Assembly (NCBI GenBank): GCA_026417995.1
Contig: JAOACF010000004.1
Span: forward strand, 1-41,116
DNA: 41,116 nucleotides
From: Negativicutes bacterium
GTDB taxonomy: Bacteria > Bacillota > Negativicutes > Sporomusales > JAOACF01
Direction: 5' to 3'
Shown here: piece by piece, positions 1-41,116 of the stretch
Numbering within the stretch: position 1 is the first letter of the stretch
Layout: the number at the start of each line of letters is the position of its first letter
Program-made: the position numbers and the translations under genes
The notes under the pieces: generated by a model
What the model saw: only the letters and a program-made list of their open reading frames with translations
Told to the model about the DNA's origin: nothing
Databases searched by the model: none

Positions 1-729
1 CCCGCTCCCGCCAATCCTTTTAATCTGTACCGGCGGTTGCGGCAGGTAAATCCTTCGCCATACATGTTTTATCTGAATATGGGGCGGAAAAAACTTGTTG
101 GCGCATCGCCGGAGATGCTGGTAAAGGTTGAAAACGGCATGGTGTACACCTGCCCCATTGCCGGTACGAGGCCGAGCGGCGCAAACGAAGCCGAGGATCA
201 ACGCTTGGCAGCCGAACTTTTAGCTGACGAAAAGGAGCGGGCCGAACACGCTATGCTGGTGGATCTTGGCCGCAATGATATCGGACGCATTGCAGCGCCG
301 GGGTCTGTCCGGGTTGAGCGGTTTATGCAGGTGGAAAAGTTTTCGCATGTGATGCATTTGGTCTCCCACGTGTCCGGCAAACTGGATGCGCGATATTCGG
401 CCCTTGATGCGCTTGAAGCCTGCTTTCCTGCCGGGACGGTCAGCGGCGCTCCGAAAGTGAGGGCCGCGGAAATTATTCACGAGCTCGAAGGCGGCTGTCG
501 GGGTGCCTATGCGGGAGCTGTCGGCTATCTGGATTTCCGGGGCAATCTTGATAGCTGCATTGCCATTCGCACGCTGATTATCGACGGCGAGCAGGCGGTA
601 ATCCGGGCGGGGGCGGGGATTGTCTACGATTCCGCGCCGGAGAAAGAATACCAGGAAGTGCTGCATAAGGGAAAGGCGTTGTTCAAACTGTTAGCGGAGG
701 TCGGAGAAGATGATCTTGCTTTTAGATAA
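1..729 (+). CDS. trpE: Anthranilate synthase component I, 5'-truncated by the window edge (PabB not excluded)
   Basis: Frame is open from base 1. Motifs [47 protein letters not shown] and AGAGIV are present. Confidence 0.85.
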
Positions 730-1294
730 CTATGATTCCTTCACCTACAATATTTATCAGGCAGTGACGCAGCTTGGCCATGAAGTTGAGGTGATACGCA
801 ATGACGCGGTTAGCGTGCAAAGCATTGAAGGGCAAAATTTCGACGCTATTATTCTGTCGCCCGGCCCCGGCGCTCCCAGCCAGGCCGGTATTACCAAGGA
901 ATTGATCGCACGGCTGGCCGGCAAGACGCCGATCTTGGGCGTCTGTCTGGGGCACCAGGCGATTGCCGAAGTGTTTGGCGGCCGGGTTGTGCGCGCCCCT
1001 GAGCCGGTTCATGGTAAGGCTTCGCCTGTTTATCACTGCGGTCAGGGCCTTTACGCGGGATTGCCGCAGCCGTTTAGTGCCGGGAGGTATCACTCGCTGC
1101 TGGCGGAACGGGCTGCGCTGCCTGACTGCCTGTCTGTTACCGCGGAAACGGTTGATGGTCTGATTATGGGATTAAAACACCGCACTTTGGCGGTGGAAGG
1201 CGTGCAGTTTCACCCCGAGTCAGTGCTGACGGCAGACGGTATGCAAATCTTTAAAAACTTCCTGGCACAACTTTACAAAAATAATAAAAACTAA
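710..1294 (+). CDS. trpG: Anthranilate/ADC synthase component II, glutamine amidotransferase
   Basis: [22 protein letters not shown] (catalytic Cys), RYHSL and GVQFHPES. Overlaps the end of trpE. Confidence 0.88.
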
Positions 1295-1305
1295 AGCAAT
1301 TTTTA

Positions 1306-1335
1306 TTGACATAGTTACAATCGTAATACTATTAT
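1306..1335 (+). promoter_or_regulatory. sigmaA-type promoter for the leader-pheA-aroK transcript
   Basis: TTGACA (1306-1311), 18 bp spacer, TATTAT (1330-1335). Confidence 0.7.
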
Positions 1336-1395
1336 ATAGTAAATGGAGTGTATACATGATACCGAACCGGATAGCTGAATACGAGGGTGAAGATC

Positions 1396-1569
1396 ATGAC
1401 CGGGAATAAATTGCAAGCTGCAGAACGTTATACGAATTTCTGGTTTAGCTTTAGCCAAGGCTGTTTCTTTAGCTTTGGCTTTTTTGCGTTTACCGGAAAA
1501 AAAGAATATACGGGCAGCCTGGCAAAGAATCTCGGGAATAATCATCGCCATAGACAACGTCTGTTATAG
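1396..1569 (+). CDS. Putative Phe-rich leader peptide (pheL-like), 57 aa
   Basis: SD GAGGGTG at 1383-1389, ATG at 1396. Core FWFSFSQGCFFSFGFFAF has 9 Phe in 18 codons. Lies directly upstream of a terminator and pheA. Confidence 0.65.
   Translation: MTGNKLQAAERYTNFWFSFSQGCFFSFGFFAFTGKKEYTGSLAKNLGNNHRHRQRLL
1453..1485 (+). terminator. Terminator-like hairpin overlapping the Phe codons of the leader
   Basis: agccaaggctg / tagctttggct stem followed by a T-run. Confidence 0.5.
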
Positions 1570-1602
1570 GCGGATTGATATCACGATGAATAGGTTGAGT
1601 TA

Positions 1603-1640
1603 GGAAGAGGTTCTTGCGAGGGAACCTCTTCTTCTTATTT
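1603..1640 (+). terminator. Attenuator-type intrinsic terminator upstream of pheA
   Basis: ggaagaggttctt-GCGA-gggaacctcttct stem with a GNRA loop, then tcttattt. Confidence 0.75.
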
Positions 1641-1677
1641 ATCCGGCGGCGAACTAAACTTAAACGGAGGAATAAAG

Positions 1678-2541
1678 ATGAAGAAGCTGGGATATTTGGG
1701 GCCTATCGGATCGTTTAGCTATGAAGCGGCGTGCCGGTGGGCCAAGACCATAGGTGAAAGCGCTGAATACGTGGCCATGCCGGGATTTGCGGCGATTTTG
1801 GCAGCCGTAGAGAACGGTTCGCTTGATGCCGGCGTGCTCCCAGTGGAAAATTCGACGCATGGCGCCGTAGCTACGGCAATGGATATGCTGCTCAACCTGG
1901 AGCGGGCATCTGTTACCGGCGAGGTTGTCCTGAATATTGAGCATTGCCTTTTGAGCGCGAGCGGCGATGACTTGCGCTACGTATATTCGCATGAGCAGGC
2001 TTTGGAACAATGCCGCCGGTATTTCAACGTTTATTATCCCGGCGTTCGGCTCATCCCGTGCGCCAGCACCTCTGAGGCGTGCGACCTGGCAATCAAAGGC
2101 GGTGCGGGTTACGGCGCGGTGGCGGGCGAGGTGGCTGCCAGGCGCTATCAACTGCGGGTGGTGGCGAAGAGCATCCAGGATAATGTTTTCAATCAAACCC
2201 GCTTTTTAGTGATTGAAGAGCGGCAAATGCCGGCGACCGGGCGTGATAAGACTTCGATTGCTTTTGCCTTTCCGGGCGACCGACCAGGCAGCTTATACAA
2301 CGTTCTGAAGGTCTTTGCCGCGAAGAATATCAATTTAACGCGCATCGAATCACGTCCGGCAAAACAGTTAATGGGCAATTATATATTTTATATTGACTTT
2401 TCGGGACATCGTCAGAGCGAGGCGGGAGAAAGCGCCTTGCAAGAGATTAACAAATATACCGGCTGGCTGAAAGTGCTGGGATCATACCCGGTAGATATGA
2501 GTGAAGCTGAAACGGAGGCGGCAGGTCATGGAAAAAGATAA
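1678..2541 (+). CDS. pheA: Prephenate dehydratase with ACT domain
   Basis: YLGPxGSFS, PVENSTHG, SHEQAL.QC, N.TRF, KTS, PGSL and INLTRIESRP. Confidence 0.93.
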   Translation: MKKLGYLGPIGSFSYEAACRWAKTIGESAEYVAMPGFAAILAAVENGSLDAGVLPVENSTHGAVATAMDMLLNLERASVTGEVVLNIEHCLLSASGDDLRYVYSHEQALEQCRRYFNVYYPGVRLIPCASTSEACDLAIKGGAGYGAVAGEVAARRYQLRVVAKSIQDNVFNQTRFLVIEERQMPATGRDKTSIAFAFPGDRPGSLYNVLKVFAAKNINLTRIESRPAKQLMGNYIFYIDFSGHRQSEAGESALQEINKYTGWLKVLGSYPVDMSEAETEAAGHGKR

Positions 2542-3067
2542 AGCAGGGTCGGTATTTCCCTATAATATTGTGCTTATCGGTTTCATGGGCAGCGGCAAAA
2601 GCACGGTTGGCCGCTATTTGAGCGAAGCGGCCGGCCTGGCGTATTATAACGTGGATCAAATTATCGAACAGTATACCGGAAAAAAGATACGGGATATTTT
2701 TCTGGAAGAAGGCGAACCCTACTTTCGCGCTTGCGAAGAGGCGATTATTGCCGGCCTTGCCTACGCCCGGCGCGCCGTAATCGACTGCGGCGGCGGTGTG
2801 GTTTTGCGAAATACCAATGTTGCCTGTCTCAAGCAAAGCGGCAAACTGGTCTGGCTTACCGCCGAAGCCGGCACGGTGTACGAACGGCTGAAAGACAATA
2901 CCGACCGCCCCCTCCTAAGAGGTAAGGATATAACCGGGATACAGAAGCTTTTGAGCGAACGCATGGCATTATACCGGGAGGCTGCCGACTTGCAGGTAGC
3001 TACCGACGGTCGGGATATTCCGGTTATTGTTCAAGATATTGTCAAACAACTGTCAATCGCCCGCTAA
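2528..3067 (+). CDS. aroK: Shikimate kinase (copy 1)
   Basis: NIVLIGFMGSGKST Walker A, GEPYFR.CE, GGG and RPLL. ATG at 2528 follows SD GGAGG at 2514-2518. Confidence 0.9.
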   Translation: MEKDKAGSVFPYNIVLIGFMGSGKSTVGRYLSEAAGLAYYNVDQIIEQYTGKKIRDIFLEEGEPYFRACEEAIIAGLAYARRAVIDCGGGVVLRNTNVACLKQSGKLVWLTAEAGTVYERLKDNTDRPLLRGKDITGIQKLLSERMALYREAADLQVATDGRDIPVIVQDIVKQLSIAR

Positions 3068-3141
3068 GCCAACCCCGGGCGGATTCGGCTGGCAAGAAAA
3101 ATGCTGCCGCAGAACAATCCTTGTACTTGCATAGAAAAAAG

Positions 3142-3177
3142 AAAATGGCCTATACCTTGGAGGGTAAGGCCATTTTT
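3142..3177. terminator. Bidirectional terminator between aroK and lysR
   Basis: aaaatggcct...aggccatttt inverted repeat flanked by A and T runs. Confidence 0.7.
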
Positions 3178-3190
3178 CGCGCGCAGTATA

Positions 3191-4102
3191 CTAAGAAACA
3201 TTGGGAACTATTGCTGCGGGTGTCAGCCGGGAGGCGGTGAAATCAAGCCAACTGCGGGCGGCGAAGGATATGTACCGGTCTTTTCGCCAAATCATCGCGA
3301 GCTCCAGATAAATCTGCGGGTCTTCAATGGCAATCGGCACAATCTCCCTGGGGTCAAGCCCATCGCAGATGGCGCTGGGCAGCAGCGCAATGCCCAATTT
3401 GGCGGCCACCATCTGGGTCATAAATTCCCGCTGCGCGGTCTGGCAAATGATTTTCGGCTCAAAACCTGCTGCGCGGCACCTATCCAGAATACAGTCAAAC
3501 AGGCTGAAATCTTCACTATACATTACAAAAGATTCGTTAGCGAGCTCGGTGAAGCGGATTGTTTGCTTTTGCGCCAGCGGGTGGCCGGGATGAACAATTA
3601 CGCGCAGCGGGTCTTTGAGGAGCGGAACGACTGCGAAGATGTCCGTTTTCGCCGGCAGGGTGCAAACAATGCCGATATCCAGCGAACCTTCCTGAACTCC
3701 GGACTGAATTTTTTTGGAGCCGAATTCAAAAAGCTGGATTTGGATATTGGGAAAGCGTTGGTTGAATTCGCCCAGCATGCGCGGCAGGACAGTCGATCCT
3801 GTAATATGCGGCAGCCCGATACGTATCTTTCCTTTTTTTAAATGAACGATATCATCAAGCTCGGCGGTCAGGTTTTGAAAACGCTCGACAATTTGCTGAG
3901 CCTGCGCCAAGATAACTTTACCCGCATCGGTGAGCTCAATTTGCTTGGCATTGCGAATGATCAGCGTTGCGCCCAGCTCATCTTCCAGGCTTTGAATCAT
4001 TTTGCTGATCGAGGGCTGAGTGACATGCAAAGCCGCTGCCGCTTTGCTGAAACTTCCCTGGCGGACGACTTCCAGAAAATACTCCAGGTGGGTTATATTC
4101 AT
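3191..4102 (-). CDS. LysR-family regulator (CidR/YwbI-like), divergent from the gcl operon
   Basis: HTH SFSKAA..LHVTQPSISK.I..LE.ELG plus LTDAG. Confidence 0.92.
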   Translation of the reverse strand: MNITHLEYFLEVVRQGSFSKAAAALHVTQPSISKMIQSLEDELGATLIIRNAKQIELTDAGKVILAQAQQIVERFQNLTAELDDIVHLKKGKIRIGLPHITGSTVLPRMLGEFNQRFPNIQIQLFEFGSKKIQSGVQEGSLDIGIVCTLPAKTDIFAVVPLLKDPLRVIVHPGHPLAQKQTIRFTELANESFVMYSEDFSLFDCILDRCRAAGFEPKIICQTAQREFMTQMVAAKLGIALLPSAICDGLDPREIVPIAIEDPQIYLELAMIWRKDRYISFAARSWLDFTASRLTPAAIVPNVS

Positions 4103-4113
4103 AACATCCCTCC

Positions 4114-4193
4114 ATAACGCCAGCCTATAGGAAAAACTAATAGTGAATATGCTGAAATAGAATTTTACCTAAAAAAGGATACAGAGGTATAAT
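4114..4193 (+). promoter_or_regulatory. LysR box and promoter of the gcl operon
   Basis: ATA-N9-TAT at 4114-4128. TATAAT at 4188-4193 with a weak -35 TTACCT at 4165-4170. Confidence 0.55.
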
Positions 4194-4323
4194 TTAGGTA
4201 AGGATATGTACTCCTGAGGCCAACCCGGCAGCGTTAGCCGCTTAACCAAATTATATTTGAATTTTGCCGGGGAATCAATCGGTGGTATGGGGAGAACGAC
4301 TGCTATAAATTATTAGGAGGGAT

Positions 4324-5994
4324 ATGTACATGCAGGTTGCCGAGATTATTGTTAAGATCCTGGAGAAAGAGGGCATCAGCGATGCCTTTGGCATTCCCGG
4401 AGCAGGAATCAACCCCGTATACAAATACCTTGGTCTGTCAGGCATCACGCATTATTGTGTGCGCCATGAGGAGGCCGCCGTTCATGCTGCGGACGGCTAT
4501 TTTAGAGCATGCGGCAAAATGGCTTTGGCAATTTGTACCTCAGGCCCAGGCGCTACCAACTTTGTTACCGGCATCTATACCGCCAATATCGACTCGATTC
4601 CGCTGATCGCCATCACCGGTCAGGCGGTTACCGCCCAGCTTGGCAAAGATGCATTTCAGTGCGTCGACATTGCCAAAATCTGCGAGCCGATTGCTAAGGC
4701 GACATTCTGTGTAACCGACCCCAAGTCGATTGTCAGCGTAATGCAGAAGGCTTTTTATCTGGCCAAATCCGGCAAACCCGGCCCGGTCGTCATTGATTTG
4801 CCCCTGGACGTGCAAATGGCTGATGTGGAATTCAATGTCGATGAGTACCAACCGCTCGCTTTCGATAACCCGCATCCGGATATGAAGGATATTGAAAAGG
4901 CCATCGCCATGATCAACGAGGCGCAAAACCCGACGATTATCATGGGCGGCGGCGTTATCCTCGCCAAAGCGGCCGATCTGTGCGTTAAATTTGCCGAAAT
5001 GCTTAATCTGCCTGTTATCACCACGTATATGGCCAAAGGCGGCATTCGCACCGACCATCCGTTGAACGCAGGCCACGCCGGCATCCAGGTCGGTCAGCCG
5101 ATCGGCAACAGAGTATTCTTAGACTCCGACCTGATCATCGGTATCGGCTGTCGCTTCACCGACAGACATACCGGCAATATTAATGTTTATAAGGGCAACC
5201 GGAAATTTATCCACATCAATGTGGAGCCTAAAGAAATCGGCAAGATCTTCCAGCCGGATCTGGGCATTGTCGCCGACGCCAAATATGCACTTGAAGCGCT
5301 GCTCAAAGTGGGCGCCGAGCAAGGCAAACCCAAAGGTTCGGCCAGAATTGAGGCCATGCAGGAATTGCGCGCCCAACTGAAGCGGAAAACCGACTATGAT
5401 TGCGTGCCCATTAAGCCGCATCGTGTTTACGAAGAACTCAACAAGTTCTTTAAAGATGATGCGATTTTCACGACGGGCTGCGGCCTTAACCAAATTTGGT
5501 CCGGGCAACTGCAGGACGTCAATCATCCGGGGCTTTACCTGCCTTCGGGCGGCGCCGGTACCTTGGGCTATGATATCCCGGCGGCTTTCGGCGCGAAGAT
5601 TGCCAATCCTGGCAAGCATGCCGTGGCGGTTATGGGCGACTTTGGCTTTACCTTCCATGTTCAGGAGCTGGCAGTCGCGGCCACGTATAATGTTCCGGTG
5701 ATTGTGGTTATCGTTAATAATGCGTATCTCAGTCTGATCCGCCAGAATCAAAAATATGCTTATGGCTTTGAGCATGCAGTAGCCATGGACGTCAATCAGG
5801 GCGTAATGGACTATGTAAAAGTGGCGGAAGGTTTCGCCTGCGCCGGCGAGCGGGTGTTTAAGCCCGAAGATATCCGCGGTGCGCTGGAGAGAGCTGTTCA
5901 GGCCGGCAAGCCGTACGTTATTGATATTGTTTGCGAAAAAGAAACTGACTGCTCGATGGGGCCGGCTGTTGACAGCGTAAAAGAATTCGTATAA
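4324..5994 (+). CDS. gcl: Glyoxylate carboligase (tartronate-semialdehyde synthase)
   Basis: Gcl-like segments LEKEG...FGIPGAGINP, RHTG, RKTDYD.VPIKP.RVYEE, NNAYL.LIRQ and a C-terminal SMG..DSVKEF. Followed by hyi and garR. Confidence 0.85.
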   Translation: MYMQVAEIIVKILEKEGISDAFGIPGAGINPVYKYLGLSGITHYCVRHEEAAVHAADGYFRACGKMALAICTSGPGATNFVTGIYTANIDSIPLIAITGQAVTAQLGKDAFQCVDIAKICEPIAKATFCVTDPKSIVSVMQKAFYLAKSGKPGPVVIDLPLDVQMADVEFNVDEYQPLAFDNPHPDMKDIEKAIAMINEAQNPTIIMGGGVILAKAADLCVKFAEMLNLPVITTYMAKGGIRTDHPLNAGHAGIQVGQPIGNRVFLDSDLIIGIGCRFTDRHTGNINVYKGNRKFIHINVEPKEIGKIFQPDLGIVADAKYALEALLKVGAEQGKPKGSARIEAMQELRAQLKRKTDYDCVPIKPHRVYEELNKFFKDDAIFTTGCGLNQIWSGQLQDVNHPGLYLPSGGAGTLGYDIPAAFGAKIANPGKHAVAVMGDFGFTFHVQELAVAATYNVPVIVVIVNNAYLSLIRQNQKYAYGFEHAVAMDVNQGVMDYVKVAEGFACAGERVFKPEDIRGALERAVQAGKPYVIDIVCEKETDCSMGPAVDSVKEFV

Positions 5995-6009
5995 TCCGGG
6001 GGAATATTC

Positions 6010-6792
6010 GTGCCAAAATTCGCAGCTAATTTGTCGATGCTTTTTACCGAAGTTTCGTTCATGGAGCGGTTTGCCCTAGCCCGTCAGGCCGGCTTTACCG
6101 CGGTTGAGTACCTGTTTCCTTACGAATATGATGCGAATGAACTTAAAGCCAGGTTGACCGAGAACGGCCTCAAGCAGATTCTGTTTAACCTGCCGGCCGG
6201 CGATTGGGCCGGCGGGGATCGCGGCATTGCCGCCAGCCCTGACCGTGTGGAGGAATTTCGCGCCGGAGTAGCAAGGGCGGTTGAATACGCCCTTGTACTC
6301 GGCGCCGAGCGGTTAAATCTGCTTGGCGGCAAACGGGTGGCTGGTTACAGCGATGAGGAACACTGGGCGGTATTAGTCGATAACGCCCGGTATGCGGCGC
6401 GTAAGCTGGCGGAAAAAGGGCTTAACCTGGTAATTGAAAACATAAACCATTATGATATTCCCGGCGTATTTATCAGCCGGAGCGAGCAGGTATTTAAGCT
6501 CATTGACGAAGTTGGTCTGCCTAACGTGTTCGCGCAGTACGATATCTATCACGCCCAGCGGATGGAGGGCGAATTGACGGCAACCCTGCGGCAGCATATC
6601 GCCAAAATCGGCCACATTCAGGTTGCCGACAATCCGGGCAGACACCAGCCGGGAACAGGCGAAATTAATTTTCCCTTCCTGTTTAAAGAAATTGATGCGC
6701 TGGGCTATTCCGGCTATATCGGCCTGGAGTATGTCCCGGCGCCGGATACGCAGTCTTCCTTAGGCTGGATGGCCGATTATTGCACTAACTGA
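6010..6792 (+). CDS. hyi: Hydroxypyruvate isomerase
   Basis: MPKFAANLSMLFTE, VEYLFPY, QYDIYHAQRMEG, HIQVADNPGRHQPGTGEIN. Confidence 0.93.
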   Translation: MPKFAANLSMLFTEVSFMERFALARQAGFTAVEYLFPYEYDANELKARLTENGLKQILFNLPAGDWAGGDRGIAASPDRVEEFRAGVARAVEYALVLGAERLNLLGGKRVAGYSDEEHWAVLVDNARYAARKLAEKGLNLVIENINHYDIPGVFISRSEQVFKLIDEVGLPNVFAQYDIYHAQRMEGELTATLRQHIAKIGHIQVADNPGRHQPGTGEINFPFLFKEIDALGYSGYIGLEYVPAPDTQSSLGWMADYCTN

Positions 6793-6820
6793 TACAACTT
6801 ACCGCAGTGGGGTGACTGGC

Positions 6821-7705
6821 ATGAAAATTGGATTTATCGGTCTGGGCATCATGGGCAAGCCCATGAGCAAAAATTTGCTGCAAGCCGGATATGAACTAAT
6901 CGTGAATGATATAGTTCCCGCGGCTGTTGCCGACGTTACGGCGGCAGGGGCAAAGGCTGCGGCAACGCCTAAAGAAGTTGCGGCACAAGCCGAGATTATT
7001 ATCACCATGCTGCCCAACTCGCCTCACGTCAGACAAGTGGTATTGGGCGAAAACGGTGTAATTGAAGGGGCGAAGCCTGGTTCGGTCGTGGTGGACATGA
7101 GCTCGATCGCGCCGCTGGTCAGCCGGGAAATCGCGACAAAACTGGCGGAAAAAGGCGTTGAAATGCTGGATGCTCCGGTAAGCGGCGGTGAGCCCAAAGC
7201 CATTGACGGCACATTGTCCGTTATGGTCGGCGGCAAAAAAGAAGTATTCGACAAATGTTATCCGGTACTGAAGGCAATGGCTGCGTCCGTCGTATTAACC
7301 GGCGACATCGGCGCAGGAAATGTTACCAAGCTGGCGAACCAAATTATTGTGGCCTTAAACATTGCCGCTATGTCGGAAGCGCTGGTGTTGGCAACCAAAG
7401 CGGGAGTTGCGCCTGAGCTGGTGTATAACGCTATCCGGGGAGGATTAGCCGGCAGCACCGTGCTTGACGCTAAAGCCCCCTTAGTGATGGATCGCAAATT
7501 CAACCCCGGTTTTCGCATTAACCTTCATATTAAAGACCTGCATAATGTGCTGGAAACCTCGCACGAGGTCGGCGTGCCCCTGCCGCTTACGGCCACCGTC
7601 ATGGAAATGATGCAGGCGCTGAAGGTGGACAATATGGGGGATCAGGATCACGGGGCGCTTATTCGGTACTATGAAAAGCTGGCAAATATTGAGGTAAAGC
7701 GCTGA
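6821..7705 (+). CDS. garR: 2-hydroxy-3-oxopropionate (tartronate semialdehyde) reductase
   Basis: MKIGFIGLGIMGKPMSKNL, DAPVSGGEPKA, TKLANQ, PGFRINLHIKDL. ATG at 6821 follows SD GGGGTGA. Confidence 0.92.
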   Translation: MKIGFIGLGIMGKPMSKNLLQAGYELIVNDIVPAAVADVTAAGAKAAATPKEVAAQAEIIITMLPNSPHVRQVVLGENGVIEGAKPGSVVVDMSSIAPLVSREIATKLAEKGVEMLDAPVSGGEPKAIDGTLSVMVGGKKEVFDKCYPVLKAMAASVVLTGDIGAGNVTKLANQIIVALNIAAMSEALVLATKAGVAPELVYNAIRGGLAGSTVLDAKAPLVMDRKFNPGFRINLHIKDLHNVLETSHEVGVPLPLTATVMEMMQALKVDNMGDQDHGALIRYYEKLANIEVKR

Positions 7706-7732
7706 GCGCATAGAAATAAAGGAGGGTCGGGT

Positions 7733-8080
7733 GTGATTAAACGAGCCGCGGAGTTAACGACAGAGGTGTTCCCCAACCGGTTTGGGGGCAAAGGAGAACT
7801 CAAGGTAACCAAGCTGCTGGAAATGGACCAATTTCACGGCAAAGGCAGGCTGTTTGCCCGCAATGTGCTTGAGCCGGGATCGTCTCTTGGCTGGCACGAA
7901 CACAAAGGCGATGTCGAGGCTTATTACATCATCGCCGGTGAAGGAACAGTCAACGACAACGGTACCCTGGTGCAGGTCAAGGCGGGAGATGTCATCTACA
8001 CCAATAATGGCGAGAGTCATTCGATCGAAAACACCGGCACGGAAACACTCGAGTTCATAGCCCTAATTCTATATGTGTAG
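7733..8080 (+). CDS. Cupin-domain protein
   Basis: Metal motif HEH...E.Y.I..GEG and GESH.IEN. SD GGAGGG. Confidence 0.85.
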   Translation: MIKRAAELTTEVFPNRFGGKGELKVTKLLEMDQFHGKGRLFARNVLEPGSSLGWHEHKGDVEAYYIIAGEGTVNDNGTLVQVKAGDVIYTNNGESHSIENTGTETLEFIALILYV

Positions 8081-8101
8081 CTAGCAACGCAGACTGTACG
8101 A

Positions 8102-8140
8102 AGCAAGATCGCGAACCCTTTGCCGCGATCTTGTTTTTTT
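8102..8140 (+). terminator. Intrinsic terminator after the cupin gene
   Basis: agcaagatcgcg / cgcgatcttgtt stem plus T-run. Confidence 0.75.
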
Positions 8141-8193
8141 GCCGAAAGAAGTAAGAAATTTCATAACATTAAAAAACTAATTGGAAGGGTTGT

Positions 8194-9849
8194 GTGTCTA
8201 TGCAGTGGTTGCAAAATTATGCGGCGGTAGGCGGCAGTTTGGGGCTTACGGCTTTGGTCGTGGCAATTCCGATTTTCTATTTGTTCTGGGCGCTCGCCGT
8301 AAAGCGGATGAAAGGACATATCGCCGGGATATCGACTTTGCTGCTGACTATCGCTGTTGTTGTCTTAGCCTACGGCATGCCGGTCAGCGTTGCATTTTCC
8401 GCATCGGCGCTGGGCATGGTTACAGGTTTGTTTCCGATCGGCTGGATCATTTTGACCGCCGTATTCCTTTATAACTTGACAGTCGAGTCCGGACAGTTTG
8501 AGATTATAAAAAGTTCGATTTCATCGCTGTCTACCGATCGCCGGCTGCAGGCGCTGCTCGTAGCCTTTTGCTTCTCTGCTTTCATGGAAGGCGTGTCGGG
8601 GCAGGGCGCTCCGGTAGCCGTTGCTGCCGCCATGCTGATAGGACTTGGTTTTCCGGCGCTGCCGGCCGCCGTCATTTGCCTTGTTGCCAACACGCCGCCG
8701 GTACCTTTTGGCCCGGTCGGGACACCGACAATTATGATGTCGACGGTTACGGAGATTAATAGCTTAACCGTATCCAAGGCGATTGGCCTGGATATGACGA
8801 TCCTGGCGCTGGTTATCCCCATATTCATGCTGGTGGTGGTCGCTGGCTGGAAAAATGTAGCAGGAGTGCTGCCCGCAGCTCTCGTGGCAGGCGGCAGCTA
8901 TGCCGTCACCAACTACTATGTGAGCCAGTTCATGGGACCGGAGTTGCCGGCCATTCTGTCCTCCTTCGGTTCAATGGTCTGCCTGGGTGTCTTTTTGCGC
9001 TACTGGCGGCCGGAAACCATCTGGCGTTTCCCCAATGACCCGGAGGTTTCTCAGAGTACAGCCGGCCAGTATAGCCTGGGACAGATTGTCAAAGCATGGT
9101 CGCCGTTTATCATTCTCATGGCGGTTATGGGCATTTGGGGCACTCCCGCCTTCAAAAACTGGGTGGCGAAAGACCTGAAATGGTTTGTCATGATTCCCTC
9201 CTGGCCAGGTTTGGACGGCATCGTCTATCGGACCGCGCCGATCGTAGCCGCGCCGGCAAAATATGCGGCAAGCTACCGGTGGGACTTCTTCTCGGCGCCG
9301 GGCACGGCCATGCTGTTTTCCGCGCTGATATCCATGGCGGTTCTAGGCATTAGTCCCGCAACAGGCTTCAGGGGGTTCGTCAAAACCTTCCGGCAGCTGC
9401 AATTCTCCCTGGTTACTCTGGCCTCCGTCCTCGGCATCGGCTTTCTGGCCAACTACTCCGGAATGTCCTACACGCTTGGTCTGGCGTTTGCCTTCTATAC
9501 CGGCATGCTGTTCCCCGTATTTTCGCCGATTATCGGTTATCTGGGCGTTTTCCTGACGGGTTCGGTAACTTCCTCTGCCGCCTTGTTCGGCAAACTGCAG
9601 CAGGTAACAGCCACACAGCTTGGCTTAAATCCGATGCTGACAATCTCCGCCAACTTGTTTGGCGCTGACATTGGCAAATTGATCTCTCCCCAATCCATAG
9701 CTGTGGCATGTGCCGCTACCGGTTTGGTCGGACGGGAAACCGACATCTTCCGGATCACCGTCAAATATTCGGTCTATCTGCTGTTGTTCGTCATTGCCAT
9801 CGTCCTGATCAAAGCCTGGTTCATCCCGGGGATACTGCCGAAGATTTAG
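8194..9849 (+). CDS. Lactate/glycolate permease (LctP family, LldP/GlcA-like)
   Basis: Polytopic membrane protein with DRRLQALL, EG..G.GAPVA, GVFLTGS.TSS.ALF and GKLISPQSIA. Confidence 0.9.
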   Translation: MSMQWLQNYAAVGGSLGLTALVVAIPIFYLFWALAVKRMKGHIAGISTLLLTIAVVVLAYGMPVSVAFSASALGMVTGLFPIGWIILTAVFLYNLTVESGQFEIIKSSISSLSTDRRLQALLVAFCFSAFMEGVSGQGAPVAVAAAMLIGLGFPALPAAVICLVANTPPVPFGPVGTPTIMMSTVTEINSLTVSKAIGLDMTILALVIPIFMLVVVAGWKNVAGVLPAALVAGGSYAVTNYYVSQFMGPELPAILSSFGSMVCLGVFLRYWRPETIWRFPNDPEVSQSTAGQYSLGQIVKAWSPFIILMAVMGIWGTPAFKNWVAKDLKWFVMIPSWPGLDGIVYRTAPIVAAPAKYAASYRWDFFSAPGTAMLFSALISMAVLGISPATGFRGFVKTFRQLQFSLVTLASVLGIGFLANYSGMSYTLGLAFAFYTGMLFPVFSPIIGYLGVFLTGSVTSSAALFGKLQQVTATQLGLNPMLTISANLFGADIGKLISPQSIAVACAATGLVGRETDIFRITVKYSVYLLLFVIAIVLIKAWFIPGILPKI

Positions 9850-9981
9850 CCGTGAGGCAAGCAGGCGCGCTGCCGGTGCTTGGCAGTACGTCTGCTTTTT
9901 TCTGTCTGCTGTTGGCGTGCAAGGAGATTTAGTATGGTTCTTGCATGAATAATCCATAGCTTTAGATAACAGGAGGAACAT

Positions 9982-11202
9982 ATGGAACTGACCGGAAATG
10001 TTTTGATCGCGCAAGGGGGCGGACCGACAGCGGTTATAAACCAGACGCTGGCGGGTATCGTGCAAGAAGCCCGGAAGTTTCCGCAGTGCACCCGGATTTA
10101 CGGGGCGCTGCATGGTGTTGAGGGTATTGTCAATGAAGATTTCCTAGATTTGACCCAGGAAACAAGCCATAACTTAGAGCAAGTGGCAATGACCCCTTCT
10201 GCGGCGCTGCGGTCATCGCGGGTTAAGCCGGATACAGCTTATTGCCAAGCTATGTTCCGCGTCATGCAGGCTCATAATATCCGTTACTTTTTCTACATAG
10301 GCGGGAATGACTCGGCGGCTACGGTGCGCATTATCAGTGAAGAAGCGCAAGAGGCGGATTATCGCTTCCGTGCCATACATGTGCCCAAAACGATTGACAA
10401 CGATCTCCTGGAAAGCGATCATACTCCCGGCTATGGATCAGCCGCGCGTTTCGTGGCGCAGGCCTTCATGGGCATAAATCTGGACGTACGGGCGCTCCGC
10501 GGCGTTTACCTAGGTGTTGTCATGGGCCGGGATGCCGGTTTTCTGACGGCGGCGTCATCTATTGCCCAGAAATATCCCGGCGACGGCCCGCATCTTATCT
10601 ACCTTCCTGAACGACCCTTTGCGCTGGATGAATTTTTAGGAGACGTGAAAAGCATCTACGAATGCTGCGGCTGCTGTATTATTGCCGTTTCCGAAGGTAT
10701 CCGCAATGCCGCAGGCGAAATGATTGGACCCCAGCTTATGCGTCACGTCGACCGGGATGCACATGGCAATGTCACGCTTTCCGGCTCGGGCGCCCTGGGG
10801 GACGCTCTTGCCGATGAAATCAGACGGCGCCTCGGCATCAAGCGGGTAAGGGCCGATACCTTTGGTTATCTCCAGCGTTCCTTTTTTGGCTGTGTGTCTG
10901 ACGTCGATCAGCACGAGGCGCGTGAGGTGGGCGAGCGGGCGGTGCAGTTCGCTGTTTGGGGAGGCTGTGACGGCGCCGTAGCCATTAAGCGAACAGGCGA
11001 GTATTCAGTGGATTACCGGCTCGTGCCGTTAGCTGCTGTGGCGGGCCGGGCCCGCAGCATGCCGGATGAATTTATCAACGCGGAGGGTAATCATGTAACG
11101 GATGCTTTCCGTTATTACGTAAGGCCGCTATTGGGTTCGGGACTTAAGTCGCCCGCGATGCTGCGGGCGCCCCGGGTTCCCAGGATTTTGCACGCGGAAT
11201 AA
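9982..11202 (+). CDS. Phosphofructokinase, probably PPi-dependent (Pfp-type)
   Basis: GGGPTAVIN, GGNDS, PKTIDND and MGR.AG. The Asp/Lys pair is typical of PPi-dependent Pfks. Confidence 0.85.
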   Translation: MELTGNVLIAQGGGPTAVINQTLAGIVQEARKFPQCTRIYGALHGVEGIVNEDFLDLTQETSHNLEQVAMTPSAALRSSRVKPDTAYCQAMFRVMQAHNIRYFFYIGGNDSAATVRIISEEAQEADYRFRAIHVPKTIDNDLLESDHTPGYGSAARFVAQAFMGINLDVRALRGVYLGVVMGRDAGFLTAASSIAQKYPGDGPHLIYLPERPFALDEFLGDVKSIYECCGCCIIAVSEGIRNAAGEMIGPQLMRHVDRDAHGNVTLSGSGALGDALADEIRRRLGIKRVRADTFGYLQRSFFGCVSDVDQHEAREVGERAVQFAVWGGCDGAVAIKRTGEYSVDYRLVPLAAVAGRARSMPDEFINAEGNHVTDAFRYYVRPLLGSGLKSPAMLRAPRVPRILHAE

Positions 11203-11278
11203 TACGGCGAGATACATAAAAGGGGGCGTGTCACTGCGAGCATTACGCGGCAGTCTCACATCTTGCCTGGCTAGCCCG

Positions 11279-11307
11279 TTGACCTCCTTGAGACTGTCTG
11301 GTATAAT
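11279..11307 (+). promoter_or_regulatory. sigmaA promoter with extended -10
   Basis: TTGACC, 17 bp spacer, TGgTATAAT. Confidence 0.75.
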
Positions 11308-11331
11308 TTTGTATAGTTTAAATACTGTTAC

Positions 11332-11491
11332 GGTCAAGGAGCCTCGTTATGAGGAGAATAGGGAAGTCCGAGCATGCGATGCATGCGTAGGCGCGGGCCC
11401 GCCACTGTACCGGGAAGACCTTACAAGGCCACTCGCAAGGGGAAGGCGTAATGTGTCGATGCACCGGGAGCCAGGAGACCTGCCTTAGACC
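11332..11491 (+). ncRNA. Cobalamin riboswitch
   Basis: AATAGGGAA, CCCGCCACTGTA, GCCACT..GGGAAGG and the B12-box AGCCAGGAGACCTGCC. Lies upstream of a cobT-family gene. Confidence 0.92.
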
Positions 11492-11509
11492 TTTCAATCC
11501 TTCCTGGAC

Positions 11510-11551
11510 AAGAAGGCTTTTTTGGAGTTGCTTCCAAAGAGGCCTTTTTTT
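11510..11551 (+). terminator. Riboswitch expression-platform terminator
   Basis: aaggcttttttgga / tccaaagaggcctt stem plus T-run. Confidence 0.75.
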
Positions 11552-11574
11552 ATTCATTATGCTTGGAGGTTGAC

Positions 11575-13539
11575 ATGGAGTTATTACAGAAAACACTTGC
11601 CCAAATTCATTCACCCGATAATTTTAGCTTATCCGCCGCGGCTCGGCTCAATTGCCTGCGGGCGTTTGGCCGGATTGAACAAATGACCTGGCAGTATATG
11701 CGGATCAGAGGCAAGGCAATGCCTGAGCCGCCGCATTGCACAATGGTTGTCGCCTGTGCCGACCACGGGGTGGCGCGCAATGGCCTCAGCGCATACCCCG
11801 TAGAAACCACAATGCACATGACGGCTAATTATTTAATTTCCCAAGGTGCAAGCGCCAATGCTTTCGCCAATTTCAGCGGTTCAGACATGGTAGTTGTCGA
11901 CGTGGGAGTAGCAGGCGACCTGTCTAATGTTCCCGGCCTGCGCCACCGCAAAATTGCTTGGGGAACGCAAGATTTTACGCTGGGGCCGGCAATGAGCCGT
12001 GAACAGGCGATAGCGGCATTGGAAGCCGGCATTGAAATTGTCGATGAACGGGTGAAGCAAGGCTACACCTGTTTCAGCTTAGGAGAAATGGGCATCGGCA
12101 ATACAACGTCCAGCGCGGCAATAGTCGGAGCCTTTACCGGGCTGCCGCCGGAAAAGGTAACCGGACGCGGCACCGGCATTTCGGACAGCCGCATGAAACT
12201 GAAAATAGAGGCCGTCCGCCGCGCCTTAGCCATAAACCTACCTGATCCGGCAGACGGTATCGATGTGCTGGCGAAAGTGGGCGGCTTTGAGCTGGGAGCG
12301 CTGGCCGGCGTGGTGCTGGGTGCTGCGGCCAACCGCTGCGCGGTCATCATTGACGGGCTGAATACTACGGCTGCCGCCCTGATTGCCAACGCGATTCATC
12401 CGGCAAGCAAGGAATATATCCTGCCCTCCCATTTATCGGGCGAGCCCGGCCATATTCTTGCGCTAAAAAAGCTGGGCTTGACGCCGTGCTTGGATATGGG
12501 CGTACGGCTGGGGGAGGCGATTGGGGCGTCAGTCGTAGTTAAGTTGCTGAAAATGGCGTTTCAAGCCGTGGTTCTGCCGGCAGCTGAGGAAGCGCAGCTC
12601 CTAACTTTGCCGCCAAATACCCAGGGCGCAGTTGTTGATCTCAAGATAAGGCCGCTAGATCAAGCGGCAATGGCAAAATGTCAGCTTCGGCTTGATAACC
12701 TGACCAAACCCCTGGGGAGCCTGCACTCCTTTGAACAGATCGCCCTGAGACTGGCAGGTATTACCGGAAATCCCCGGCCGCAGGCGTTGAAGAAAAGTCT
12801 GATCGTTGTGAACGGCAGGCGGGCCGGAGAAAAAGATGGCGAAGCAATCTCCCCTGCCTTGCAGACGGCCGCCGCTTGCGCAGCCGCGGATTTAAGCATG
12901 ATCCAGGCTGATACTTGCCGGGGCGAGATAACCAAGCAAGAGATGCGGGAGCTTATTCGGGCAGGAAGCGACGCGGCTTTTGCCAAAACGAAGCAGGGAA
13001 CGCAAGTCATTGGTCTGGGAGTGGCGGGGGTAGGCGGCGCCGCCGGTGCGGCCGTGACCGCTTACTATGAAGCGTGCCGAACGGATGCGGCGGCCGCTGC
13101 CGCTACGGCGCCGCTCGGTGCCGCTATGGATGAGGCTGTCCAAGTGCTAGGCCGGTACGGCAACGCCGAACTTGCCATGCTTGCCGGCATGATACTGGGG
13201 GCTGCGGCCGGCGGCTGCGCCGTTGTGCTTGATGGCCCGGCTGTCTGTGCGGCGGCACTGATCGCCGTAAATATTCGGCCGGAAGTGCAGCACTACCTGA
13301 TTGGCGCGCATTACTCAAGGCATCCGGCGCAAAGGACTGCGCTTGAACTGCTGGGCATACCCGCGTATCTCTATCTTGATATGGAGGGAGATGACGGCTG
13401 CGGCGCGGCGCTGGGAATGCTGCTTATCGACGCGGCTCTTCATGTGCTAAACGACATGAAAACTTTTGGCGAAGCGGAAGTAGCCGTGGCGCAGGACGGG
13501 CCGGGCGCTCTCCGGCAGAGCAAAGATGTGCGGGATTAG
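11575..13539 (+). CDS. cobT: Tandem-domain nicotinate-nucleotide:base phosphoribosyltransferase (ArsA-ArsB-like fusion)
   Basis: The N-domain has ADHGV, GEMGIGNTTSS, GRGTG and RLGEAIG. A second CobT domain starts at LDNLTKPLGSLHSFE and ends LNDMKTFGEAEVA. ATG at 11575 follows GGAGG. Confidence 0.88.
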   Translation: MELLQKTLAQIHSPDNFSLSAAARLNCLRAFGRIEQMTWQYMRIRGKAMPEPPHCTMVVACADHGVARNGLSAYPVETTMHMTANYLISQGASANAFANFSGSDMVVVDVGVAGDLSNVPGLRHRKIAWGTQDFTLGPAMSREQAIAALEAGIEIVDERVKQGYTCFSLGEMGIGNTTSSAAIVGAFTGLPPEKVTGRGTGISDSRMKLKIEAVRRALAINLPDPADGIDVLAKVGGFELGALAGVVLGAAANRCAVIIDGLNTTAAALIANAIHPASKEYILPSHLSGEPGHILALKKLGLTPCLDMGVRLGEAIGASVVVKLLKMAFQAVVLPAAEEAQLLTLPPNTQGAVVDLKIRPLDQAAMAKCQLRLDNLTKPLGSLHSFEQIALRLAGITGNPRPQALKKSLIVVNGRRAGEKDGEAISPALQTAAACAAADLSMIQADTCRGEITKQEMRELIRAGSDAAFAKTKQGTQVIGLGVAGVGGAAGAAVTAYYEACRTDAAAAAATAPLGAAMDEAVQVLGRYGNAELAMLAGMILGAAAGGCAVVLDGPAVCAAALIAVNIRPEVQHYLIGAHYSRHPAQRTALELLGIPAYLYLDMEGDDGCGAALGMLLIDAALHVLNDMKTFGEAEVAVAQDGPGALRQSKDVRD

Positions 13540-13576
13540 AAAAATTTGTGTGCCGGCGCGATAAAGAAAACCAATA

Positions 13577-13620
13577 ATAAAGGCAGCCAGTTTCCTTTGC
13601 GGCGAATGGCTGCCTTTTAT
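13577..13620. terminator. Bidirectional terminator between cobT and lacI
   Basis: ataaaggcagcca ... tggctgccttttat. Confidence 0.75.
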
Positions 13621-13645
13621 AAATAACGAGGCGAGTTATTCTTTT

Positions 13646-14674
13646 TTACGTTTCATCCGGCGGGCTGCAGGATTGACGCACCACCAGCTCGGGTTCAAGT
13701 ATTACGGTTTGCGGATCAGCCTCCGAACCCTCAAGCCTAGCTTGCAAGAGGCGGGCCGCGTATGCGCCCATCATCCGGGTGCACGCCGAAACGGTCGTAA
13801 TCTTAGGGCTGAAGATCGCCGCTTCGGGAATATCGTCGAAGCCGACAATGGCGATATCTTTACCGGGAACCAGCCCCAGTTCGCGCATTTTCATCATGAC
13901 GCCGATCGCGATTGTGTCGTTATAGCAGAAAGCGGCGGTAGGCAGCGGGGATACTTTAAGCAGCTTTTGAATCACTTCAATGCCGCCCTCGCGTGTGGCC
14001 GGGCTTTCAAATACAAGAGAGTTGTCGACTGTCAGGCCTGCGGCAAGGTGGGCGCTGTCAAAGCCTTGTTTGCGTCCCTGCCAGGAGGATAGCTTGGAAT
14101 AGCCGCCCAGAAAGGCAATGCTGCGGTGCCCTTTTTTTATCAAATATTCGGCGGCAATTTGCCCGCCCTTCACATTATCTATGCCCACATAATCGCATTC
14201 CGCTCCCCGGAGTGTTCTGTTCACCAAAACTACCGGAATATCCCGGCTTAAGATCCGGTTAACCGTTTCGCTGTCGCTGCCGGGGGCCGCCGACAAGATG
14301 ATGCCGCCAACCCGGTGCTCGAGCATGGTAGACAACAGGCGTTCCTGAATCGCCGGCGAATCGAATGTCGTCCCCAGAATTACCGTTTTGCCGAACTTGT
14401 CCAGTTCCTGGTGGATACCTACCAGTAATTCGGAATAAAACGGGTTGGCAAGCTCCATAATGATCAGGCCAACCGTCGTTGAGTCCCGGGAACGCAGATT
14501 GGCGGCGATCCGATCATAAACATAACCAAGCTCCTGCATCGATGCCAGCACCTTATCGCGGGTAGCTTTGGCGATATTCGGGCTGCCGCGCAGAGCCAGC
14601 GAAGCGGTCGCGCGCGACACGCCGGCATGCTCGGCGACATCCAGCAATGTAACATGGCGCTTTTTTTGTTTCAA
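13646..14674 (-). CDS. LacI-family transcriptional regulator
   Basis: VTLLDVAEHAGVSRATASLAL HTH, A..LR hinge and VGFDD. Likely TTG start at 14674 after SD AGGTGA; the ORF track starts at 14683. Confidence 0.92.
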   Translation of the reverse strand: MKQKKRHVTLLDVAEHAGVSRATASLALRGSPNIAKATRDKVLASMQELGYVYDRIAANLRSRDSTTVGLIIMELANPFYSELLVGIHQELDKFGKTVILGTTFDSPAIQERLLSTMLEHRVGGIILSAAPGSDSETVNRILSRDIPVVLVNRTLRGAECDYVGIDNVKGGQIAAEYLIKKGHRSIAFLGGYSKLSSWQGRKQGFDSAHLAAGLTVDNSLVFESPATREGGIEVIQKLLKVSPLPTAAFCYNDTIAIGVMMKMRELGLVPGKDIAIVGFDDIPEAAIFSPKITTVSACTRMMGAYAARLLQARLEGSEADPQTVILEPELVVRQSCSPPDET

Positions 14675-14847
14675 TATAATCACCTAATTCATAAGGCTGA
14701 TAACCAACAGGATTTTCAGATAATTACAAACCAATTATATAATACCACAGGTATTGTTAACAATCATGCTAATTTGCCGAATTTTAGAAACAAAATTCGG
14801 CATAATATGTGAAAAAAATCACTTAATCTGAATAATCAGAAATTAGC

Positions 14848-14876
14848 TTGACAAGAAGAAAAAAGGCGACTATACT
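14848..14876 (+). promoter_or_regulatory. Strong sigmaA promoter of the dehydrogenase-TRAP operon
   Basis: TTGACA, 17 bp spacer, TATACT. Confidence 0.85.
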
Positions 14877-14882
14877 TCTTTT

Positions 14883-14907
14883 TAGATCGATCTATTAAAT
14901 CGATCTA
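14883..14907. promoter_or_regulatory. Tandem palindromic operator, probably bound by LacI
   Basis: TAGATCGATCTA (14883-14894, perfect) and TAAATCGATCTA (14896-14907). Both have a central CG and lie at the predicted +1. Confidence 0.7.
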
Positions 14908-15001
14908 AAAAAGAAAACGTGAAATCGATGCGGCAGGAGGGGGGGCGGAAAACGTCTGCATCGAGATTATATAGTCGAAGTAAAAAACGCACTAAAAGCA
15001 G

Positions 15002-15997
15002 GTGATCACAACGTTCGAGTTATATTTGGATAGGCCTGACGAACTGAAGCTGAGAGAAGCTGCGCCGCTTCCAGCCTTGCAAGCTAACGAGGTTAAACTT
15101 AAAGTGATCTATGGCGGAATATGCGGTTCAGATCTTAGGGTCTATAAGGGATTAATCAGCTATGCAAAGTACCCGATCCGGCCCGGGCATGAAGTATTGG
15201 GCGTCATCGTCGAAGCCGGCTCTGCCGTTTCCTATCCGGTCGGTACAAGGGTTGCGGTTTTCCCCAATACGTTTTGCGGAACCTGTGAGTTCTGCCAGAG
15301 CGGCAAGACCAATATCTGTAAGCACAAACAGCCGCTGGGGGTAGCAATTGACGGCGTTTTTGCCCAGGAAGTCGTGCTTGAGGCAAAGTACGTTGTTCCG
15401 GTGCCTGATGCGATGGCTAATGAACGGGCAATACTGATCGAACCATTCGCCGTAACTGTCCATGCCCTTAAAAAAGCCAATATCACCAAAGGAACTACGG
15501 TTGCCATTGTAGGCGGCGGGACGGAAGGTTTGCTGTCGGTTGCCCTGGCGCTTCATTTAGGCGCCGCAGTAACCGTAATCGACATTAATCCGGCCAAGTT
15601 GGCACTGGCGAAAAAGCTCGGCAATGTTGCTGCGCTGCAGCCGCATGAAGTTAAAGATCAGGTGTTTGACGTAGTCGTCGAAGCGGCTGGCGTAAAAGCG
15701 GCAATTGAACAGGCCATGCAGCTTGTCAAACCTGGCGGCGCCATGATTGCGCTGGGCATTACCGGAGATCCTGTCAATCTATATCCGATTCACATTGTCC
15801 GCAGCGAGATAACCATCTATGGGACAATTATCTATACGCTGAAGGATTTTGCCGCTGCCATTCAATATCTCAACGATCCCGCTTTTTACGTTGACCCGAT
15901 TGTATCAATGATTGTTCCTTATACTGGCTACCGGCAGGCTTTTGCCGACGCGCTTTCGGGAAAGTACGCCAAAATCGTGCTGGACTTTCAGGACTAA
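15002..15997 (+). CDS. Zn-dependent medium-chain dehydrogenase (copy 1)
   Basis: CGSD, GHE, a structural-Zn CxxCxxCx7C motif, EP and a Rossmann GGGTEG. The start codon is uncertain (GTG 15002 or ACG 15011). Confidence 0.88.
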   Translation: MITTFELYLDRPDELKLREAAPLPALQANEVKLKVIYGGICGSDLRVYKGLISYAKYPIRPGHEVLGVIVEAGSAVSYPVGTRVAVFPNTFCGTCEFCQSGKTNICKHKQPLGVAIDGVFAQEVVLEAKYVVPVPDAMANERAILIEPFAVTVHALKKANITKGTTVAIVGGGTEGLLSVALALHLGAAVTVIDINPAKLALAKKLGNVAALQPHEVKDQVFDVVVEAAGVKAAIEQAMQLVKPGGAMIALGITGDPVNLYPIHIVRSEITIYGTIIYTLKDFAAAIQYLNDPAFYVDPIVSMIVPYTGYRQAFADALSGKYAKIVLDFQD

Positions 15998-16048
15998 GTT
16001 TTTTGAAGTAGAGCTATTAGCTAAAATTTGCGAGAGGGGCAAGAAGAA

Positions 16049-17065
16049 GTGAAAAAAGTATTGAGTTTAATCAGTTTAGTGTTAATTGCCGGTCTGGTGC
16101 TTGCCGGCTGCTCCGGGCAAAAAGACGCAGGGGAGAAAAAAGCCGGTCCCAAGGTTATGAAATTAGGCATTGTTACCAACAAAGACAGGTCGCTTACCAA
16201 GGGTCTCGTTAAATTTGCCGAAATTGTCGAAAAAGAAACAGGCGGTTCAATTAAAGCCGAGGTGTTTGCCGACGGCGTCCTGGGCGGTGACCGCCAGGTA
16301 ATTGAAGCGCTACAGATGGGAACTGTTCACGGAACTGCGGTATCCACCGGCGTAGTCGCTGCATTTGCCCCGCGCTTTGACGCATTCGACCTGCCGTTCC
16401 TGTTCAAGGACAAGCAGACCGCCTTCAAGGTGTTTGACGGCCCGATCGGGCAAGAGGTGCTCGGCGATCTTCCCAAGGCCAAGCTGATTGGTCTGGCGTA
16501 CTGGGAAAACGGGTTCAGGCATCTGACCAATAATAAACGGGAAGTAAAAACTGCCGAAGATATTAAGGGTCTCAAAATCCGCACCCTGGAAAGCAAGGTT
16601 CACGTCGAGGCTTGGAAAACCTTAGGCGCAAATCCTACACCGATGTCCTTCTCCCAGCTTTACACCGCGCTGGAGCAGAGCGTTGTTGACGGACAGGAAA
16701 ACCCGTACGGCAACGTTGTGGCCAGCAAATTCAACGAAGTGCAAAAATACCTGACCAACACCGGCCACATTTATAACGCCAATGTATTCTTAGTAAGCAA
16801 GCCTTTCTGGGATTCCCTCACCGAGAAAGAGCGTGAAGCCATTAAGAAGGCAGCAATCGAAGCCAGAGATTATCAGCGTCAATTGAATGAAAAAGAAGAT
16901 CAAGACAGTGTCGCCATTCTGAAAGAAAAAGGCATGAAAATAACCGATCTTAATCCGGGCGAAAAAGAAAAAATGCAGCAGATGCTGCAGCCGCTCTACC
17001 AGCAAGTTGCGAAAACGGTTGGTGGCGATTTGGTCGACCGCATTGTAGCCGCAACCAAGCAATAG
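16049..17065 (+). CDS. dctP: TRAP transporter substrate-binding lipoprotein
   Basis: Lipobox LAGC, NGFR, GLKIR and VDGQENP. GTG at 16049 follows SD GAGAGGGG. Confidence 0.92.
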   Translation: MKKVLSLISLVLIAGLVLAGCSGQKDAGEKKAGPKVMKLGIVTNKDRSLTKGLVKFAEIVEKETGGSIKAEVFADGVLGGDRQVIEALQMGTVHGTAVSTGVVAAFAPRFDAFDLPFLFKDKQTAFKVFDGPIGQEVLGDLPKAKLIGLAYWENGFRHLTNNKREVKTAEDIKGLKIRTLESKVHVEAWKTLGANPTPMSFSQLYTALEQSVVDGQENPYGNVVASKFNEVQKYLTNTGHIYNANVFLVSKPFWDSLTEKEREAIKKAAIEARDYQRQLNEKEDQDSVAILKEKGMKITDLNPGEKEKMQQMLQPLYQQVAKTVGGDLVDRIVAATKQ

Positions 17066-17125
17066 CTTTATACGCATAGCTTTTGGCCAACCCGTATCGC
17101 TCCAGGTAATTTGCCCGGGAATTGA

Positions 17126-17172
17126 AGCAAATAATTCTTAAGGAGGATCGTCTTCCTTAAGAATTATTTGCT
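17126..17172. repeat. 22-bp-arm hairpin between dctP and dctQ
   Basis: agcaaataattcttaaggagga-tcg-tcttccttaagaattatttgct, with one G:U pair. Confidence 0.8.
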
Positions 17173-17228
17173 GAAAAGGGACAAACTGGAACTGGATGCC
17201 AATTTAATCCTTATGGAGGATACACACT

Positions 17229-17786
17229 ATGAAACAGCTACAGCAAGCAGAGAGCCTGGTAGAGAAGTTGTTTAGCGCTGTGATGGCAGTTTTTTTGGCG
17301 CTCATGGGCATCTTCATTTTCGGCAATGTATTCTTGCGCTACTTCTTCAATTCCGGGATTACCTGGGCGGAAGAAATGTCCCGGTTTCTCTTTGTCTGGA
17401 TTGTTTTTATGGGCGCCATCGGGGCGCTGAAAGATAATAACCATCTTGGATTTACTTCTTTAGTGCAGAAACTGCCCCCTCTCCCGAAGAAAATCTGCTT
17501 CATTATCAGCAATCTCCTCGTTTTAAGCTGTTTAGGGATATTTCTCGAAGGCAGCATCATGATGACATCAATGACGACAGATACTCTTTCGCCGGCAACC
17601 GGTCTGCCGCTGGCGTTCATGTACGGCATTGGCATTATCTCCAGCATCGGCATGGGAATAGTGGTTTGCTACAATTTGTACAAGGCTATTTTTGTCAAAG
17701 GCGCGATTGATAAATTGGTCATTTTGAAGGAATCGGAGGACGAGGTCGCAATGGAGCAGCAAGCTAAGGAAGAGGTGAAAGCATGA
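17229..17786 (+). CDS. dctQ: TRAP transporter small permease
   Basis: NVFLRY, WAEE.SR and H.G motifs; about 4 TM segments. Confidence 0.9.
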   Translation: MKQLQQAESLVEKLFSAVMAVFLALMGIFIFGNVFLRYFFNSGITWAEEMSRFLFVWIVFMGAIGALKDNNHLGFTSLVQKLPPLPKKICFIISNLLVLSCLGIFLEGSIMMTSMTTDTLSPATGLPLAFMYGIGIISSIGMGIVVCYNLYKAIFVKGAIDKLVILKESEDEVAMEQQAKEEVKA

Positions 17787-19063
17787 CAGTCGCTGTATTT
17801 ATTTTGTCGCTCTGCGGCGCCATGGCGCTCGGGATGCCTATCGCTTTTGCCCTGCTTTTAAGCGGTGTGGCTCTGATGCTCCAGCTCGGCATGTTTGATG
17901 CCCGCATCTTGACCCAAAACCTGATCATTGGCTCGGACAGCTTTGCGCTTATGGCTATTCCCTTCTTTATTCTTGTTGGTGAATTAATGAATGCCGGCGG
18001 CATTTCCAAGCGAATTATCAATTTTGGTTTGGCCCTTGTCGGTCATATCCGCGGCGGCTTGGGTTATGTGGCAATTATGACGGCGTTTATCTTTGCCGGC
18101 TTGTCCGGCTCGGCCGTTGCCGATACGGCTGCTTTAGCCGCAATCATGGTGCCGATGATGGCCGATGCCGGCTACGAAAAAAGCCGCTCGGCGGCGCTGA
18201 TTGGCTCAGGCTCCATTGTAGCGCCGATTTTGCCGCCCAGTATTCCGTTCATTATCTTCGGCTCGATCAGCGGCGTGTCGATCATGAAGCTGTTCATGGC
18301 CGGCCTTCTGCCGGGGGCGATGATAGCCGTTAGTTTGGCGATTACGTGGTGGTATATGGCCAGAAAGAAAAATGTAAAAGTATATCCGCGTAAATCTTTC
18401 AAAGAAATTCTGATTGCCACTAAAGAAGCAAGCTGGGCGCTTGCTCTGCCTATTCTTATCATGGTTGGCATCAAAGGCGGCGTCGTTACCCCGACCGAAG
18501 CGGCTGTAGCTGCAGTTTTTTATACTTTGTTCCTTTGTTTTGTGGTTTATCGCCAACTGACATTTAAGGATCTGACCAAAATTCTCATTTCCGCAGCGAA
18601 AACGACAAGCGTCATTATGTTCTTGATTGCGGCTGCCATGGTTTCGTCCTGGCTGATTGCCATTGCCAATATTCCGGCGTCTATCGCTTCCTGGCTGGAG
18701 CCGTACATGGGCAGCAAAATCCTGTTAATGATAGCCATCAACATTCTCGTATTTATTGTCGGCACAGCGATGGACTTAACGCCCACGGTTCTGATTTTAA
18801 CACCGGTCCTTATGCCGATTATCACTAAGGCTGGCATTGATCCGGTATACTTTGGCGTCGTATTTATCCTGAACAATGCGATCGGCCTCTTGACACCGCC
18901 GGTGGGAACAGTGCTCAATGCAGCATGCGGGGCAGGCAAGGTGCTGATGGATGACCTCATGCGGGATGTTATGCCCTTCCTGATCGTTGAGACCATTGTG
19001 TTAATACTGTTAATTTTGTTCCCCGATATTGTGCTTGTACCGCTTAAATGGATGTTAGGCTAA
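17783..19063 (+). CDS. dctM: TRAP transporter large permease
   Basis: AIPFF, SGSAVAD, PPSIP, TPTEA and GLLTPPVG. Confidence 0.93.
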   Translation: MTVAVFILSLCGAMALGMPIAFALLLSGVALMLQLGMFDARILTQNLIIGSDSFALMAIPFFILVGELMNAGGISKRIINFGLALVGHIRGGLGYVAIMTAFIFAGLSGSAVADTAALAAIMVPMMADAGYEKSRSAALIGSGSIVAPILPPSIPFIIFGSISGVSIMKLFMAGLLPGAMIAVSLAITWWYMARKKNVKVYPRKSFKEILIATKEASWALALPILIMVGIKGGVVTPTEAAVAAVFYTLFLCFVVYRQLTFKDLTKILISAAKTTSVIMFLIAAAMVSSWLIAIANIPASIASWLEPYMGSKILLMIAINILVFIVGTAMDLTPTVLILTPVLMPIITKAGIDPVYFGVVFILNNAIGLLTPPVGTVLNAACGAGKVLMDDLMRDVMPFLIVETIVLILLILFPDIVLVPLKWMLG

Positions 19064-19083
19064 AGCAAATCACCGTTTATACT

Positions 19084-19111
19084 CGCCTAGACTCATGTCT
19101 GGGCGTTTTTT
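19084..19111 (+). terminator. Intrinsic terminator after dctM
   Basis: cgcctagac-tcat-gtctgggcg followed by T6. Confidence 0.8.
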
Positions 19112-19325
19112 ATTAGGGGCGTCGGTATCGGTGCACGAAAAATAACGAGTATACGAAAATCACGGAATAGGCTTGCACCATTGCTGCAGCGCTGCAGCAG
19201 GTATGGTTGGAATGGCGGTAAAAATGCAGATATTGTGCTGGTAAACGCCGGTACATGGCTTTATGATACGGTTAAGTATCTGTGTGTTATAATAAAAAAA
19301 AGACGGAAAAGCGGTGAATTAATGA

Positions 19326-20252
19326 ATGACTCTGCAGCAATTAAAATGTTTTCTTGTTATGGCTGAAGTGCTTCATTATACCAAGGCTGCAAACCAACTT
19401 TACATCTCGCAACCGAGCCTTAGCTATGCACTTTCCGAATTAGAAAAGGAACTAGGGGTGCCGCTCTTTGAGAGAAGGGGCAATCGCACTTGCATTACAA
19501 AATACGGTGAGAGTTTCATACCATATGTAAGGCAGATTTTCATGACACTGGATGATGCCACAGCGCGCTTGTACGAAATGCTTGATGCATCAAGTGGGAA
19601 AATCAGCCTTGGCTACATATATAGCATCAGTTTTGATTTTGTTCCGAGGATACTTGAGATGTTCTATGCTGACGCAGGAAACAGTCGGATTACCTTTGAT
19701 TTTTTCCAAGGTTTGCACTATGCGATGATTGAGAAGTTAAAATCCGCCGATCTAGATCTGATACTCTCTGCCGACCCCAATGACAAAACCATTATGGGTG
19801 TTCCGGTCTTTAGTCAGGAGCTCTTCGTAATTGTTCCCGAGGATCATCGCCTAGCCAGACGAGAAGAAGTATCCCTTGCGGATGTAAAGGATGAGCCGCT
19901 GATAACCATTGGTGGCACAGCCAGTAACATCCGCAACCACCTTGTCAAATGCTATGAAAAAATTGGTGCAAGGCCGATAATCGCGGGAGAGGTAGCCGAG
20001 TGCATTGCTATGTCCGCTTTAGTCAGGGCGAAACTTGGAATTGCCGTAACGCCATTATCTCCTACTTTCGAAGGAGGAGGCCTCAAGGTACTGCGTTTTC
20101 GGAAAGAGGAACGTGACGCAATGAAGCGTAAAATCTATCTGCTGTGGCTCAAGGACCGCCAACTTGAACCTTCTGCCAAGCGTTTCCGCGATTTCATTTT
20201 AAATAACGCAGCCAATTATAAACCTAACGAAGGAAGCAAGTTCGGCATATAG
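19326..20252 (+). CDS. LysR-family regulator
   Basis: HYTKAANQLYISQPSLS..LEKELGVPLFER. Confidence 0.92.
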   Translation: MTLQQLKCFLVMAEVLHYTKAANQLYISQPSLSYALSELEKELGVPLFERRGNRTCITKYGESFIPYVRQIFMTLDDATARLYEMLDASSGKISLGYIYSISFDFVPRILEMFYADAGNSRITFDFFQGLHYAMIEKLKSADLDLILSADPNDKTIMGVPVFSQELFVIVPEDHRLARREEVSLADVKDEPLITIGGTASNIRNHLVKCYEKIGARPIIAGEVAECIAMSALVRAKLGIAVTPLSPTFEGGGLKVLRFRKEERDAMKRKIYLLWLKDRQLEPSAKRFRDFILNNAANYKPNEGSKFGI

Positions 20253-20365
20253 TCTACCATACGGTGTCAAAGGCCTGAAACAATTAAGCTCTGAATGTAC
20301 CCCTGATGTTGGGCGCTGTTTTATAGCTGTGTCTAATATTGGGGGTATATTTCTTTTTAACTATA

Positions 20366-20489
20366 GGAGACTGCTGCAAAAGTCCATCTGCGTTGTTGCT
20401 CCTGCGGGTTTTCGCTCCAACGTACCTCCAGTACGCCTCCGCGAAAATCCTCGTCGCGCCTAGCATCTGGAGCTTTTTCAGCAGTCTCC
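20366..20489. mobile_element. 124-bp MITE/REP-like palindromic element
   Basis: Terminal inverted repeats ggagactgctg(c)aaaag / ctttttcagcagtctcc. Nested internal stems ttttcgc/gcgaaaa and cgtac/gtacg. GC-rich within an AT-rich spacer. Confidence 0.65.
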
Positions 20490-20614
20490 GCTTCTAATTA
20501 TTTATCGAAATTATTACTAAAAAATGAATTTTGTAACATACACATAGAAGTTTTCGGTGATTTTCCAATTAGTTTTGCCCTGCACTGCACCATCAATGAA
20601 TGTGGGACTGCTAA

Positions 20615-20629
20615 ATAGAAAGCTTCTAT
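20615..20629. promoter_or_regulatory. LysR recognition box upstream of the racemase-transketolase operon
   Basis: ATAG-N7-CTAT (T-N11-A) dyad. Confidence 0.6.
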
Positions 20630-20744
20630 AGGGGTATAAAAAAGGATTATTTCCTTTTTTCATGCGGCGCTTTTATACTGAAAGCAAAAAATATCCGCAA
20701 ATGAAAAAGTTGAAAACATTCGGAAGCACGGAGGGGGAATTTCT

Positions 20745-21431
20745 ATGGAGTATAAGAAGCACATCGTTGTATTACAGACAAGCTTTGCTAAGAGAGAAGA
20801 CACTATTGCCTACCTTGAAAAGCATTTACCGGGAATCCGTATAGATTTTATTACGGACAGTTCGTTACTGTCAGATGTTCGTCAAGCGGGTGAACCGACT
20901 CAGCCTGTGATTCAGCGCATGGTGCTCTATGCAATGGCGGCTGAAGCCATGGGCGCAGATTTGATCCTTAATTCTTGCTCCACGGTGGGAGAGGTCGCGG
21001 ATTTTTACGCAAGCGTGGTATCTGTGCCGGTGGTAAAAATAGATGATCCAATGGCCAAGCAAGCAGCAGAGATTGGCGGCAAAATAGCATTGATCGCGAC
21101 TCTTCCCACCGCATTGGGGCCAAGCCGGCGAGCTATTGAGCGATATGGCAGAAAGATGGGCCGTGAGATTAAATTTACGGAATTAATCGACCAGTCCGCA
21201 TGGGAAGCTCTTTCTGCGGGGGACAGTAAGCGGCACAATGAGATACTTATCGCAAGTATCCGCAAACTGGATGCGCAGGGCTATGACGCCATAGTTATGG
21301 CCCAGGTCAGTATGCGGGCGCTCCTGCCTGATTTAACGGGGGTAAAGACACCGGTATTATGCAGTTTCTACACAGGTTTGGATGCAGTCATCGAGAAAGT
21401 CAAGAAGATGTGCGAAGAAGATCATAAGTAG
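20745..21431 (+). CDS. Asp/Glu/hydantoin racemase superfamily protein
   Basis: GADLILNSCSTVG, VPVVKIDDPM, IALIAT and DAIVMAQVSM. Only the first catalytic Cys is present. Confidence 0.75.
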   Translation: MEYKKHIVVLQTSFAKREDTIAYLEKHLPGIRIDFITDSSLLSDVRQAGEPTQPVIQRMVLYAMAAEAMGADLILNSCSTVGEVADFYASVVSVPVVKIDDPMAKQAAEIGGKIALIATLPTALGPSRRAIERYGRKMGREIKFTELIDQSAWEALSAGDSKRHNEILIASIRKLDAQGYDAIVMAQVSMRALLPDLTGVKTPVLCSFYTGLDAVIEKVKKMCEEDHK

Positions 21432-21447
21432 ACAAAGGAGAAATACA

Positions 21448-22284
21448 ATGGCTAATTTTCCCAAACTCCAAGTTCCTGAATTAAAAGGGATGGCTCGAAC
21501 CATCCGCACAGACGTCTTAAAAATGGTTCATGCGGCTTGTTCCGGCCATCCTGGCGGTAGCCTATCCGCTGCAGACATCGTCACAGCATTGTATTTCAAC
21601 ATATTGAATGTGGACCCGGAACGTCCCCGGTGGGAGGATAGGGATAGGTTCATTCTTTCTAAGGGGCATTGCTGCCCAGTACTGTATGCCTGTCTGGCCC
21701 GGCGCGGCTTTTTCGCAGTGGCGGAGCTGGCCACCTTGCGTAAATACGGAAGTAAGTTGCAGGGGCATCCTGATATGAACAAGTGCCCCGGAGTAGATAT
21801 GAGCACCGGCTCGCTGGGCAATGGTATCGGCTGCGCCGTAGGCATGGCCATCGCCGGGAAAGTGAAACAGAAAGATTATAAGGTGTTCGTTATGCTGGGC
21901 GACGGCGAGTGTCAGGAAGGCGCGGTATGGGAAGCTGCCATGTGCGCTGCTCACCATAAATTGACTAATTTGGTAGCTATCATCGACGTGAACGGCCTAC
22001 AGATTATCGATACTACAGACAAGGTGATGAATATTGAGCCTCTAGCTGATAAATGGCGCTCCTTCGGCTGGAAGGTGTTGGAGCTGGATGGTCATGACAT
22101 GGAGCAGATTGTAGCTACACTAAACTACGCCAAAGCTAGCGAAGGACCGGTAGTGATACTAGCCAAGACTATCAAGGGCAAGGGTGTTTCATATATGGAA
22201 GGCGTGGCCAAATGGCACGGTGCAGTACCCAGCGATGAAGAACTGGCTCAGGCTCTAAGCGAAATAGAAGGGGTGGCTGAATGA
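21448..22284 (+). CDS. Split transketolase, N-terminal (ThDP-binding) subunit
   Basis: GHPGGSLS, DRFILSKGH, LQGHP, STGSLG, GDGE.QEG and WHG. ATG at 21448 follows AAGGAG. Confidence 0.9.
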   Translation: MANFPKLQVPELKGMARTIRTDVLKMVHAACSGHPGGSLSAADIVTALYFNILNVDPERPRWEDRDRFILSKGHCCPVLYACLARRGFFAVAELATLRKYGSKLQGHPDMNKCPGVDMSTGSLGNGIGCAVGMAIAGKVKQKDYKVFVMLGDGECQEGAVWEAAMCAAHHKLTNLVAIIDVNGLQIIDTTDKVMNIEPLADKWRSFGWKVLELDGHDMEQIVATLNYAKASEGPVVILAKTIKGKGVSYMEGVAKWHGAVPSDEELAQALSEIEGVAE

Positions 22285-23228
22285 TGGAGGTAGCTACCAG
22301 ATTTGTTTTCGGCAAGGAGTTGTTAGAACTTGCAAAAACCAATGGAGACTTTGTGGTATGCAACGCAGACACTAAGGCCTGCGGCATTGAAAATTTTGGG
22401 GTGATATTCCCTGATCGCTCGTATTCCATCGGTATCGCCGAGCAGAATCTCATTAACGTGGCGGCAGGTCTGGCGGCCTCTGGCTTTAAGGTGTTCGCCT
22501 GCACTTTCGCCGTGTTCGTTACTTTGCGCTGCTGCGAGCAGGTGAGGAATCATGTCTGCTATCCTAAACTCAACGTCACTGTGGTCGGCACCCATACCGG
22601 CTTGCAGGTTGGAGAGGATGGAGCGACCCACGCTGCGGTAGAGGACGTAGCTATTATGCGATCGCTGCCTAATATGACCATTATTCAACCCGCCGATGCG
22701 GTCGCGGCTCGTGCTATTGCCCATGCGGCGGTAAAATTCAACGGTCCTCTGTACGTACGCCTGCATCGCAACCCGTCTCCGGTGATCTATGACACGTCCT
22801 ACCGTTTCGAGTTGGGCAAAGCAACTACGGTTCGCAGCTATGGCGACGACGTAGCGCTAATCTCTTCCGGCATCATGCTGCAAAAGGCGCTAGATGCGGC
22901 TGTTGCCCTTAAAGCGAGAGGAATCAAAGCCCGCGTCATCGATATGAGCACACTTAAACCTCTGGATGTGGATGCGGTTTTGGAAGCGGCCAAGGCAACA
23001 AATGCAGTAGTCACCATCGAGGATCATTCTATCATCGGTGGACTTGGTTCGGCAGTTGCCCAAGTACTGGGGGAAAAATATCCTTGTATGGTCAAATGTA
23101 TCGGCATTCCCGATGTATTCGGCGAATCCGGGCCGAGTGAGGTACTGTATGCCAGGTATCATATGGATGCAGCAAGTATAGCAGCGGCTGCGGAAAAGCT
23201 GGTCCGTAAAAAAATCTTTTCATGTTAG
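22281..23228 (+). CDS. Split transketolase, C-terminal subunit
   Basis: GIAEQN, GEDGATH, GPLYVR, EDH...GGLGS and FGESG. Confidence 0.9.
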   Translation: MMEVATRFVFGKELLELAKTNGDFVVCNADTKACGIENFGVIFPDRSYSIGIAEQNLINVAAGLAASGFKVFACTFAVFVTLRCCEQVRNHVCYPKLNVTVVGTHTGLQVGEDGATHAAVEDVAIMRSLPNMTIIQPADAVAARAIAHAAVKFNGPLYVRLHRNPSPVIYDTSYRFELGKATTVRSYGDDVALISSGIMLQKALDAAVALKARGIKARVIDMSTLKPLDVDAVLEAAKATNAVVTIEDHSIIGGLGSAVAQVLGEKYPCMVKCIGIPDVFGESGPSEVLYARYHMDAASIAAAAEKLVRKKIFSC

Positions 23229-23316
23229 CCGCTTTACTCCCCGGAAGCATCCGGATCACTAAATTTGCCAGGGCAATGACATTTCGGGGTTGACCTCGCA
23301 GCGAGGGGAGGCGGGC

Positions 23317-23382
23317 ATATCAATTTCGTATAGGGGTTAGACAATATAAGTATTTTTCATATAAAAAACTGTTTGCTATAAT
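23317..23382 (+). promoter_or_regulatory. LysR box plus extended -10 promoter of the lyase-ThDP operon
   Basis: ATA-N9-TAT at 23317-23331; TGcTATAAT at 23374-23382. Confidence 0.55.
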
Positions 23383-23431
23383 TCAGAATATACAGGTAAT
23401 CCAGCAAAAGCTAACTTGAGGTGATGGGCGA

Positions 23432-24373
23432 ATGAGCGCCGGGATAAACGCATCACAATGGCCGTCCCATGTAATCGTGTGTGAAGTGGGCCCCCGCGAT
23501 GGGCTGCAAAACGAGAAAACCATGTTTTCCGTAGAGCAGAAAGTCGAACTTATCGAGCGGTCAGTTGAGGCCGGAGCAAAAATTATCGAAATCGGCTCAT
23601 TTGTACATCCGAAAGCTGTACCGCAAATGGCGGATACTGACGCAGTCGCCAAAAAAATTAAGCAAATCCCAGGAGTGGAATATCGCGCTTTGGTGCTCAA
23701 CCTGAAAGGCCTGGAGCGGGCCGAAGCCGCCGGTTTGAAAAAAGCCAAATTAACGGCATCGGCAAGCCGGGCGCATTCACTGGCGAACATCAATAAAACT
23801 CCGGAAGAAGTCGTGCGCGGTTTTAGTGATTGTGCAAACTTCGCGGCGGCGCACGGCATGGAGTTATCCGGCGCGATATCAACTGCCTTTGGCTGTCCTT
23901 TTGAAGGCCGCGTGCCGCTGGAGCAGGTGCTGTCCGTTATTGCCTGTTTCCGAGAGATCGGCGTTAAGGAACTGTCTTTATCCGATACAACCGGCATGGC
24001 CAACCCCCGGCAGGTATACGACTATTGCCAGAAAGTAAAGGCTGAATTTCCGGACATTACCTGGGTGCTGCATTTCCATAACACCAGAGGCATGGGGCTG
24101 GCCAACGTCATAGCCGGCATGATGGCGGGGATGGACCGGTTTGACGCCTGCTTCGCCGGGTTGGGCGGCTGTCCGTTTGCGCCTGGCGCTACCGGCAATA
24201 TTGCTACCGAGGACCTTATCCATATGCTGCACGAAATGGGCGTATCGACCGGCTACGACCTCGACAAGGTGCTGGCGATAGGCCGCAGCGTGCGTGAAAT
24301 CATTGGCCATGAGACATCAAGCTTTATCCTCAAGGCCGGCAAGTGCAGCGACCTGGTTAAGGGCAAAGAGTAG
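23432..24373 (+). CDS. HMG-CoA lyase-family (DRE-TIM) acyl-CoA lyase
   Basis: EVGPRDGLQNE, SFVHPKAVPQMAD, FGCPFEG, DTTG, HFHNTRG and GLGGCPFAPGATGN. Confidence 0.88.
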   Translation: MSAGINASQWPSHVIVCEVGPRDGLQNEKTMFSVEQKVELIERSVEAGAKIIEIGSFVHPKAVPQMADTDAVAKKIKQIPGVEYRALVLNLKGLERAEAAGLKKAKLTASASRAHSLANINKTPEEVVRGFSDCANFAAAHGMELSGAISTAFGCPFEGRVPLEQVLSVIACFREIGVKELSLSDTTGMANPRQVYDYCQKVKAEFPDITWVLHFHNTRGMGLANVIAGMMAGMDRFDACFAGLGGCPFAPGATGNIATEDLIHMLHEMGVSTGYDLDKVLAIGRSVREIIGHETSSFILKAGKCSDLVKGKE

Positions 24374-24539
24374 ACCGCCAACATTACCTTTCTTGGCCTT
24401 TCGGTCACAGTAACAGGCGCCGTATCGTTTGAAACAATGCAGCAGGCGGTAACAAAACGCGTGCCGCCCGCTGCCCCTGCGCATCGGTATGAAGCCGTTT
24501 AAAAATAGCGTCTGATCAATAAACATGAGGGGGATTCGG

Positions 24540-26303
24540 ATGAAGGATTTAGTAGCAAACCAGCTTGTTAAGTATCTGGAAAAACGCGGCATCAGGCATA
24601 TCTTTGGCTTATGCGGACACACCAACATCGCAGTGCTTGCCGCGCTGTCCAAAAGCGAAAAAATTCGCTTTATTAATGTACGGCATGAACAAATTGCGTC
24701 TCATGCCGCAGACGGCTACGCCCGTGTTACCAAAAAAGCATCCGTTGTTCTCAGCCACTTGGGCCCGGGTCTTACCAACGCCGCCACCGGCGTTGCCAAC
24801 GCCGCACTTGACTCCATTCCGATGGTAGTTATCGCCGGCGACGTACCCAGCCATTATTTCGGCAAGCATCCGCATCAGGAAGTCAACCTCCATGCTGACG
24901 CCTCCCAGTGGGAAATCTATCGTCCGTTTGTCAAGCGCGCCTGGCGGGTAGACCGTCCTGACCTGCTGCCGGAAATCATGGAAAAGGCCTTTACGCTGGC
25001 CGAGTCCGGCCGTCCCGGCCCGGTTCTTGTTGACGTTCCCATGGATATCTTCTCCCAAGAGATTGATGTTGCTTTGTTCGAGCGCCTTGATCTTAATGCC
25101 AAGACCATTCATAAGCCTACCCTTGACGAAGGGGTTGCGGCGCAAATCGTCAAGACGCTGGGTGAAGCCAAGAGCCCGGTTATTTATGCGGGCGGCGGCG
25201 TAATCCTGGCCGATGCGGCGCAAGAACTCAAAGAATTTGTCGATCATATGGGCATTCCGGTTGCGCACTCGCTTATGGGCAAAGGCGTGGTGCCTGACGA
25301 TCATCCGCTGGTGCTGGGCATGACCGGTTTCTGGGGTACCAAGTTCATCAATGATACCTGCCGCAGTGCCGACTATATCCTTGGCCTGGGCACCAGTTTC
25401 AAGGAGGCGGATTCGAGCTCCTGGTATCCGGAGTATACCTTTAACTTCCCGCCGACCAAGCTCATCCATATCGACATTGACCCGAGCGAAATCGGCCGCA
25501 ACTATCCGGTGGAAATCGGCGCCGCCGTTGACCTGAAACAAGCGCTGACCGTACTGAACCGGGTAGCTAAAAAACTCTATCCGCAAGGCAAGAAAAATAC
25601 CGCTATGGAGGAGGCTATTGCCAAAGCCCGCGCCGAATTCAAGGACAGCAACAAGGCGCTGGAAGAAAGCGACGCTTTCCCGATGATGCCGCAGCGGATT
25701 CTGGCCGATGTGCGTGCCGTACTGCCGCGCAATGCCATTATTACCACTGATGTGGGTTGGAACAAAAACGGCGTTGGCCAACAGTTCCCCATCTACGAAC
25801 CAGGGTCGATTCTCACTCCCGGCGGCTACGCTACCATGGGCTTTGGTTCACCGGCGGCTTTAGGCGCGAAGATCGCGGCTCCTGACCGGGTGGTTGTCTC
25901 GCTGATTGGCGACGGCGGCTTTGGCCAAAATCCGGCAGTTTTAGCGACTGCGGCTGTTGAAAATATCCCGGCCGTTTTTGTAATTATGAACAACCGGGCA
26001 TTCGGCACGATCGCCGGTTTGGAGAAAGCGCACTATGATACTACTTTTGGCACCCTCTTTGAGAAAGACGGTCAGCCTTACTCGCCTGACTACGCCGCTA
26101 TTGCCAAAGCATACGGTGTAGAGGGCGAAAAGATCCAGTCCGCGGCCGAATTTAAGCCGGCGCTTGAGCGGGCAATCAAGTCCAATAAGCCGTATGTGCT
26201 TGATGTGACTATGATCAACAACCCGGTGCCCACCGCCGGTCACTGGAATATCATGGACATCTACTCCCCCGGCAAAAAAGTGCACCATGTAAGCACCAAC
26301 TAA
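24540..26303 (+). CDS. ThDP-dependent enzyme (acetolactate synthase fold), possible cyclic 1,2-dione hydrolase
   Basis: FGLCGHTN, RHEQ, SHLGPG, GRPGPV and the GDGG...NN ThDP motif. ATG at 24540 follows GAGGGGG. Confidence 0.85.
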   Translation: MKDLVANQLVKYLEKRGIRHIFGLCGHTNIAVLAALSKSEKIRFINVRHEQIASHAADGYARVTKKASVVLSHLGPGLTNAATGVANAALDSIPMVVIAGDVPSHYFGKHPHQEVNLHADASQWEIYRPFVKRAWRVDRPDLLPEIMEKAFTLAESGRPGPVLVDVPMDIFSQEIDVALFERLDLNAKTIHKPTLDEGVAAQIVKTLGEAKSPVIYAGGGVILADAAQELKEFVDHMGIPVAHSLMGKGVVPDDHPLVLGMTGFWGTKFINDTCRSADYILGLGTSFKEADSSSWYPEYTFNFPPTKLIHIDIDPSEIGRNYPVEIGAAVDLKQALTVLNRVAKKLYPQGKKNTAMEEAIAKARAEFKDSNKALEESDAFPMMPQRILADVRAVLPRNAIITTDVGWNKNGVGQQFPIYEPGSILTPGGYATMGFGSPAALGAKIAAPDRVVVSLIGDGGFGQNPAVLATAAVENIPAVFVIMNNRAFGTIAGLEKAHYDTTFGTLFEKDGQPYSPDYAAIAKAYGVEGEKIQSAAEFKPALERAIKSNKPYVLDVTMINNPVPTAGHWNIMDIYSPGKKVHHVSTN

Positions 26304-26315
26304 GGAGGAAGAACC

Positions 26316-27137
26316 GTGGCCCCACAATTTTCGTTAGCCTACCTTACCGTTCCCGGTTGTCCTCCGCCTGAACAAACATATATCGCCGCCCGGGCCGGCT
26401 ATGATTTCGTCAGTCTTCGTCCCATTCTGATGGGCCTTCCCGGAGAGCCTAATTTCGCGCTGGCGGAAAATAAAGAACTGTATCAACAAACGAAAAAAGC
26501 GCTTGCCGCTACCGGCCTTAAGCTGCTGGACATTGAGCTGGCGCGTATCCATGACGGCATGGATCCGAAAAAATATCTCCCTGCCATGGAAATCGCCGCT
26601 GAGCTTGGCGGACGCCATGTTCTGAGCAGCATTTGGACCAATGACCGCAGCTACTATATCGAAAAATTTGGCGAGGTTTGTGATTTGGCTAAGCAATTTG
26701 GCCTGACGGTTGAGCTCGAATTCGTGCCAATTGCCAGCGTTAACAATCTCGCCGGCGCGCTTGACGTGCTTCGCAGCGTAAAGCGTGACAATGCCGGCCT
26801 GATGATCGACGTTCACCACTTCCATCGTTCGCGTGACAGGGTGGAGGACCTGGATGCCGTTCCCCGCGAGTGGTTCCGTTTTGTCCACCTTTGCGATGCG
26901 CCGGCAGAAATACCGACGGAAAAAGATGAAATGACCCGCATTCTGCGGGAAGCCCGCCTGTATGTCGGCGAGGAAGGCGGCATTGATGTCGCCGCTATTA
27001 TTAACCGCATACCTGAAGTGCCTTACTCGATCGAGTTGCCTAATCTTAAGCGCATGAAGGAAATGGGTTTCGCCGAGCACGCGTTTCGCTGCATCGAAGC
27101 GGCCAAGGCTTATCTCGCGGCTCGCCCGCGGGCTTAA
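26316..27137 (+). CDS. Xylose-isomerase-like TIM-barrel metalloenzyme (IolE/AsbF/sugar epimerase superfamily)
   Basis: Metal-ligand pattern ELEF, DVHH, HLCD, R..vGE and SIE. Confidence 0.8.
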   Translation: MAPQFSLAYLTVPGCPPPEQTYIAARAGYDFVSLRPILMGLPGEPNFALAENKELYQQTKKALAATGLKLLDIELARIHDGMDPKKYLPAMEIAAELGGRHVLSSIWTNDRSYYIEKFGEVCDLAKQFGLTVELEFVPIASVNNLAGALDVLRSVKRDNAGLMIDVHHFHRSRDRVEDLDAVPREWFRFVHLCDAPAEIPTEKDEMTRILREARLYVGEEGGIDVAAIINRIPEVPYSIELPNLKRMKEMGFAEHAFRCIEAAKAYLAARPRA

Positions 27138-27173
27138 AGCGACAGAAATTAAAGACCAAACGGAGGGAAAAAC

Positions 27174-28586
27174 ATGGCAGACGAACTAACCAAAGAACAA
27201 CAAGCCGAGCTTGATGCGGCTTTTGAAAAAGCGCAGAAAGCGCTTAAAATCATTGAAAGCTATGATCAGGCCAGGGTTGACCGTCTCTGTCAGGCGGTTG
27301 CCTGGGCGGTGGCCAACAAAAAGACTTTCACCCGTCTGGTGGCAATGGGTATTGAAGAAAGCGGTCTGGGAGATCCGGAAAGCCGCATGAACAAGCGCTT
27401 CAAAATCCGCGGCGTGCTCCGCGACGCGCTGCGGCAAAAGAGTATCGGCATTATTGAGGAGATACCGGAAAAGGGCATCGTAAAATATGCTAAACCCGTA
27501 GGCATTATTGCCTCGATAGTTCCCACTACCAACCCGGACCTTACTCCCGCCGGTACCGCCATTTACGCCATCAAGGCGCGCGACGTCGTTATCTTCTCGC
27601 CGCACCCCCGTTCCAAAAAGACTACTTTTGAAACGGTGCGCCTGATGCGGGAAGCGTTGGAGCGGGAAGGCGCCCCTGCTGACATTTTGCAATGCCTGAC
27701 TCAGGTGAATATTCCCATGTCCAAAGCGCTTATGGCCCGCGCCGATCTCGTGCTGGCCACCGGCGGCAAAGATATGGTAAAAGCTGCTTATAGTTCGGGA
27801 ACGCCTGCCTACGGCGTCGGCGCCGGCAATGCGACCATGATTATTGACGAAACGGCTGACGTTAAGGAAGCGGCCCGCAACACTATGCTGAGCAAGACTT
27901 CCGACTTTGGCTCAGGCTGTTCGGCGGACGGCAATCTTATTATCCATGAGAGCATCTTTGACAAAATGCTGGAAGCGCTTGTACAAGAAGGCGGCTATCT
28001 GGCGAATGAAGAGGAAAAAGCCAAGCTGCGTGCGGTAATGTGGGATGAAGAGGGACACCGCTTGCCCAAAACCGTGGCGTTGGCACCGCAGAAGATGGCT
28101 GAGATTGCCGGATTCAGCATTCCGGCTGACCGCAAGTTTATCATCGTAAGGGGCGACGGTATCGGCAAACAGTATCCTTTCTCCGGCGAAAAGCTCACCA
28201 CACTGCTTGCCGTGTATAAGTATGAGGGCGAATTCGAGAATGCGCTGGATATGATGCGGGCCATCTACGAAGTCGGCGGTAAAGGACACTCGGTCGGCAT
28301 CTACTCCTTTAATGACGACCATATTCATCGACTGGCTCTTGCCGCGCCGGTAAGCCGGATTATGGTCCGTCAGCCCCAGTCCAAAGCCAACGCCGGAGCG
28401 TTCAACAATGGCATGCCGATGACTTCCAGTTTGGGCTGCGGCACCTGGGGCGGCAACATAACCTCCGAAAACGTTCATCTCAAACATTACATGAACACCA
28501 CCTGGGTATCGCGTCCGATTCCGGAGGACAGACCTTCTGACGCTGAACTGTTCGGCGAATTCTATGACCCGGAATGTGAAAAGTAA
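27174..28586 (+). CDS. CoA-acylating aldehyde dehydrogenase (EutE/SucD/SauS-like)
   Basis: PTTNP, SPHP, ATGG, GVGAGN, SK..D.G.GCS (catalytic Cys), GEKL, GHS and LGCGTWGGN. Confidence 0.88.
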   Translation: MADELTKEQQAELDAAFEKAQKALKIIESYDQARVDRLCQAVAWAVANKKTFTRLVAMGIEESGLGDPESRMNKRFKIRGVLRDALRQKSIGIIEEIPEKGIVKYAKPVGIIASIVPTTNPDLTPAGTAIYAIKARDVVIFSPHPRSKKTTFETVRLMREALEREGAPADILQCLTQVNIPMSKALMARADLVLATGGKDMVKAAYSSGTPAYGVGAGNATMIIDETADVKEAARNTMLSKTSDFGSGCSADGNLIIHESIFDKMLEALVQEGGYLANEEEKAKLRAVMWDEEGHRLPKTVALAPQKMAEIAGFSIPADRKFIIVRGDGIGKQYPFSGEKLTTLLAVYKYEGEFENALDMMRAIYEVGGKGHSVGIYSFNDDHIHRLALAAPVSRIMVRQPQSKANAGAFNNGMPMTSSLGCGTWGGNITSENVHLKHYMNTTWVSRPIPEDRPSDAELFGEFYDPECEK

Positions 28587-28593
28587 GATCGCA

Positions 28594-28633
28594 TAAAAGA
28601 TAAGTCTGAGCAATTGCTCAGACTTATCTTTTA
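28594..28633. terminator. Perfect 40-bp palindrome acting as a bidirectional terminator
   Basis: taaaagataagtctgagcaa|ttgctcagacttatctttta. Includes the lysR stop codon. Confidence 0.85.
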
Positions 28634-29491
28634 CGGTCTAAACGTATCTAAGAAATGGCGCGCGGCCGTAGACAAGTATCGGTTGCGCAGCCAAACTACG
28701 GCTGCCGCCGTTTCGAGGTCAGGAGCGTCGATCTGGCGGTAACGCAGGCTGGGGCTGGGGAAGAGGCGGGCCAATGACGCGGTGGCGATGGCGATGCCAA
28801 TGCCGGCGTCAGCCCAGGCCAGAATGGAACGAGGATCGTCAGCCTTGCACAAGATCGTTGGTTCAAACCCGGCTTCCCGGCAGGTTTTCATAATCATGGC
28901 CTGATGGCGCCGGTGAATTAAGAGCGGCTTTTGCGCCAGTCCGGTAACGGGAATGGGTGCATCGCAGTCTTCGGCCCAACTGCTGTTCATGGCGGCTACC
29001 AGCGGTTCCTTGGGCAGAGGTATGGAATCAAATACGGCTGTGTCGACCGGCAGACGTACAAGGCCAATTTCAATTACGCCGTCATTTAGCAGGCGGATAA
29101 TCCTCTCGGTTTCACCTTCCCACAGCAAATAGTCAATACCGGGATATTGCGCGTGAAAACTGCGGATGTGTTCAGCCAGAGGAACAGCGCCCGAAGCCAC
29201 GGTACCGATGGCCAGGGTGCCTTTCACGCCCGCGTCGAATTCTTTTATTTCTTTTTCGGTAGTATTCACTAAATCCAATATCTGTTCAGCCCGGTTCCGC
29301 AGCGCGCGCCCGGCTTCAGTCAACTGGATTTTACGGCTTCCGCGCTCCACGAGCTGGACGCCCAGCTCGGTTTCCAGCTGTTTGAGCTGTTGGCTGAGCG
29401 GCGGCTGGGCAATATGCAGCCGTTTAGCCGCGCCGCTGATTTGTCCTTCTTCGGCAATCGCCAGGAAATAGCGCAATTGTCTGATATCCAT
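28631..29491 (-). CDS. LysR-family regulator (BsdA-like N-terminus)
   Basis: MDIRQLRYF...AAKRLHIAQPPLSQQLKQLE. ATG at 29491 lies 7 nt after SD AAGGAGA. Confidence 0.92.
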   Translation of the reverse strand: MDIRQLRYFLAIAEEGQISGAAKRLHIAQPPLSQQLKQLETELGVQLVERGSRKIQLTEAGRALRNRAEQILDLVNTTEKEIKEFDAGVKGTLAIGTVASGAVPLAEHIRSFHAQYPGIDYLLWEGETERIIRLLNDGVIEIGLVRLPVDTAVFDSIPLPKEPLVAAMNSSWAEDCDAPIPVTGLAQKPLLIHRRHQAMIMKTCREAGFEPTILCKADDPRSILAWADAGIGIAIATASLARLFPSPSLRYRQIDAPDLETAAAVVWLRNRYLSTAARHFLDTFRP

Positions 29492-29652
29492 GGGCATGTC
29501 TCCTTGTTTCCAGACTTTTAACATATATAATACAAATAAACTAGATATTTTTAATATAGTATGTACTCTGATATAATCATACCTGAGATTAAACGGTAAA
29601 TCAATTGTTTATCTGTAGCGGTGATTTCGCTGGGTGAGAGGGGGATTTTAGC

Positions 29653-30855
29653 GTGAAAAATCGCGGTCTTGCTATCCTGACAGTTGGCCACTTGTATACG
29701 GACATGAACCAGGGCTTGCTGCCGGGGCTGCTGCCATTTTTAATTTCGGCCCACAATCTTAGCTTTGAGGCGGCTGCGGGGCTTGTTTTCGCGGCCAATA
29801 TTCTCGCCTCGCTGGTGCAGCCTCTGCTTGGATACTTAGCCGATCGCTATCCGATGTTCGCTATCATGCCCGCAGGCACCTTCCTCGCAGGTGCCGGTCT
29901 TGCCGCCACAGGTCTTGTTTCTGACTATTGGCTCTTGTTTTGCGCAGTAGCCGTAAGCGGTGTGGGCGTGGCCGCGTTCCACCCCGAAGCCGCTCGCTTG
30001 ACTAACCATATTTCCGGTGACAGAAAGGGGGCCGGCGTAAGCACGTTTACCGCCGGCGGCAATGTCGGCAATGCCCTCGGGCCTTTGGCCGCCGTGGGAA
30101 TTGTCAGCACCTGGGGGCTTGGGGGAACTTTAGTGTTAGCCGTACCGGCGCTTCTGGTAGCCGCACTGTTCGTTAGCGAGCGCTGTCGATTGCAAGGGGC
30201 GGCGCAGGAAAACAAGATGCAGTCAATGCCGGCGCCGACCGACGAGTGGGGTTCTTTCTTCCGGTTATCGCTGGCCATCACCTTGCGGTCGATTATCGTT
30301 TTTGGCTTAAATACCTTTCTGCCGCTATACTGGATCCATGTTTTGCACCAGTCGCCGGCAGCAGGGAGCAGTATCTTGACCATCATTTTTATCGTGGGGG
30401 CAATCGCCAGCCTTATTGCGGGACGACTCGCCGACCGGTTCGGCCATCGCCAGGTAGTTCGCGCCGCATTTATCTTGCTGCTGCCCACACTTCTGATTTT
30501 TATCCAGGTGCGTGATGTTTTCCTCGCCACAGTGCTGCTGCTACCCATTGCGGTTGCATTATTCGCCTCATTCAGCCCAATGGTGGTGATCGGCCAGAAG
30601 TACCTGCCCAATCATATGGGACTTGCTTCCGGCATTACCCTAGGTCTGGCAGTCAGTATTGGCGGAACGGCTGCACCGATACTGGGACGTATTGCTGACA
30701 GGTACGGCATAGAAGCAACTTTCACCCTGATCGCTTTTTTGCCGCTTCTCGCGGTTGCTGCGGCATTCATGCTCCCTAAACCCCAAGTAGATATGCCGGC
30801 GGAAGAACCGGAAGCGGCTGCAGACGATACGGCTGGCATCTGCGTCAAAGCATAG
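29653..30855 (+). CDS. MFS transporter, fosmidomycin-resistance (Fsr) family
   Basis: QP.LG.LADR, AAFHPEA, GGNVG.ALGP and GRLADRFG. Confidence 0.85.
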   Translation: MKNRGLAILTVGHLYTDMNQGLLPGLLPFLISAHNLSFEAAAGLVFAANILASLVQPLLGYLADRYPMFAIMPAGTFLAGAGLAATGLVSDYWLLFCAVAVSGVGVAAFHPEAARLTNHISGDRKGAGVSTFTAGGNVGNALGPLAAVGIVSTWGLGGTLVLAVPALLVAALFVSERCRLQGAAQENKMQSMPAPTDEWGSFFRLSLAITLRSIIVFGLNTFLPLYWIHVLHQSPAAGSSILTIIFIVGAIASLIAGRLADRFGHRQVVRAAFILLLPTLLIFIQVRDVFLATVLLLPIAVALFASFSPMVVIGQKYLPNHMGLASGITLGLAVSIGGTAAPILGRIADRYGIEATFTLIAFLPLLAVAAAFMLPKPQVDMPAEEPEAAADDTAGICVKA

Positions 30856-30898
30856 GACAGGATGATTTTGTGTCGCGTGTAAAGGTGTAAAGTTATAT

Positions 30899-30927
30899 TT
30901 GACTTCTAAAGAAGTGTATGATAAAAT
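30899..30927 (+). promoter_or_regulatory. sigmaA promoter of the T-box leader
   Basis: TTGACT, 17 bp spacer, TGaTAAAAT. Confidence 0.75.
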
Positions 30928-30947
30928 TTCACTAATAAATAAATGAA

Positions 30948-31217
30948 ATACAATGACAAGGATAAGTAACTGTTCAGCTTGGTGTCAGAGAGCCGGTGGC
31001 AGGTGGAAACCGGACGATGGCGGCAGTGAAATACACCTTTGAGTAGCAGGCTGAAACCGGCGGCAGCGCCGGCAGTAGGCTGAGCCGGGCGCCGCCGTTA
31101 CAGGGATAGGATATCGGAAGAGTTATCTTCTCGTATCTGAAGTGGTAGTGATACAAATTGGGTGGTAACACGGGAGTCAAATCTCGTCCCTGCAAGAGGG
31201 GCGGGATTTTTTAATTT
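30948..31217 (+). ncRNA. T-box riboswitch, Tyr specifier
   Basis: AGTA, AGAGAG, GGTGGAA, GAAA-TAC-A specifier (31032-31034), CCGTTA, T-box GGGTGGTAACACGG, and a terminator at 31179-31213. Confidence 0.92.
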
Positions 31218-31351
31218 ATTTATAGTATTTGGAGGATGGTAGCATGGTAAAATTAACAGTGATGGCCAATCAGAAGTTTGTCCGGAAACCGATAGGGATG
31301 CCCTATTTGGCCGGAGCGCTTCAGCAACTTGCAGCAAATGAGAGGAAGGCA

Positions 31352-31894
31352 ATGAACAACATTATTCTCATCGGCTTTATGGGGACGGGTAAAACCACTA
31401 CCGGCAAGATTCTTGCCTCACGTCTCAACCGGAAATTTATTGATGTGGATGAAGAAATAGAATTGGCTTGCGGCATGAGTGTAAATGAAATTTTCAGCGT
31501 ACATGGCGAGCCTTTTTTCCGCGAACAGGAAAAGTACGCCATTGAACGGGTAATGAAGCACAGCAACGCGGTGATCGCCACCGGTGGCGGAGCGGTGCTT
31601 GCTGCTGACAATGTCGCCAATTTAAAGCGCGACAGCATGATAATTGCTTTACAAGCAGCGCCTGAGGTAATCTTGCGCCGGCTCGAGCAGTGCAACATTC
31701 CCCGGCCGCTGTTAAATAAGCCGGACAGATTGCAAGTCATTGTGAAAATGCTGGCAGACCGTGCGCCCAAATATCAGATAGCCGATCTTTATGTAGATAC
31801 CAACACGCGAACCCCCTGGGAGGTATCGCAAATTATCATTGATAACTTGCGCTTGCGGGAGAAAGCGCACCGCAAGGTGTCGGCCCATAGCTAA
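31352..31894 (+). CDS. aroK: Shikimate kinase (copy 2); alternative in-frame start at 31244
   Basis: MNNIILIGFMGTGKTT, GEPFFREQE, ATGGG and RPLL. Confidence 0.9.
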   Translation: MNNIILIGFMGTGKTTTGKILASRLNRKFIDVDEEIELACGMSVNEIFSVHGEPFFREQEKYAIERVMKHSNAVIATGGGAVLAADNVANLKRDSMIIALQAAPEVILRRLEQCNIPRPLLNKPDRLQVIVKMLADRAPKYQIADLYVDTNTRTPWEVSQIIIDNLRLREKAHRKVSAHS

Positions 31895-31906
31895 CAAAAT
31901 GAGCCG

Positions 31907-31943
31907 GAGGCCTGGAAACGAGCATTCGTCCCAGGCCTTTTTT
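31907..31943 (+). terminator. Intrinsic terminator after aroK2
   Basis: gaggcctgg...ccaggcctt plus T-run. Confidence 0.7.
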
Positions 31944-31954
31944 CGAGTGCTTGC

Positions 31955-32848
31955 TTAGCGGCTGCGCGCCGTTGCCGCCAGTACATACTCGCAAAAAACC
32001 CTCACCGCCGGCGGCTGGTAAGTATTTTTTAACAGTGCCAGGGCGATAAGCTTTTTGATCGGCTTATTCAGGTGGCAATAAGAAACCGGATAAGGAGTGG
32101 GTACTTTTACTGCTTCCAGCGGGAAAAGCCCAATCCCCATTCCCTGTGAAACAAGCGCGAGGCTTGTTTCGGAATGACTGCACTGGCAGACGATATTGGG
32201 GCTGAAGCCGGCGTCCAGGCAAGCCTGGTAATAGATATTGTAGATGCTCTGGTCGGGACTGGGGAAAACGTAGTTTTCCCCGCGGGCTTCTGCGAGGTCT
32301 AGCACTGGTTTGCCGGCAAAGGGATGGTCGGGGGAAGTAACGAGGACAAACTCATCTTCTGCTAATTTGTAATATTCGATATCATCACTGACGATATTAG
32401 TTGGCGGAGTGAGTATCGCGGCATTGATGGCCGCCGCACGGAGCATTTCCGTAAGTTTGTAACTTCCGTTTTGGCTGATGTTGAGATGTAGGCCCGGATA
32501 CTTTTTATGAAAGGTAGTAATGAGCGAGACGAAGTTGATACTTTCCAGGGTGGTGATTGCCCCCAGATTTACCGTACCCTTAGTTAAACCCACATGCGCC
32601 TGCATGCTCTGGCGGGCCGCCTCGATTTCCGCTAGGATTTTCCGGGCATGGAGGATGAACTCTGCGCCGGCGGCGGTGAGTTGCACGGTACGGGTTGTCC
32701 GGTTGAACAGTTTGACGCCGAGTTCTGTTTCCAGTTTGGCGATCTGCTGGGAGAGTGACGATTGGGCAATGCATATTTCTTCGGCAGCGCGGCTGAAATG
32801 CCGGTGAGTTGCAACTTGAACGACATATTCGAGCTGGGTTAAATCCAT
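31955..32848 (-). CDS. LysR-family regulator, divergent from the AKR-tctC-aroD operon
   Basis: HFSRAAEE..IAQSSLSQQI..LE.ELG..LFNRTTR. Confidence 0.92.
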   Translation of the reverse strand: MDLTQLEYVVQVATHRHFSRAAEEICIAQSSLSQQIAKLETELGVKLFNRTTRTVQLTAAGAEFILHARKILAEIEAARQSMQAHVGLTKGTVNLGAITTLESINFVSLITTFHKKYPGLHLNISQNGSYKLTEMLRAAAINAAILTPPTNIVSDDIEYYKLAEDEFVLVTSPDHPFAGKPVLDLAEARGENYVFPSPDQSIYNIYYQACLDAGFSPNIVCQCSHSETSLALVSQGMGIGLFPLEAVKVPTPYPVSYCHLNKPIKKLIALALLKNTYQPPAVRVFCEYVLAATARSR

Positions 32849-32972
32849 ATTCCCGCCACCCCTTTTATTTATCGTGTCTGTCTATTAATTATATCGTAAT
32901 TATAAATTGAAGTGCATAATTATTTGATATAAAATTTAGAATATAGAGTTTTTGATCTCATAACGGGAAAGG

Positions 32973-33941
32973 ATGGCTGCCGTGCGATACATCTCTCTTC
33001 CAGGCCTGGAACTAAAGTGCTCGCAGATTGTGCTGGGGACTTCGGCATTTACACCGGAGCGGAAGCAGGCCGTCTTCGGGATTTTGGATGCATATAGAGA
33101 AGCCGGCGGGAATGTTTTAGATACTTCCCGCATTTACGGCGCGGGCAAGAGCGAAGCGGTACTCGCCATGTGGCTGCAAGAGCGGCATAACCGGCAGGAG
33201 ATGATTGTCATCAATAAAGGCTGTCACCACTTTGTCGATGAGCAAGGCCGCCATTACCCGGAAAAGCATAGAGTGAAGCCGGAGATTATTACTGCTGATC
33301 TAAAAGAAAGTTTGGAACGCATGAATCTGGACTATTTTGATATTTATTTGCTGCACCGGGATGATCAGGAAGTTCCCGTAGCTGATTTGATGGATGTGCT
33401 GGAGCTGCATCGCCGGGAAGGGCGGATTAAAACGTACGGCGTTTCCAACTGGAGCACCGCGCGCATTGCCGCGGCCAATGAATACGCCGCCGGCAAAGGA
33501 TATTCAGGCATTGTTGTCAATAGTCCAAGCTTAAGCTTGGCCGTTATTAACGAGCCGCGCTGGGAAGGATGCACATATGTTGACCGTGCGTACGCCCGCT
33601 GGCACGAGGAGCGCCAACTGGCGCTGTTTTCCTGGGCATCACAGGCTAGCGGTTTTTTCACCGGGCTATATACACGCGACCATTGCCCGAACCCGGACAT
33701 TGCCAGGGTGTATTACAATGAAACAAACTGGGAGCGCTTGGAGCGCGCCCGTTCTTTGGCGAAACAAAAAGGCGACGCCATTACCGCCAATCATATCGCT
33801 TTAGCCTATGTTCTGCAGCAGCCTTTTCCTACAGGCGCGGTGATAGGGCCGCAGACGCCCGGGGAATTGATTGACAGTCTTACCGCGCTAGACATCGACT
33901 TAAGCGAGCAGGAGAGAATATGGCTCGAATTCAACTGTTAG
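32973..33941 (+). CDS. Aldo/keto reductase
   Basis: DTSRIYG (Asp/Tyr), NKG (Lys), LLHRD (His) and GVSNWS. Confidence 0.88.
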   Translation: MAAVRYISLPGLELKCSQIVLGTSAFTPERKQAVFGILDAYREAGGNVLDTSRIYGAGKSEAVLAMWLQERHNRQEMIVINKGCHHFVDEQGRHYPEKHRVKPEIITADLKESLERMNLDYFDIYLLHRDDQEVPVADLMDVLELHRREGRIKTYGVSNWSTARIAAANEYAAGKGYSGIVVNSPSLSLAVINEPRWEGCTYVDRAYARWHEERQLALFSWASQASGFFTGLYTRDHCPNPDIARVYYNETNWERLERARSLAKQKGDAITANHIALAYVLQQPFPTGAVIGPQTPGELIDSLTALDIDLSEQERIWLEFNC

Positions 33942-34063
33942 ACAGTCATCCGGCGTGGCTGATACTTTCGTTGGCAGCTACGCGGCATGCTGAGGAGGTG
34001 AGGGGAAACTCCGTCAGGACTATTTAGCGCAAAACTATATTCTAAGGATGAGGAGTTGTATTT

Positions 34064-35113
34064 ATGGTGTCAGGGAAAAAACTATTCAGTTTGTTAGCGC
34101 TTATGGTGTTTGCCGGCATACTGGTACTCGGCTGCGGCGGACAGAAGAAAGAAGCAGGGTCAAAGACGGCAGGCGGCTACCCGGCAAATAACATCAACGG
34201 TATAATTACCTGGGGTGCCGGCGGCGTCATGGACAATGTTTCCCGCTCCATCACACCGATGGTCGAAAAGGAACTGGGCAAAAGCATTATTCTCGCCAAC
34301 AAGCCGGGCGCAACGGGCGCTATCGCCATGCAGTACGTTCACGACCAAAAAAATGACGGCTATACCTTGTTGTACGGTGCGGAAAACCCTCAGCTTTACA
34401 AAGTACTGGAGTTATCCAAACTTGATTATGACGATTTTGAGCCAATCATGCTGTTCGGCAAAGGCGTAGCGGTGCTTGTCGCCGAGAAGTCCTCGCCGCT
34501 TAACAGCTATGAAGATCTTGTCAAGGCCCTGAGGCAAAATGCCGGCAAATTCAATATGGGCGCAACCGGTGCCGGCGGTTTGCCGCAGGTGGCTACAGCG
34601 CTTATCCTCCAAAAGGAAAATGTGAAGGCAAACTTTGTCAATTATGACGGTGAAGGCCCAATGGTAACGGCGTTGCTGGGCAAGCAGGTAGACGCAGCAG
34701 CGATCAGCGTTGGGACAGTGGCCCAATATATAAGAACCGGCGATCTCAAAGCTTTGGCGTTAATCGCTAACTCCCCGGTGGACATCCTGCCTAACGTGCC
34801 GGTACTGGGCGAGATGAAGCCAGAGTATAAGGAGAGTTTGAAAACATTTGGTCCGTTCTACGGAGTATTTGTAAAGAAAGGAACGGCGGAAGACGTTATC
34901 AAACGGCTGAGCGAAGCCTTCGGCAAGGGTTATCAGGATCCCAAATTCCAGGAATTCATGAAGAAAAGCGGTATTATACCGCTGGGTATCAGCGGACAAG
35001 AGGCCAAACAGTATCTGGTAACCTGGCGTGCACAGCATTCCTGGTTGCTGCATGACATCGGCGCGGCCAAAATTTCGCCGGAAAGAGTCGGCATTCCCAG
35101 ACCGGGCAAATAG
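34064..35113 (+). CDS. tctC: Tripartite tricarboxylate transporter substrate-binding lipoprotein (copy 1)
   Basis: Lipobox LGC, WGAGG..D..SR, NKPGATG, DGYTLL and ALLGKQVD. Confidence 0.88.
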   Translation: MVSGKKLFSLLALMVFAGILVLGCGGQKKEAGSKTAGGYPANNINGIITWGAGGVMDNVSRSITPMVEKELGKSIILANKPGATGAIAMQYVHDQKNDGYTLLYGAENPQLYKVLELSKLDYDDFEPIMLFGKGVAVLVAEKSSPLNSYEDLVKALRQNAGKFNMGATGAGGLPQVATALILQKENVKANFVNYDGEGPMVTALLGKQVDAAAISVGTVAQYIRTGDLKALALIANSPVDILPNVPVLGEMKPEYKESLKTFGPFYGVFVKKGTAEDVIKRLSEAFGKGYQDPKFQEFMKKSGIIPLGISGQEAKQYLVTWRAQHSWLLHDIGAAKISPERVGIPRPGK

Positions 35114-35130
35114 GAGTAGCTTACGGCAAC

Positions 35131-35174
35131 GCATATCCCACGCAGTCGTTTGCTCGTCTGCGTGGGATACATGC
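35131..35174. repeat. Intercistronic hairpin after tctC1
   Basis: tatcccacgcag / ctgcgtgggata stem with no T-run. Confidence 0.65.
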
Positions 35175-35231
35175 GGCGCGTAAATATAAGCGCCAATTTT
35201 TCACAAACTCTGTTTGCGGCAGGAGGATTAT

Positions 35232-35987
35232 ATGAATCATTTAATTGGTAAAACAAAACAACCACTTGTTTGTACCCCTTTGGTCGCAAAAAGCAAACAG
35301 GCGATTTTACAGGAACTGAGAGAGGTCCTGATTAAAAAGCCCGATATTGTCGAGTGGCGGGCAGATTTCTTTGCAGCAATTGCAAATACCGCAGAGGTTG
35401 TTGCCGTTGCTAACAGTATTAAAGAGATTGCCGGCGAAATACCGGTTATTTTTACGATCCGCTCGCTGCGCGAAGGAGGCCAGCCGATACCGCTCACGGC
35501 TGAACAGGCAATCGAATTAAACATTGCCATTTGCCAAAATACTAAGATAGAATACGTCGATTGCGAGCTAAGCAATCTGCCTGCTCACATCGAGCGCCTG
35601 CAAAGCGCCGCGGCAGTCACCGGAACCAAGATCATCGGCTCCTATCACAATTTTAGTTTCACGCCTGAAAGGGAAGAACTGGCGCAAAAGTTTGCCGCCG
35701 CCGAAGCCTACCGGCTGGATGTAGCCAAAGTTGCCGTGATGCCGCAAAATCTGCAGGATGTGCTAACCATGCTGAGTGCAACGCTTGAAGCCAAAGCCAA
35801 GCATAAAATACCCCTGATTACAATGTCTATGGGCAAATATGGCGCAATCAGCCGGATGGTCGGCGGCGTTTTTGGCTCGTCGCTAACCTTTGGCGTGGGG
35901 TCTCAGGCGTCTGCGCCCGGGCAGGTGCCGATTGAAGATCTCAAGACGGTTCTAGCCATTGTGGAAAAAACGATAGGTGGCGAATAG
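35232..35987 (+). CDS. aroD: Type I 3-dehydroquinate dehydratase
   Basis: DIVEWRAD, FTIRS..EGG, SYHNF..TP, AKVAVMP, MSMG...ISR and SAPGQ. ATG at 35232 follows AGGAGG. Confidence 0.93.
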   Translation: MNHLIGKTKQPLVCTPLVAKSKQAILQELREVLIKKPDIVEWRADFFAAIANTAEVVAVANSIKEIAGEIPVIFTIRSLREGGQPIPLTAEQAIELNIAICQNTKIEYVDCELSNLPAHIERLQSAAAVTGTKIIGSYHNFSFTPEREELAQKFAAAEAYRLDVAKVAVMPQNLQDVLTMLSATLEAKAKHKIPLITMSMGKYGAISRMVGGVFGSSLTFGVGSQASAPGQVPIEDLKTVLAIVEKTIGGE

Positions 35988-35988
35988 C

Positions 35989-36978
35989 ATGCAGGAACTA
36001 TATCTGGAAAAGCCCGGTGAGCTCACGCTGCGGGTAAGTTCGCCGCTCCCGGCGCCGCAAAGCAACGAAGTAAAAATCAAAATTTTATACGCGGGACTAT
36101 GTGGTTCTGATCTTCGGGTTTATAAAGGAAGCATTGCCTATGCAAAATACCCGTCCCGTCCCGGACATGAAGCGCTCGGTGTTGTCGTTGCGGCCGGAAG
36201 CGCCTCATCCTTAAAGGCCGGCGATAAAGTTGTCATTTTCCCCAATACCTTCTGCGGGCAATGTAAACTTTGCCGTCAGGGACAGACAAATATCTGCCGG
36301 GAAAAGAAGTCATTTGGCATTAATGCTCCGGGTGTATTTGGCAGTGAGGTTATTGCCGACGCCAAGTTTGTTGTAAAAATTCCTCAATATCTGCCGGATG
36401 AAAAGGCGGTTCTGGTCGAGCCGTTTGCCGTGACTGTGCATGCGCTCAAAAAAGCGGCGATCACTCCCGAAACAACGGTGGCAGTGGTAGGCTGCGGCAC
36501 AGAAGGATTGCTTGCAATAGCGCTGGCTAATTACCTCGGCGGCAAGATCACGGCAGTAGACATTAATCCGGCAAAGCTTCAAATGGCCAGAAGCTTCGGT
36601 GATATTCGCACATTGCTGCCGCAAGACGTTGAGGGAGAAGCGTTTGATGTTGTCATTGAGGCAGCTGGGGTGAAGCTGTCAATTGAGCAGGCAATGCGGT
36701 TGGTACGGCCGGGCGGCAGGTTGATTGTCATAGGGATTACGGGCGAGCAGGTTGATTTTCCGGTAATCCATGTCGTGCGCAACGAAATTACTATTTTTGG
36801 CACTATTATCTATACAATAGAAGATTTTAAGGATGCGATAACCTATTTGTCCGATCCGGCCTTTCCTGCTGATGGCGTATTGTCGAAAATAGTTCCTTAT
36901 ACTGAATTCAGCCAAGCTTATGCTGACGCCCTTTCAGGCAATTATGCCAAGATTGTGCTGGATTTTAGGGGAGCATAG
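35989..36978 (+). CDS. Zn-dependent medium-chain dehydrogenase (copy 2, paralog of 15002..15997)
   Basis: CGSDLRVYKG, RPGHE, CGQCKLC...C, EPFAVTVHALKKA and GCGTEG. ATG lies 1 nt after the aroD stop. Confidence 0.88.
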   Translation: MQELYLEKPGELTLRVSSPLPAPQSNEVKIKILYAGLCGSDLRVYKGSIAYAKYPSRPGHEALGVVVAAGSASSLKAGDKVVIFPNTFCGQCKLCRQGQTNICREKKSFGINAPGVFGSEVIADAKFVVKIPQYLPDEKAVLVEPFAVTVHALKKAAITPETTVAVVGCGTEGLLAIALANYLGGKITAVDINPAKLQMARSFGDIRTLLPQDVEGEAFDVVIEAAGVKLSIEQAMRLVRPGGRLIVIGITGEQVDFPVIHVVRNEITIFGTIIYTIEDFKDAITYLSDPAFPADGVLSKIVPYTEFSQAYADALSGNYAKIVLDFRGA

Positions 36979-37099
36979 CGCCTGAAATTTACACTTGTAA
37001 ACAATCTTTTTATAACAGCCAAATAAGGAAGGAGGATAGTTTTTTTCTTCGAAATACAATTCTAATGCTAAGTTTTAATTTTGAAGGGGTGAATGTGTA

Positions 37100-38128
37100 A
37101 TGTCGAAAAAATTTGCCTGGGCAGTATTAGTTCTGGTGACGGTTGCTCTGATCGCAGCCGGCTGCGGCGGCACAACTGCCAAAAAAGATGCCTTCCCGAC
37201 AACTAACATTAACGGTACGATTGCCTGGGGCGCCGGCGGCGGCACTGACAACGTCATGCGTACCCTTGCGCCGATTGCTGAGAAGCAACTTGGCAAATCA
37301 ATCGTTCTCTCTAACAAGCCCGGCGCGGCCGGTGCTATTGCTACCCAGTATGTTTATGACCAAAAAGCCGACGGTTACAACCTGCTCATGAATGCGGAAA
37401 ATCCGCAGCTCTATCAGATCCTCGGCCTTTCCAAGCTGTCTTATAACGACTTTGAGCCTATTTTGCTGGCAGTTCAAGGTTCTACCGTTATTGTCGTACC
37501 GAAAGATTCTCCGTATAAAACGCTTGATGACCTCCTCAAGGCGGCAAAAGCCAACCCCGGCAAACTGACCATCGGTATCAGCGGTGTTGGCGGCCAGCCT
37601 TACGTGACTGCTGCTATCCTGAAAAAGGTGGAGGGTGTAACCTTTAACCCCGTAACTTTTGACGGCGACGGCCCGCTGGTGACCGCACTTCTTGGCAAGC
37701 AGCTCGACGTTACCGGCTTGGCTGTCGGTGCGGCCACTCAGTACATTAAAAACGGCGACCTGCGGGCGCTGGCCGTAATGGCTACCAAGCAAAATCCCGC
37801 TATCCCTGAAGTTCCGGCAATCACCCAACTGAATCCCGCTTACCAGGATGTGCTGAAAGCCTCGGGCTTCTTCTATGGCGTATGGGTTAAGAAGGGTACG
37901 CCGGAAGACGTTATCAAGAAATTGACTGATGCGTACATGGTAGCGTACAAAGATCCTAAATTCCAGGAATATGCGCAAAAGAACGGCTTGACGCTGATGG
38001 GGCTCACCGACAAGGAAGCAAAAGACTTTGCCGCTCAGTGGCAATCGCAAATGGCCTGGCTGATTTATGAGGCCGGCGGCGCAAAAGAATCGCCCGAGAA
38101 GTTTAACATTCCGAAACCCGCGAAGTAA
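37100..38128 (+). CDS. tctC: TTT substrate-binding lipoprotein (copy 2)
   Basis: Lipobox AAGC, WGAGGGTD..MR, NKPGAAG and DGYNLL. Confidence 0.88.
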   Translation: MSKKFAWAVLVLVTVALIAAGCGGTTAKKDAFPTTNINGTIAWGAGGGTDNVMRTLAPIAEKQLGKSIVLSNKPGAAGAIATQYVYDQKADGYNLLMNAENPQLYQILGLSKLSYNDFEPILLAVQGSTVIVVPKDSPYKTLDDLLKAAKANPGKLTIGISGVGGQPYVTAAILKKVEGVTFNPVTFDGDGPLVTALLGKQLDVTGLAVGAATQYIKNGDLRALAVMATKQNPAIPEVPAITQLNPAYQDVLKASGFFYGVWVKKGTPEDVIKKLTDAYMVAYKDPKFQEYAQKNGLTLMGLTDKEAKDFAAQWQSQMAWLIYEAGGAKESPEKFNIPKPAK

Positions 38129-38135
38129 AGAGCGC

Positions 38136-38162
38136 GAGGGAGGAACCTCAAGTTCCTCCCTT
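38136..38162 (+). repeat. Intercistronic hairpin after tctC2
   Basis: gagggaggaac-ctcaa-gttcctccctt. Confidence 0.65.
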
Positions 38163-38196
38163 AATTATCGATTTTGTTTGAACGGAGGGCCAAAGC

Positions 38197-38691
38197 ATGT
38201 CCGAACTGCCACAAGCACAAACCGCCCACACGCCAAAGGGGAAACCGCAGAAAAAAGGCGAGCTTAAGATGCTTGCTCTCCTCTTTGTCATTTTCGGGGC
38301 CTTGTTTCTTGATTCGCTGCGCCTTGACGGCGCGTTTCAGGGACACTACAGCGGCCCCGGCGGGATACCCCAACTGGTTTCCGCCTTGATGCTTGTATTA
38401 ATAGTTGTTGCTGCCGTCAATCTGCTCAGACAGGGGTATAAAGAGGGGACATTCCAAGACATTGTTACATTCTTGTTTGATAAGGACGTAGTAATCCTGC
38501 TGATTATGGTCACGTTATACGGATTGCTGGTGGAAACGCTGACCTTTATTCCTACCAGTATCCTCTTTCTTGTCGGCACAATGTACCTCCTGGAACGCAA
38601 AAACCTGATCAGGAAGATTGTAATTTCCGTGAGCACGGTAGCTGTATTGGTACTGATCTTTTCAACGATCTTCCAGGTCGTACTGCCTTAG
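38197..38691 (+). CDS. tctB: TTT small membrane subunit
   Basis: 164 aa hydrophobic protein with GPG.IP and a C-terminal F.V.LP, between tctC and tctA. Confidence 0.85.
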   Translation: MSELPQAQTAHTPKGKPQKKGELKMLALLFVIFGALFLDSLRLDGAFQGHYSGPGGIPQLVSALMLVLIVVAAVNLLRQGYKEGTFQDIVTFLFDKDVVILLIMVTLYGLLVETLTFIPTSILFLVGTMYLLERKNLIRKIVISVSTVAVLVLIFSTIFQVVLP

Positions 38692-38712
38692 CGGGGAAGG
38701 AGGAAACACACG

Positions 38713-40227
38713 ATGTTTAATGGTTTGGAAGGGTTTTTAATACCGCTCACAAGTCTGGAACTCATCGCATACATTGCTGCCGGGGTTTTTGTCGGCATTT
38801 ATGTCGGCGCTATTCCCGGCCTGTCGGTAACTATGGCAGTATCGCTGTTGATTTCGTTCACCTTCTCCTGGGATGTTCTCCCGGCGCTGTGCGTAATGAT
38901 CGGTATCTTCAGCGGCGGCGTTTATGGCGGCGCCCGTTCGGGTATTTTGCTCAATATCCCCGGCGCGCCGGCAGCGGTGGCATCAGGCTTTGACGGCTAT
39001 CCGCTGGCAAAGATGGGCCTTGCCGGCGAAGCCATGGGGCTTAGCACTACCCAGGCAGTAATCGGCGAATTCTTCGGTATTATCATCCTCTGCCTGTTCG
39101 CCCCGCTGATCGCCAAGCTGTCCATTCTCTTTATGCCGCGCGATTATTTCCTGCTGGCCTTTATGGGCATGTTTCTGGTCGGCAGCTTAACTGAAGGCGG
39201 CTCCTTAATCAAGGCAATGATTACTGCCGGTCTCGGCATTCTCGTAGGCCTTATCGGCATGGATCCCGAGACGGGGCAAGGCCGCATGCACTTTGACACC
39301 GGCTATCTGCTCGGCGGCATCAATTTCGTAATTGTTATGATCGGGACCTTCGGCATTTCCGAAGCGCTGGTGCAACTGCAGGACAAAGTGGAGCCGGTAA
39401 AGCAGCAGGTTACCCGTATCCGTCCCACCTGGGAGGTTATTGCCAAAAACATCCCTCTTACGCTGCGATCATCGACGATTGGCGTTATTATCGGCGCTCT
39501 GCCGGGGACAGGCGGCGATATTGCCGCGCTGATGGCCTATGACCATGCTAAGCGGACGGTTAAGAATCCGCATCCCAAGCCGTTCGGTCAAGGCGCCTAT
39601 CAAGGTCTGATTGCGCCTGAGTCCGCCTGCAGCGCGGCGATCGGCGGCGCTATCATCCCGATGATGACGCTGGGTATCCCTGGCGACGCGGTAACGGCGG
39701 TGCTGATTGGCGCATTGATTATCCACGGCTTGCGTCCCGGCCCCATGTTGATGCGCGAACAGCCTGAATTCTTTTGGGTTCTGGTCGGGGCACTGTTTGT
39801 CTCAAATATTTTCCTGTATATCTTTGGTATGACCGGTATCCGCATCTTTACCAAAATCGTGGAAATTCCCAAATCGGTGCTTATTCCGATAATTGTCGTA
39901 TTGACAATTATCGGCGGCTATTCCATCCAAAACAGCATCGCCGATATTTACTGGATGATCGGCTTCGGTATTTTAGGCTATTTCTTAAAGCGGTATAATT
40001 ACCCGATCGCGGCGATGGTGCTTGGGGTTATTCTCAGCCCGATCATTGATACCAACTTCCGGCGGGGGGTAGCGATGGAGCACGGCAGTGTGTCGGCATT
40101 CTTCGGCAACATGCTTACCAGTCCGATTTCGCTCACACTAATCTTCATCATGGTTGCTACTGCTTTTATGCAGAGCTCCTATTATGACAAAATTTCCGAT
40201 AAATTGTTCAAGCGCACAAATAAATGA
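38713..40227 (+). CDS. tctA: TTT large membrane subunit
   Basis: GAIPGL, NIPGAPA, DGYP, GALPGTGG, TLGIPG and GLRPGP. Confidence 0.92.
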   Translation: MFNGLEGFLIPLTSLELIAYIAAGVFVGIYVGAIPGLSVTMAVSLLISFTFSWDVLPALCVMIGIFSGGVYGGARSGILLNIPGAPAAVASGFDGYPLAKMGLAGEAMGLSTTQAVIGEFFGIIILCLFAPLIAKLSILFMPRDYFLLAFMGMFLVGSLTEGGSLIKAMITAGLGILVGLIGMDPETGQGRMHFDTGYLLGGINFVIVMIGTFGISEALVQLQDKVEPVKQQVTRIRPTWEVIAKNIPLTLRSSTIGVIIGALPGTGGDIAALMAYDHAKRTVKNPHPKPFGQGAYQGLIAPESACSAAIGGAIIPMMTLGIPGDAVTAVLIGALIIHGLRPGPMLMREQPEFFWVLVGALFVSNIFLYIFGMTGIRIFTKIVEIPKSVLIPIIVVLTIIGGYSIQNSIADIYWMIGFGILGYFLKRYNYPIAAMVLGVILSPIIDTNFRRGVAMEHGSVSAFFGNMLTSPISLTLIFIMVATAFMQSSYYDKISDKLFKRTNK

Positions 40228-40237
40228 CGCTTTTGCG

Positions 40238-40269
40238 CTCTGCTCCGCCCTCGCGGAGCAGAGATTTTT
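40238..40269 (+). terminator. Intrinsic terminator after tctA
   Basis: ctctgctccgc-cctc-gcggagcagag followed by attttt. Confidence 0.75.
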
Positions 40270-40308
40270 GTGCTATCATGATTTTTAGGGCAACTATGGG
40301 GGGACGTC

Positions 40309-40878
40309 ATGAACTTTTCGTGGTATTTAGGGTTTGGTTGGGGGAGCATCATTCTGTTCGCACTGTTTGGCGCCGGCGCATATTATTATGCGGAAGGCTG
40401 GCTGCATTGGCTGTTTTATGCCTTTTTTGCCGTTGTCGCTGCCTATATGCTGACGCGTTTCCGGCTGTACAGGAGCGAGCCTTGGCGTCGCGTCCACCAG
40501 CGCGCTGCGATTATTCTCAGCGATTTGATCAAACAGGATGGCAACGGCAAGCACAAGCCCGATCGGATAGCGATATCCCGGCAGCTAGCCGAAAAGCTGC
40601 TGGGAAGTTGCGCCGCTGCGGCAATTAATGAGAATGGGACGCTGACGGATGCAGGGAGGAAGGCATACTACCGCGAACTGGCGGATACTTATTCTATTGT
40701 CTTTACCCGGAATTTGCCGGAGGAGAAGCATCCGGAAGCGATAAAAAGCATCATGAAGGACATCGAGGCCAGTGAATTCGGCCCGGATATTGTAATTGCC
40801 GTAGCGATAGAAAAGCAATACGGCCGCTTGGAGGCTGCCCGCTACTTACTGGCCATGGCCAGCGGTTATGCGAAATAG
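40309..40878 (+). CDS. Hypothetical membrane-anchored protein
   Basis: SD GGGGGA. Two N-terminal hydrophobic segments then a soluble domain; no family recognised. Confidence 0.7.
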   Translation: MNFSWYLGFGWGSIILFALFGAGAYYYAEGWLHWLFYAFFAVVAAYMLTRFRLYRSEPWRRVHQRAAIILSDLIKQDGNGKHKPDRIAISRQLAEKLLGSCAAAAINENGTLTDAGRKAYYRELADTYSIVFTRNLPEEKHPEAIKSIMKDIEASEFGPDIVIAVAIEKQYGRLEAARYLLAMASGYAK

Positions 40879-40920
40879 ATTTAATACGGCGGGCGCTAAT
40901 ATAGCTCATGAGGTAGCAAA

Positions 40921-41116
40921 GTGAATTGGCGAAAAAACTTGTGGTCGCTTTGGTGCGGCTGCCTGATATCCAGTTCTTCCTATACGATGATTATTCCGTT
41001 CCTGCCTCTGTATTTACTGGATTTGGGCGCTGATCAAACGAATATCAGTCTTTGGTCGGGGTTGATTTTTTCCTCCACCTTTTTTGTCAGCGCCGTTATG
41101 GCTCCCTATTGGGGGC
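40921..41116 (+). CDS. MFS transporter (MdtG/DHA1-like), 3'-truncated by the window edge
   Basis: GTG after GAGGT. Reads (M)NWRKNLWSLW...MIIPFLPLYL..LG...WSGLIFSSTF..SA.MAPYWG. Not in the ORF track. Confidence 0.85.
   Translation, partial: MNWRKNLWSLWCGCLISSSSYTMIIPFLPLYLLDLGADQTNISLWSGLIFSSTFFVSAVMAPYWG

Follow-up and report, generated by a model that had tools for sequence, protein, structure and literature searches.

The leader of the pheA-aroK operon is most likely, with a probability that we put at roughly 0.8, a classical ribosome-stalling transcription attenuator that has been retuned to phenylalanine. The operon lies in a stretch of 41,116 nt on a contig of a Negativicutes bacterium, and this whole stretch of DNA is referred to as the window. 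Judging from its relatives, the leader is a paralogous copy of an old scaffold for aromatic leaders that is common to Negativicutes and Clostridia. The 5′ leader harbors an ORF with its own SD and start codon, a cluster of cognate codons inside this ORF, and an intrinsic terminator between the ORF and pheA. The leader codons themselves are predicted to engage in upstream pairings, the hairpin P1 and its enclosing helix P0, which would sequester the strand of a candidate antiterminator.

The 383 nt gap that follows the glutamine amidotransferase gene is the leader region of pheA, and the features of the locus are summarized in Table 1. The promoter, the SD, the 57-codon ORF with nine Phe codons and one Trp codon among 18, and the terminator before the pheA SD lie where the earlier note, which was made from the sequence alone, had placed them. 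An in-frame GTG at 1387 falls within the leader SD. The pheA product scored 269.8 bits against the NCBIfam model for prephenate dehydratase (NF008865; cut-off 219). The operon ends after aroK; the next long ORF (3191-4102) is on the opposite strand, and the N-terminus of this convergent ORF resembles, by eye, a LysR-type helix-turn-helix regulator.

Table 1. Features of the pheA-aroK locus in the window.
Feature	Position	Strand	Remarks
Chorismate-binding (anthranilate-synthase-type) gene, 3′ part	1-729		Pfam Chorismate_bind
Glutamine amidotransferase gene	710-1294		Pfam GATase
Sigma-70-type promoter	1306-1335	+	-35 TTGACA 1306-1311, 18-nt spacer, -10 TATTAT 1330-1335; 11/12
Leader SD and start codon	1383-1398	+	SD GAGGGTG 1383-1389, 6 nt 5′ of ATG 1396
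Leader ORF	1396-1569	+	57 codons, stop TAG 1567-1569
P0 5′ strand (first codons of the leader ORF)	1396-1422	+	predicted pairing with 1513-1540
P1 hairpin inside the Phe block	1437-1499	+	apical 1453-1462/1471-1480; basal 1437-1444/1492-1499
Regulatory codon block FWFSFSQGCFFSFGFFAF	1438-1491	+	9 Phe, 1 Trp, 0 Tyr
P0 3′ strand	1513-1540	+	includes candidate antiterminator 5′ strand GGCAAAGAAUCUCG (1521-1534)
Intrinsic terminator	1602-1642	+	stem 1602-1633, then U-rich tail
Candidate antiterminator 3′ strand	1606-1618	+	distal half of terminator 5′ arm plus loop
pheA SD and start codon	1667-1671; 1678		SD GGAGG, ATG
pheA, prephenate dehydratase with ACT domain	1678-2541	+	Pfam PDT 9.4e-54, ACT 6e-08
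aroK, shikimate kinase	2501-3067	+	overlaps the end of pheA; Pfam SKI 2.9e-42

The block comprises 18 codons, and its Phe codons are seven TTT and two TTC. A point against a tuning to Phe alone is that the leader ORF still has a Trp codon within the block and, at positions 12 and 38, Tyr codons. Among the 775 stop-to-stop ORFs of at least 30 codons in the whole window, only one reaches nine Phe in 18 residues, and this is the leader ORF. None of 5000 shuffles of the region 1295-1677 attained this density, the maximum being seven.

In a DNA-level search of 41 related genomes, five, which represent four other families of the order, contain a sequence 77-81% identical to the Phe block. The matches to block and terminator in these five have E <= 1.7e-7, and in four of them the terminator is also matched, about 125 nt 3′ of the block. 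A second match was found in the window's own genome on contig C183. This paralogous leader (G000:C183:11280-11500, minus strand; locus L031, 2768-2989, minus strand) encodes VSFSFFSQGYYYSVGYFAM from a GTG start and shares its terminator type with the window leader. It is located upstream of aroF (DAHP_synth_1 plus a ferredoxin-like domain), which is followed by an ORF that is probably aroB. Neither the paralogous leader nor the hairpin inside the Phe block had been mentioned in the earlier note.

A search with the single leader peptide as query found no relatives, and we built a covariance model, R1, on the block. With R1, the element was located within the order in 13 of 40 genomes and 8 of 16 genera, and within the class in 30 of the 151 genomes sampled and 16 of 67 genera. 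Of the 15 loci obtained when species-representative genomes were scanned with a pattern, 13 were judged true; the records are Sporomusa rhizae, Anaerospora hongkongensis, Lucifera butyrica, Pelosinus sp., a Sporomusaceae MAG, a Veillonellaceae MAG, and several Clostridiaceae and Oscillospiraceae MAGs. At least 119 stretches matched in metagenomes, and about half of the 80 metagenome loci examined are true members, the rest being low-complexity Phe/Ser repeats. L165 was rejected as such a repeat, L062 and L065 were rejected because they lie inside a long ORF, probably for a membrane protein, and L040 and L043 were judged to be false matches; L069 and L085 are degenerate or unclear and were left out of the counts. 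The earlier note had contrasted the leader with the T-boxes typical of Firmicutes. Given the class-wide counts and the Clostridia-type MAGs, such leaders are not exotic in Firmicutes.

The homologous leaders share the scaffold (F/Y/W)xFSF..G(Y/F)(Y/F)(F/Y)SxG(Y/F)F. The loci from the DNA search also have a recurring design, in which a promoter, an SD and a start codon are followed by 13-14 unrelated codons, the block (e.g., FWFSFYYQGYYFSVGYFAF), further codons, a stop codon and a terminator. Wherever it could be read, the first downstream gene is aroF, aroA, aroE, aroK, tyrA or pheA; Pfam checks identified aroF as a DAHP synthase with a ferredoxin-like domain and also recovered aroE and aroA. 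The length of the leader ORF ranges roughly from 28 to 58 codons, so that 57 codons are normal for the family and not unusually long as had been claimed.

A promoter scan of the window leader on its own gave two sites against 2.4 expected in shuffled sequences, which is not above chance. Support for the promoter comes from the relatives, as identical -35 and -10 boxes precede all six homologous leaders that were read. In addition, a TTTACA/GTTACA motif occurs about 30-45 nt 5′ of the -35 box in all seven leaders read (the window, L002-L006 and L031), and TTACA occurs inside the promoter spacer in six of the seven; in the window these motifs are at 1271-1279 and 1314-1320, respectively. They may constitute a binding site for a transcription factor that acts on top of the attenuator.

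The SD and start codon are at a constant distance from the block in nine of nine leaders examined. By eye, 13-14 codons precede the block in all eight Negativicutes copies inspected, and these codons show no sequence conservation. Within the block, the aligned copies have a single indel, which is 3 nt long. A single frame is open in every copy, since the conserved UUUAGC repeats place TAG in another frame. The conserved frame, the SD and the 3 nt indel together argue that the leader ORF is translated. The earlier note had proposed examining whether the ORF and its Phe block are conserved in relatives; they are in frame wherever the element is present, with exchanges between TTT and TTC and between TAT and TAC. 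Its interpretation of translation-coupled attenuation by Phe is likewise supported by 68 distinct aromatic blocks, all of them in frame and always located before genes of the aromatic pathway.

The conservation of the frame also bears on another alternative, namely that between trpG and pheA a chance ORF happens to lie beside a terminator, or a barrier to read-through, of the ordinary sort and senses nothing. This would accord with a promoter match at chance level, but the Phe density missed by every shuffle and the in-frame conservation across a bacterial class effectively refute it, and we regard it as hardly credible.

Within the block, the aromatic columns and the other columns behave differently. 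The aromatic columns swap among TAT, TTT, TAC, TGG and TTC; one example column contains 36 TAT, 20 TTT, eight TAC, two TGG and three singletons. The non-aromatic codons are nearly frozen, with 171 of 194 Ser codons being AGC. The frozen AGC and GGY codons are located in the stems of P1, which accounts for their conservation. Thus, both a coding and a structural constraint act on the block, as expected for an attenuator. Outside the block, neither the sequence nor the length of the N- and C-terminal parts of the peptide is conserved.

The leader RNA (1342-1680) folds with -102.1 kcal/mol (z = -4.6), and none of 100 shuffles was as stable. Besides the terminator before pheA, the terminator scan flagged a hairpin with a U-run within the Phe block (1453-1480). 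This hairpin is part of P1, and the U-rich run that follows P1 is a possible pause signal. In an alignment of 14 sequences, 77.1% of the P1 positions can pair, against 34.6-54.3% when the partner strands are slid, and none of 500 shuffles reached this value. The apical helix is 87.9% paired, and four of its pairs have changed on both sides, indicating covariation. The block alignment contains 23 invariant columns.

In the minimum-energy folds of nine leaders, the opening codons of the ORF are repeatedly found paired with a stretch 3′ of P1. In the window, the region from the start codon to about 1540 is thereby predicted to form a single long rod that has the aromatic block at its tip. The paired sequences of this enclosing helix, P0, vary between lineages, and their complementarity is still enriched over shuffled sequences (mean z -1.61; 16 of 38 copies below -2 and 8 of 38 below -3). 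The P0 of the window has -22.1 kcal/mol (z -2.3), and 5 of 200 shuffles were equally good.

The strong nucleotide conservation of the block, including its synonymous sites as seen in the invariant columns and in the Ser codons, could also mean that the leader is a protein- or ligand-binding RNA switch, in which P1 with its three UUUAGC repeats is bound and the ORF is a by-product of a U-rich sequence. The covariation of P1 and the weak evidence for the antiterminator that a ribosome model requires (see below) would fit this explanation. We nevertheless consider it very unlikely. A single frame is open in every copy, with an SD and a start codon at a fixed distance; the variable positions are exactly the aromatic codons, which vary among F, Y and W, and their make-up follows the downstream gene; and the location of the AGC and GGY codons in stems already explains their conservation. 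Furthermore, when the region 1250-1720 was compared with all 4227 Rfam families at E <= 10, only three chance-level matches were obtained (rli61, ceN102 and Arrc11). The T-box families were not among them, in agreement with the earlier statement that the leader has no T-box. TRAP-like binding to the UAG repeats was also rejected, since there are only three repeats at irregular spacing.

It is also very unlikely that the conserved peptide itself matters, either as a small hydrophobic protein or as a nascent arrest peptide that senses its ligand in the ribosome tunnel. TnaC is an example of such sensing. The motif FSF..G(Y/F)(Y/F)FS.G(Y/F)F, including its Ser and Gly residues, is common to Negativicutes and the Clostridia-type MAGs, and the length of the block would suffice for a membrane helix. 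However, the parts of the peptide on either side of the block vary in sequence and length, the peptide always adjoins a terminator and aromatic-pathway genes, its Ser and Gly codons are accounted for by RNA pairing, and it matches no Pfam or NCBIfam family. Arrest by a free amino acid would, moreover, regulate a biosynthetic operon in the wrong direction, barring a different wiring. Stem pairing explains the conservation at synonymous sites and yet leaves room for a protein-binding or peptide-level role.

The codon composition of the block provides the strongest computational argument for the codons as the sensor in the attenuator. We compared the 68 distinct blocks, from which L069, L085, L165, repeat ORFs and duplicates had been dropped. 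The block of the window is the only one without Tyr (9 F, 0 Y, 1 W), and it precedes pheA-aroK only. Three columns of the family are preferentially Tyr, and there the window carries TGT, TTC and TTT. Conversely, the only block without Phe is that of L063 (ALYYGQGYYYSVGYLAW; 0 F, 6 Y, 1 W), which precedes tyrA (PDH_N/PDH_C). All other blocks mix Phe (2-9) and Tyr (1-7) and precede common-pathway genes or whole aromatic operons. For instance, mixed leaders head the pheA-first operon pheA-aroF-tyrA-...-aroA (L128) and the tyrA-first operon tyrA-aroA-...-pheA-aroK (L170), and the aroF leader copy in the window's own genome has four to five Phe and four Tyr. The codons thus appear to track the product of the downstream genes, a pattern drawn from a single pheA-only case and a single tyrA case among genomes that are related and not independent.

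In several relatives pheA is located behind aroF under a mixed leader (e.g., L070, PDT), and in two relatives aroF is the gene behind the leader that comes after trpE-trpG. Apparently, the lineage of the window acquired a copy of the scaffold in front of pheA-aroK, and this copy was then retuned to Phe. By the replacement of the Tyr codons, from TAT to TGT, TTC and TTT, the window leader would report Phe alone. The tyrA gene of the window genome begins 87 nt from a contig end (L214, 1-90, G000:C155), so that the region where a Tyr-only leader like that of L063 would be expected is cut off. Elsewhere in the family, a Trp-enriched leader (L068, G002:C109:48994-49072; WFYFFSWGYFFSAGYFAW), with three Trp codons, precedes another DAHP synthase gene in a genome, G002, that also carries an aroE leader; this enrichment hints at isozyme-specific tuning.

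The stem of the terminator (1602-1633) consists of 14 pairs with a loop of 4 nt, has about -19 kcal/mol, and is followed by CTTATTTAT. Of 38 Negativicutes copies, 31 have a terminator by the criteria used and seven have none. The candidate antiterminator of the window pairs 1521-1534 with 1606-1618 at -14.3 kcal/mol and a z of only -1.6. Across the copies, the duplex energies compared with shuffles gave a mean z of -1.06, with only 5 of 31 below -2, and in an ungapped scan of registers the second-best ones scored almost as well. The candidate sits within the ORF, 3-44 nt before the stop codon in most copies. In the window, 32 nt separate the end of its 5′ strand from the leader stop, and a ribosome parked at the stop codon would therefore not cover it.

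Two observations are consistent with the antiterminator pairing. In G002, GAAAUCUC with GAGGUUUC replaces AGAAUCUC with GAGGUUCU, a compensatory swap. The same topology also occurs in both subtypes of the terminator, as AGAAUCUC with GAGGUUCU in one and as AUGAG..CUUAU with AUAAG.CUCAU in the other. P0 shares at least 4 nt with the antiterminator strand in 24 of 31 copies, but both strands come from the same 50-70 nt, so that this count lacks a proper null and is only weakly controlled.

Equilibrium folding with ribosome footprints yielded no switch, and the terminator was the minimum-energy fold in every state. Likewise, the pairing of the terminator 5′ arm in truncated transcripts hardly differed between the free, stalled and at-stop states. 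Only the window model in which the ribosome is stalled and the start region is also occupied showed the antiterminator. Equilibrium folding does not discriminate between these states because attenuation is kinetic. Overall, the antiterminator pairing is only weakly supported.

In four relatives (G038, G074, G129 and G054), the leader stop is part of a conserved hairpin, UUGAUAUAA...UUUAUAUUAA, that stands between ORF and terminator (1572-1582 in the window; about columns 163-205 of alignment A4). The window retains GGATTGATATC of this hairpin, but its leader ORF stops earlier, and the C-terminal part of the leader would therefore have been remodelled.

From this arrangement we infer how the ribosome would stall, how the antiterminator would pair and in which direction the operon would be regulated. 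Transcription would start just 3′ of 1335, and the 57-codon leader would be translated from the ATG at 1396. When no ribosome is stalled, the rod would form, with 1396-1422 paired to 1513-1540 in P0 and the Phe block folded as P1 (1437-1499). The rod would sequester 1521-1534, the terminator would fold, and transcription would stop before pheA. A ribosome that runs through the leader would unwind the rod and pass over 1521-1534, and the terminator would form again. When Phe-tRNA is scarce, the ribosome would stall on the nine Phe codons (1438-1491) and melt P1 and the rod. The freed 1521-1534 would then pair with the 5′ arm and loop of the terminator (1606-1618), no terminator would form, and pheA-aroK would be transcribed. 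This is the classical logic of mutually exclusive structures, in which the rod (1:2), the antiterminator (2:3) or the terminator (3:4) is formed.

As the earlier note had reported, a T-box is also present in the window. It is located at 30944-31194 (109.6 bits), before a second shikimate kinase gene (31229-31894; SKI 3.5e-42). The register of the Rfam alignment (GAA-A-UAC-A-CC) points to UAC (Tyr) as its probable specifier, in which case the Phe leader would control one shikimate kinase and a Tyr T-box the other. The window also contains a cobalamin riboswitch aptamer at 11320-11501 (72.6 bits).

A broader proposal, which we hold only tentatively and think rather doubtful as a whole, would extend the retuned attenuator to an ancient modular aromatic gauge. 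It would consist of the block around P1 and the enclosing helix, with its specificity reset by single-base codon swaps, from Tyr TAT to Phe TTT or Cys TGT in the window and from Phe to Tyr or Leu before tyrA in L063. Together, the Phe leader and the probable Tyr T-box on the second shikimate kinase gene would let each end product control its own isozyme. P1 with its U-tract may serve as a checkpoint for the coupling of translation, acting as a pause or an early terminator; alternatively, the nascent peptide itself may slow the ribosome. If either were true, the sensor would be more than a codon counter.

Textbooks tie leader-peptide attenuation to Proteobacteria. The distribution of the present family suggests that in Negativicutes and their Clostridia-type relatives the shikimate pathway is regulated largely by leader-peptide attenuation, beside T-boxes in the same genome. 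Because the family is absent from Rfam, Pfam and NCBIfam, these leaders and their small ORFs go unannotated, a gap that covariance models of the R1 kind could fill. Nature has in effect set up an experiment on specificity in this genome, where paralogous leaders have a shared scaffold and different aromatic codons; exchanging a few bases between the pheA type and the aroF type would test directly how the codons set the amino acid that is sensed. The retuning of codons within one genome, together with the probable Tyr T-box on the second shikimate kinase gene, makes a neat and testable case.

The proposed mechanism is of a known kind, and the family was found neither in the three databases nor in the literature searched. 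No description of it in Negativicutes or Clostridia was found there, and comparative papers of 2003-2004 on aromatic regulation and attenuators could mention it. Among other Gram-positive bacteria, Corynebacterium glutamicum, of a different phylum, reportedly has a leader peptide with aromatic codons before its DAHP synthase gene aroF.

The motif uORFC-13-1, located upstream of aroF, is described from 24 representatives in Acholeplasma and environmental sequences only, with 'at least one' Phe codon, and its authors read it as ribosome-mediated attenuation (Brewer et al., 2021; PMC8632094). It shares with the window leader a uORF with Phe codons, another base-paired element, a terminator, a shikimate-pathway gene and a Firmicutes-related lineage (PMC8632094). 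By this description, uORFC-13-1 may or may not belong to the same family. Leader attenuators with His codons are reported from the Bacillus cereus group, Peptostreptococcaceae and Erysipelotrichales (PMC9413887). They likewise represent classical leader-peptide attenuation in Firmicutes alongside T-boxes, but concern another amino acid and other operons, and share no sequence with the window leader.

The functionally closest system is pheL-pheA of Escherichia coli, which is similar to the window element neither in sequence nor by the Rfam model. The two have in common a short Phe-rich ORF before pheA and an intrinsic terminator, and the alternative pairings that a stalling ribosome reads out in pheL-pheA are proposed for the window as well. 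The Rfam entry for this leader is Phe_leader (RF01859), and pheL comprises 15 codons, compared with 57 in the window leader. In contrast to pheL, the regulatory codons of the window leader are located in a conserved hairpin enclosed by a long-range helix, and its ORF continues through the candidate antiterminator strand. Moreover, the window element comes from a family that appears mostly to sense Phe and Tyr (and Trp) together.

What the first reader, a model, noticed from the sequence alone, without database searches (positions are those of the whole stretch)
13646..40227. Dispersed island consistent with anaerobic quinate/shikimate (hydroaromatic) utilisation
Seen: aroD lies inside a catabolic-looking transport operon (AKR, two TctC, TctBA), 1 nt from a Zn-dehydrogenase. 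A close paralog of that dehydrogenase heads a LacI-controlled TRAP operon. Between them are a lyase/ThDP/TIM-barrel/acylating-ALDH operon and a second aroK. No dioxygenase, UbiD decarboxylase or benzoyl-CoA gene is present. Known: some fermenting anaerobes degrade quinate and shikimate without aromatic intermediates; I know of no assigned genes. Inference: uptake, oxidation and dehydration modules feed a non-aromatic ring-cleavage module, with aroK diverting some carbon to biosynthesis.
Basis: inference. Interest (0 to 1): 0.85.

Follow-up and report, generated by a model that had tools for sequence, protein, structure and literature searches.

The report
Non-aromatic quinate/shikimate breakdown gene set
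These genes most likely let the bacterium take up the plant acids quinate and shikimate and open their ring with a thiamine-dependent enzyme without ever making an aromatic compound, a route whose genes appear never to have been assigned.

Summary
aroD sits in an AKR-TctC-aroD-MDR-TctC-TctBA operon, 1 nt before a Zn-dehydrogenase. A 61.5%-identical paralog heads a LacI/TRAP operon. An HMG-CoA-lyase-like / ThDP / TIM-barrel / acylating-ALDH operon and an aroK lie between them.

In relatives the dispersed modules are one contiguous cluster. Across 60 loci of at least 15 kb from several phyla, the ThDP gene (72-88% identical) lies within 10 kb of:
- the TIM barrel (52);
- an ALDH (55);
- a dehydroquinase, type I (26) or type II (18), both in 1;
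- an MDR (20) or AroE-like dehydrogenase (26), both in 1;
- an HMG-CoA-lyase-like (24) or citryl-CoA-lyase-like gene (25), never both.

A LacI operator (AGATCGATCT) precedes both the uptake and the ring-cleavage genes in Firmicutes.

I infer this route: quinate/shikimate to 3-dehydroquinate, to a 3,4-dione, to ThDP-dependent hydrolytic ring opening, to homocitryl-CoA, to acetyl-CoA plus 2-oxoglutarate.

- the route is not confined to anaerobes;
- the racemase/transketolase genes are not part of it;
- aroK is controlled by a Tyr T-box;
- aroD is the genome's only dehydroquinase found.

No paper or specific annotation was found. Nothing is tested biochemically.

The parts
13646..14683 (-). LacI-family repressor, divergent from MDR1
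   Evidence: Pfam LacI + Peripla_BP_3. Orthologs of 67-75% identity sit in the same position in related clusters.
14883..14907 (.). Two tandem palindromes (TAGATCGATCTA / TAAATCGATCTA) just downstream of a TTGACA-17-TATACT promoter: putative LacI operator
   Evidence: The core AGATCGATCT occurs 38 times in 1.48 Mb of related loci against about 1.4 expected. All sites are intergenic. It is present in 16 of 19 LacI-bearing loci and 3 of 61 others.
15002..15997 (+). MDR1, Zn-dependent medium-chain dehydrogenase; inferred quinate/shikimate 3-dehydrogenase
   Evidence: ADH_N + ADH_zinc_N; below every NCBIfam cut-off. Excludes AroE-like dehydrogenase in related clusters: 20 versus 26 loci, 1 with both.
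16028..19063 (+). TRAP transporter DctP (16028-17065), DctQ (17229-17786), DctM (17783-19063)
   Evidence: Pfam. The DctP model is closest to the sugar-acid-binding DctPAm, 7bbr, 39% identity. DctM orthologs of 82-88% identity lie inside related clusters.
23432..24373 (+). HMG-CoA-lyase-like lyase; inferred homocitryl-CoA lyase
   Evidence: PF00682; NF004283 341 bits versus cut-off 246. Best solved relatives are HMG-CoA lyases. Never together with the citryl-CoA-lyase-like gene: 24 versus 25 loci, 0 with both.
24525..26303 (+). ThDP enzyme of the acetolactate-synthase superfamily; inferred ring-opening 1,2-dione hydrolase. Database orthologs are 587 aa, so the start is probably 5 codons later.
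   Evidence: TPP_enzyme_N/M/C; below all NCBIfam cut-offs. IolD model 258.5 bits versus 715. Orthologs are 72-88% identical in at least 80 loci across phyla and all carry generic names.
26316..27137 (+). Xylose-isomerase-like TIM barrel; inferred 3-dehydroquinate dehydratase that forms the 3,4-dione
   Evidence: PF01261; no NCBIfam family. Model pLDDT 96.4. Nearest folds are IolI, Lmo2234, QuiC1 and AsbF. E135, D165 and E240 are invariant; H191 is kept in 37 of 42. Present in 52 of 60 loci.
27174..28586 (+). CoA-acylating aldehyde dehydrogenase
   Evidence: NF047625 (SauS) 476 bits, below the 600 cut-off; AdhE N-terminal half 378; EutE-type 346. Orthologs are 80-92% identical across phyla. Present in 42 of 60 loci.
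28631..29524 (-). LysR-family regulator next to the ALDH; possible regulator of the ring-cleavage operon or of the MFS gene
   Evidence: Pfam. Orthologs of 69-75% identity lie beside the ALDH in L011 and L018.
29653..30855 (+). MFS carrier; membership uncertain
   Evidence: Pfam MFS_1. A 63% ortholog with the LysR lies beside the cluster in L018 only.
30944..31194 (+). T-box leader with Tyr (UAC) specifier and terminator 31179-31209
   Evidence: RF00230 109.6 bits versus 93, E 1.7e-23. The specifier stretch GAAAUACACC is identical to the T-box before the class-Ib (W/Y) synthetase gene on C58. The reading register was calibrated on pheS and an Ile-type synthetase. Terminator.
31229..31894 (+). 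Shikimate kinase paralog (one of three in the genome); the true start is probably later than the TTG listed
   Evidence: PF01202 144.7 bits; NF010553 184.7, below the 204 cut-off. Paralogs at window 2501-3067 and on C196 beside chorismate synthase.
31955..32848 (-). LysR-family regulator divergent from the AKR operon
   Evidence: Pfam.
32973..33941 (+). Aldo/keto reductase; role open
   Evidence: PF00248. Homologs of 51-54% identity occur in 2 related clusters, L030 and L057.
34064..35113 (+). TctC1 solute-binding protein
   Evidence: PF03401; about 50% identical to TctC2.
35214..35987 (+). Type I 3-dehydroquinate dehydratase AroD
   Evidence: TIGR01093 211 bits versus 139. It is the only dehydroquinase found in the genome. 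AroD homologs occur in 26 of 60 loci.
35989..36978 (+). MDR2, paralog of MDR1
37100..40227 (+). TctC2 (37100-38128), TctB (38197-38691), TctA (38713-40227)
   Evidence: Pfam. TctC2 and TctA orthologs of 67-76% identity lie inside ThDP clusters in L021, L032, L070 and L088.
40238..40263 (+). Intrinsic terminator that ends the Tct operon
   Evidence: 11-pair stem with 8 G-C pairs, followed by a T run.

Best explanation
The window holds, in three pieces, an oxygen-independent pathway that uses quinate and shikimate without passing through protocatechuate.

Uptake runs through one TRAP system (a second copy lies on contig C187) and one TTT system with two binding proteins.

A Zn-dependent MDR dehydrogenase (MDR1 or MDR2) oxidises C3, giving 3-dehydroquinate or 3-dehydroshikimate. 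AroD interconverts the two, so both substrates converge on 3-dehydroquinate.

The inferred ring-opening steps are:
1. The TIM barrel removes the C5 hydroxyl. This is IolE/AsbF-type beta-elimination on the saturated ring. The product is 1-hydroxy-3,4-dioxocyclohexane-1-carboxylate.
2. The ThDP enzyme cleaves the C3-C4 bond hydrolytically, as IolD and cyclohexane-1,2-dione hydrolase do. The product is homocitrate semialdehyde.
3. The acylating ALDH makes homocitryl-CoA.
4. The HMG-CoA-lyase-like enzyme splits it into acetyl-CoA and 2-oxoglutarate.

Shown here: gene content, paralogy, cross-phylum gene linkage, mutually exclusive isofunctional replacements, a shared LacI operator, and the T-box. 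Inferred: every substrate and product. The aroK behind a Tyr T-box probably salvages imported shikimate for aromatic amino acids when tyrosine is short.
For: 1. Contiguity in relatives. 8 of 40 genomes of the same order carry a ThDP ortholog of 82-88% identity. In 4 of the 9 loci fetched the order is LacI<>MDR-DctPQM-HMGL-ThDP-TIM-ALDH. AroD lies within the 20 kb in 7 of 9 loci, and one locus has aroK-aroD.

2. Linkage across phyla. The scan found 519 relatives and kept the best 80. Among the 60 loci of at least 15 kb: TIM 52; acylating ALDH 42 or non-acylating ALDH 16 (13 of these with a family III CoA-transferase), any ALDH 55; AroD 26 or type II AroQ 18, both in 1; MDR 20 or AroE-like 26, both in 1; HMGL-like 24 or citryl-CoA-lyase-like 25, both in 0; any of AroD/AroQ/AroE in 47.

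3. The neighbour families are well identified. AroE-like scores TIGR00507 278 bits versus 200. The citrate-synthase-like gene scores NF004864 'citryl-CoA lyase' 374 bits versus 261. Type II dehydroquinase matches PF01220.

4. Two unrelated dehydroquinase folds in the same slot point to dehydroquinate/dehydroshikimate as true intermediates. Two unrelated lyases for 3-hydroxy-3-substituted acyl-CoA in one slot fit a citryl-CoA-like substrate. The alternative ALDH + CoA-transferase route fits a free tricarboxylate (homocitrate) as intermediate.

5. The TIM model's nearest folds include the 3-dehydroshikimate dehydratases QuiC1 (TMq 0.76-0.78) and AsbF (0.72), and IolI (0.80). The metal-ligand positions are conserved.

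6. The operator AGATCGATCT lies 24-140 nt upstream of MDR, ThDP, HMGL, ALDH, TIM and TctC genes in LacI-bearing loci.

7. TctC2/TctA orthologs lie inside ThDP clusters elsewhere.

8. Two of the 80 loci are Propionivibrio records, and 23 of 54 genomes of that genus carry the gene. [quoted passage not shown]

9. No specific name exists in any source.
Against: - There is no biochemical, growth or expression evidence of any kind.
- The ThDP enzyme is not an IolD (258.5 bits versus 715). It scores higher against acetolactate synthases and glyoxylate carboligase than against cyclohexane-1,2-dione hydrolase (194 bits). Hydrolase chemistry is therefore not indicated by sequence.
- The TIM barrel has no match to the IolE model. 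Its best fold matches, IolI and Lmo2234, are an isomerase and an uncharacterised protein, so it could be an isomerase.
- 13 of 60 loci have no AroD, AroQ or AroE within 10 kb, and 11 of 60 have neither lyase.
- In the window the operator precedes only MDR1, not the HMGL or AKR operons. Co-regulation of the three pieces in this genome is not shown.
- aroD is the sole dehydroquinase found here. In 4 of 5 relatives the only type I copy is the one beside the cluster, and 2 of those 5 have no type II enzyme. Its position could therefore partly reflect biosynthesis.
- AroE was not found in this 89%-complete genome.
- Kin are not independent, and horizontal transfer of a block inflates the co-occurrence counts.
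Confidence: 0.6

Rival explanations
1. Same substrates and same genes, different chemistry. The ThDP enzyme cleaves the alpha-hydroxyketone of 3-dehydroquinate directly (retro-acyloin lyase). The TIM barrel then acts as an aldose-ketose isomerase or epimerase on the open-chain product. The lyase releases acetyl-CoA plus a different 2-oxo acid.
For: The best TIM fold matches are IolI (an inosose isomerase) and sugar epimerases. The ThDP enzyme is closest to carboligases/lyases of the acetolactate-synthase type. 8 of 60 loci lack the TIM barrel within 10 kb.
Against: This route leaves a second aldehyde or ketol with no conserved enzyme to handle it. Only one ALDH slot is conserved. The TIM fold is about as close to the dehydratases QuiC1 and AsbF.
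Confidence: 0.17
2. The cluster degrades another carbocyclic or sugar acid, for example a cyclitol carboxylate or deoxy-inosose. The AroD, AroQ and AroE homologs have been recruited to act on that compound.
For: MDR, AKR, TIM and ThDP all fall below every curated family cut-off. GFO/IolG-like dehydrogenases occur in 8 of 60 loci. DctP's nearest solved relative binds sugar acids.
Against: Two non-homologous dehydroquinase families alternate in the cluster (26 versus 18 loci, 1 with both), and both score above their family cut-offs. Convergent recruitment of both to a new substrate is unlikely. The AroE-like neighbour passes the aroE equivalog cut-off.
Confidence: 0.12
3. The classical aromatic route. 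The TIM barrel is a 3-dehydroshikimate dehydratase making protocatechuate, and the ThDP/ALDH/lyase genes serve something else.
For: The TIM fold resembles QuiC1 and AsbF. A separate 410-aa QuiC-like TIM barrel occurs in 19 of 60 loci.
Against: The window TIM matches no NCBIfam family, including the QuiC model. No protocatechuate dioxygenase, decarboxylase or CoA-ligase family was seen in the window. TIM is adjacent to the ThDP gene in most loci and shares the LacI operator regulon with it.
Confidence: 0.05
4. aroD-MDR2 (and aroK) are simply the biosynthetic shikimate-pathway genes of this organism, with the MDR replacing a missing AroE. The island is not catabolic.
For: aroD is the only dehydroquinase found and no AroE was found in the genome. 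aroK is under a Tyr T-box. Aromatic biosynthesis genes lie at the window's start.
Against: The genome is only 89% complete. All 5 relatives tested have one AroE elsewhere. aroD and MDR2 are embedded between solute-binding proteins and a TTT permease under a LysR regulator. MDR orthologs elsewhere sit in LacI-controlled uptake/ring-cleavage clusters.
Confidence: 0.05

Closest known systems
myo-Inositol catabolism, steps IolG / IolE / IolD / IolA (Bacillus subtilis iol operon; pathway recalled from established knowledge)
   Same: The logic for opening a polyhydroxylated carbocycle without oxygen is the same: NAD-dependent oxidation to a ketone, TIM-barrel (PF01261) dehydration to a 1,2-dione, ThDP-dependent hydrolytic C-C cleavage to an aldehyde-acid, then a CoA-acylating ALDH later on.
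   Different: The proteins are not orthologs. ThDP scores 258.5 bits against the IolD cut-off of 715. TIM has no hit to the IolE model. The dehydrogenase is an MDR or AroE-like enzyme, not IolG. There is no kinase/aldolase stage; a CoA-ester lyase ends the route. The substrate carries a carboxylate and a tertiary alcohol.
Cyclohexane-1,2-dione hydrolase (PDB 2pgn) from a denitrifying Azoarcus/Aromatoleum strain
   Same: It is a ThDP enzyme of the same superfamily that opens an alicyclic 1,2-dione to an omega-oxo acid under anoxic conditions.
   Different: The relation is distant (194 bits). An Aromatoleum diolicum 22Lin record carries a separate 74%-identical ortholog of the window enzyme, next to IclR, citryl-CoA-lyase-like, AroE-like and AroD genes (L055).
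Classical quinate/shikimate catabolism (quinate/shikimate dehydrogenase, dehydroquinase, dehydroshikimate dehydratase QuiC/QsuB/AsbF, then protocatechuate cleavage)
   Same: The first two steps are the same (oxidation at C3, dehydroquinate/dehydroshikimate interconversion). The third enzyme also has a xylose-isomerase-like TIM-barrel fold.
   Different: No QuiC-family match for the window TIM. No protocatechuate-cleavage or decarboxylation genes in the window. ThDP, ALDH and lyase genes stand in their place.
Citryl-CoA lyase / HMG-CoA lyase / homocitrate synthase chemistry
   Same: The predicted last step is a retro-Claisen cleavage of a 3-hydroxy-3-substituted acyl-CoA to acetyl-CoA plus a 2-oxo acid. 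The two alternative cluster lyases belong to exactly these families.
   Different: The predicted substrate, homocitryl-CoA, is one CH2 longer than citryl-CoA. The word was found in no paper of the searched library. Substrate specificity is untested.

Membership tests
IolD (3D-(3,5/4)-trihydroxycyclohexane-1,2-dione hydrolase), TIGR04377 | Score at or above the curated cut-off of 715 bits | tested here: not met
   258.5 bits for window 24579-26243. The relation is at superfamily level only.
IolE (inosose dehydratase), TIGR04379 | Match to the equivalog model (cut-off 290 bits) | tested here: not met
   No match for the TIM barrel at 26316-27137 at E <= 0.01. Only the hydroxypyruvate-isomerase-like gene at 6010-6792 matched, with 26 bits.
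3-Dehydroshikimate dehydratase (QuiC NF042435 / AsbF) | Sequence-family match; fold similarity | tested here: inconclusive
   No NCBIfam family for the TIM barrel, and no AsbF or QuiC1 among the sequence hits in the PDB. The fold is similar: 5hmq TMq 0.76-0.78, 3dx5 0.72.
Type I 3-dehydroquinate dehydratase, TIGR01093 / PF01487 | Score above cut-off | tested here: met
   211.4 bits versus 139.3; PF01487 228.9 bits.
HMG-CoA lyase subfamily, NF004283 | Score above the subfamily cut-off | tested here: met
   341.4 bits versus 246; best PDB hits are HMG-CoA lyases. The substrate is not testable here.
Acylating sulfoacetaldehyde dehydrogenase SauS, NF047625 | Score at or above 600 bits | tested here: not met
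   476.2 bits. It belongs to the CoA-acylating ALDH type but is not SauS.
Shikimate kinase | PF01202 domain; NCBIfam equivalog cut-off | tested here: inconclusive
   PF01202 144.7 bits versus 22.1 is met. The best equivalog, NF010553, scores 184.7, below its 204 cut-off.
T-box leader, RF00230 | Score above gathering threshold; terminator/antiterminator; specifier codon | tested here: met
   109.6 bits versus 93. Terminator at 31179-31209. The UAC specifier register was calibrated on three synthetase leaders of the same genome.
Classical protocatechuate-branch quinate pathway | Presence of a dehydroshikimate dehydratase and protocatechuate ring-cleavage genes | tested here: not met
   None among the window ORFs scanned. 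No homolog of the QuiC-like 410-aa TIM barrel in the own genome at over 50% coverage. The rest of the genome was not searched for pca genes.
TRAP and TTT transporters | DctP/Q/M and TctA/B/C families | tested here: met

The most novel reading that the evidence does not exclude
A widespread pathway that no source names, found in Negativicutes, Bacillaceae, Beta/Gamma/Alphaproteobacteria, Desulfobacterota and Phycisphaerales, opens the ring of quinate and shikimate at the 3-dehydroquinate stage. It uses a new dehydratase and a new ThDP-dependent dione hydrolase, and delivers acetyl-CoA plus 2-oxoglutarate through homocitryl-CoA. This would explain how fermenting bacteria use hydroaromatic acids without aromatic intermediates.
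Probability: 0.5. Interest if true: 0.9.

Novelty: new variant of a known kind. Interest (0 to 1): 0.85.

Why it matters
Quinate and shikimate (free or from chlorogenic acids) are among the most abundant plant acids reaching soils, sediments and guts.

Every assigned bacterial route goes through protocatechuate. Fermenting specialists were reported decades ago to avoid aromatic intermediates (recalled: Brune & Schink 1992; the title of Brune, Ludwig & Schink 2002 was seen). No genes have been assigned to that route.

This finding turns the open question into a short list of six enzymes that can be expressed and assayed, in cultivable carriers. If the chemistry holds, it would:
- give function to a very conserved 'acetolactate synthase-like' family that is misnamed in all sources;
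- add two new enzyme activities;
- change how hydroaromatic turnover and hippurate/benzoate formation from dietary quinate are read from metagenomes.

Tried and rejected
**Literature.** All ten searches found no paper on such a pathway.
- Searches were. Term sets were quinate/shikimate with anaerobic, thiamine, ThDP, IolD/IolE, dione hydrolase, homocitrate, homocitryl-CoA, HMG-CoA lyase, citryl-CoA lyase and genus names.
- Searches were badly posed (too permissive) and gave nothing useful.
- Subscription journals are not covered, so prior publication cannot be excluded.
- Supplements were not consulted.

**Racemase-like and split transketolase genes (20745-23228) as pathway members: rejected.** There were no homologs at over 60% coverage in any of the 9 + 80 related loci.

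**The upstream ThDP/TIM pair (4324-6792) as a second copy of the module: rejected.** They are glyoxylate-carboligase-like (656 bits, below the 791 cut-off) and hydroxypyruvate isomerase (374 bits versus 353).

**Shared operator among the three window operons: not found.** The LacI palindrome occurs only before MDR1 in the window, and only twice in the whole genome.

**T-box before aroK in other carriers:** none in the 6 loci searched.

**'unk343', a frequent unassigned ORF beside the ThDP gene.** It had no Pfam family. It proved to be an antisense shadow of the citryl-CoA-lyase-like gene once tblastn was used.

**DctP fold search.** It gave only 'sugar-acid binding' relatives. The ligand names in the titles were cut off, so no ligand inference was drawn.

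**Not used:** Complex prediction, the sequencing-run tools, the protein atlas and the search of protein representatives.

Full report
**What is in the window.** ORF listing and Pfam/NCBIfam scans give the following map.

| Coordinates | Content |
|---|---|
| 1-3067 | Aromatic amino-acid genes: chorismate-binding enzyme, glutamine amidotransferase, prephenate dehydratase, a shikimate kinase |
| 3191-9849 | LysR-controlled glyoxylate-type cluster |
| 9982-13539 | PFK, a cobalamin riboswitch, a doubled CobT |
| 13646-14683 (-) | LacI |
| 15002-19063 | MDR1-DctP-DctQ-DctM |
| 19326-23228 | LysR, Asp/Glu-racemase-like gene, split transketolase |
| 23432-28586 | HMG-CoA-lyase-like, ThDP enzyme, xylose-isomerase-like TIM barrel, CoA-acylating ALDH |
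| 28631-30855 | LysR (-) and MFS |
| 30944-31894 | T-box leader and shikimate kinase |
| 31955-32848 (-) | LysR |
| 32973-40227 | AKR-TctC1-AroD-MDR2-TctC2-TctB-TctA, ending in a strong terminator |

The AroD stop and the MDR2 ATG are 1 nt apart. MDR1 and MDR2 are 61.5% identical.

**The genome.** The window lies in a 2.65-Mb assembly of 236 contigs, 89% complete.
- AroD is the only dehydroquinase found: there is no second type I copy and no type II enzyme.
- No AroE-type domain was found.
- Chorismate synthase lies on contig C196 next to a third shikimate kinase.
- A second MDR-DctPQM set lies at the start of contig C187. It is 66, 77, 69 and 89% identical to the window's set and is followed by unrelated metal-resistance genes.
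- The genome therefore has three uptake/oxidation modules and a single ring-cleavage module.

**The decisive test: do the modules belong together?** In 8 of 40 genomes of the same order the ThDP enzyme has an ortholog of 82-88% identity. I fetched about 20 kb around the 9 places found.
- Four loci have the order LacI<>MDR-DctPQM-HMGL-ThDP-TIM-ALDH.
- One locus has AroD-MDR-ThDP-TIM-ALDH.
- AroD is present in 7 of 9 loci, and one locus has aroK-aroD next to LacI.

What is scattered over 27 kb in the window is thus one cluster in its kin.

A scan of one genome per species found 519 relatives; the best 80 (72-86% identical) were kept. They come from:
- Sporomusa, Anaerospora and Pelosinus;
- Candidatus Formimonas;
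- Priestia, Domibacillus, Brevibacillus, Aneurinibacillus and Sporosarcina;
- Casimicrobiaceae, Aromatoleum, Accumulibacter, Rhodoferax and Propionivibrio;
- Steroidobacter;
- Desulfobacterota;
- Rhodospirillales;
- a Phycisphaerales MAG.

Neighbours were scored by tblastn with the window's proteins and with representatives of the commonest unassigned neighbour families. Among the 60 loci of at least 15 kb (the 20 shorter loci are left out of these counts):

| Neighbour within 10 kb of the ThDP gene | Loci of 60 |
|---|---|
| TIM barrel | 52 |
| Acylating ALDH | 42 |
| Non-acylating ALDH (13 of them with a family III CoA-transferase) | 16 |
| Any ALDH | 55 |
| AroD (type I) | 26 |
| AroQ (type II) | 18 |
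| Both AroD and AroQ | 1 |
| Any dehydroquinase | 43 |
| MDR | 20 |
| AroE-like | 26 |
| Both MDR and AroE-like | 1 |
| HMGL-like | 24 |
| Citryl-CoA-lyase-like | 25 |
| Both lyases | 0 |
| Any lyase | 49 |
| TRAP, TTT or MFS carrier | 43 |

A shikimate-pathway-type gene should fall in a random 20-kb stretch in only a few per cent of cases. That baseline is my estimate, not a computed control. Here 47 of 60 loci have one. Against the reading: 13 of 60 loci have none, and 11 of 60 have neither lyase.

**What the replacements say.** Three slots are each filled by unrelated or distant proteins that exclude each other.
- Type I versus type II dehydroquinase. Their only common property is the dehydroquinate/dehydroshikimate reaction, so these compounds are very probably real intermediates.
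- MDR versus AroE-like dehydrogenase. The AroE-like gene passes the aroE equivalog cut-off. This assigns the MDR the quinate/shikimate 3-dehydrogenase role.
- HMG-CoA-lyase-like versus citryl-CoA-lyase-like (NF004864, 374 bits versus 261). Both cleave 3-hydroxy-3-substituted acyl-CoA to acetyl-CoA plus a ketone or 2-oxo acid.

A fourth alternation is acylating ALDH versus ordinary ALDH plus CoA-transferase. It says that an aldehyde is oxidised and ends as a CoA thioester, with the free acid as an allowed intermediate.

**Proposed chemistry (inferred).**
1. Start from 3-dehydroquinate (ketone at C3, hydroxyls at C4 and C5, tertiary hydroxy-acid at C1). An IolE/AsbF-type elimination of the C5 hydroxyl gives the 3,4-dione.
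2. ThDP-dependent hydrolysis of the C3-C4 bond, as in IolD and cyclohexane-1,2-dione hydrolase (mechanisms recalled from the literature), gives OHC-CH2-C(OH)(COO-)-CH2-CH2-COO-, that is, homocitrate semialdehyde.
3. Acylating oxidation gives homocitryl-CoA.
4. A retro-Claisen lyase gives acetyl-CoA and 2-oxoglutarate.

Each conserved gene is used once, and no conserved gene is left without a step. The mass and redox balance closes: quinate + H2O gives acetate + 2-oxoglutarate + 4 [H]. The known substrates of the two alternative lyases (HMG-CoA and citryl-CoA) bracket homocitryl-CoA structurally.

AroD run in the hydration direction brings shikimate-derived dehydroshikimate into the route. This would explain its presence in a catabolic operon.

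**Tests of the two key enzymes.**
- The TIM barrel has no NCBIfam family. In the PDB it hits only IolI and Lmo2234 by sequence.
- Its model (pLDDT 96.4, from 42 sequences) is closest to IolI (TMq 0.80), Lmo2234 (0.82), STM4435, QuiC1 (0.76-0.78), AsbF (0.72) and IolE (0.65).
- E135, D165 and E240 are invariant, and H191 is kept in 37 of 42 sequences. These are the usual metal-ligand positions of this fold (family knowledge).
- This fits a metal-dependent enolisation/elimination on a dehydroquinate-like ring, but it does not exclude an isomerase.
- The ThDP enzyme is a separate, very conserved clade of the acetolactate-synthase superfamily. It scores 438 bits on the ALS model (below the cut-off), 258.5 on IolD (cut-off 715), and 194 bits to cyclohexane-1,2-dione hydrolase.
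- Sequence alone therefore does not show hydrolase chemistry. That step rests on context.

**Regulation.**
- The LacI-MDR1 spacer holds a TTGACA-17-TATACT promoter, followed by two tandem palindromes with the core AGATCGATCT.
- That 10-mer occurs 38 times in the 1.48 Mb of the 80 loci, against about 1.4 expected for uniform base composition. It never falls inside an assigned gene. It is present in 16 of 19 loci with LacI and 3 of 61 without.
- It lies 24-140 nt upstream of MDR, ThDP, HMGL, ALDH, non-acylating ALDH, TIM and TctC genes. In several loci one copy stands before the uptake genes and another before the ring-cleavage genes. One regulator thus ties the modules together in Negativicutes and Bacillaceae.
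- In the window it stands only before MDR1, and only one other copy exists in the genome. Here the ring-cleavage and Tct operons must be controlled otherwise, perhaps by the adjacent LysR proteins. That is not shown.

**aroK.**
- A T-box leader (RF00230, 109.6 bits versus 93) with its terminator directly precedes aroK at 31229.
- Its specifier stretch GAAAUACACC is identical to that of the T-box before a 433-aa class-Ib (Trp/Tyr) synthetase gene on C58.
- The same reading register gives UUC before pheS and AUC before a 954-aa Ile/Leu/Val-type synthetase.
- aroK is therefore switched on by uncharged tRNA-Tyr. This supports salvage of shikimate into biosynthesis and argues against a catabolic role.
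- No T-box was found near aroK-like genes in the 6 other loci searched.

**Link to organisms known to use hydroaromatics.** Two of the 80 loci are Propionivibrio records with AroD, ALDH, HMGL, ThDP, TIM and TRAP or TTT genes. 23 of 54 genomes of that genus carry an ortholog of 67-74% identity, and one genome carries three. [quoted passage not shown] I could not read that paper, nor tell whether its genome is among those searched. This is circumstantial.

**Novelty.** All source names for the ThDP protein are generic ('thiamine pyrophosphate-binding protein', 'acetolactate synthase'; the 120 best of 7980 hits were listed). Ten full-text searches found no description of the route (calls listed under Tried and rejected). 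The logic mirrors inositol catabolism, so I rate it a new variant of a known kind, not categorically new.

**Verdict.** The substrate assignment is fairly secure (about 0.8 in my judgement). The detailed chemistry is inferred (about 0.5-0.6). No experiment has tested any of it.

Noticed in passing
window 3191-9849: A LysR regulator is divergent from a run of five genes: glyoxylate-carboligase-like ThDP enzyme (656 bits, below the 791 cut-off), hydroxypyruvate isomerase (374 bits versus 353), 3-hydroxyisobutyrate-dehydrogenase-type reductase, a small cupin, and a lactate/glycolate-type permease. This looks like a glyoxylate/glycolate utilisation cluster unrelated to the finding.
   Followed up: partly
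window 11320-13539: A cobalamin riboswitch (RF00174, 72.6 bits) precedes a 658-aa protein with several DBI_PRT (CobT) stretches, i.e. a doubled or fused CobT.
   Followed up: no
window 1-3067: Aromatic amino-acid genes lie in the same window as the catabolic genes: chorismate-binding enzyme cut by the window edge, amidotransferase, prephenate dehydratase with ACT domain, and a first shikimate kinase. The genome has three shikimate kinases in all.
   Followed up: partly
G000 contig C187 (L100) 1-4086: A second MDR-DctPQM module (DctM 89% identical) lies at a contig edge and is followed by ArsR, a P-type ATPase, ArsP-type permease, an LMW phosphatase and an SBF carrier. Its regulator and upstream region are missing from the assembly.
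   Followed up: partly
window 19326-23228: LysR, an Asp/Glu-racemase-like gene and a split transketolase are inserted between the TRAP operon and the ring-cleavage operon. The two operons are adjacent in relatives. Function unknown. The racemase has a weak likeness to cysteate racemase CuyB (19 bits).
   Followed up: no
loci L035, L044, L046, L047, L053, L054 and others (19 of 60): A 410-aa TIM-barrel protein with weak likeness to the N-terminal half of QuiC (124 bits) lies on the opposite strand beside an IclR regulator in many proteobacterial clusters. It may be a dehydroshikimate dehydratase branch or a further pathway enzyme.
   Followed up: no
genus of G041, genome G086: One genome carries three copies of the ThDP gene, two of them within 12 kb on one contig. 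This could mark a hydroaromatic specialist.
   Followed up: no
window 40224-40628: This listed ORF overlaps the Tct terminator and has no family match. It is probably not coding.
   Followed up: partly

Follow-up and report, generated by a model that had tools for sequence, protein, structure and literature searches.

Gene organization of the locus

The window (the whole stretch of DNA analysed, 41,116 nt) carries four co-oriented genes between positions 23432 and 28586, which encode, in this order, an HMG-CoA-lyase-type lyase, a ThDP-dependent enzyme, a xylose-isomerase-like TIM barrel and a CoA-acylating aldehyde dehydrogenase (ALDH), with intergenic gaps of 151, 12 and 36 nt (Table 1). This arrangement had been described in the original prediction, and it agrees with the ORF listing. 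The longest ORF of the ThDP gene runs from 24525 to 26303, but the ATG at 24540 is the likelier start because it is preceded by the Shine-Dalgarno sequence GAGGGGGA and because the database relatives of the enzyme are 587 aa long.

A sigma-70-like promoter candidate lies upstream of the lyase gene, and such sites are not enriched in the region (four found versus 4.6 expected from shuffles). The LysR box that had been assigned to this promoter was not recovered: a repeat search (seed 6) detected no inverted repeats of at least 8 nt in the promoter region, and all that the sequence offers there is a weak dyad rich in A and T (AGTATTT-N8-AAAAACT, one mismatch, about 23349-23370). The closest LysR gene (28631-29524) is downstream of the module and convergent with it, forms a divergent pair with an MFS gene and, like this MFS partner, is found beside the module in none of 80 related loci. 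The perfect palindrome said to close the module is present as a loop-less dyad of 20+20 nt; it overlaps the stop codon of the convergent LysR gene, its 40 nt of perfect symmetry are far above chance expectation, and it is probably a bidirectional terminator between the convergent genes.

Other genes of the window may be connected with quinate and shikimate. A LacI-family regulator, a Zn-dependent dehydrogenase and a TRAP transporter precede the module, from whose usual dehydrogenase and TRAP partners it is parted here by a 4.3-kb insert; in three related loci (L001, L003 and L007) LacI, ZnADH and DctPQM form one uninterrupted block with the module. Downstream, a type I dehydroquinase (211 bits against TIGR01093, cut-off 139) overlaps a second Zn-dependent dehydrogenase gene and is followed by a tripartite tricarboxylate (TTT) transporter, and TTT transporters adjoin the module in several related loci.

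Table 1. Features of the window, with proposed functions where these are assigned
Feature	Coordinates	Strand	Basis or remark
LacI-family regulator	13646..14683	-	Pfam; syntenic with module in related Firmicutes
Zn-dependent polyol dehydrogenase ZnADH1; proposed quinate/shikimate dehydrogenase	15002..15997	+	homologue in 23/80 loci
TRAP transporter DctP, DctQ, DctM; proposed quinate/shikimate uptake	16028..19063	+	Pfam, synteny
Sigma-70-like promoter candidate, TTTTCA-17-TATAAT, TG before -10	23354..23382	+	upstream of lyase gene; consensus match only
HMG-CoA-lyase-type lyase; proposed homocitryl-CoA lyase (acetyl-CoA + 2-oxoglutarate)	23432..24373	+	PF00682, 181 bits
ALS-like ThDP enzyme, own clade; proposed ring-opening 3,4-dione hydrolase	24540..26303	+	profile, alignment, tree
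Xylose-isomerase-like TIM barrel; proposed 3-dehydroquinate 4,5-dehydratase (dione-forming)	26316..27137	+	PF01261
CoA-acylating aldehyde dehydrogenase	27174..28586	+	NCBIfam and PDB matches
Perfect palindrome, 20+20 nt, loop-less	28594..28633	.	between ALDH stop and convergent LysR gene
TctC-family solute receptor	34064..35113	+	annotation of window genes
Type I 3-dehydroquinate dehydratase; proposed link 3-dehydroshikimate/3-dehydroquinate	35214..35987	+	PF01487
Zn-dependent polyol dehydrogenase ZnADH2	35977..36978	+	11-nt overlap with dehydroquinase gene
Tripartite tricarboxylate transporter TctC, TctB, TctA	37100..40227	+	TTT family

The ThDP-dependent enzyme

The ThDP enzyme falls below the cut-offs of the NCBIfam models for ALS (438 versus 538 bits), Xsc (318 versus 620) and IolD (258.5 versus 715), and its sequence is 32-35% identical to ALS, 27% to cyclohexane-1,2-dione hydrolase (CDH) and 23-25% to IolD. 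Both motifs singled out in the original prediction, GHTN and SHLGPG, were read in the enzyme, the first within CGHTN and the second within LSHLGPG; the His codon of the former starts at 24618 and corresponds to His32 of the longest ORF, or His27 when translation starts at 24540. At the first site the ALS-, Gcl- and Xsc-like paralogues have PGGA, PGAG and MGSA, respectively, and at the second SGPG or NGPG, so that the His32 column holds Gly, Ala or Ser in these proteins. The occurrence of a His at this site in IolD and CDH, part of the original prediction (as GHGN and GHTS), was confirmed by alignment of the actual sequences: three IolD proteins above the NCBIfam cut-off contain FGHGN, and His28 in the GHTS motif of CDH, taken from the genome of Aromatoleum diolicum 22Lin as a full-length match to PDB 2pgn, shares the alignment column with His32. 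Together with His78 and His123, His32 is invariant in all 78 of 78 orthologues. Two further features that the enzyme shares with IolD, and that the ALS-like rows lack, are an insertion following the invariant Gln118 and a C-terminal extension containing Trp.

In the tree the ThDP enzyme forms its own clade and CDH a separate long branch; as the tree does not resolve the deep placement of this clade, the His shared by the ThDP enzyme, CDH and IolD may be convergent. The higher overall identity to ALS counts against a dione hydrolase role. CDH and the window-type enzyme are distinct, as the A. diolicum genome has both CDH (L096) and an orthologue 74% identical to the window enzyme (L036/L086).

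The TIM barrel, the lyase and the aldehyde dehydrogenase

The TIM barrel matches no NCBIfam model. Its PDB sequence matches are IolI (1e-10) and Lmo2234 (3e-9), and the top Foldseek ranks for its predicted structure (pLDDT 96.5) are occupied by IolI (1i60), Lmo2234 (2g0w), STM4435 and the TIM barrel/HPPD fusion 5hmq, with AsbF (3dx5) below them and IolE only 41st. The enzyme had been likened to IolE-type TIM barrels, but by sequence and fold it is nearer to IolI and the dehydroshikimate dehydratases. The enzymes that its modelled fold resembles most (1i60, 2g0w and 5hmq) act on cyclitol ketones. Its putative metal ligands are conserved, with E135, D165 and E240 present in all 35 sequences compared and H191 in 31 of them. 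Since IolI-like and dehydratase members share fold and metal site, the fold rank does not decide which reaction the TIM barrel catalyses. IolI itself is an isomerase, so this closest relative counts against a dehydratase role.

The lyase scores 341 bits against the HMG-CoA lyase subfamily model NF004283 (cut-off 246), and its PDB matches are HMG-CoA lyases (2e-74). For the ALDH the top NCBIfam match is SauS, at 476 bits and below the cut-off of 600, followed by AdhE N-terminal and EutE-type models; its PDB matches include an acetylating ALDH (5j78, 8e-96) and an acylating succinate-semialdehyde dehydrogenase (8cei, 8e-89). The module proteins carry only generic names in the databases.

Linkage and gene replacement in related loci

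The comparison set consisted of 80 loci with ThDP orthologues 72-86% identical to the window enzyme, from Negativicutes, Peptococcaceae-like Bacillota, Bacilli, Beta-, Alpha-, Gamma- and Deltaproteobacteria and a Phycisphaerales MAG. Linkage was scored for genes up to 8 kb away from the ThDP gene, in all loci and in a full-flank subset of 58 whose flanks each extend for at least 6 kb (given in parentheses). The TIM barrel was present in 63 loci (52), an acylating or ordinary ALDH in 67 (55), a lyase of either type in 62 (48) and all three together in 48 (43), and carboxylate transporters also accompany the ThDP gene. A dehydroquinase of type I or II occurred in 47 loci (39), an AroE-type dehydrogenase in 23 (16) and a Zn-dependent alcohol dehydrogenase in 23 (19). 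Within the same 8 kb, 10 of the 58 full-flank loci were without a lyase, 6 without a TIM barrel and 19 without a dehydroquinase. Judged from gene neighbourhood, the linkage with dehydroquinase and dehydrogenase genes backs the putative quinate/shikimate connection of the module.

Several of these functions are supplied by alternative families. Dehydroquinases of type I and type II, which are unrelated in fold, were found in 32 and 16 loci, respectively, with a single locus containing both, and the AroE-type and Zn-type dehydrogenases are almost exclusive, again co-occurring in one locus. The HMG-CoA-lyase-like gene is present in 26 loci and a member of the citryl-CoA-lyase family (413 bits against NF004864, cut-off 261) in 37, the two being together in one of the 80 loci and in none of the 58; this mutual replacement supports a citryl-CoA-like thioester. 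Similarly, a homologue of the acylating ALDH is near the ThDP gene in 53 loci, and its place is often taken by an ordinary ALDH (18 loci) in combination with a family III CoA-transferase (17 loci); 14 of the 18 loci with the ordinary ALDH have the transferase. Such analogous gene replacement points to the chemistry that the module may perform.

Proposed pathway

The four genes are probably the core of an O2-independent catabolic route for quinate and shikimate that would bypass protocatechuate and yield acetyl-CoA and 2-oxoglutarate. In the scheme, which builds on the observed family assignments, gene linkage and substitution patterns, every substrate and product is a proposed one. Quinate would be oxidized to 3-dehydroquinate (DHQ), and shikimate to 3-dehydroshikimate, which dehydroquinase, working in reverse, would hydrate to DHQ; in this genome, the Zn enzymes at 15002 and 35977 would serve as dehydrogenases and the type I enzyme at 35214 as dehydroquinase. 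A clustered dehydroquinase is compatible both with conversion of dehydroquinate to dehydroshikimate and with the reverse.

The TIM barrel would then remove the C5 hydroxyl of DHQ by enolization and beta-elimination, which is the chemistry of IolE and the dehydroshikimate dehydratases. With C1-C2 saturated, this elimination would lead not to an aromatic ring but to a 1,2-diketone, 1-hydroxy-3,4-dioxocyclohexane-1-carboxylate. The ThDP enzyme, in the manner of IolD and CDH, would attack the C3 carbonyl and cleave C3-C4 hydrolytically, with C4 becoming a carboxylate and C3 an aldehyde, to give 2-hydroxy-2-(2-oxoethyl)glutarate ("homocitrate semialdehyde"); C3 is assumed to be the aldehyde because no other choice feeds the lyase. 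From this compound the acylating ALDH would form homocitryl-CoA, in which the acetate arm bears the thioester, and the HMG-CoA-lyase-type enzyme would split this CoA ester into acetyl-CoA and 2-oxoglutarate. The net reaction would be quinate + 2 NAD(P)+ + CoA -> acetyl-CoA + 2-oxoglutarate + 2 NAD(P)H, and the carbon balance of the scheme is C7 -> C2 + C5. A Claisen-type lyase needs a tertiary alcohol beta to the thioester, and DHQ supplies one at C1, so that from DHQ onward the four module enzymes would suffice. This scheme is the simplest that uses every conserved gene and requires no further one.

Alternative readings

The same quinate/shikimate pathway could involve other roles for two of the enzymes. 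The top sequence and fold match to IolI would suit a TIM barrel that works as an isomerase of the IolI kind, or one that acts only once the ring is open, and the ThDP superfamily includes acyloin-cleaving lyases such as benzaldehyde lyase, which is among the matches of the window enzyme; an acyloin lyase cutting the alpha-hydroxyketone of dehydroquinate directly would give a dialdehyde together with a hydroxylated 2-oxo acid instead of 2-oxoglutarate. We regard this division of labor as unlikely, because the dialdehyde would be reactive and the second product would need enzymes that are not conserved in the loci, because the invariant His is common to the two known dione hydrolases and not to the ALS-, Gcl- or Xsc-like rows, and because the fold and metal site that favor an isomerase are equally those of the dehydratases.

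Entry through DHQ departs from the original prediction, in which 3-dehydroshikimate, reduced at the ring double bond, was dehydrated to 3,4-dioxocyclohexanecarboxylate, opened to 3-carboxyadipate semialdehyde and converted to the CoA ester, with an acyl-CoA dehydrogenase and a hydratase encoded elsewhere leading to homocitryl-CoA. Much of that proposal carries over, including the IolE/IolD logic of a ring-cleavage module, the His motif of IolD and CDH, the capture of the aldehyde-acid by the acylating ALDH, the end products, the enzyme families and the tie to nearby shikimate-pathway genes, whereas the entry substrate does not. Reduced dehydroshikimate is a very unlikely starting point, as it requires at least three extra enzymes, and the recurrent neighbor families annotated in the 80 loci include neither an ene-reductase nor an acyl-CoA dehydrogenase/ETF nor an enoyl-CoA hydratase. 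Moreover, it must put back the C1 hydroxyl that dehydroquinate already has, and compact operons such as the six tightly packed genes of L005 contain only an AroE-type dehydrogenase, a type I dehydroquinase and the four module genes (lyase, acylating ALDH, ThDP enzyme and TIM barrel).

It is also highly improbable that the TIM barrel forms protocatechuate, as ordinary dehydroshikimate dehydratases do, with the ThDP enzyme, ALDH and lyase merely co-localized and serving another step or substrate. The dehydroshikimate dehydratases 5hmq and AsbF are indeed among its fold neighbors, and the Lmo2234 gene adjoins lmo2233 at the Listeria qui2 operon, according to a preprint (bioRxiv 10.1101/2025.04.08.647683). 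However, the TIM barrel looks non-redundant with such an enzyme, given that a separate two-domain QuiC-type dehydratase lies beside it in 7 loci and a split form in about 10; the annotated Firmicute loci contain no protocatechuate-processing genes, and the joint linkage of TIM barrel, ALDH and lyase to the ThDP gene in most full-flank loci argues against chance co-localization. Finally, a module unrelated to hydroaromatic compounds, either a sulfonate route (Xsc-like plus SauS-like enzymes) or an acetolactate-type carboligase operon, is scarcely credible, since the matches that suggest it, of the ALDH to the acylating sulfoacetaldehyde dehydrogenase SauS and of the ThDP enzyme to ALS and Xsc, are all below cut-off, a dehydroquinase or AroE-type dehydrogenase is near the ThDP gene in 53 of the 80 loci, and no ALS small-subunit gene is found among the four genes or the annotated recurrent neighbors.

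Relation to known systems

The route through DHQ would resemble myo-inositol catabolism, in which IolE (2-keto-myo-inositol dehydratase) and IolD (trihydroxycyclohexane-1,2-dione hydrolase) act, in that a TIM barrel of the xylose-isomerase fold would produce a cyclic 1,2-dione by beta-elimination beside a ring ketone, and an enzyme with a Gly-His motif in its N-terminal active-site loop would open the ring to an aldehyde-acid. Besides the distances from IolE and IolD given above, it would differ in its substrate, a carboxylated cyclitol, and in its downstream part, which is CoA-dependent (acylating ALDH and lyase) instead of relying on a kinase and an aldolase. CDH provides a parallel in that it uses ThDP to open the ring of an alicyclic 1,2-dione hydrolytically, which yields an omega-oxo acid, and the dehydroshikimate dehydratases of the AsbF, QuiC1 and Listeria QuiC2 class have the same fold as the TIM barrel.

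With the protocatechuate/beta-ketoadipate route the proposed pathway would have in common the starting substrates, the quinate/shikimate dehydrogenase and the dehydroquinase. However, the former aromatizes the ring and then employs ring-cleaving dioxygenases, whereas the latter would keep it saturated, independently of oxygen, up to its opening. Like HMG-CoA lyase, the window lyase would release acetyl-CoA from a 3-hydroxy-3-substituted acyl-CoA by a retro-Claisen reaction, which would formally reverse the condensation step of homocitrate synthase; its substrate would be homocitryl-CoA, unlike those of HMG-CoA lyase and of citryl-CoA lyase, whose family stands in for it in other loci.

In the full-text literature searched, no mention of homocitryl-CoA and no description of this pathway were found. 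If the scheme is true, the plant acids quinate and shikimate would be ring-opened without oxygen and without an aromatic intermediate, by a previously undescribed route.

Organization of the Locus

Four forward-strand open reading frames (ORFs), as originally predicted, make up the module at 23432-28586, which is closed by a perfect palindrome, also as described earlier. The promoter ahead of the lyase gene had been said to carry a LysR box, and this part was not borne out: no inverted repeat of at least 8 nt was found there, just a weak AT-rich dyad, and promoter-like sites around the sigma-70-like candidate are no commoner than in shuffled sequences. Furthermore, the LysR-MFS gene pair that neighbors the module has homologues in 0 of 80 related loci.

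Features of the window and their coordinates
Feature	Coordinates	Strand	Basis or remark
Anthranilate/aminodeoxychorismate synthase component II, prephenate dehydratase, second shikimate kinase	710-3067 (kinase 2501-3067)		Window start
LysR gene	3191-4102		Divergent from the next entry
Carboligase-like ThDP enzyme, hydroxypyruvate isomerase, 2-hydroxy-3-oxopropionate reductase	4324-7705
Cobalamin riboswitch	11320-11501
658-aa protein	11563-13539		Two CobT-type phosphoribosyltransferase repeats
LacI regulator, Zn-dependent polyol dehydrogenase (ZnADH1), TRAP transporter	13646-19063
Dyad, LacI-ZnADH1 intergenic	about 14880-14915
Insert (LysR, racemase, split transketolase)	19326-23228		4.3 kb
Sigma-70-like promoter candidate	23354-23382		Consensus match
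Gene 1, HMG-CoA-lyase-subfamily protein	23432-24373	+	ORF
Gene 2, ThDP enzyme	24525-26303 (longest ORF; likely start 24540)	+	ORF
Gene 3, xylose-isomerase-like TIM barrel	26316-27137	+	ORF
Gene 4, CoA-acylating aldehyde dehydrogenase	27174-28586	+	ORF
Perfect 20+20 nt palindrome	28594-28633		Between the gene 4 stop and a convergent LysR gene
T-box leader (RF00230)	30944-31194		109.6 bits
Shikimate kinase	31229-31894
Type I dehydroquinase overlapping a second Zn-dehydrogenase, TctCBA transporters	34064-40227

In three related loci (L001, L003 and L007), the LacI, Zn-dehydrogenase and TRAP genes lie immediately 5' of the four genes, whereas in the window the insert parts the TRAP transporter from the lyase gene. 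The insert encodes a LysR regulator, a protein of the Asp/Glu/hydantoin-racemase family and a transketolase split into N and C halves. The split transketolase, the racemase, LysR1, LysR2 and MFS were rejected as module parts, with homologues in 0/80 loci (E ≤ 1e-20, coverage ≥ 60%). In the LacI-ZnADH1 intergenic region, just 3' of a promoter-like TTGACA/TATACT, runs of T and A border a long dyad (TAGATCGAT ... ATCGATCTA) that is a candidate LacI operator. An operator common to this region and the one upstream of the lyase gene was looked for and not found.

The shikimate kinase gene downstream of the module is doubtful as a catabolic gene, as the T-box leader lies immediately 5' of it, which argues for a biosynthetic enzyme controlled by tRNA charging and standing outside the module. 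In 10 of the 80 related loci, a shikimate-kinase homologue nonetheless accompanies the ThDP gene at a distance of no more than 8 kb. The window begins with genes of aromatic amino-acid biosynthesis, and the cobalamin riboswitch precedes the gene for the 658-aa protein. The glyoxylate-carboligase-like ThDP enzyme (656 bits, under the cut-off of 791) lies alongside an isomerase and a reductase that both score above their cut-offs; together they probably form a glyoxylate/glycerate module with the divergent LysR gene.

The ThDP Enzyme

Gene 2 carries all three ThDP-enzyme domains and the motifs CGHTN (His codon at 24618) and LSHLGPG. A strong Shine-Dalgarno sequence ahead of it and the 587-aa length of database relatives make the ATG at 24540 the likely start; counted from there, the histidine is His27, as originally numbered. 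The protein falls below every curated cut-off: 437.9 bits against 538.35 for the biosynthetic acetolactate synthase (ALS) large subunit (TIGR00118), 327 against 791 for Gcl, 317.8 against 620 for sulfoacetaldehyde acetyltransferase, Xsc (NF005713), and 258.5 against 715 for IolD (TIGR04377), a model on which the IolD references, three proteins recovered from one genome (G001), reach 887-998 bits. Nor is it close kin of cyclohexane-1,2-dione hydrolase (CDH), with 194 bits to PDB 2pgn compared with 297 bits to a plant ALS. The CDH reference came from the Aromatoleum diolicum 22Lin genome (L096) and matched 2pgn at 589/589 residues (1341 bits).

The P-G-G and S-G-P-G loops of ALS are replaced in the window enzyme by CGHTN and SHLGPG. 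In the alignment, its His occupies the column of the CDH GHTS His and of the IolD G-H motif, a position held by Gly, Ala or Ser in ALS-, Gcl- and Xsc-like paralogues; the enzyme thus has by alignment the N-terminal His that we take to be the defining mark of the IolD/CDH ring-opening class. His32, His78 and His123 (numbered from the longest ORF) are invariant in 78/78 orthologues. Both the window enzyme and IolD are extended at the C terminus and carry an insertion after Gln118, but the two are 23-25% identical; CDH has the His column in common, but is 27% identical and sits on a separate branch, and identity to ALS-like proteins is 32-35%. A 12-sequence tree, which does not resolve deep placement, sets the enzyme in its own clade (100/100). 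Judged by its motif and context, it would work like the IolD/CDH hydrolases while being a member of neither family.

The TIM Barrel

Gene 3 scores 59.1 bits on PF01261 (gathering threshold 31.1) and matches no NCBIfam family at E ≤ 0.001. The putative metal ligands E135, D165 and E240 are found in 35/35 sequences and H191 in 31/35, an E-D-H-E set that is presumably the metal-ligand pattern of xylose-isomerase-like TIM barrels. The predicted model (pLDDT 96.5) has its best fold matches in IolI (1i60), Lmo2234 (2g0w), STM4435 and the TIM barrel/HPPD fusion 5hmq, which we take to be the dehydroshikimate dehydratase QuiC1; IolE ranks 41st and AsbF 46th. The substrates of all these fold neighbors are presumably cyclitols or hydroaromatics with a ring ketone.

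Fold rank decides neither for a dehydratase nor for an isomerase. Two rivals to the pathway proposed below concern the barrel. One takes it as an isomerase acting with a ThDP acyloin lyase, a reading against which the His shared with IolD and CDH stands. The other takes it as an ordinary protocatechuate-forming dehydratase. From a preprint (bioRxiv 10.1101/2025.04.08.647683) we infer that Lmo2234 is the dehydratase QuiC2; the barrel itself is assigned to IolE, IolI or dehydroshikimate dehydratase neither by a curated model nor by close identity, its PDB matches being IolI at 1e-10 (20% identity), Lmo2234 at 3e-9 and AsbF at 0.016.

The Lyase and the Aldehyde Dehydrogenase

Gene 1, a PF00682 protein, reaches 341.4 bits on the HMG-CoA lyase subfamily model NF004283 (cut-off 246) and 2e-74 against HMG-CoA lyases in the PDB, and its translation shows the motifs R-D, H-x-H and G-G-C-P, presumably catalytic in this family. 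Lyases of this type are related to homocitrate synthase. In related loci its place is taken by a member of the citryl-CoA-lyase family (413 bits on NF004864, cut-off 261), and this replacement, together with the quinate/shikimate gene context, argues that the window lyase would act on a substrate other than HMG-CoA.

Gene 4 resembles solved acylating aldehyde dehydrogenases (ALDHs) of the EutE/AdhE-N/SucD type over its full length, with matches to 5j78 (8e-96), the acylating succinate-semialdehyde dehydrogenase 8cei (8e-89) and AdhE N-domains (about 1e-83). Its best model is the acylating sulfoacetaldehyde dehydrogenase SauS (NF047625; 476.2 bits, cut-off 600). A third rival, a sulfonate or carboligase operon, could appeal to this likeness and to those with Xsc and ALS; the sulfonate reading (Xsc/SauS) was rejected, as the scores all lie below their cut-offs and the context is hydroaromatic.

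Conservation and Substitution in Related Loci

Scanning a single genome from each species gave at least 519 ThDP relatives, and the analysis was made on the best 80 loci (L001-L080), of which 58 have at least 6 kb on either side (full-flank set). Their hosts are Negativicutes, other Bacillota, Bacilli, four proteobacterial classes and a Phycisphaerales MAG. Neighbors were annotated by clustering GC3-filtered ORF calls and scanning representatives with Pfam and NCBIfam, and presence was scored by tblastn with representatives.

Loci with each gene within 8 kb of the ThDP gene; the loci are best-scoring and mutually related, and the counts describe a family, not independent trials
Gene or combination	All 80 loci	Full-flank 58 loci
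TIM barrel	63	52
Acylating ALDH	53	43
Ordinary ALDH	18	15
Either ALDH	67	55
Family III CoA-transferase	17	14
HMG-CoA-lyase-like	26	23
Citryl-CoA-lyase family	37	25
Either lyase	62	48
Both lyases	1	0
Type I dehydroquinase	32	24
Type II dehydroquinase	16	16
Either dehydroquinase	47	39
Both dehydroquinases	1	1
AroE-type shikimate/quinate dehydrogenase	23	16
Zn-dehydrogenase	23	19
Both dehydrogenases	1	1
TIM barrel, an ALDH and a lyase	48	43

Within 8 kb, the full-flank loci lack a lyase in 10 cases, the TIM barrel in 6 and a dehydroquinase in 19. By neighbor clustering, a CoA-transferase is present in 14 of the 18 ordinary-ALDH loci. In Candidatus Formimonas warabiya (L005), genes for an AroE-type dehydrogenase, a lyase, an acylating ALDH, a type I dehydroquinase, the ThDP enzyme and the TIM barrel form a tightly packed set of six. 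The module is patchy, occurring in 8 of 40 same-order relatives, and this pattern together with conservation across phyla indicates what would be a mobile accessory under strong constraint.

Across the 80 loci the ThDP enzyme (72-86% identity) is far more conserved than its partners: the lyase ranges over 37-81%, the acylating ALDH over 61-90%, and the TIM barrel splits into one group at about 65-79% and another at about 33-55%. Genome G001, reached through a Priestia abyssalis locus (L010), holds two ThDP orthologue copies (L091, L093) and three above-cut-off IolD genes. At an A. diolicum locus (L036:5774-7561) and at roughly 10 loci from betaproteobacteria, the module has beside it an HPPD-like protein and a further, separate TIM barrel of small size, which together look like a split two-domain dehydroshikimate dehydratase of QuiC type. 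The A. diolicum pair lies within the operon, with the usual TIM barrel about 5 kb off on the opposite strand; such a pair may be a substitute for the TIM barrel or a parallel protocatechuate route.

Proposed Pathway

The interchange of two unrelated dehydroquinase folds and of two unrelated dehydrogenase families would be hard to explain unless 3-dehydroquinate (DHQ) and dehydroshikimate were real intermediates. Likewise, two unrelated lyase families interchange almost perfectly, and as both perform Claisen-type chemistry on 3-hydroxy-3-substituted acyl-CoA esters, the kind of thioester made by the acylating ALDH would be fixed. To our knowledge, no shikimate-pathway intermediate but DHQ has a tertiary alcohol (at C1, which bears the carboxylate) between two methylenes.

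We consider it somewhat probable that the module belongs to a widespread, mobile and hitherto undescribed quinate/shikimate route that involves neither aromatization nor oxygen. DHQ would be dehydrated to a cyclic 1,2-dione, which the ThDP enzyme, as a third independent family of His-ThDP hydrolases, would open between C3 and C4, with C3 leaving as the aldehyde. The ALDH would turn the ring-opened aldehyde into homocitryl-CoA, to be split by the lyase in a retro-Claisen reaction into acetyl-CoA and 2-oxoglutarate. Loci with an ordinary ALDH and a CoA-transferase would follow the same sequence, from aldehyde to acid and then to the CoA ester. The substrates are all deduced from homology, linkage and substitution patterns, and the scheme would employ every conserved gene with none missing. 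Citryl-CoA (C6) was rejected as the intermediate, since it would need the loss of one carbon and two further oxidations, and no enzyme for these is encoded in the module.

The core of the original prediction, a counterpart of the inositol pathway that needs no oxygen, forms no aromatic compound and yields acetyl-CoA and 2-oxoglutarate, is retained. Its longer route through reduced dehydroshikimate, with dehydrogenation and hydration genes located elsewhere, is the fourth rival, and is unnecessary and unbacked by conserved neighborhoods. Even combined, the four rivals appear unlikely; what remains beside them and the proposed pathway falls to a quinate/shikimate-linked function with chemistry not yet thought of.

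Novelty and Significance

Few plant alicyclic acids are as abundant in soil, sediments and guts as quinate and shikimate, of which chlorogenic acids are a further source. Their anaerobic use by fermenting and denitrifying bacteria has been known since the early 1990s, and the literature searched does not identify the enzymes. The sole well-understood bacterial route known to us proceeds through protocatechuate and oxygen-dependent ring cleavage. Full-text literature outside subscription journals, as far as searched, ties quinate, shikimate or dehydroquinate neither to ThDP ring cleavage nor to a step of HMG-CoA-lyase or citryl-CoA-lyase type, and the term "homocitryl-CoA" was not found in it. 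Neither the ThDP enzyme nor the TIM barrel has a model in NCBIfam release 20, and every source name shown for the 120 best ThDP relatives is generic ("acetolactate synthase large subunit" or "thiamine pyrophosphate-binding protein").

The module is directly testable in culturable carriers, namely Priestia, Aromatoleum, Anaerospora and Pelosinus species. If the proposed pathway is true, it would give a function to thousands of genes labeled "acetolactate synthase" or "thiamine pyrophosphate-binding protein", bring the families of ThDP ring-opening hydrolases to three and make homocitryl-CoA a new CoA-ester metabolite. The lyase step and the aldehyde-activation step would have evolved two or more times each, and four enzymes would turn a shikimate-pathway intermediate into 2-oxoglutarate and acetyl-CoA at low cofactor cost, a conversion usable in metabolic engineering.
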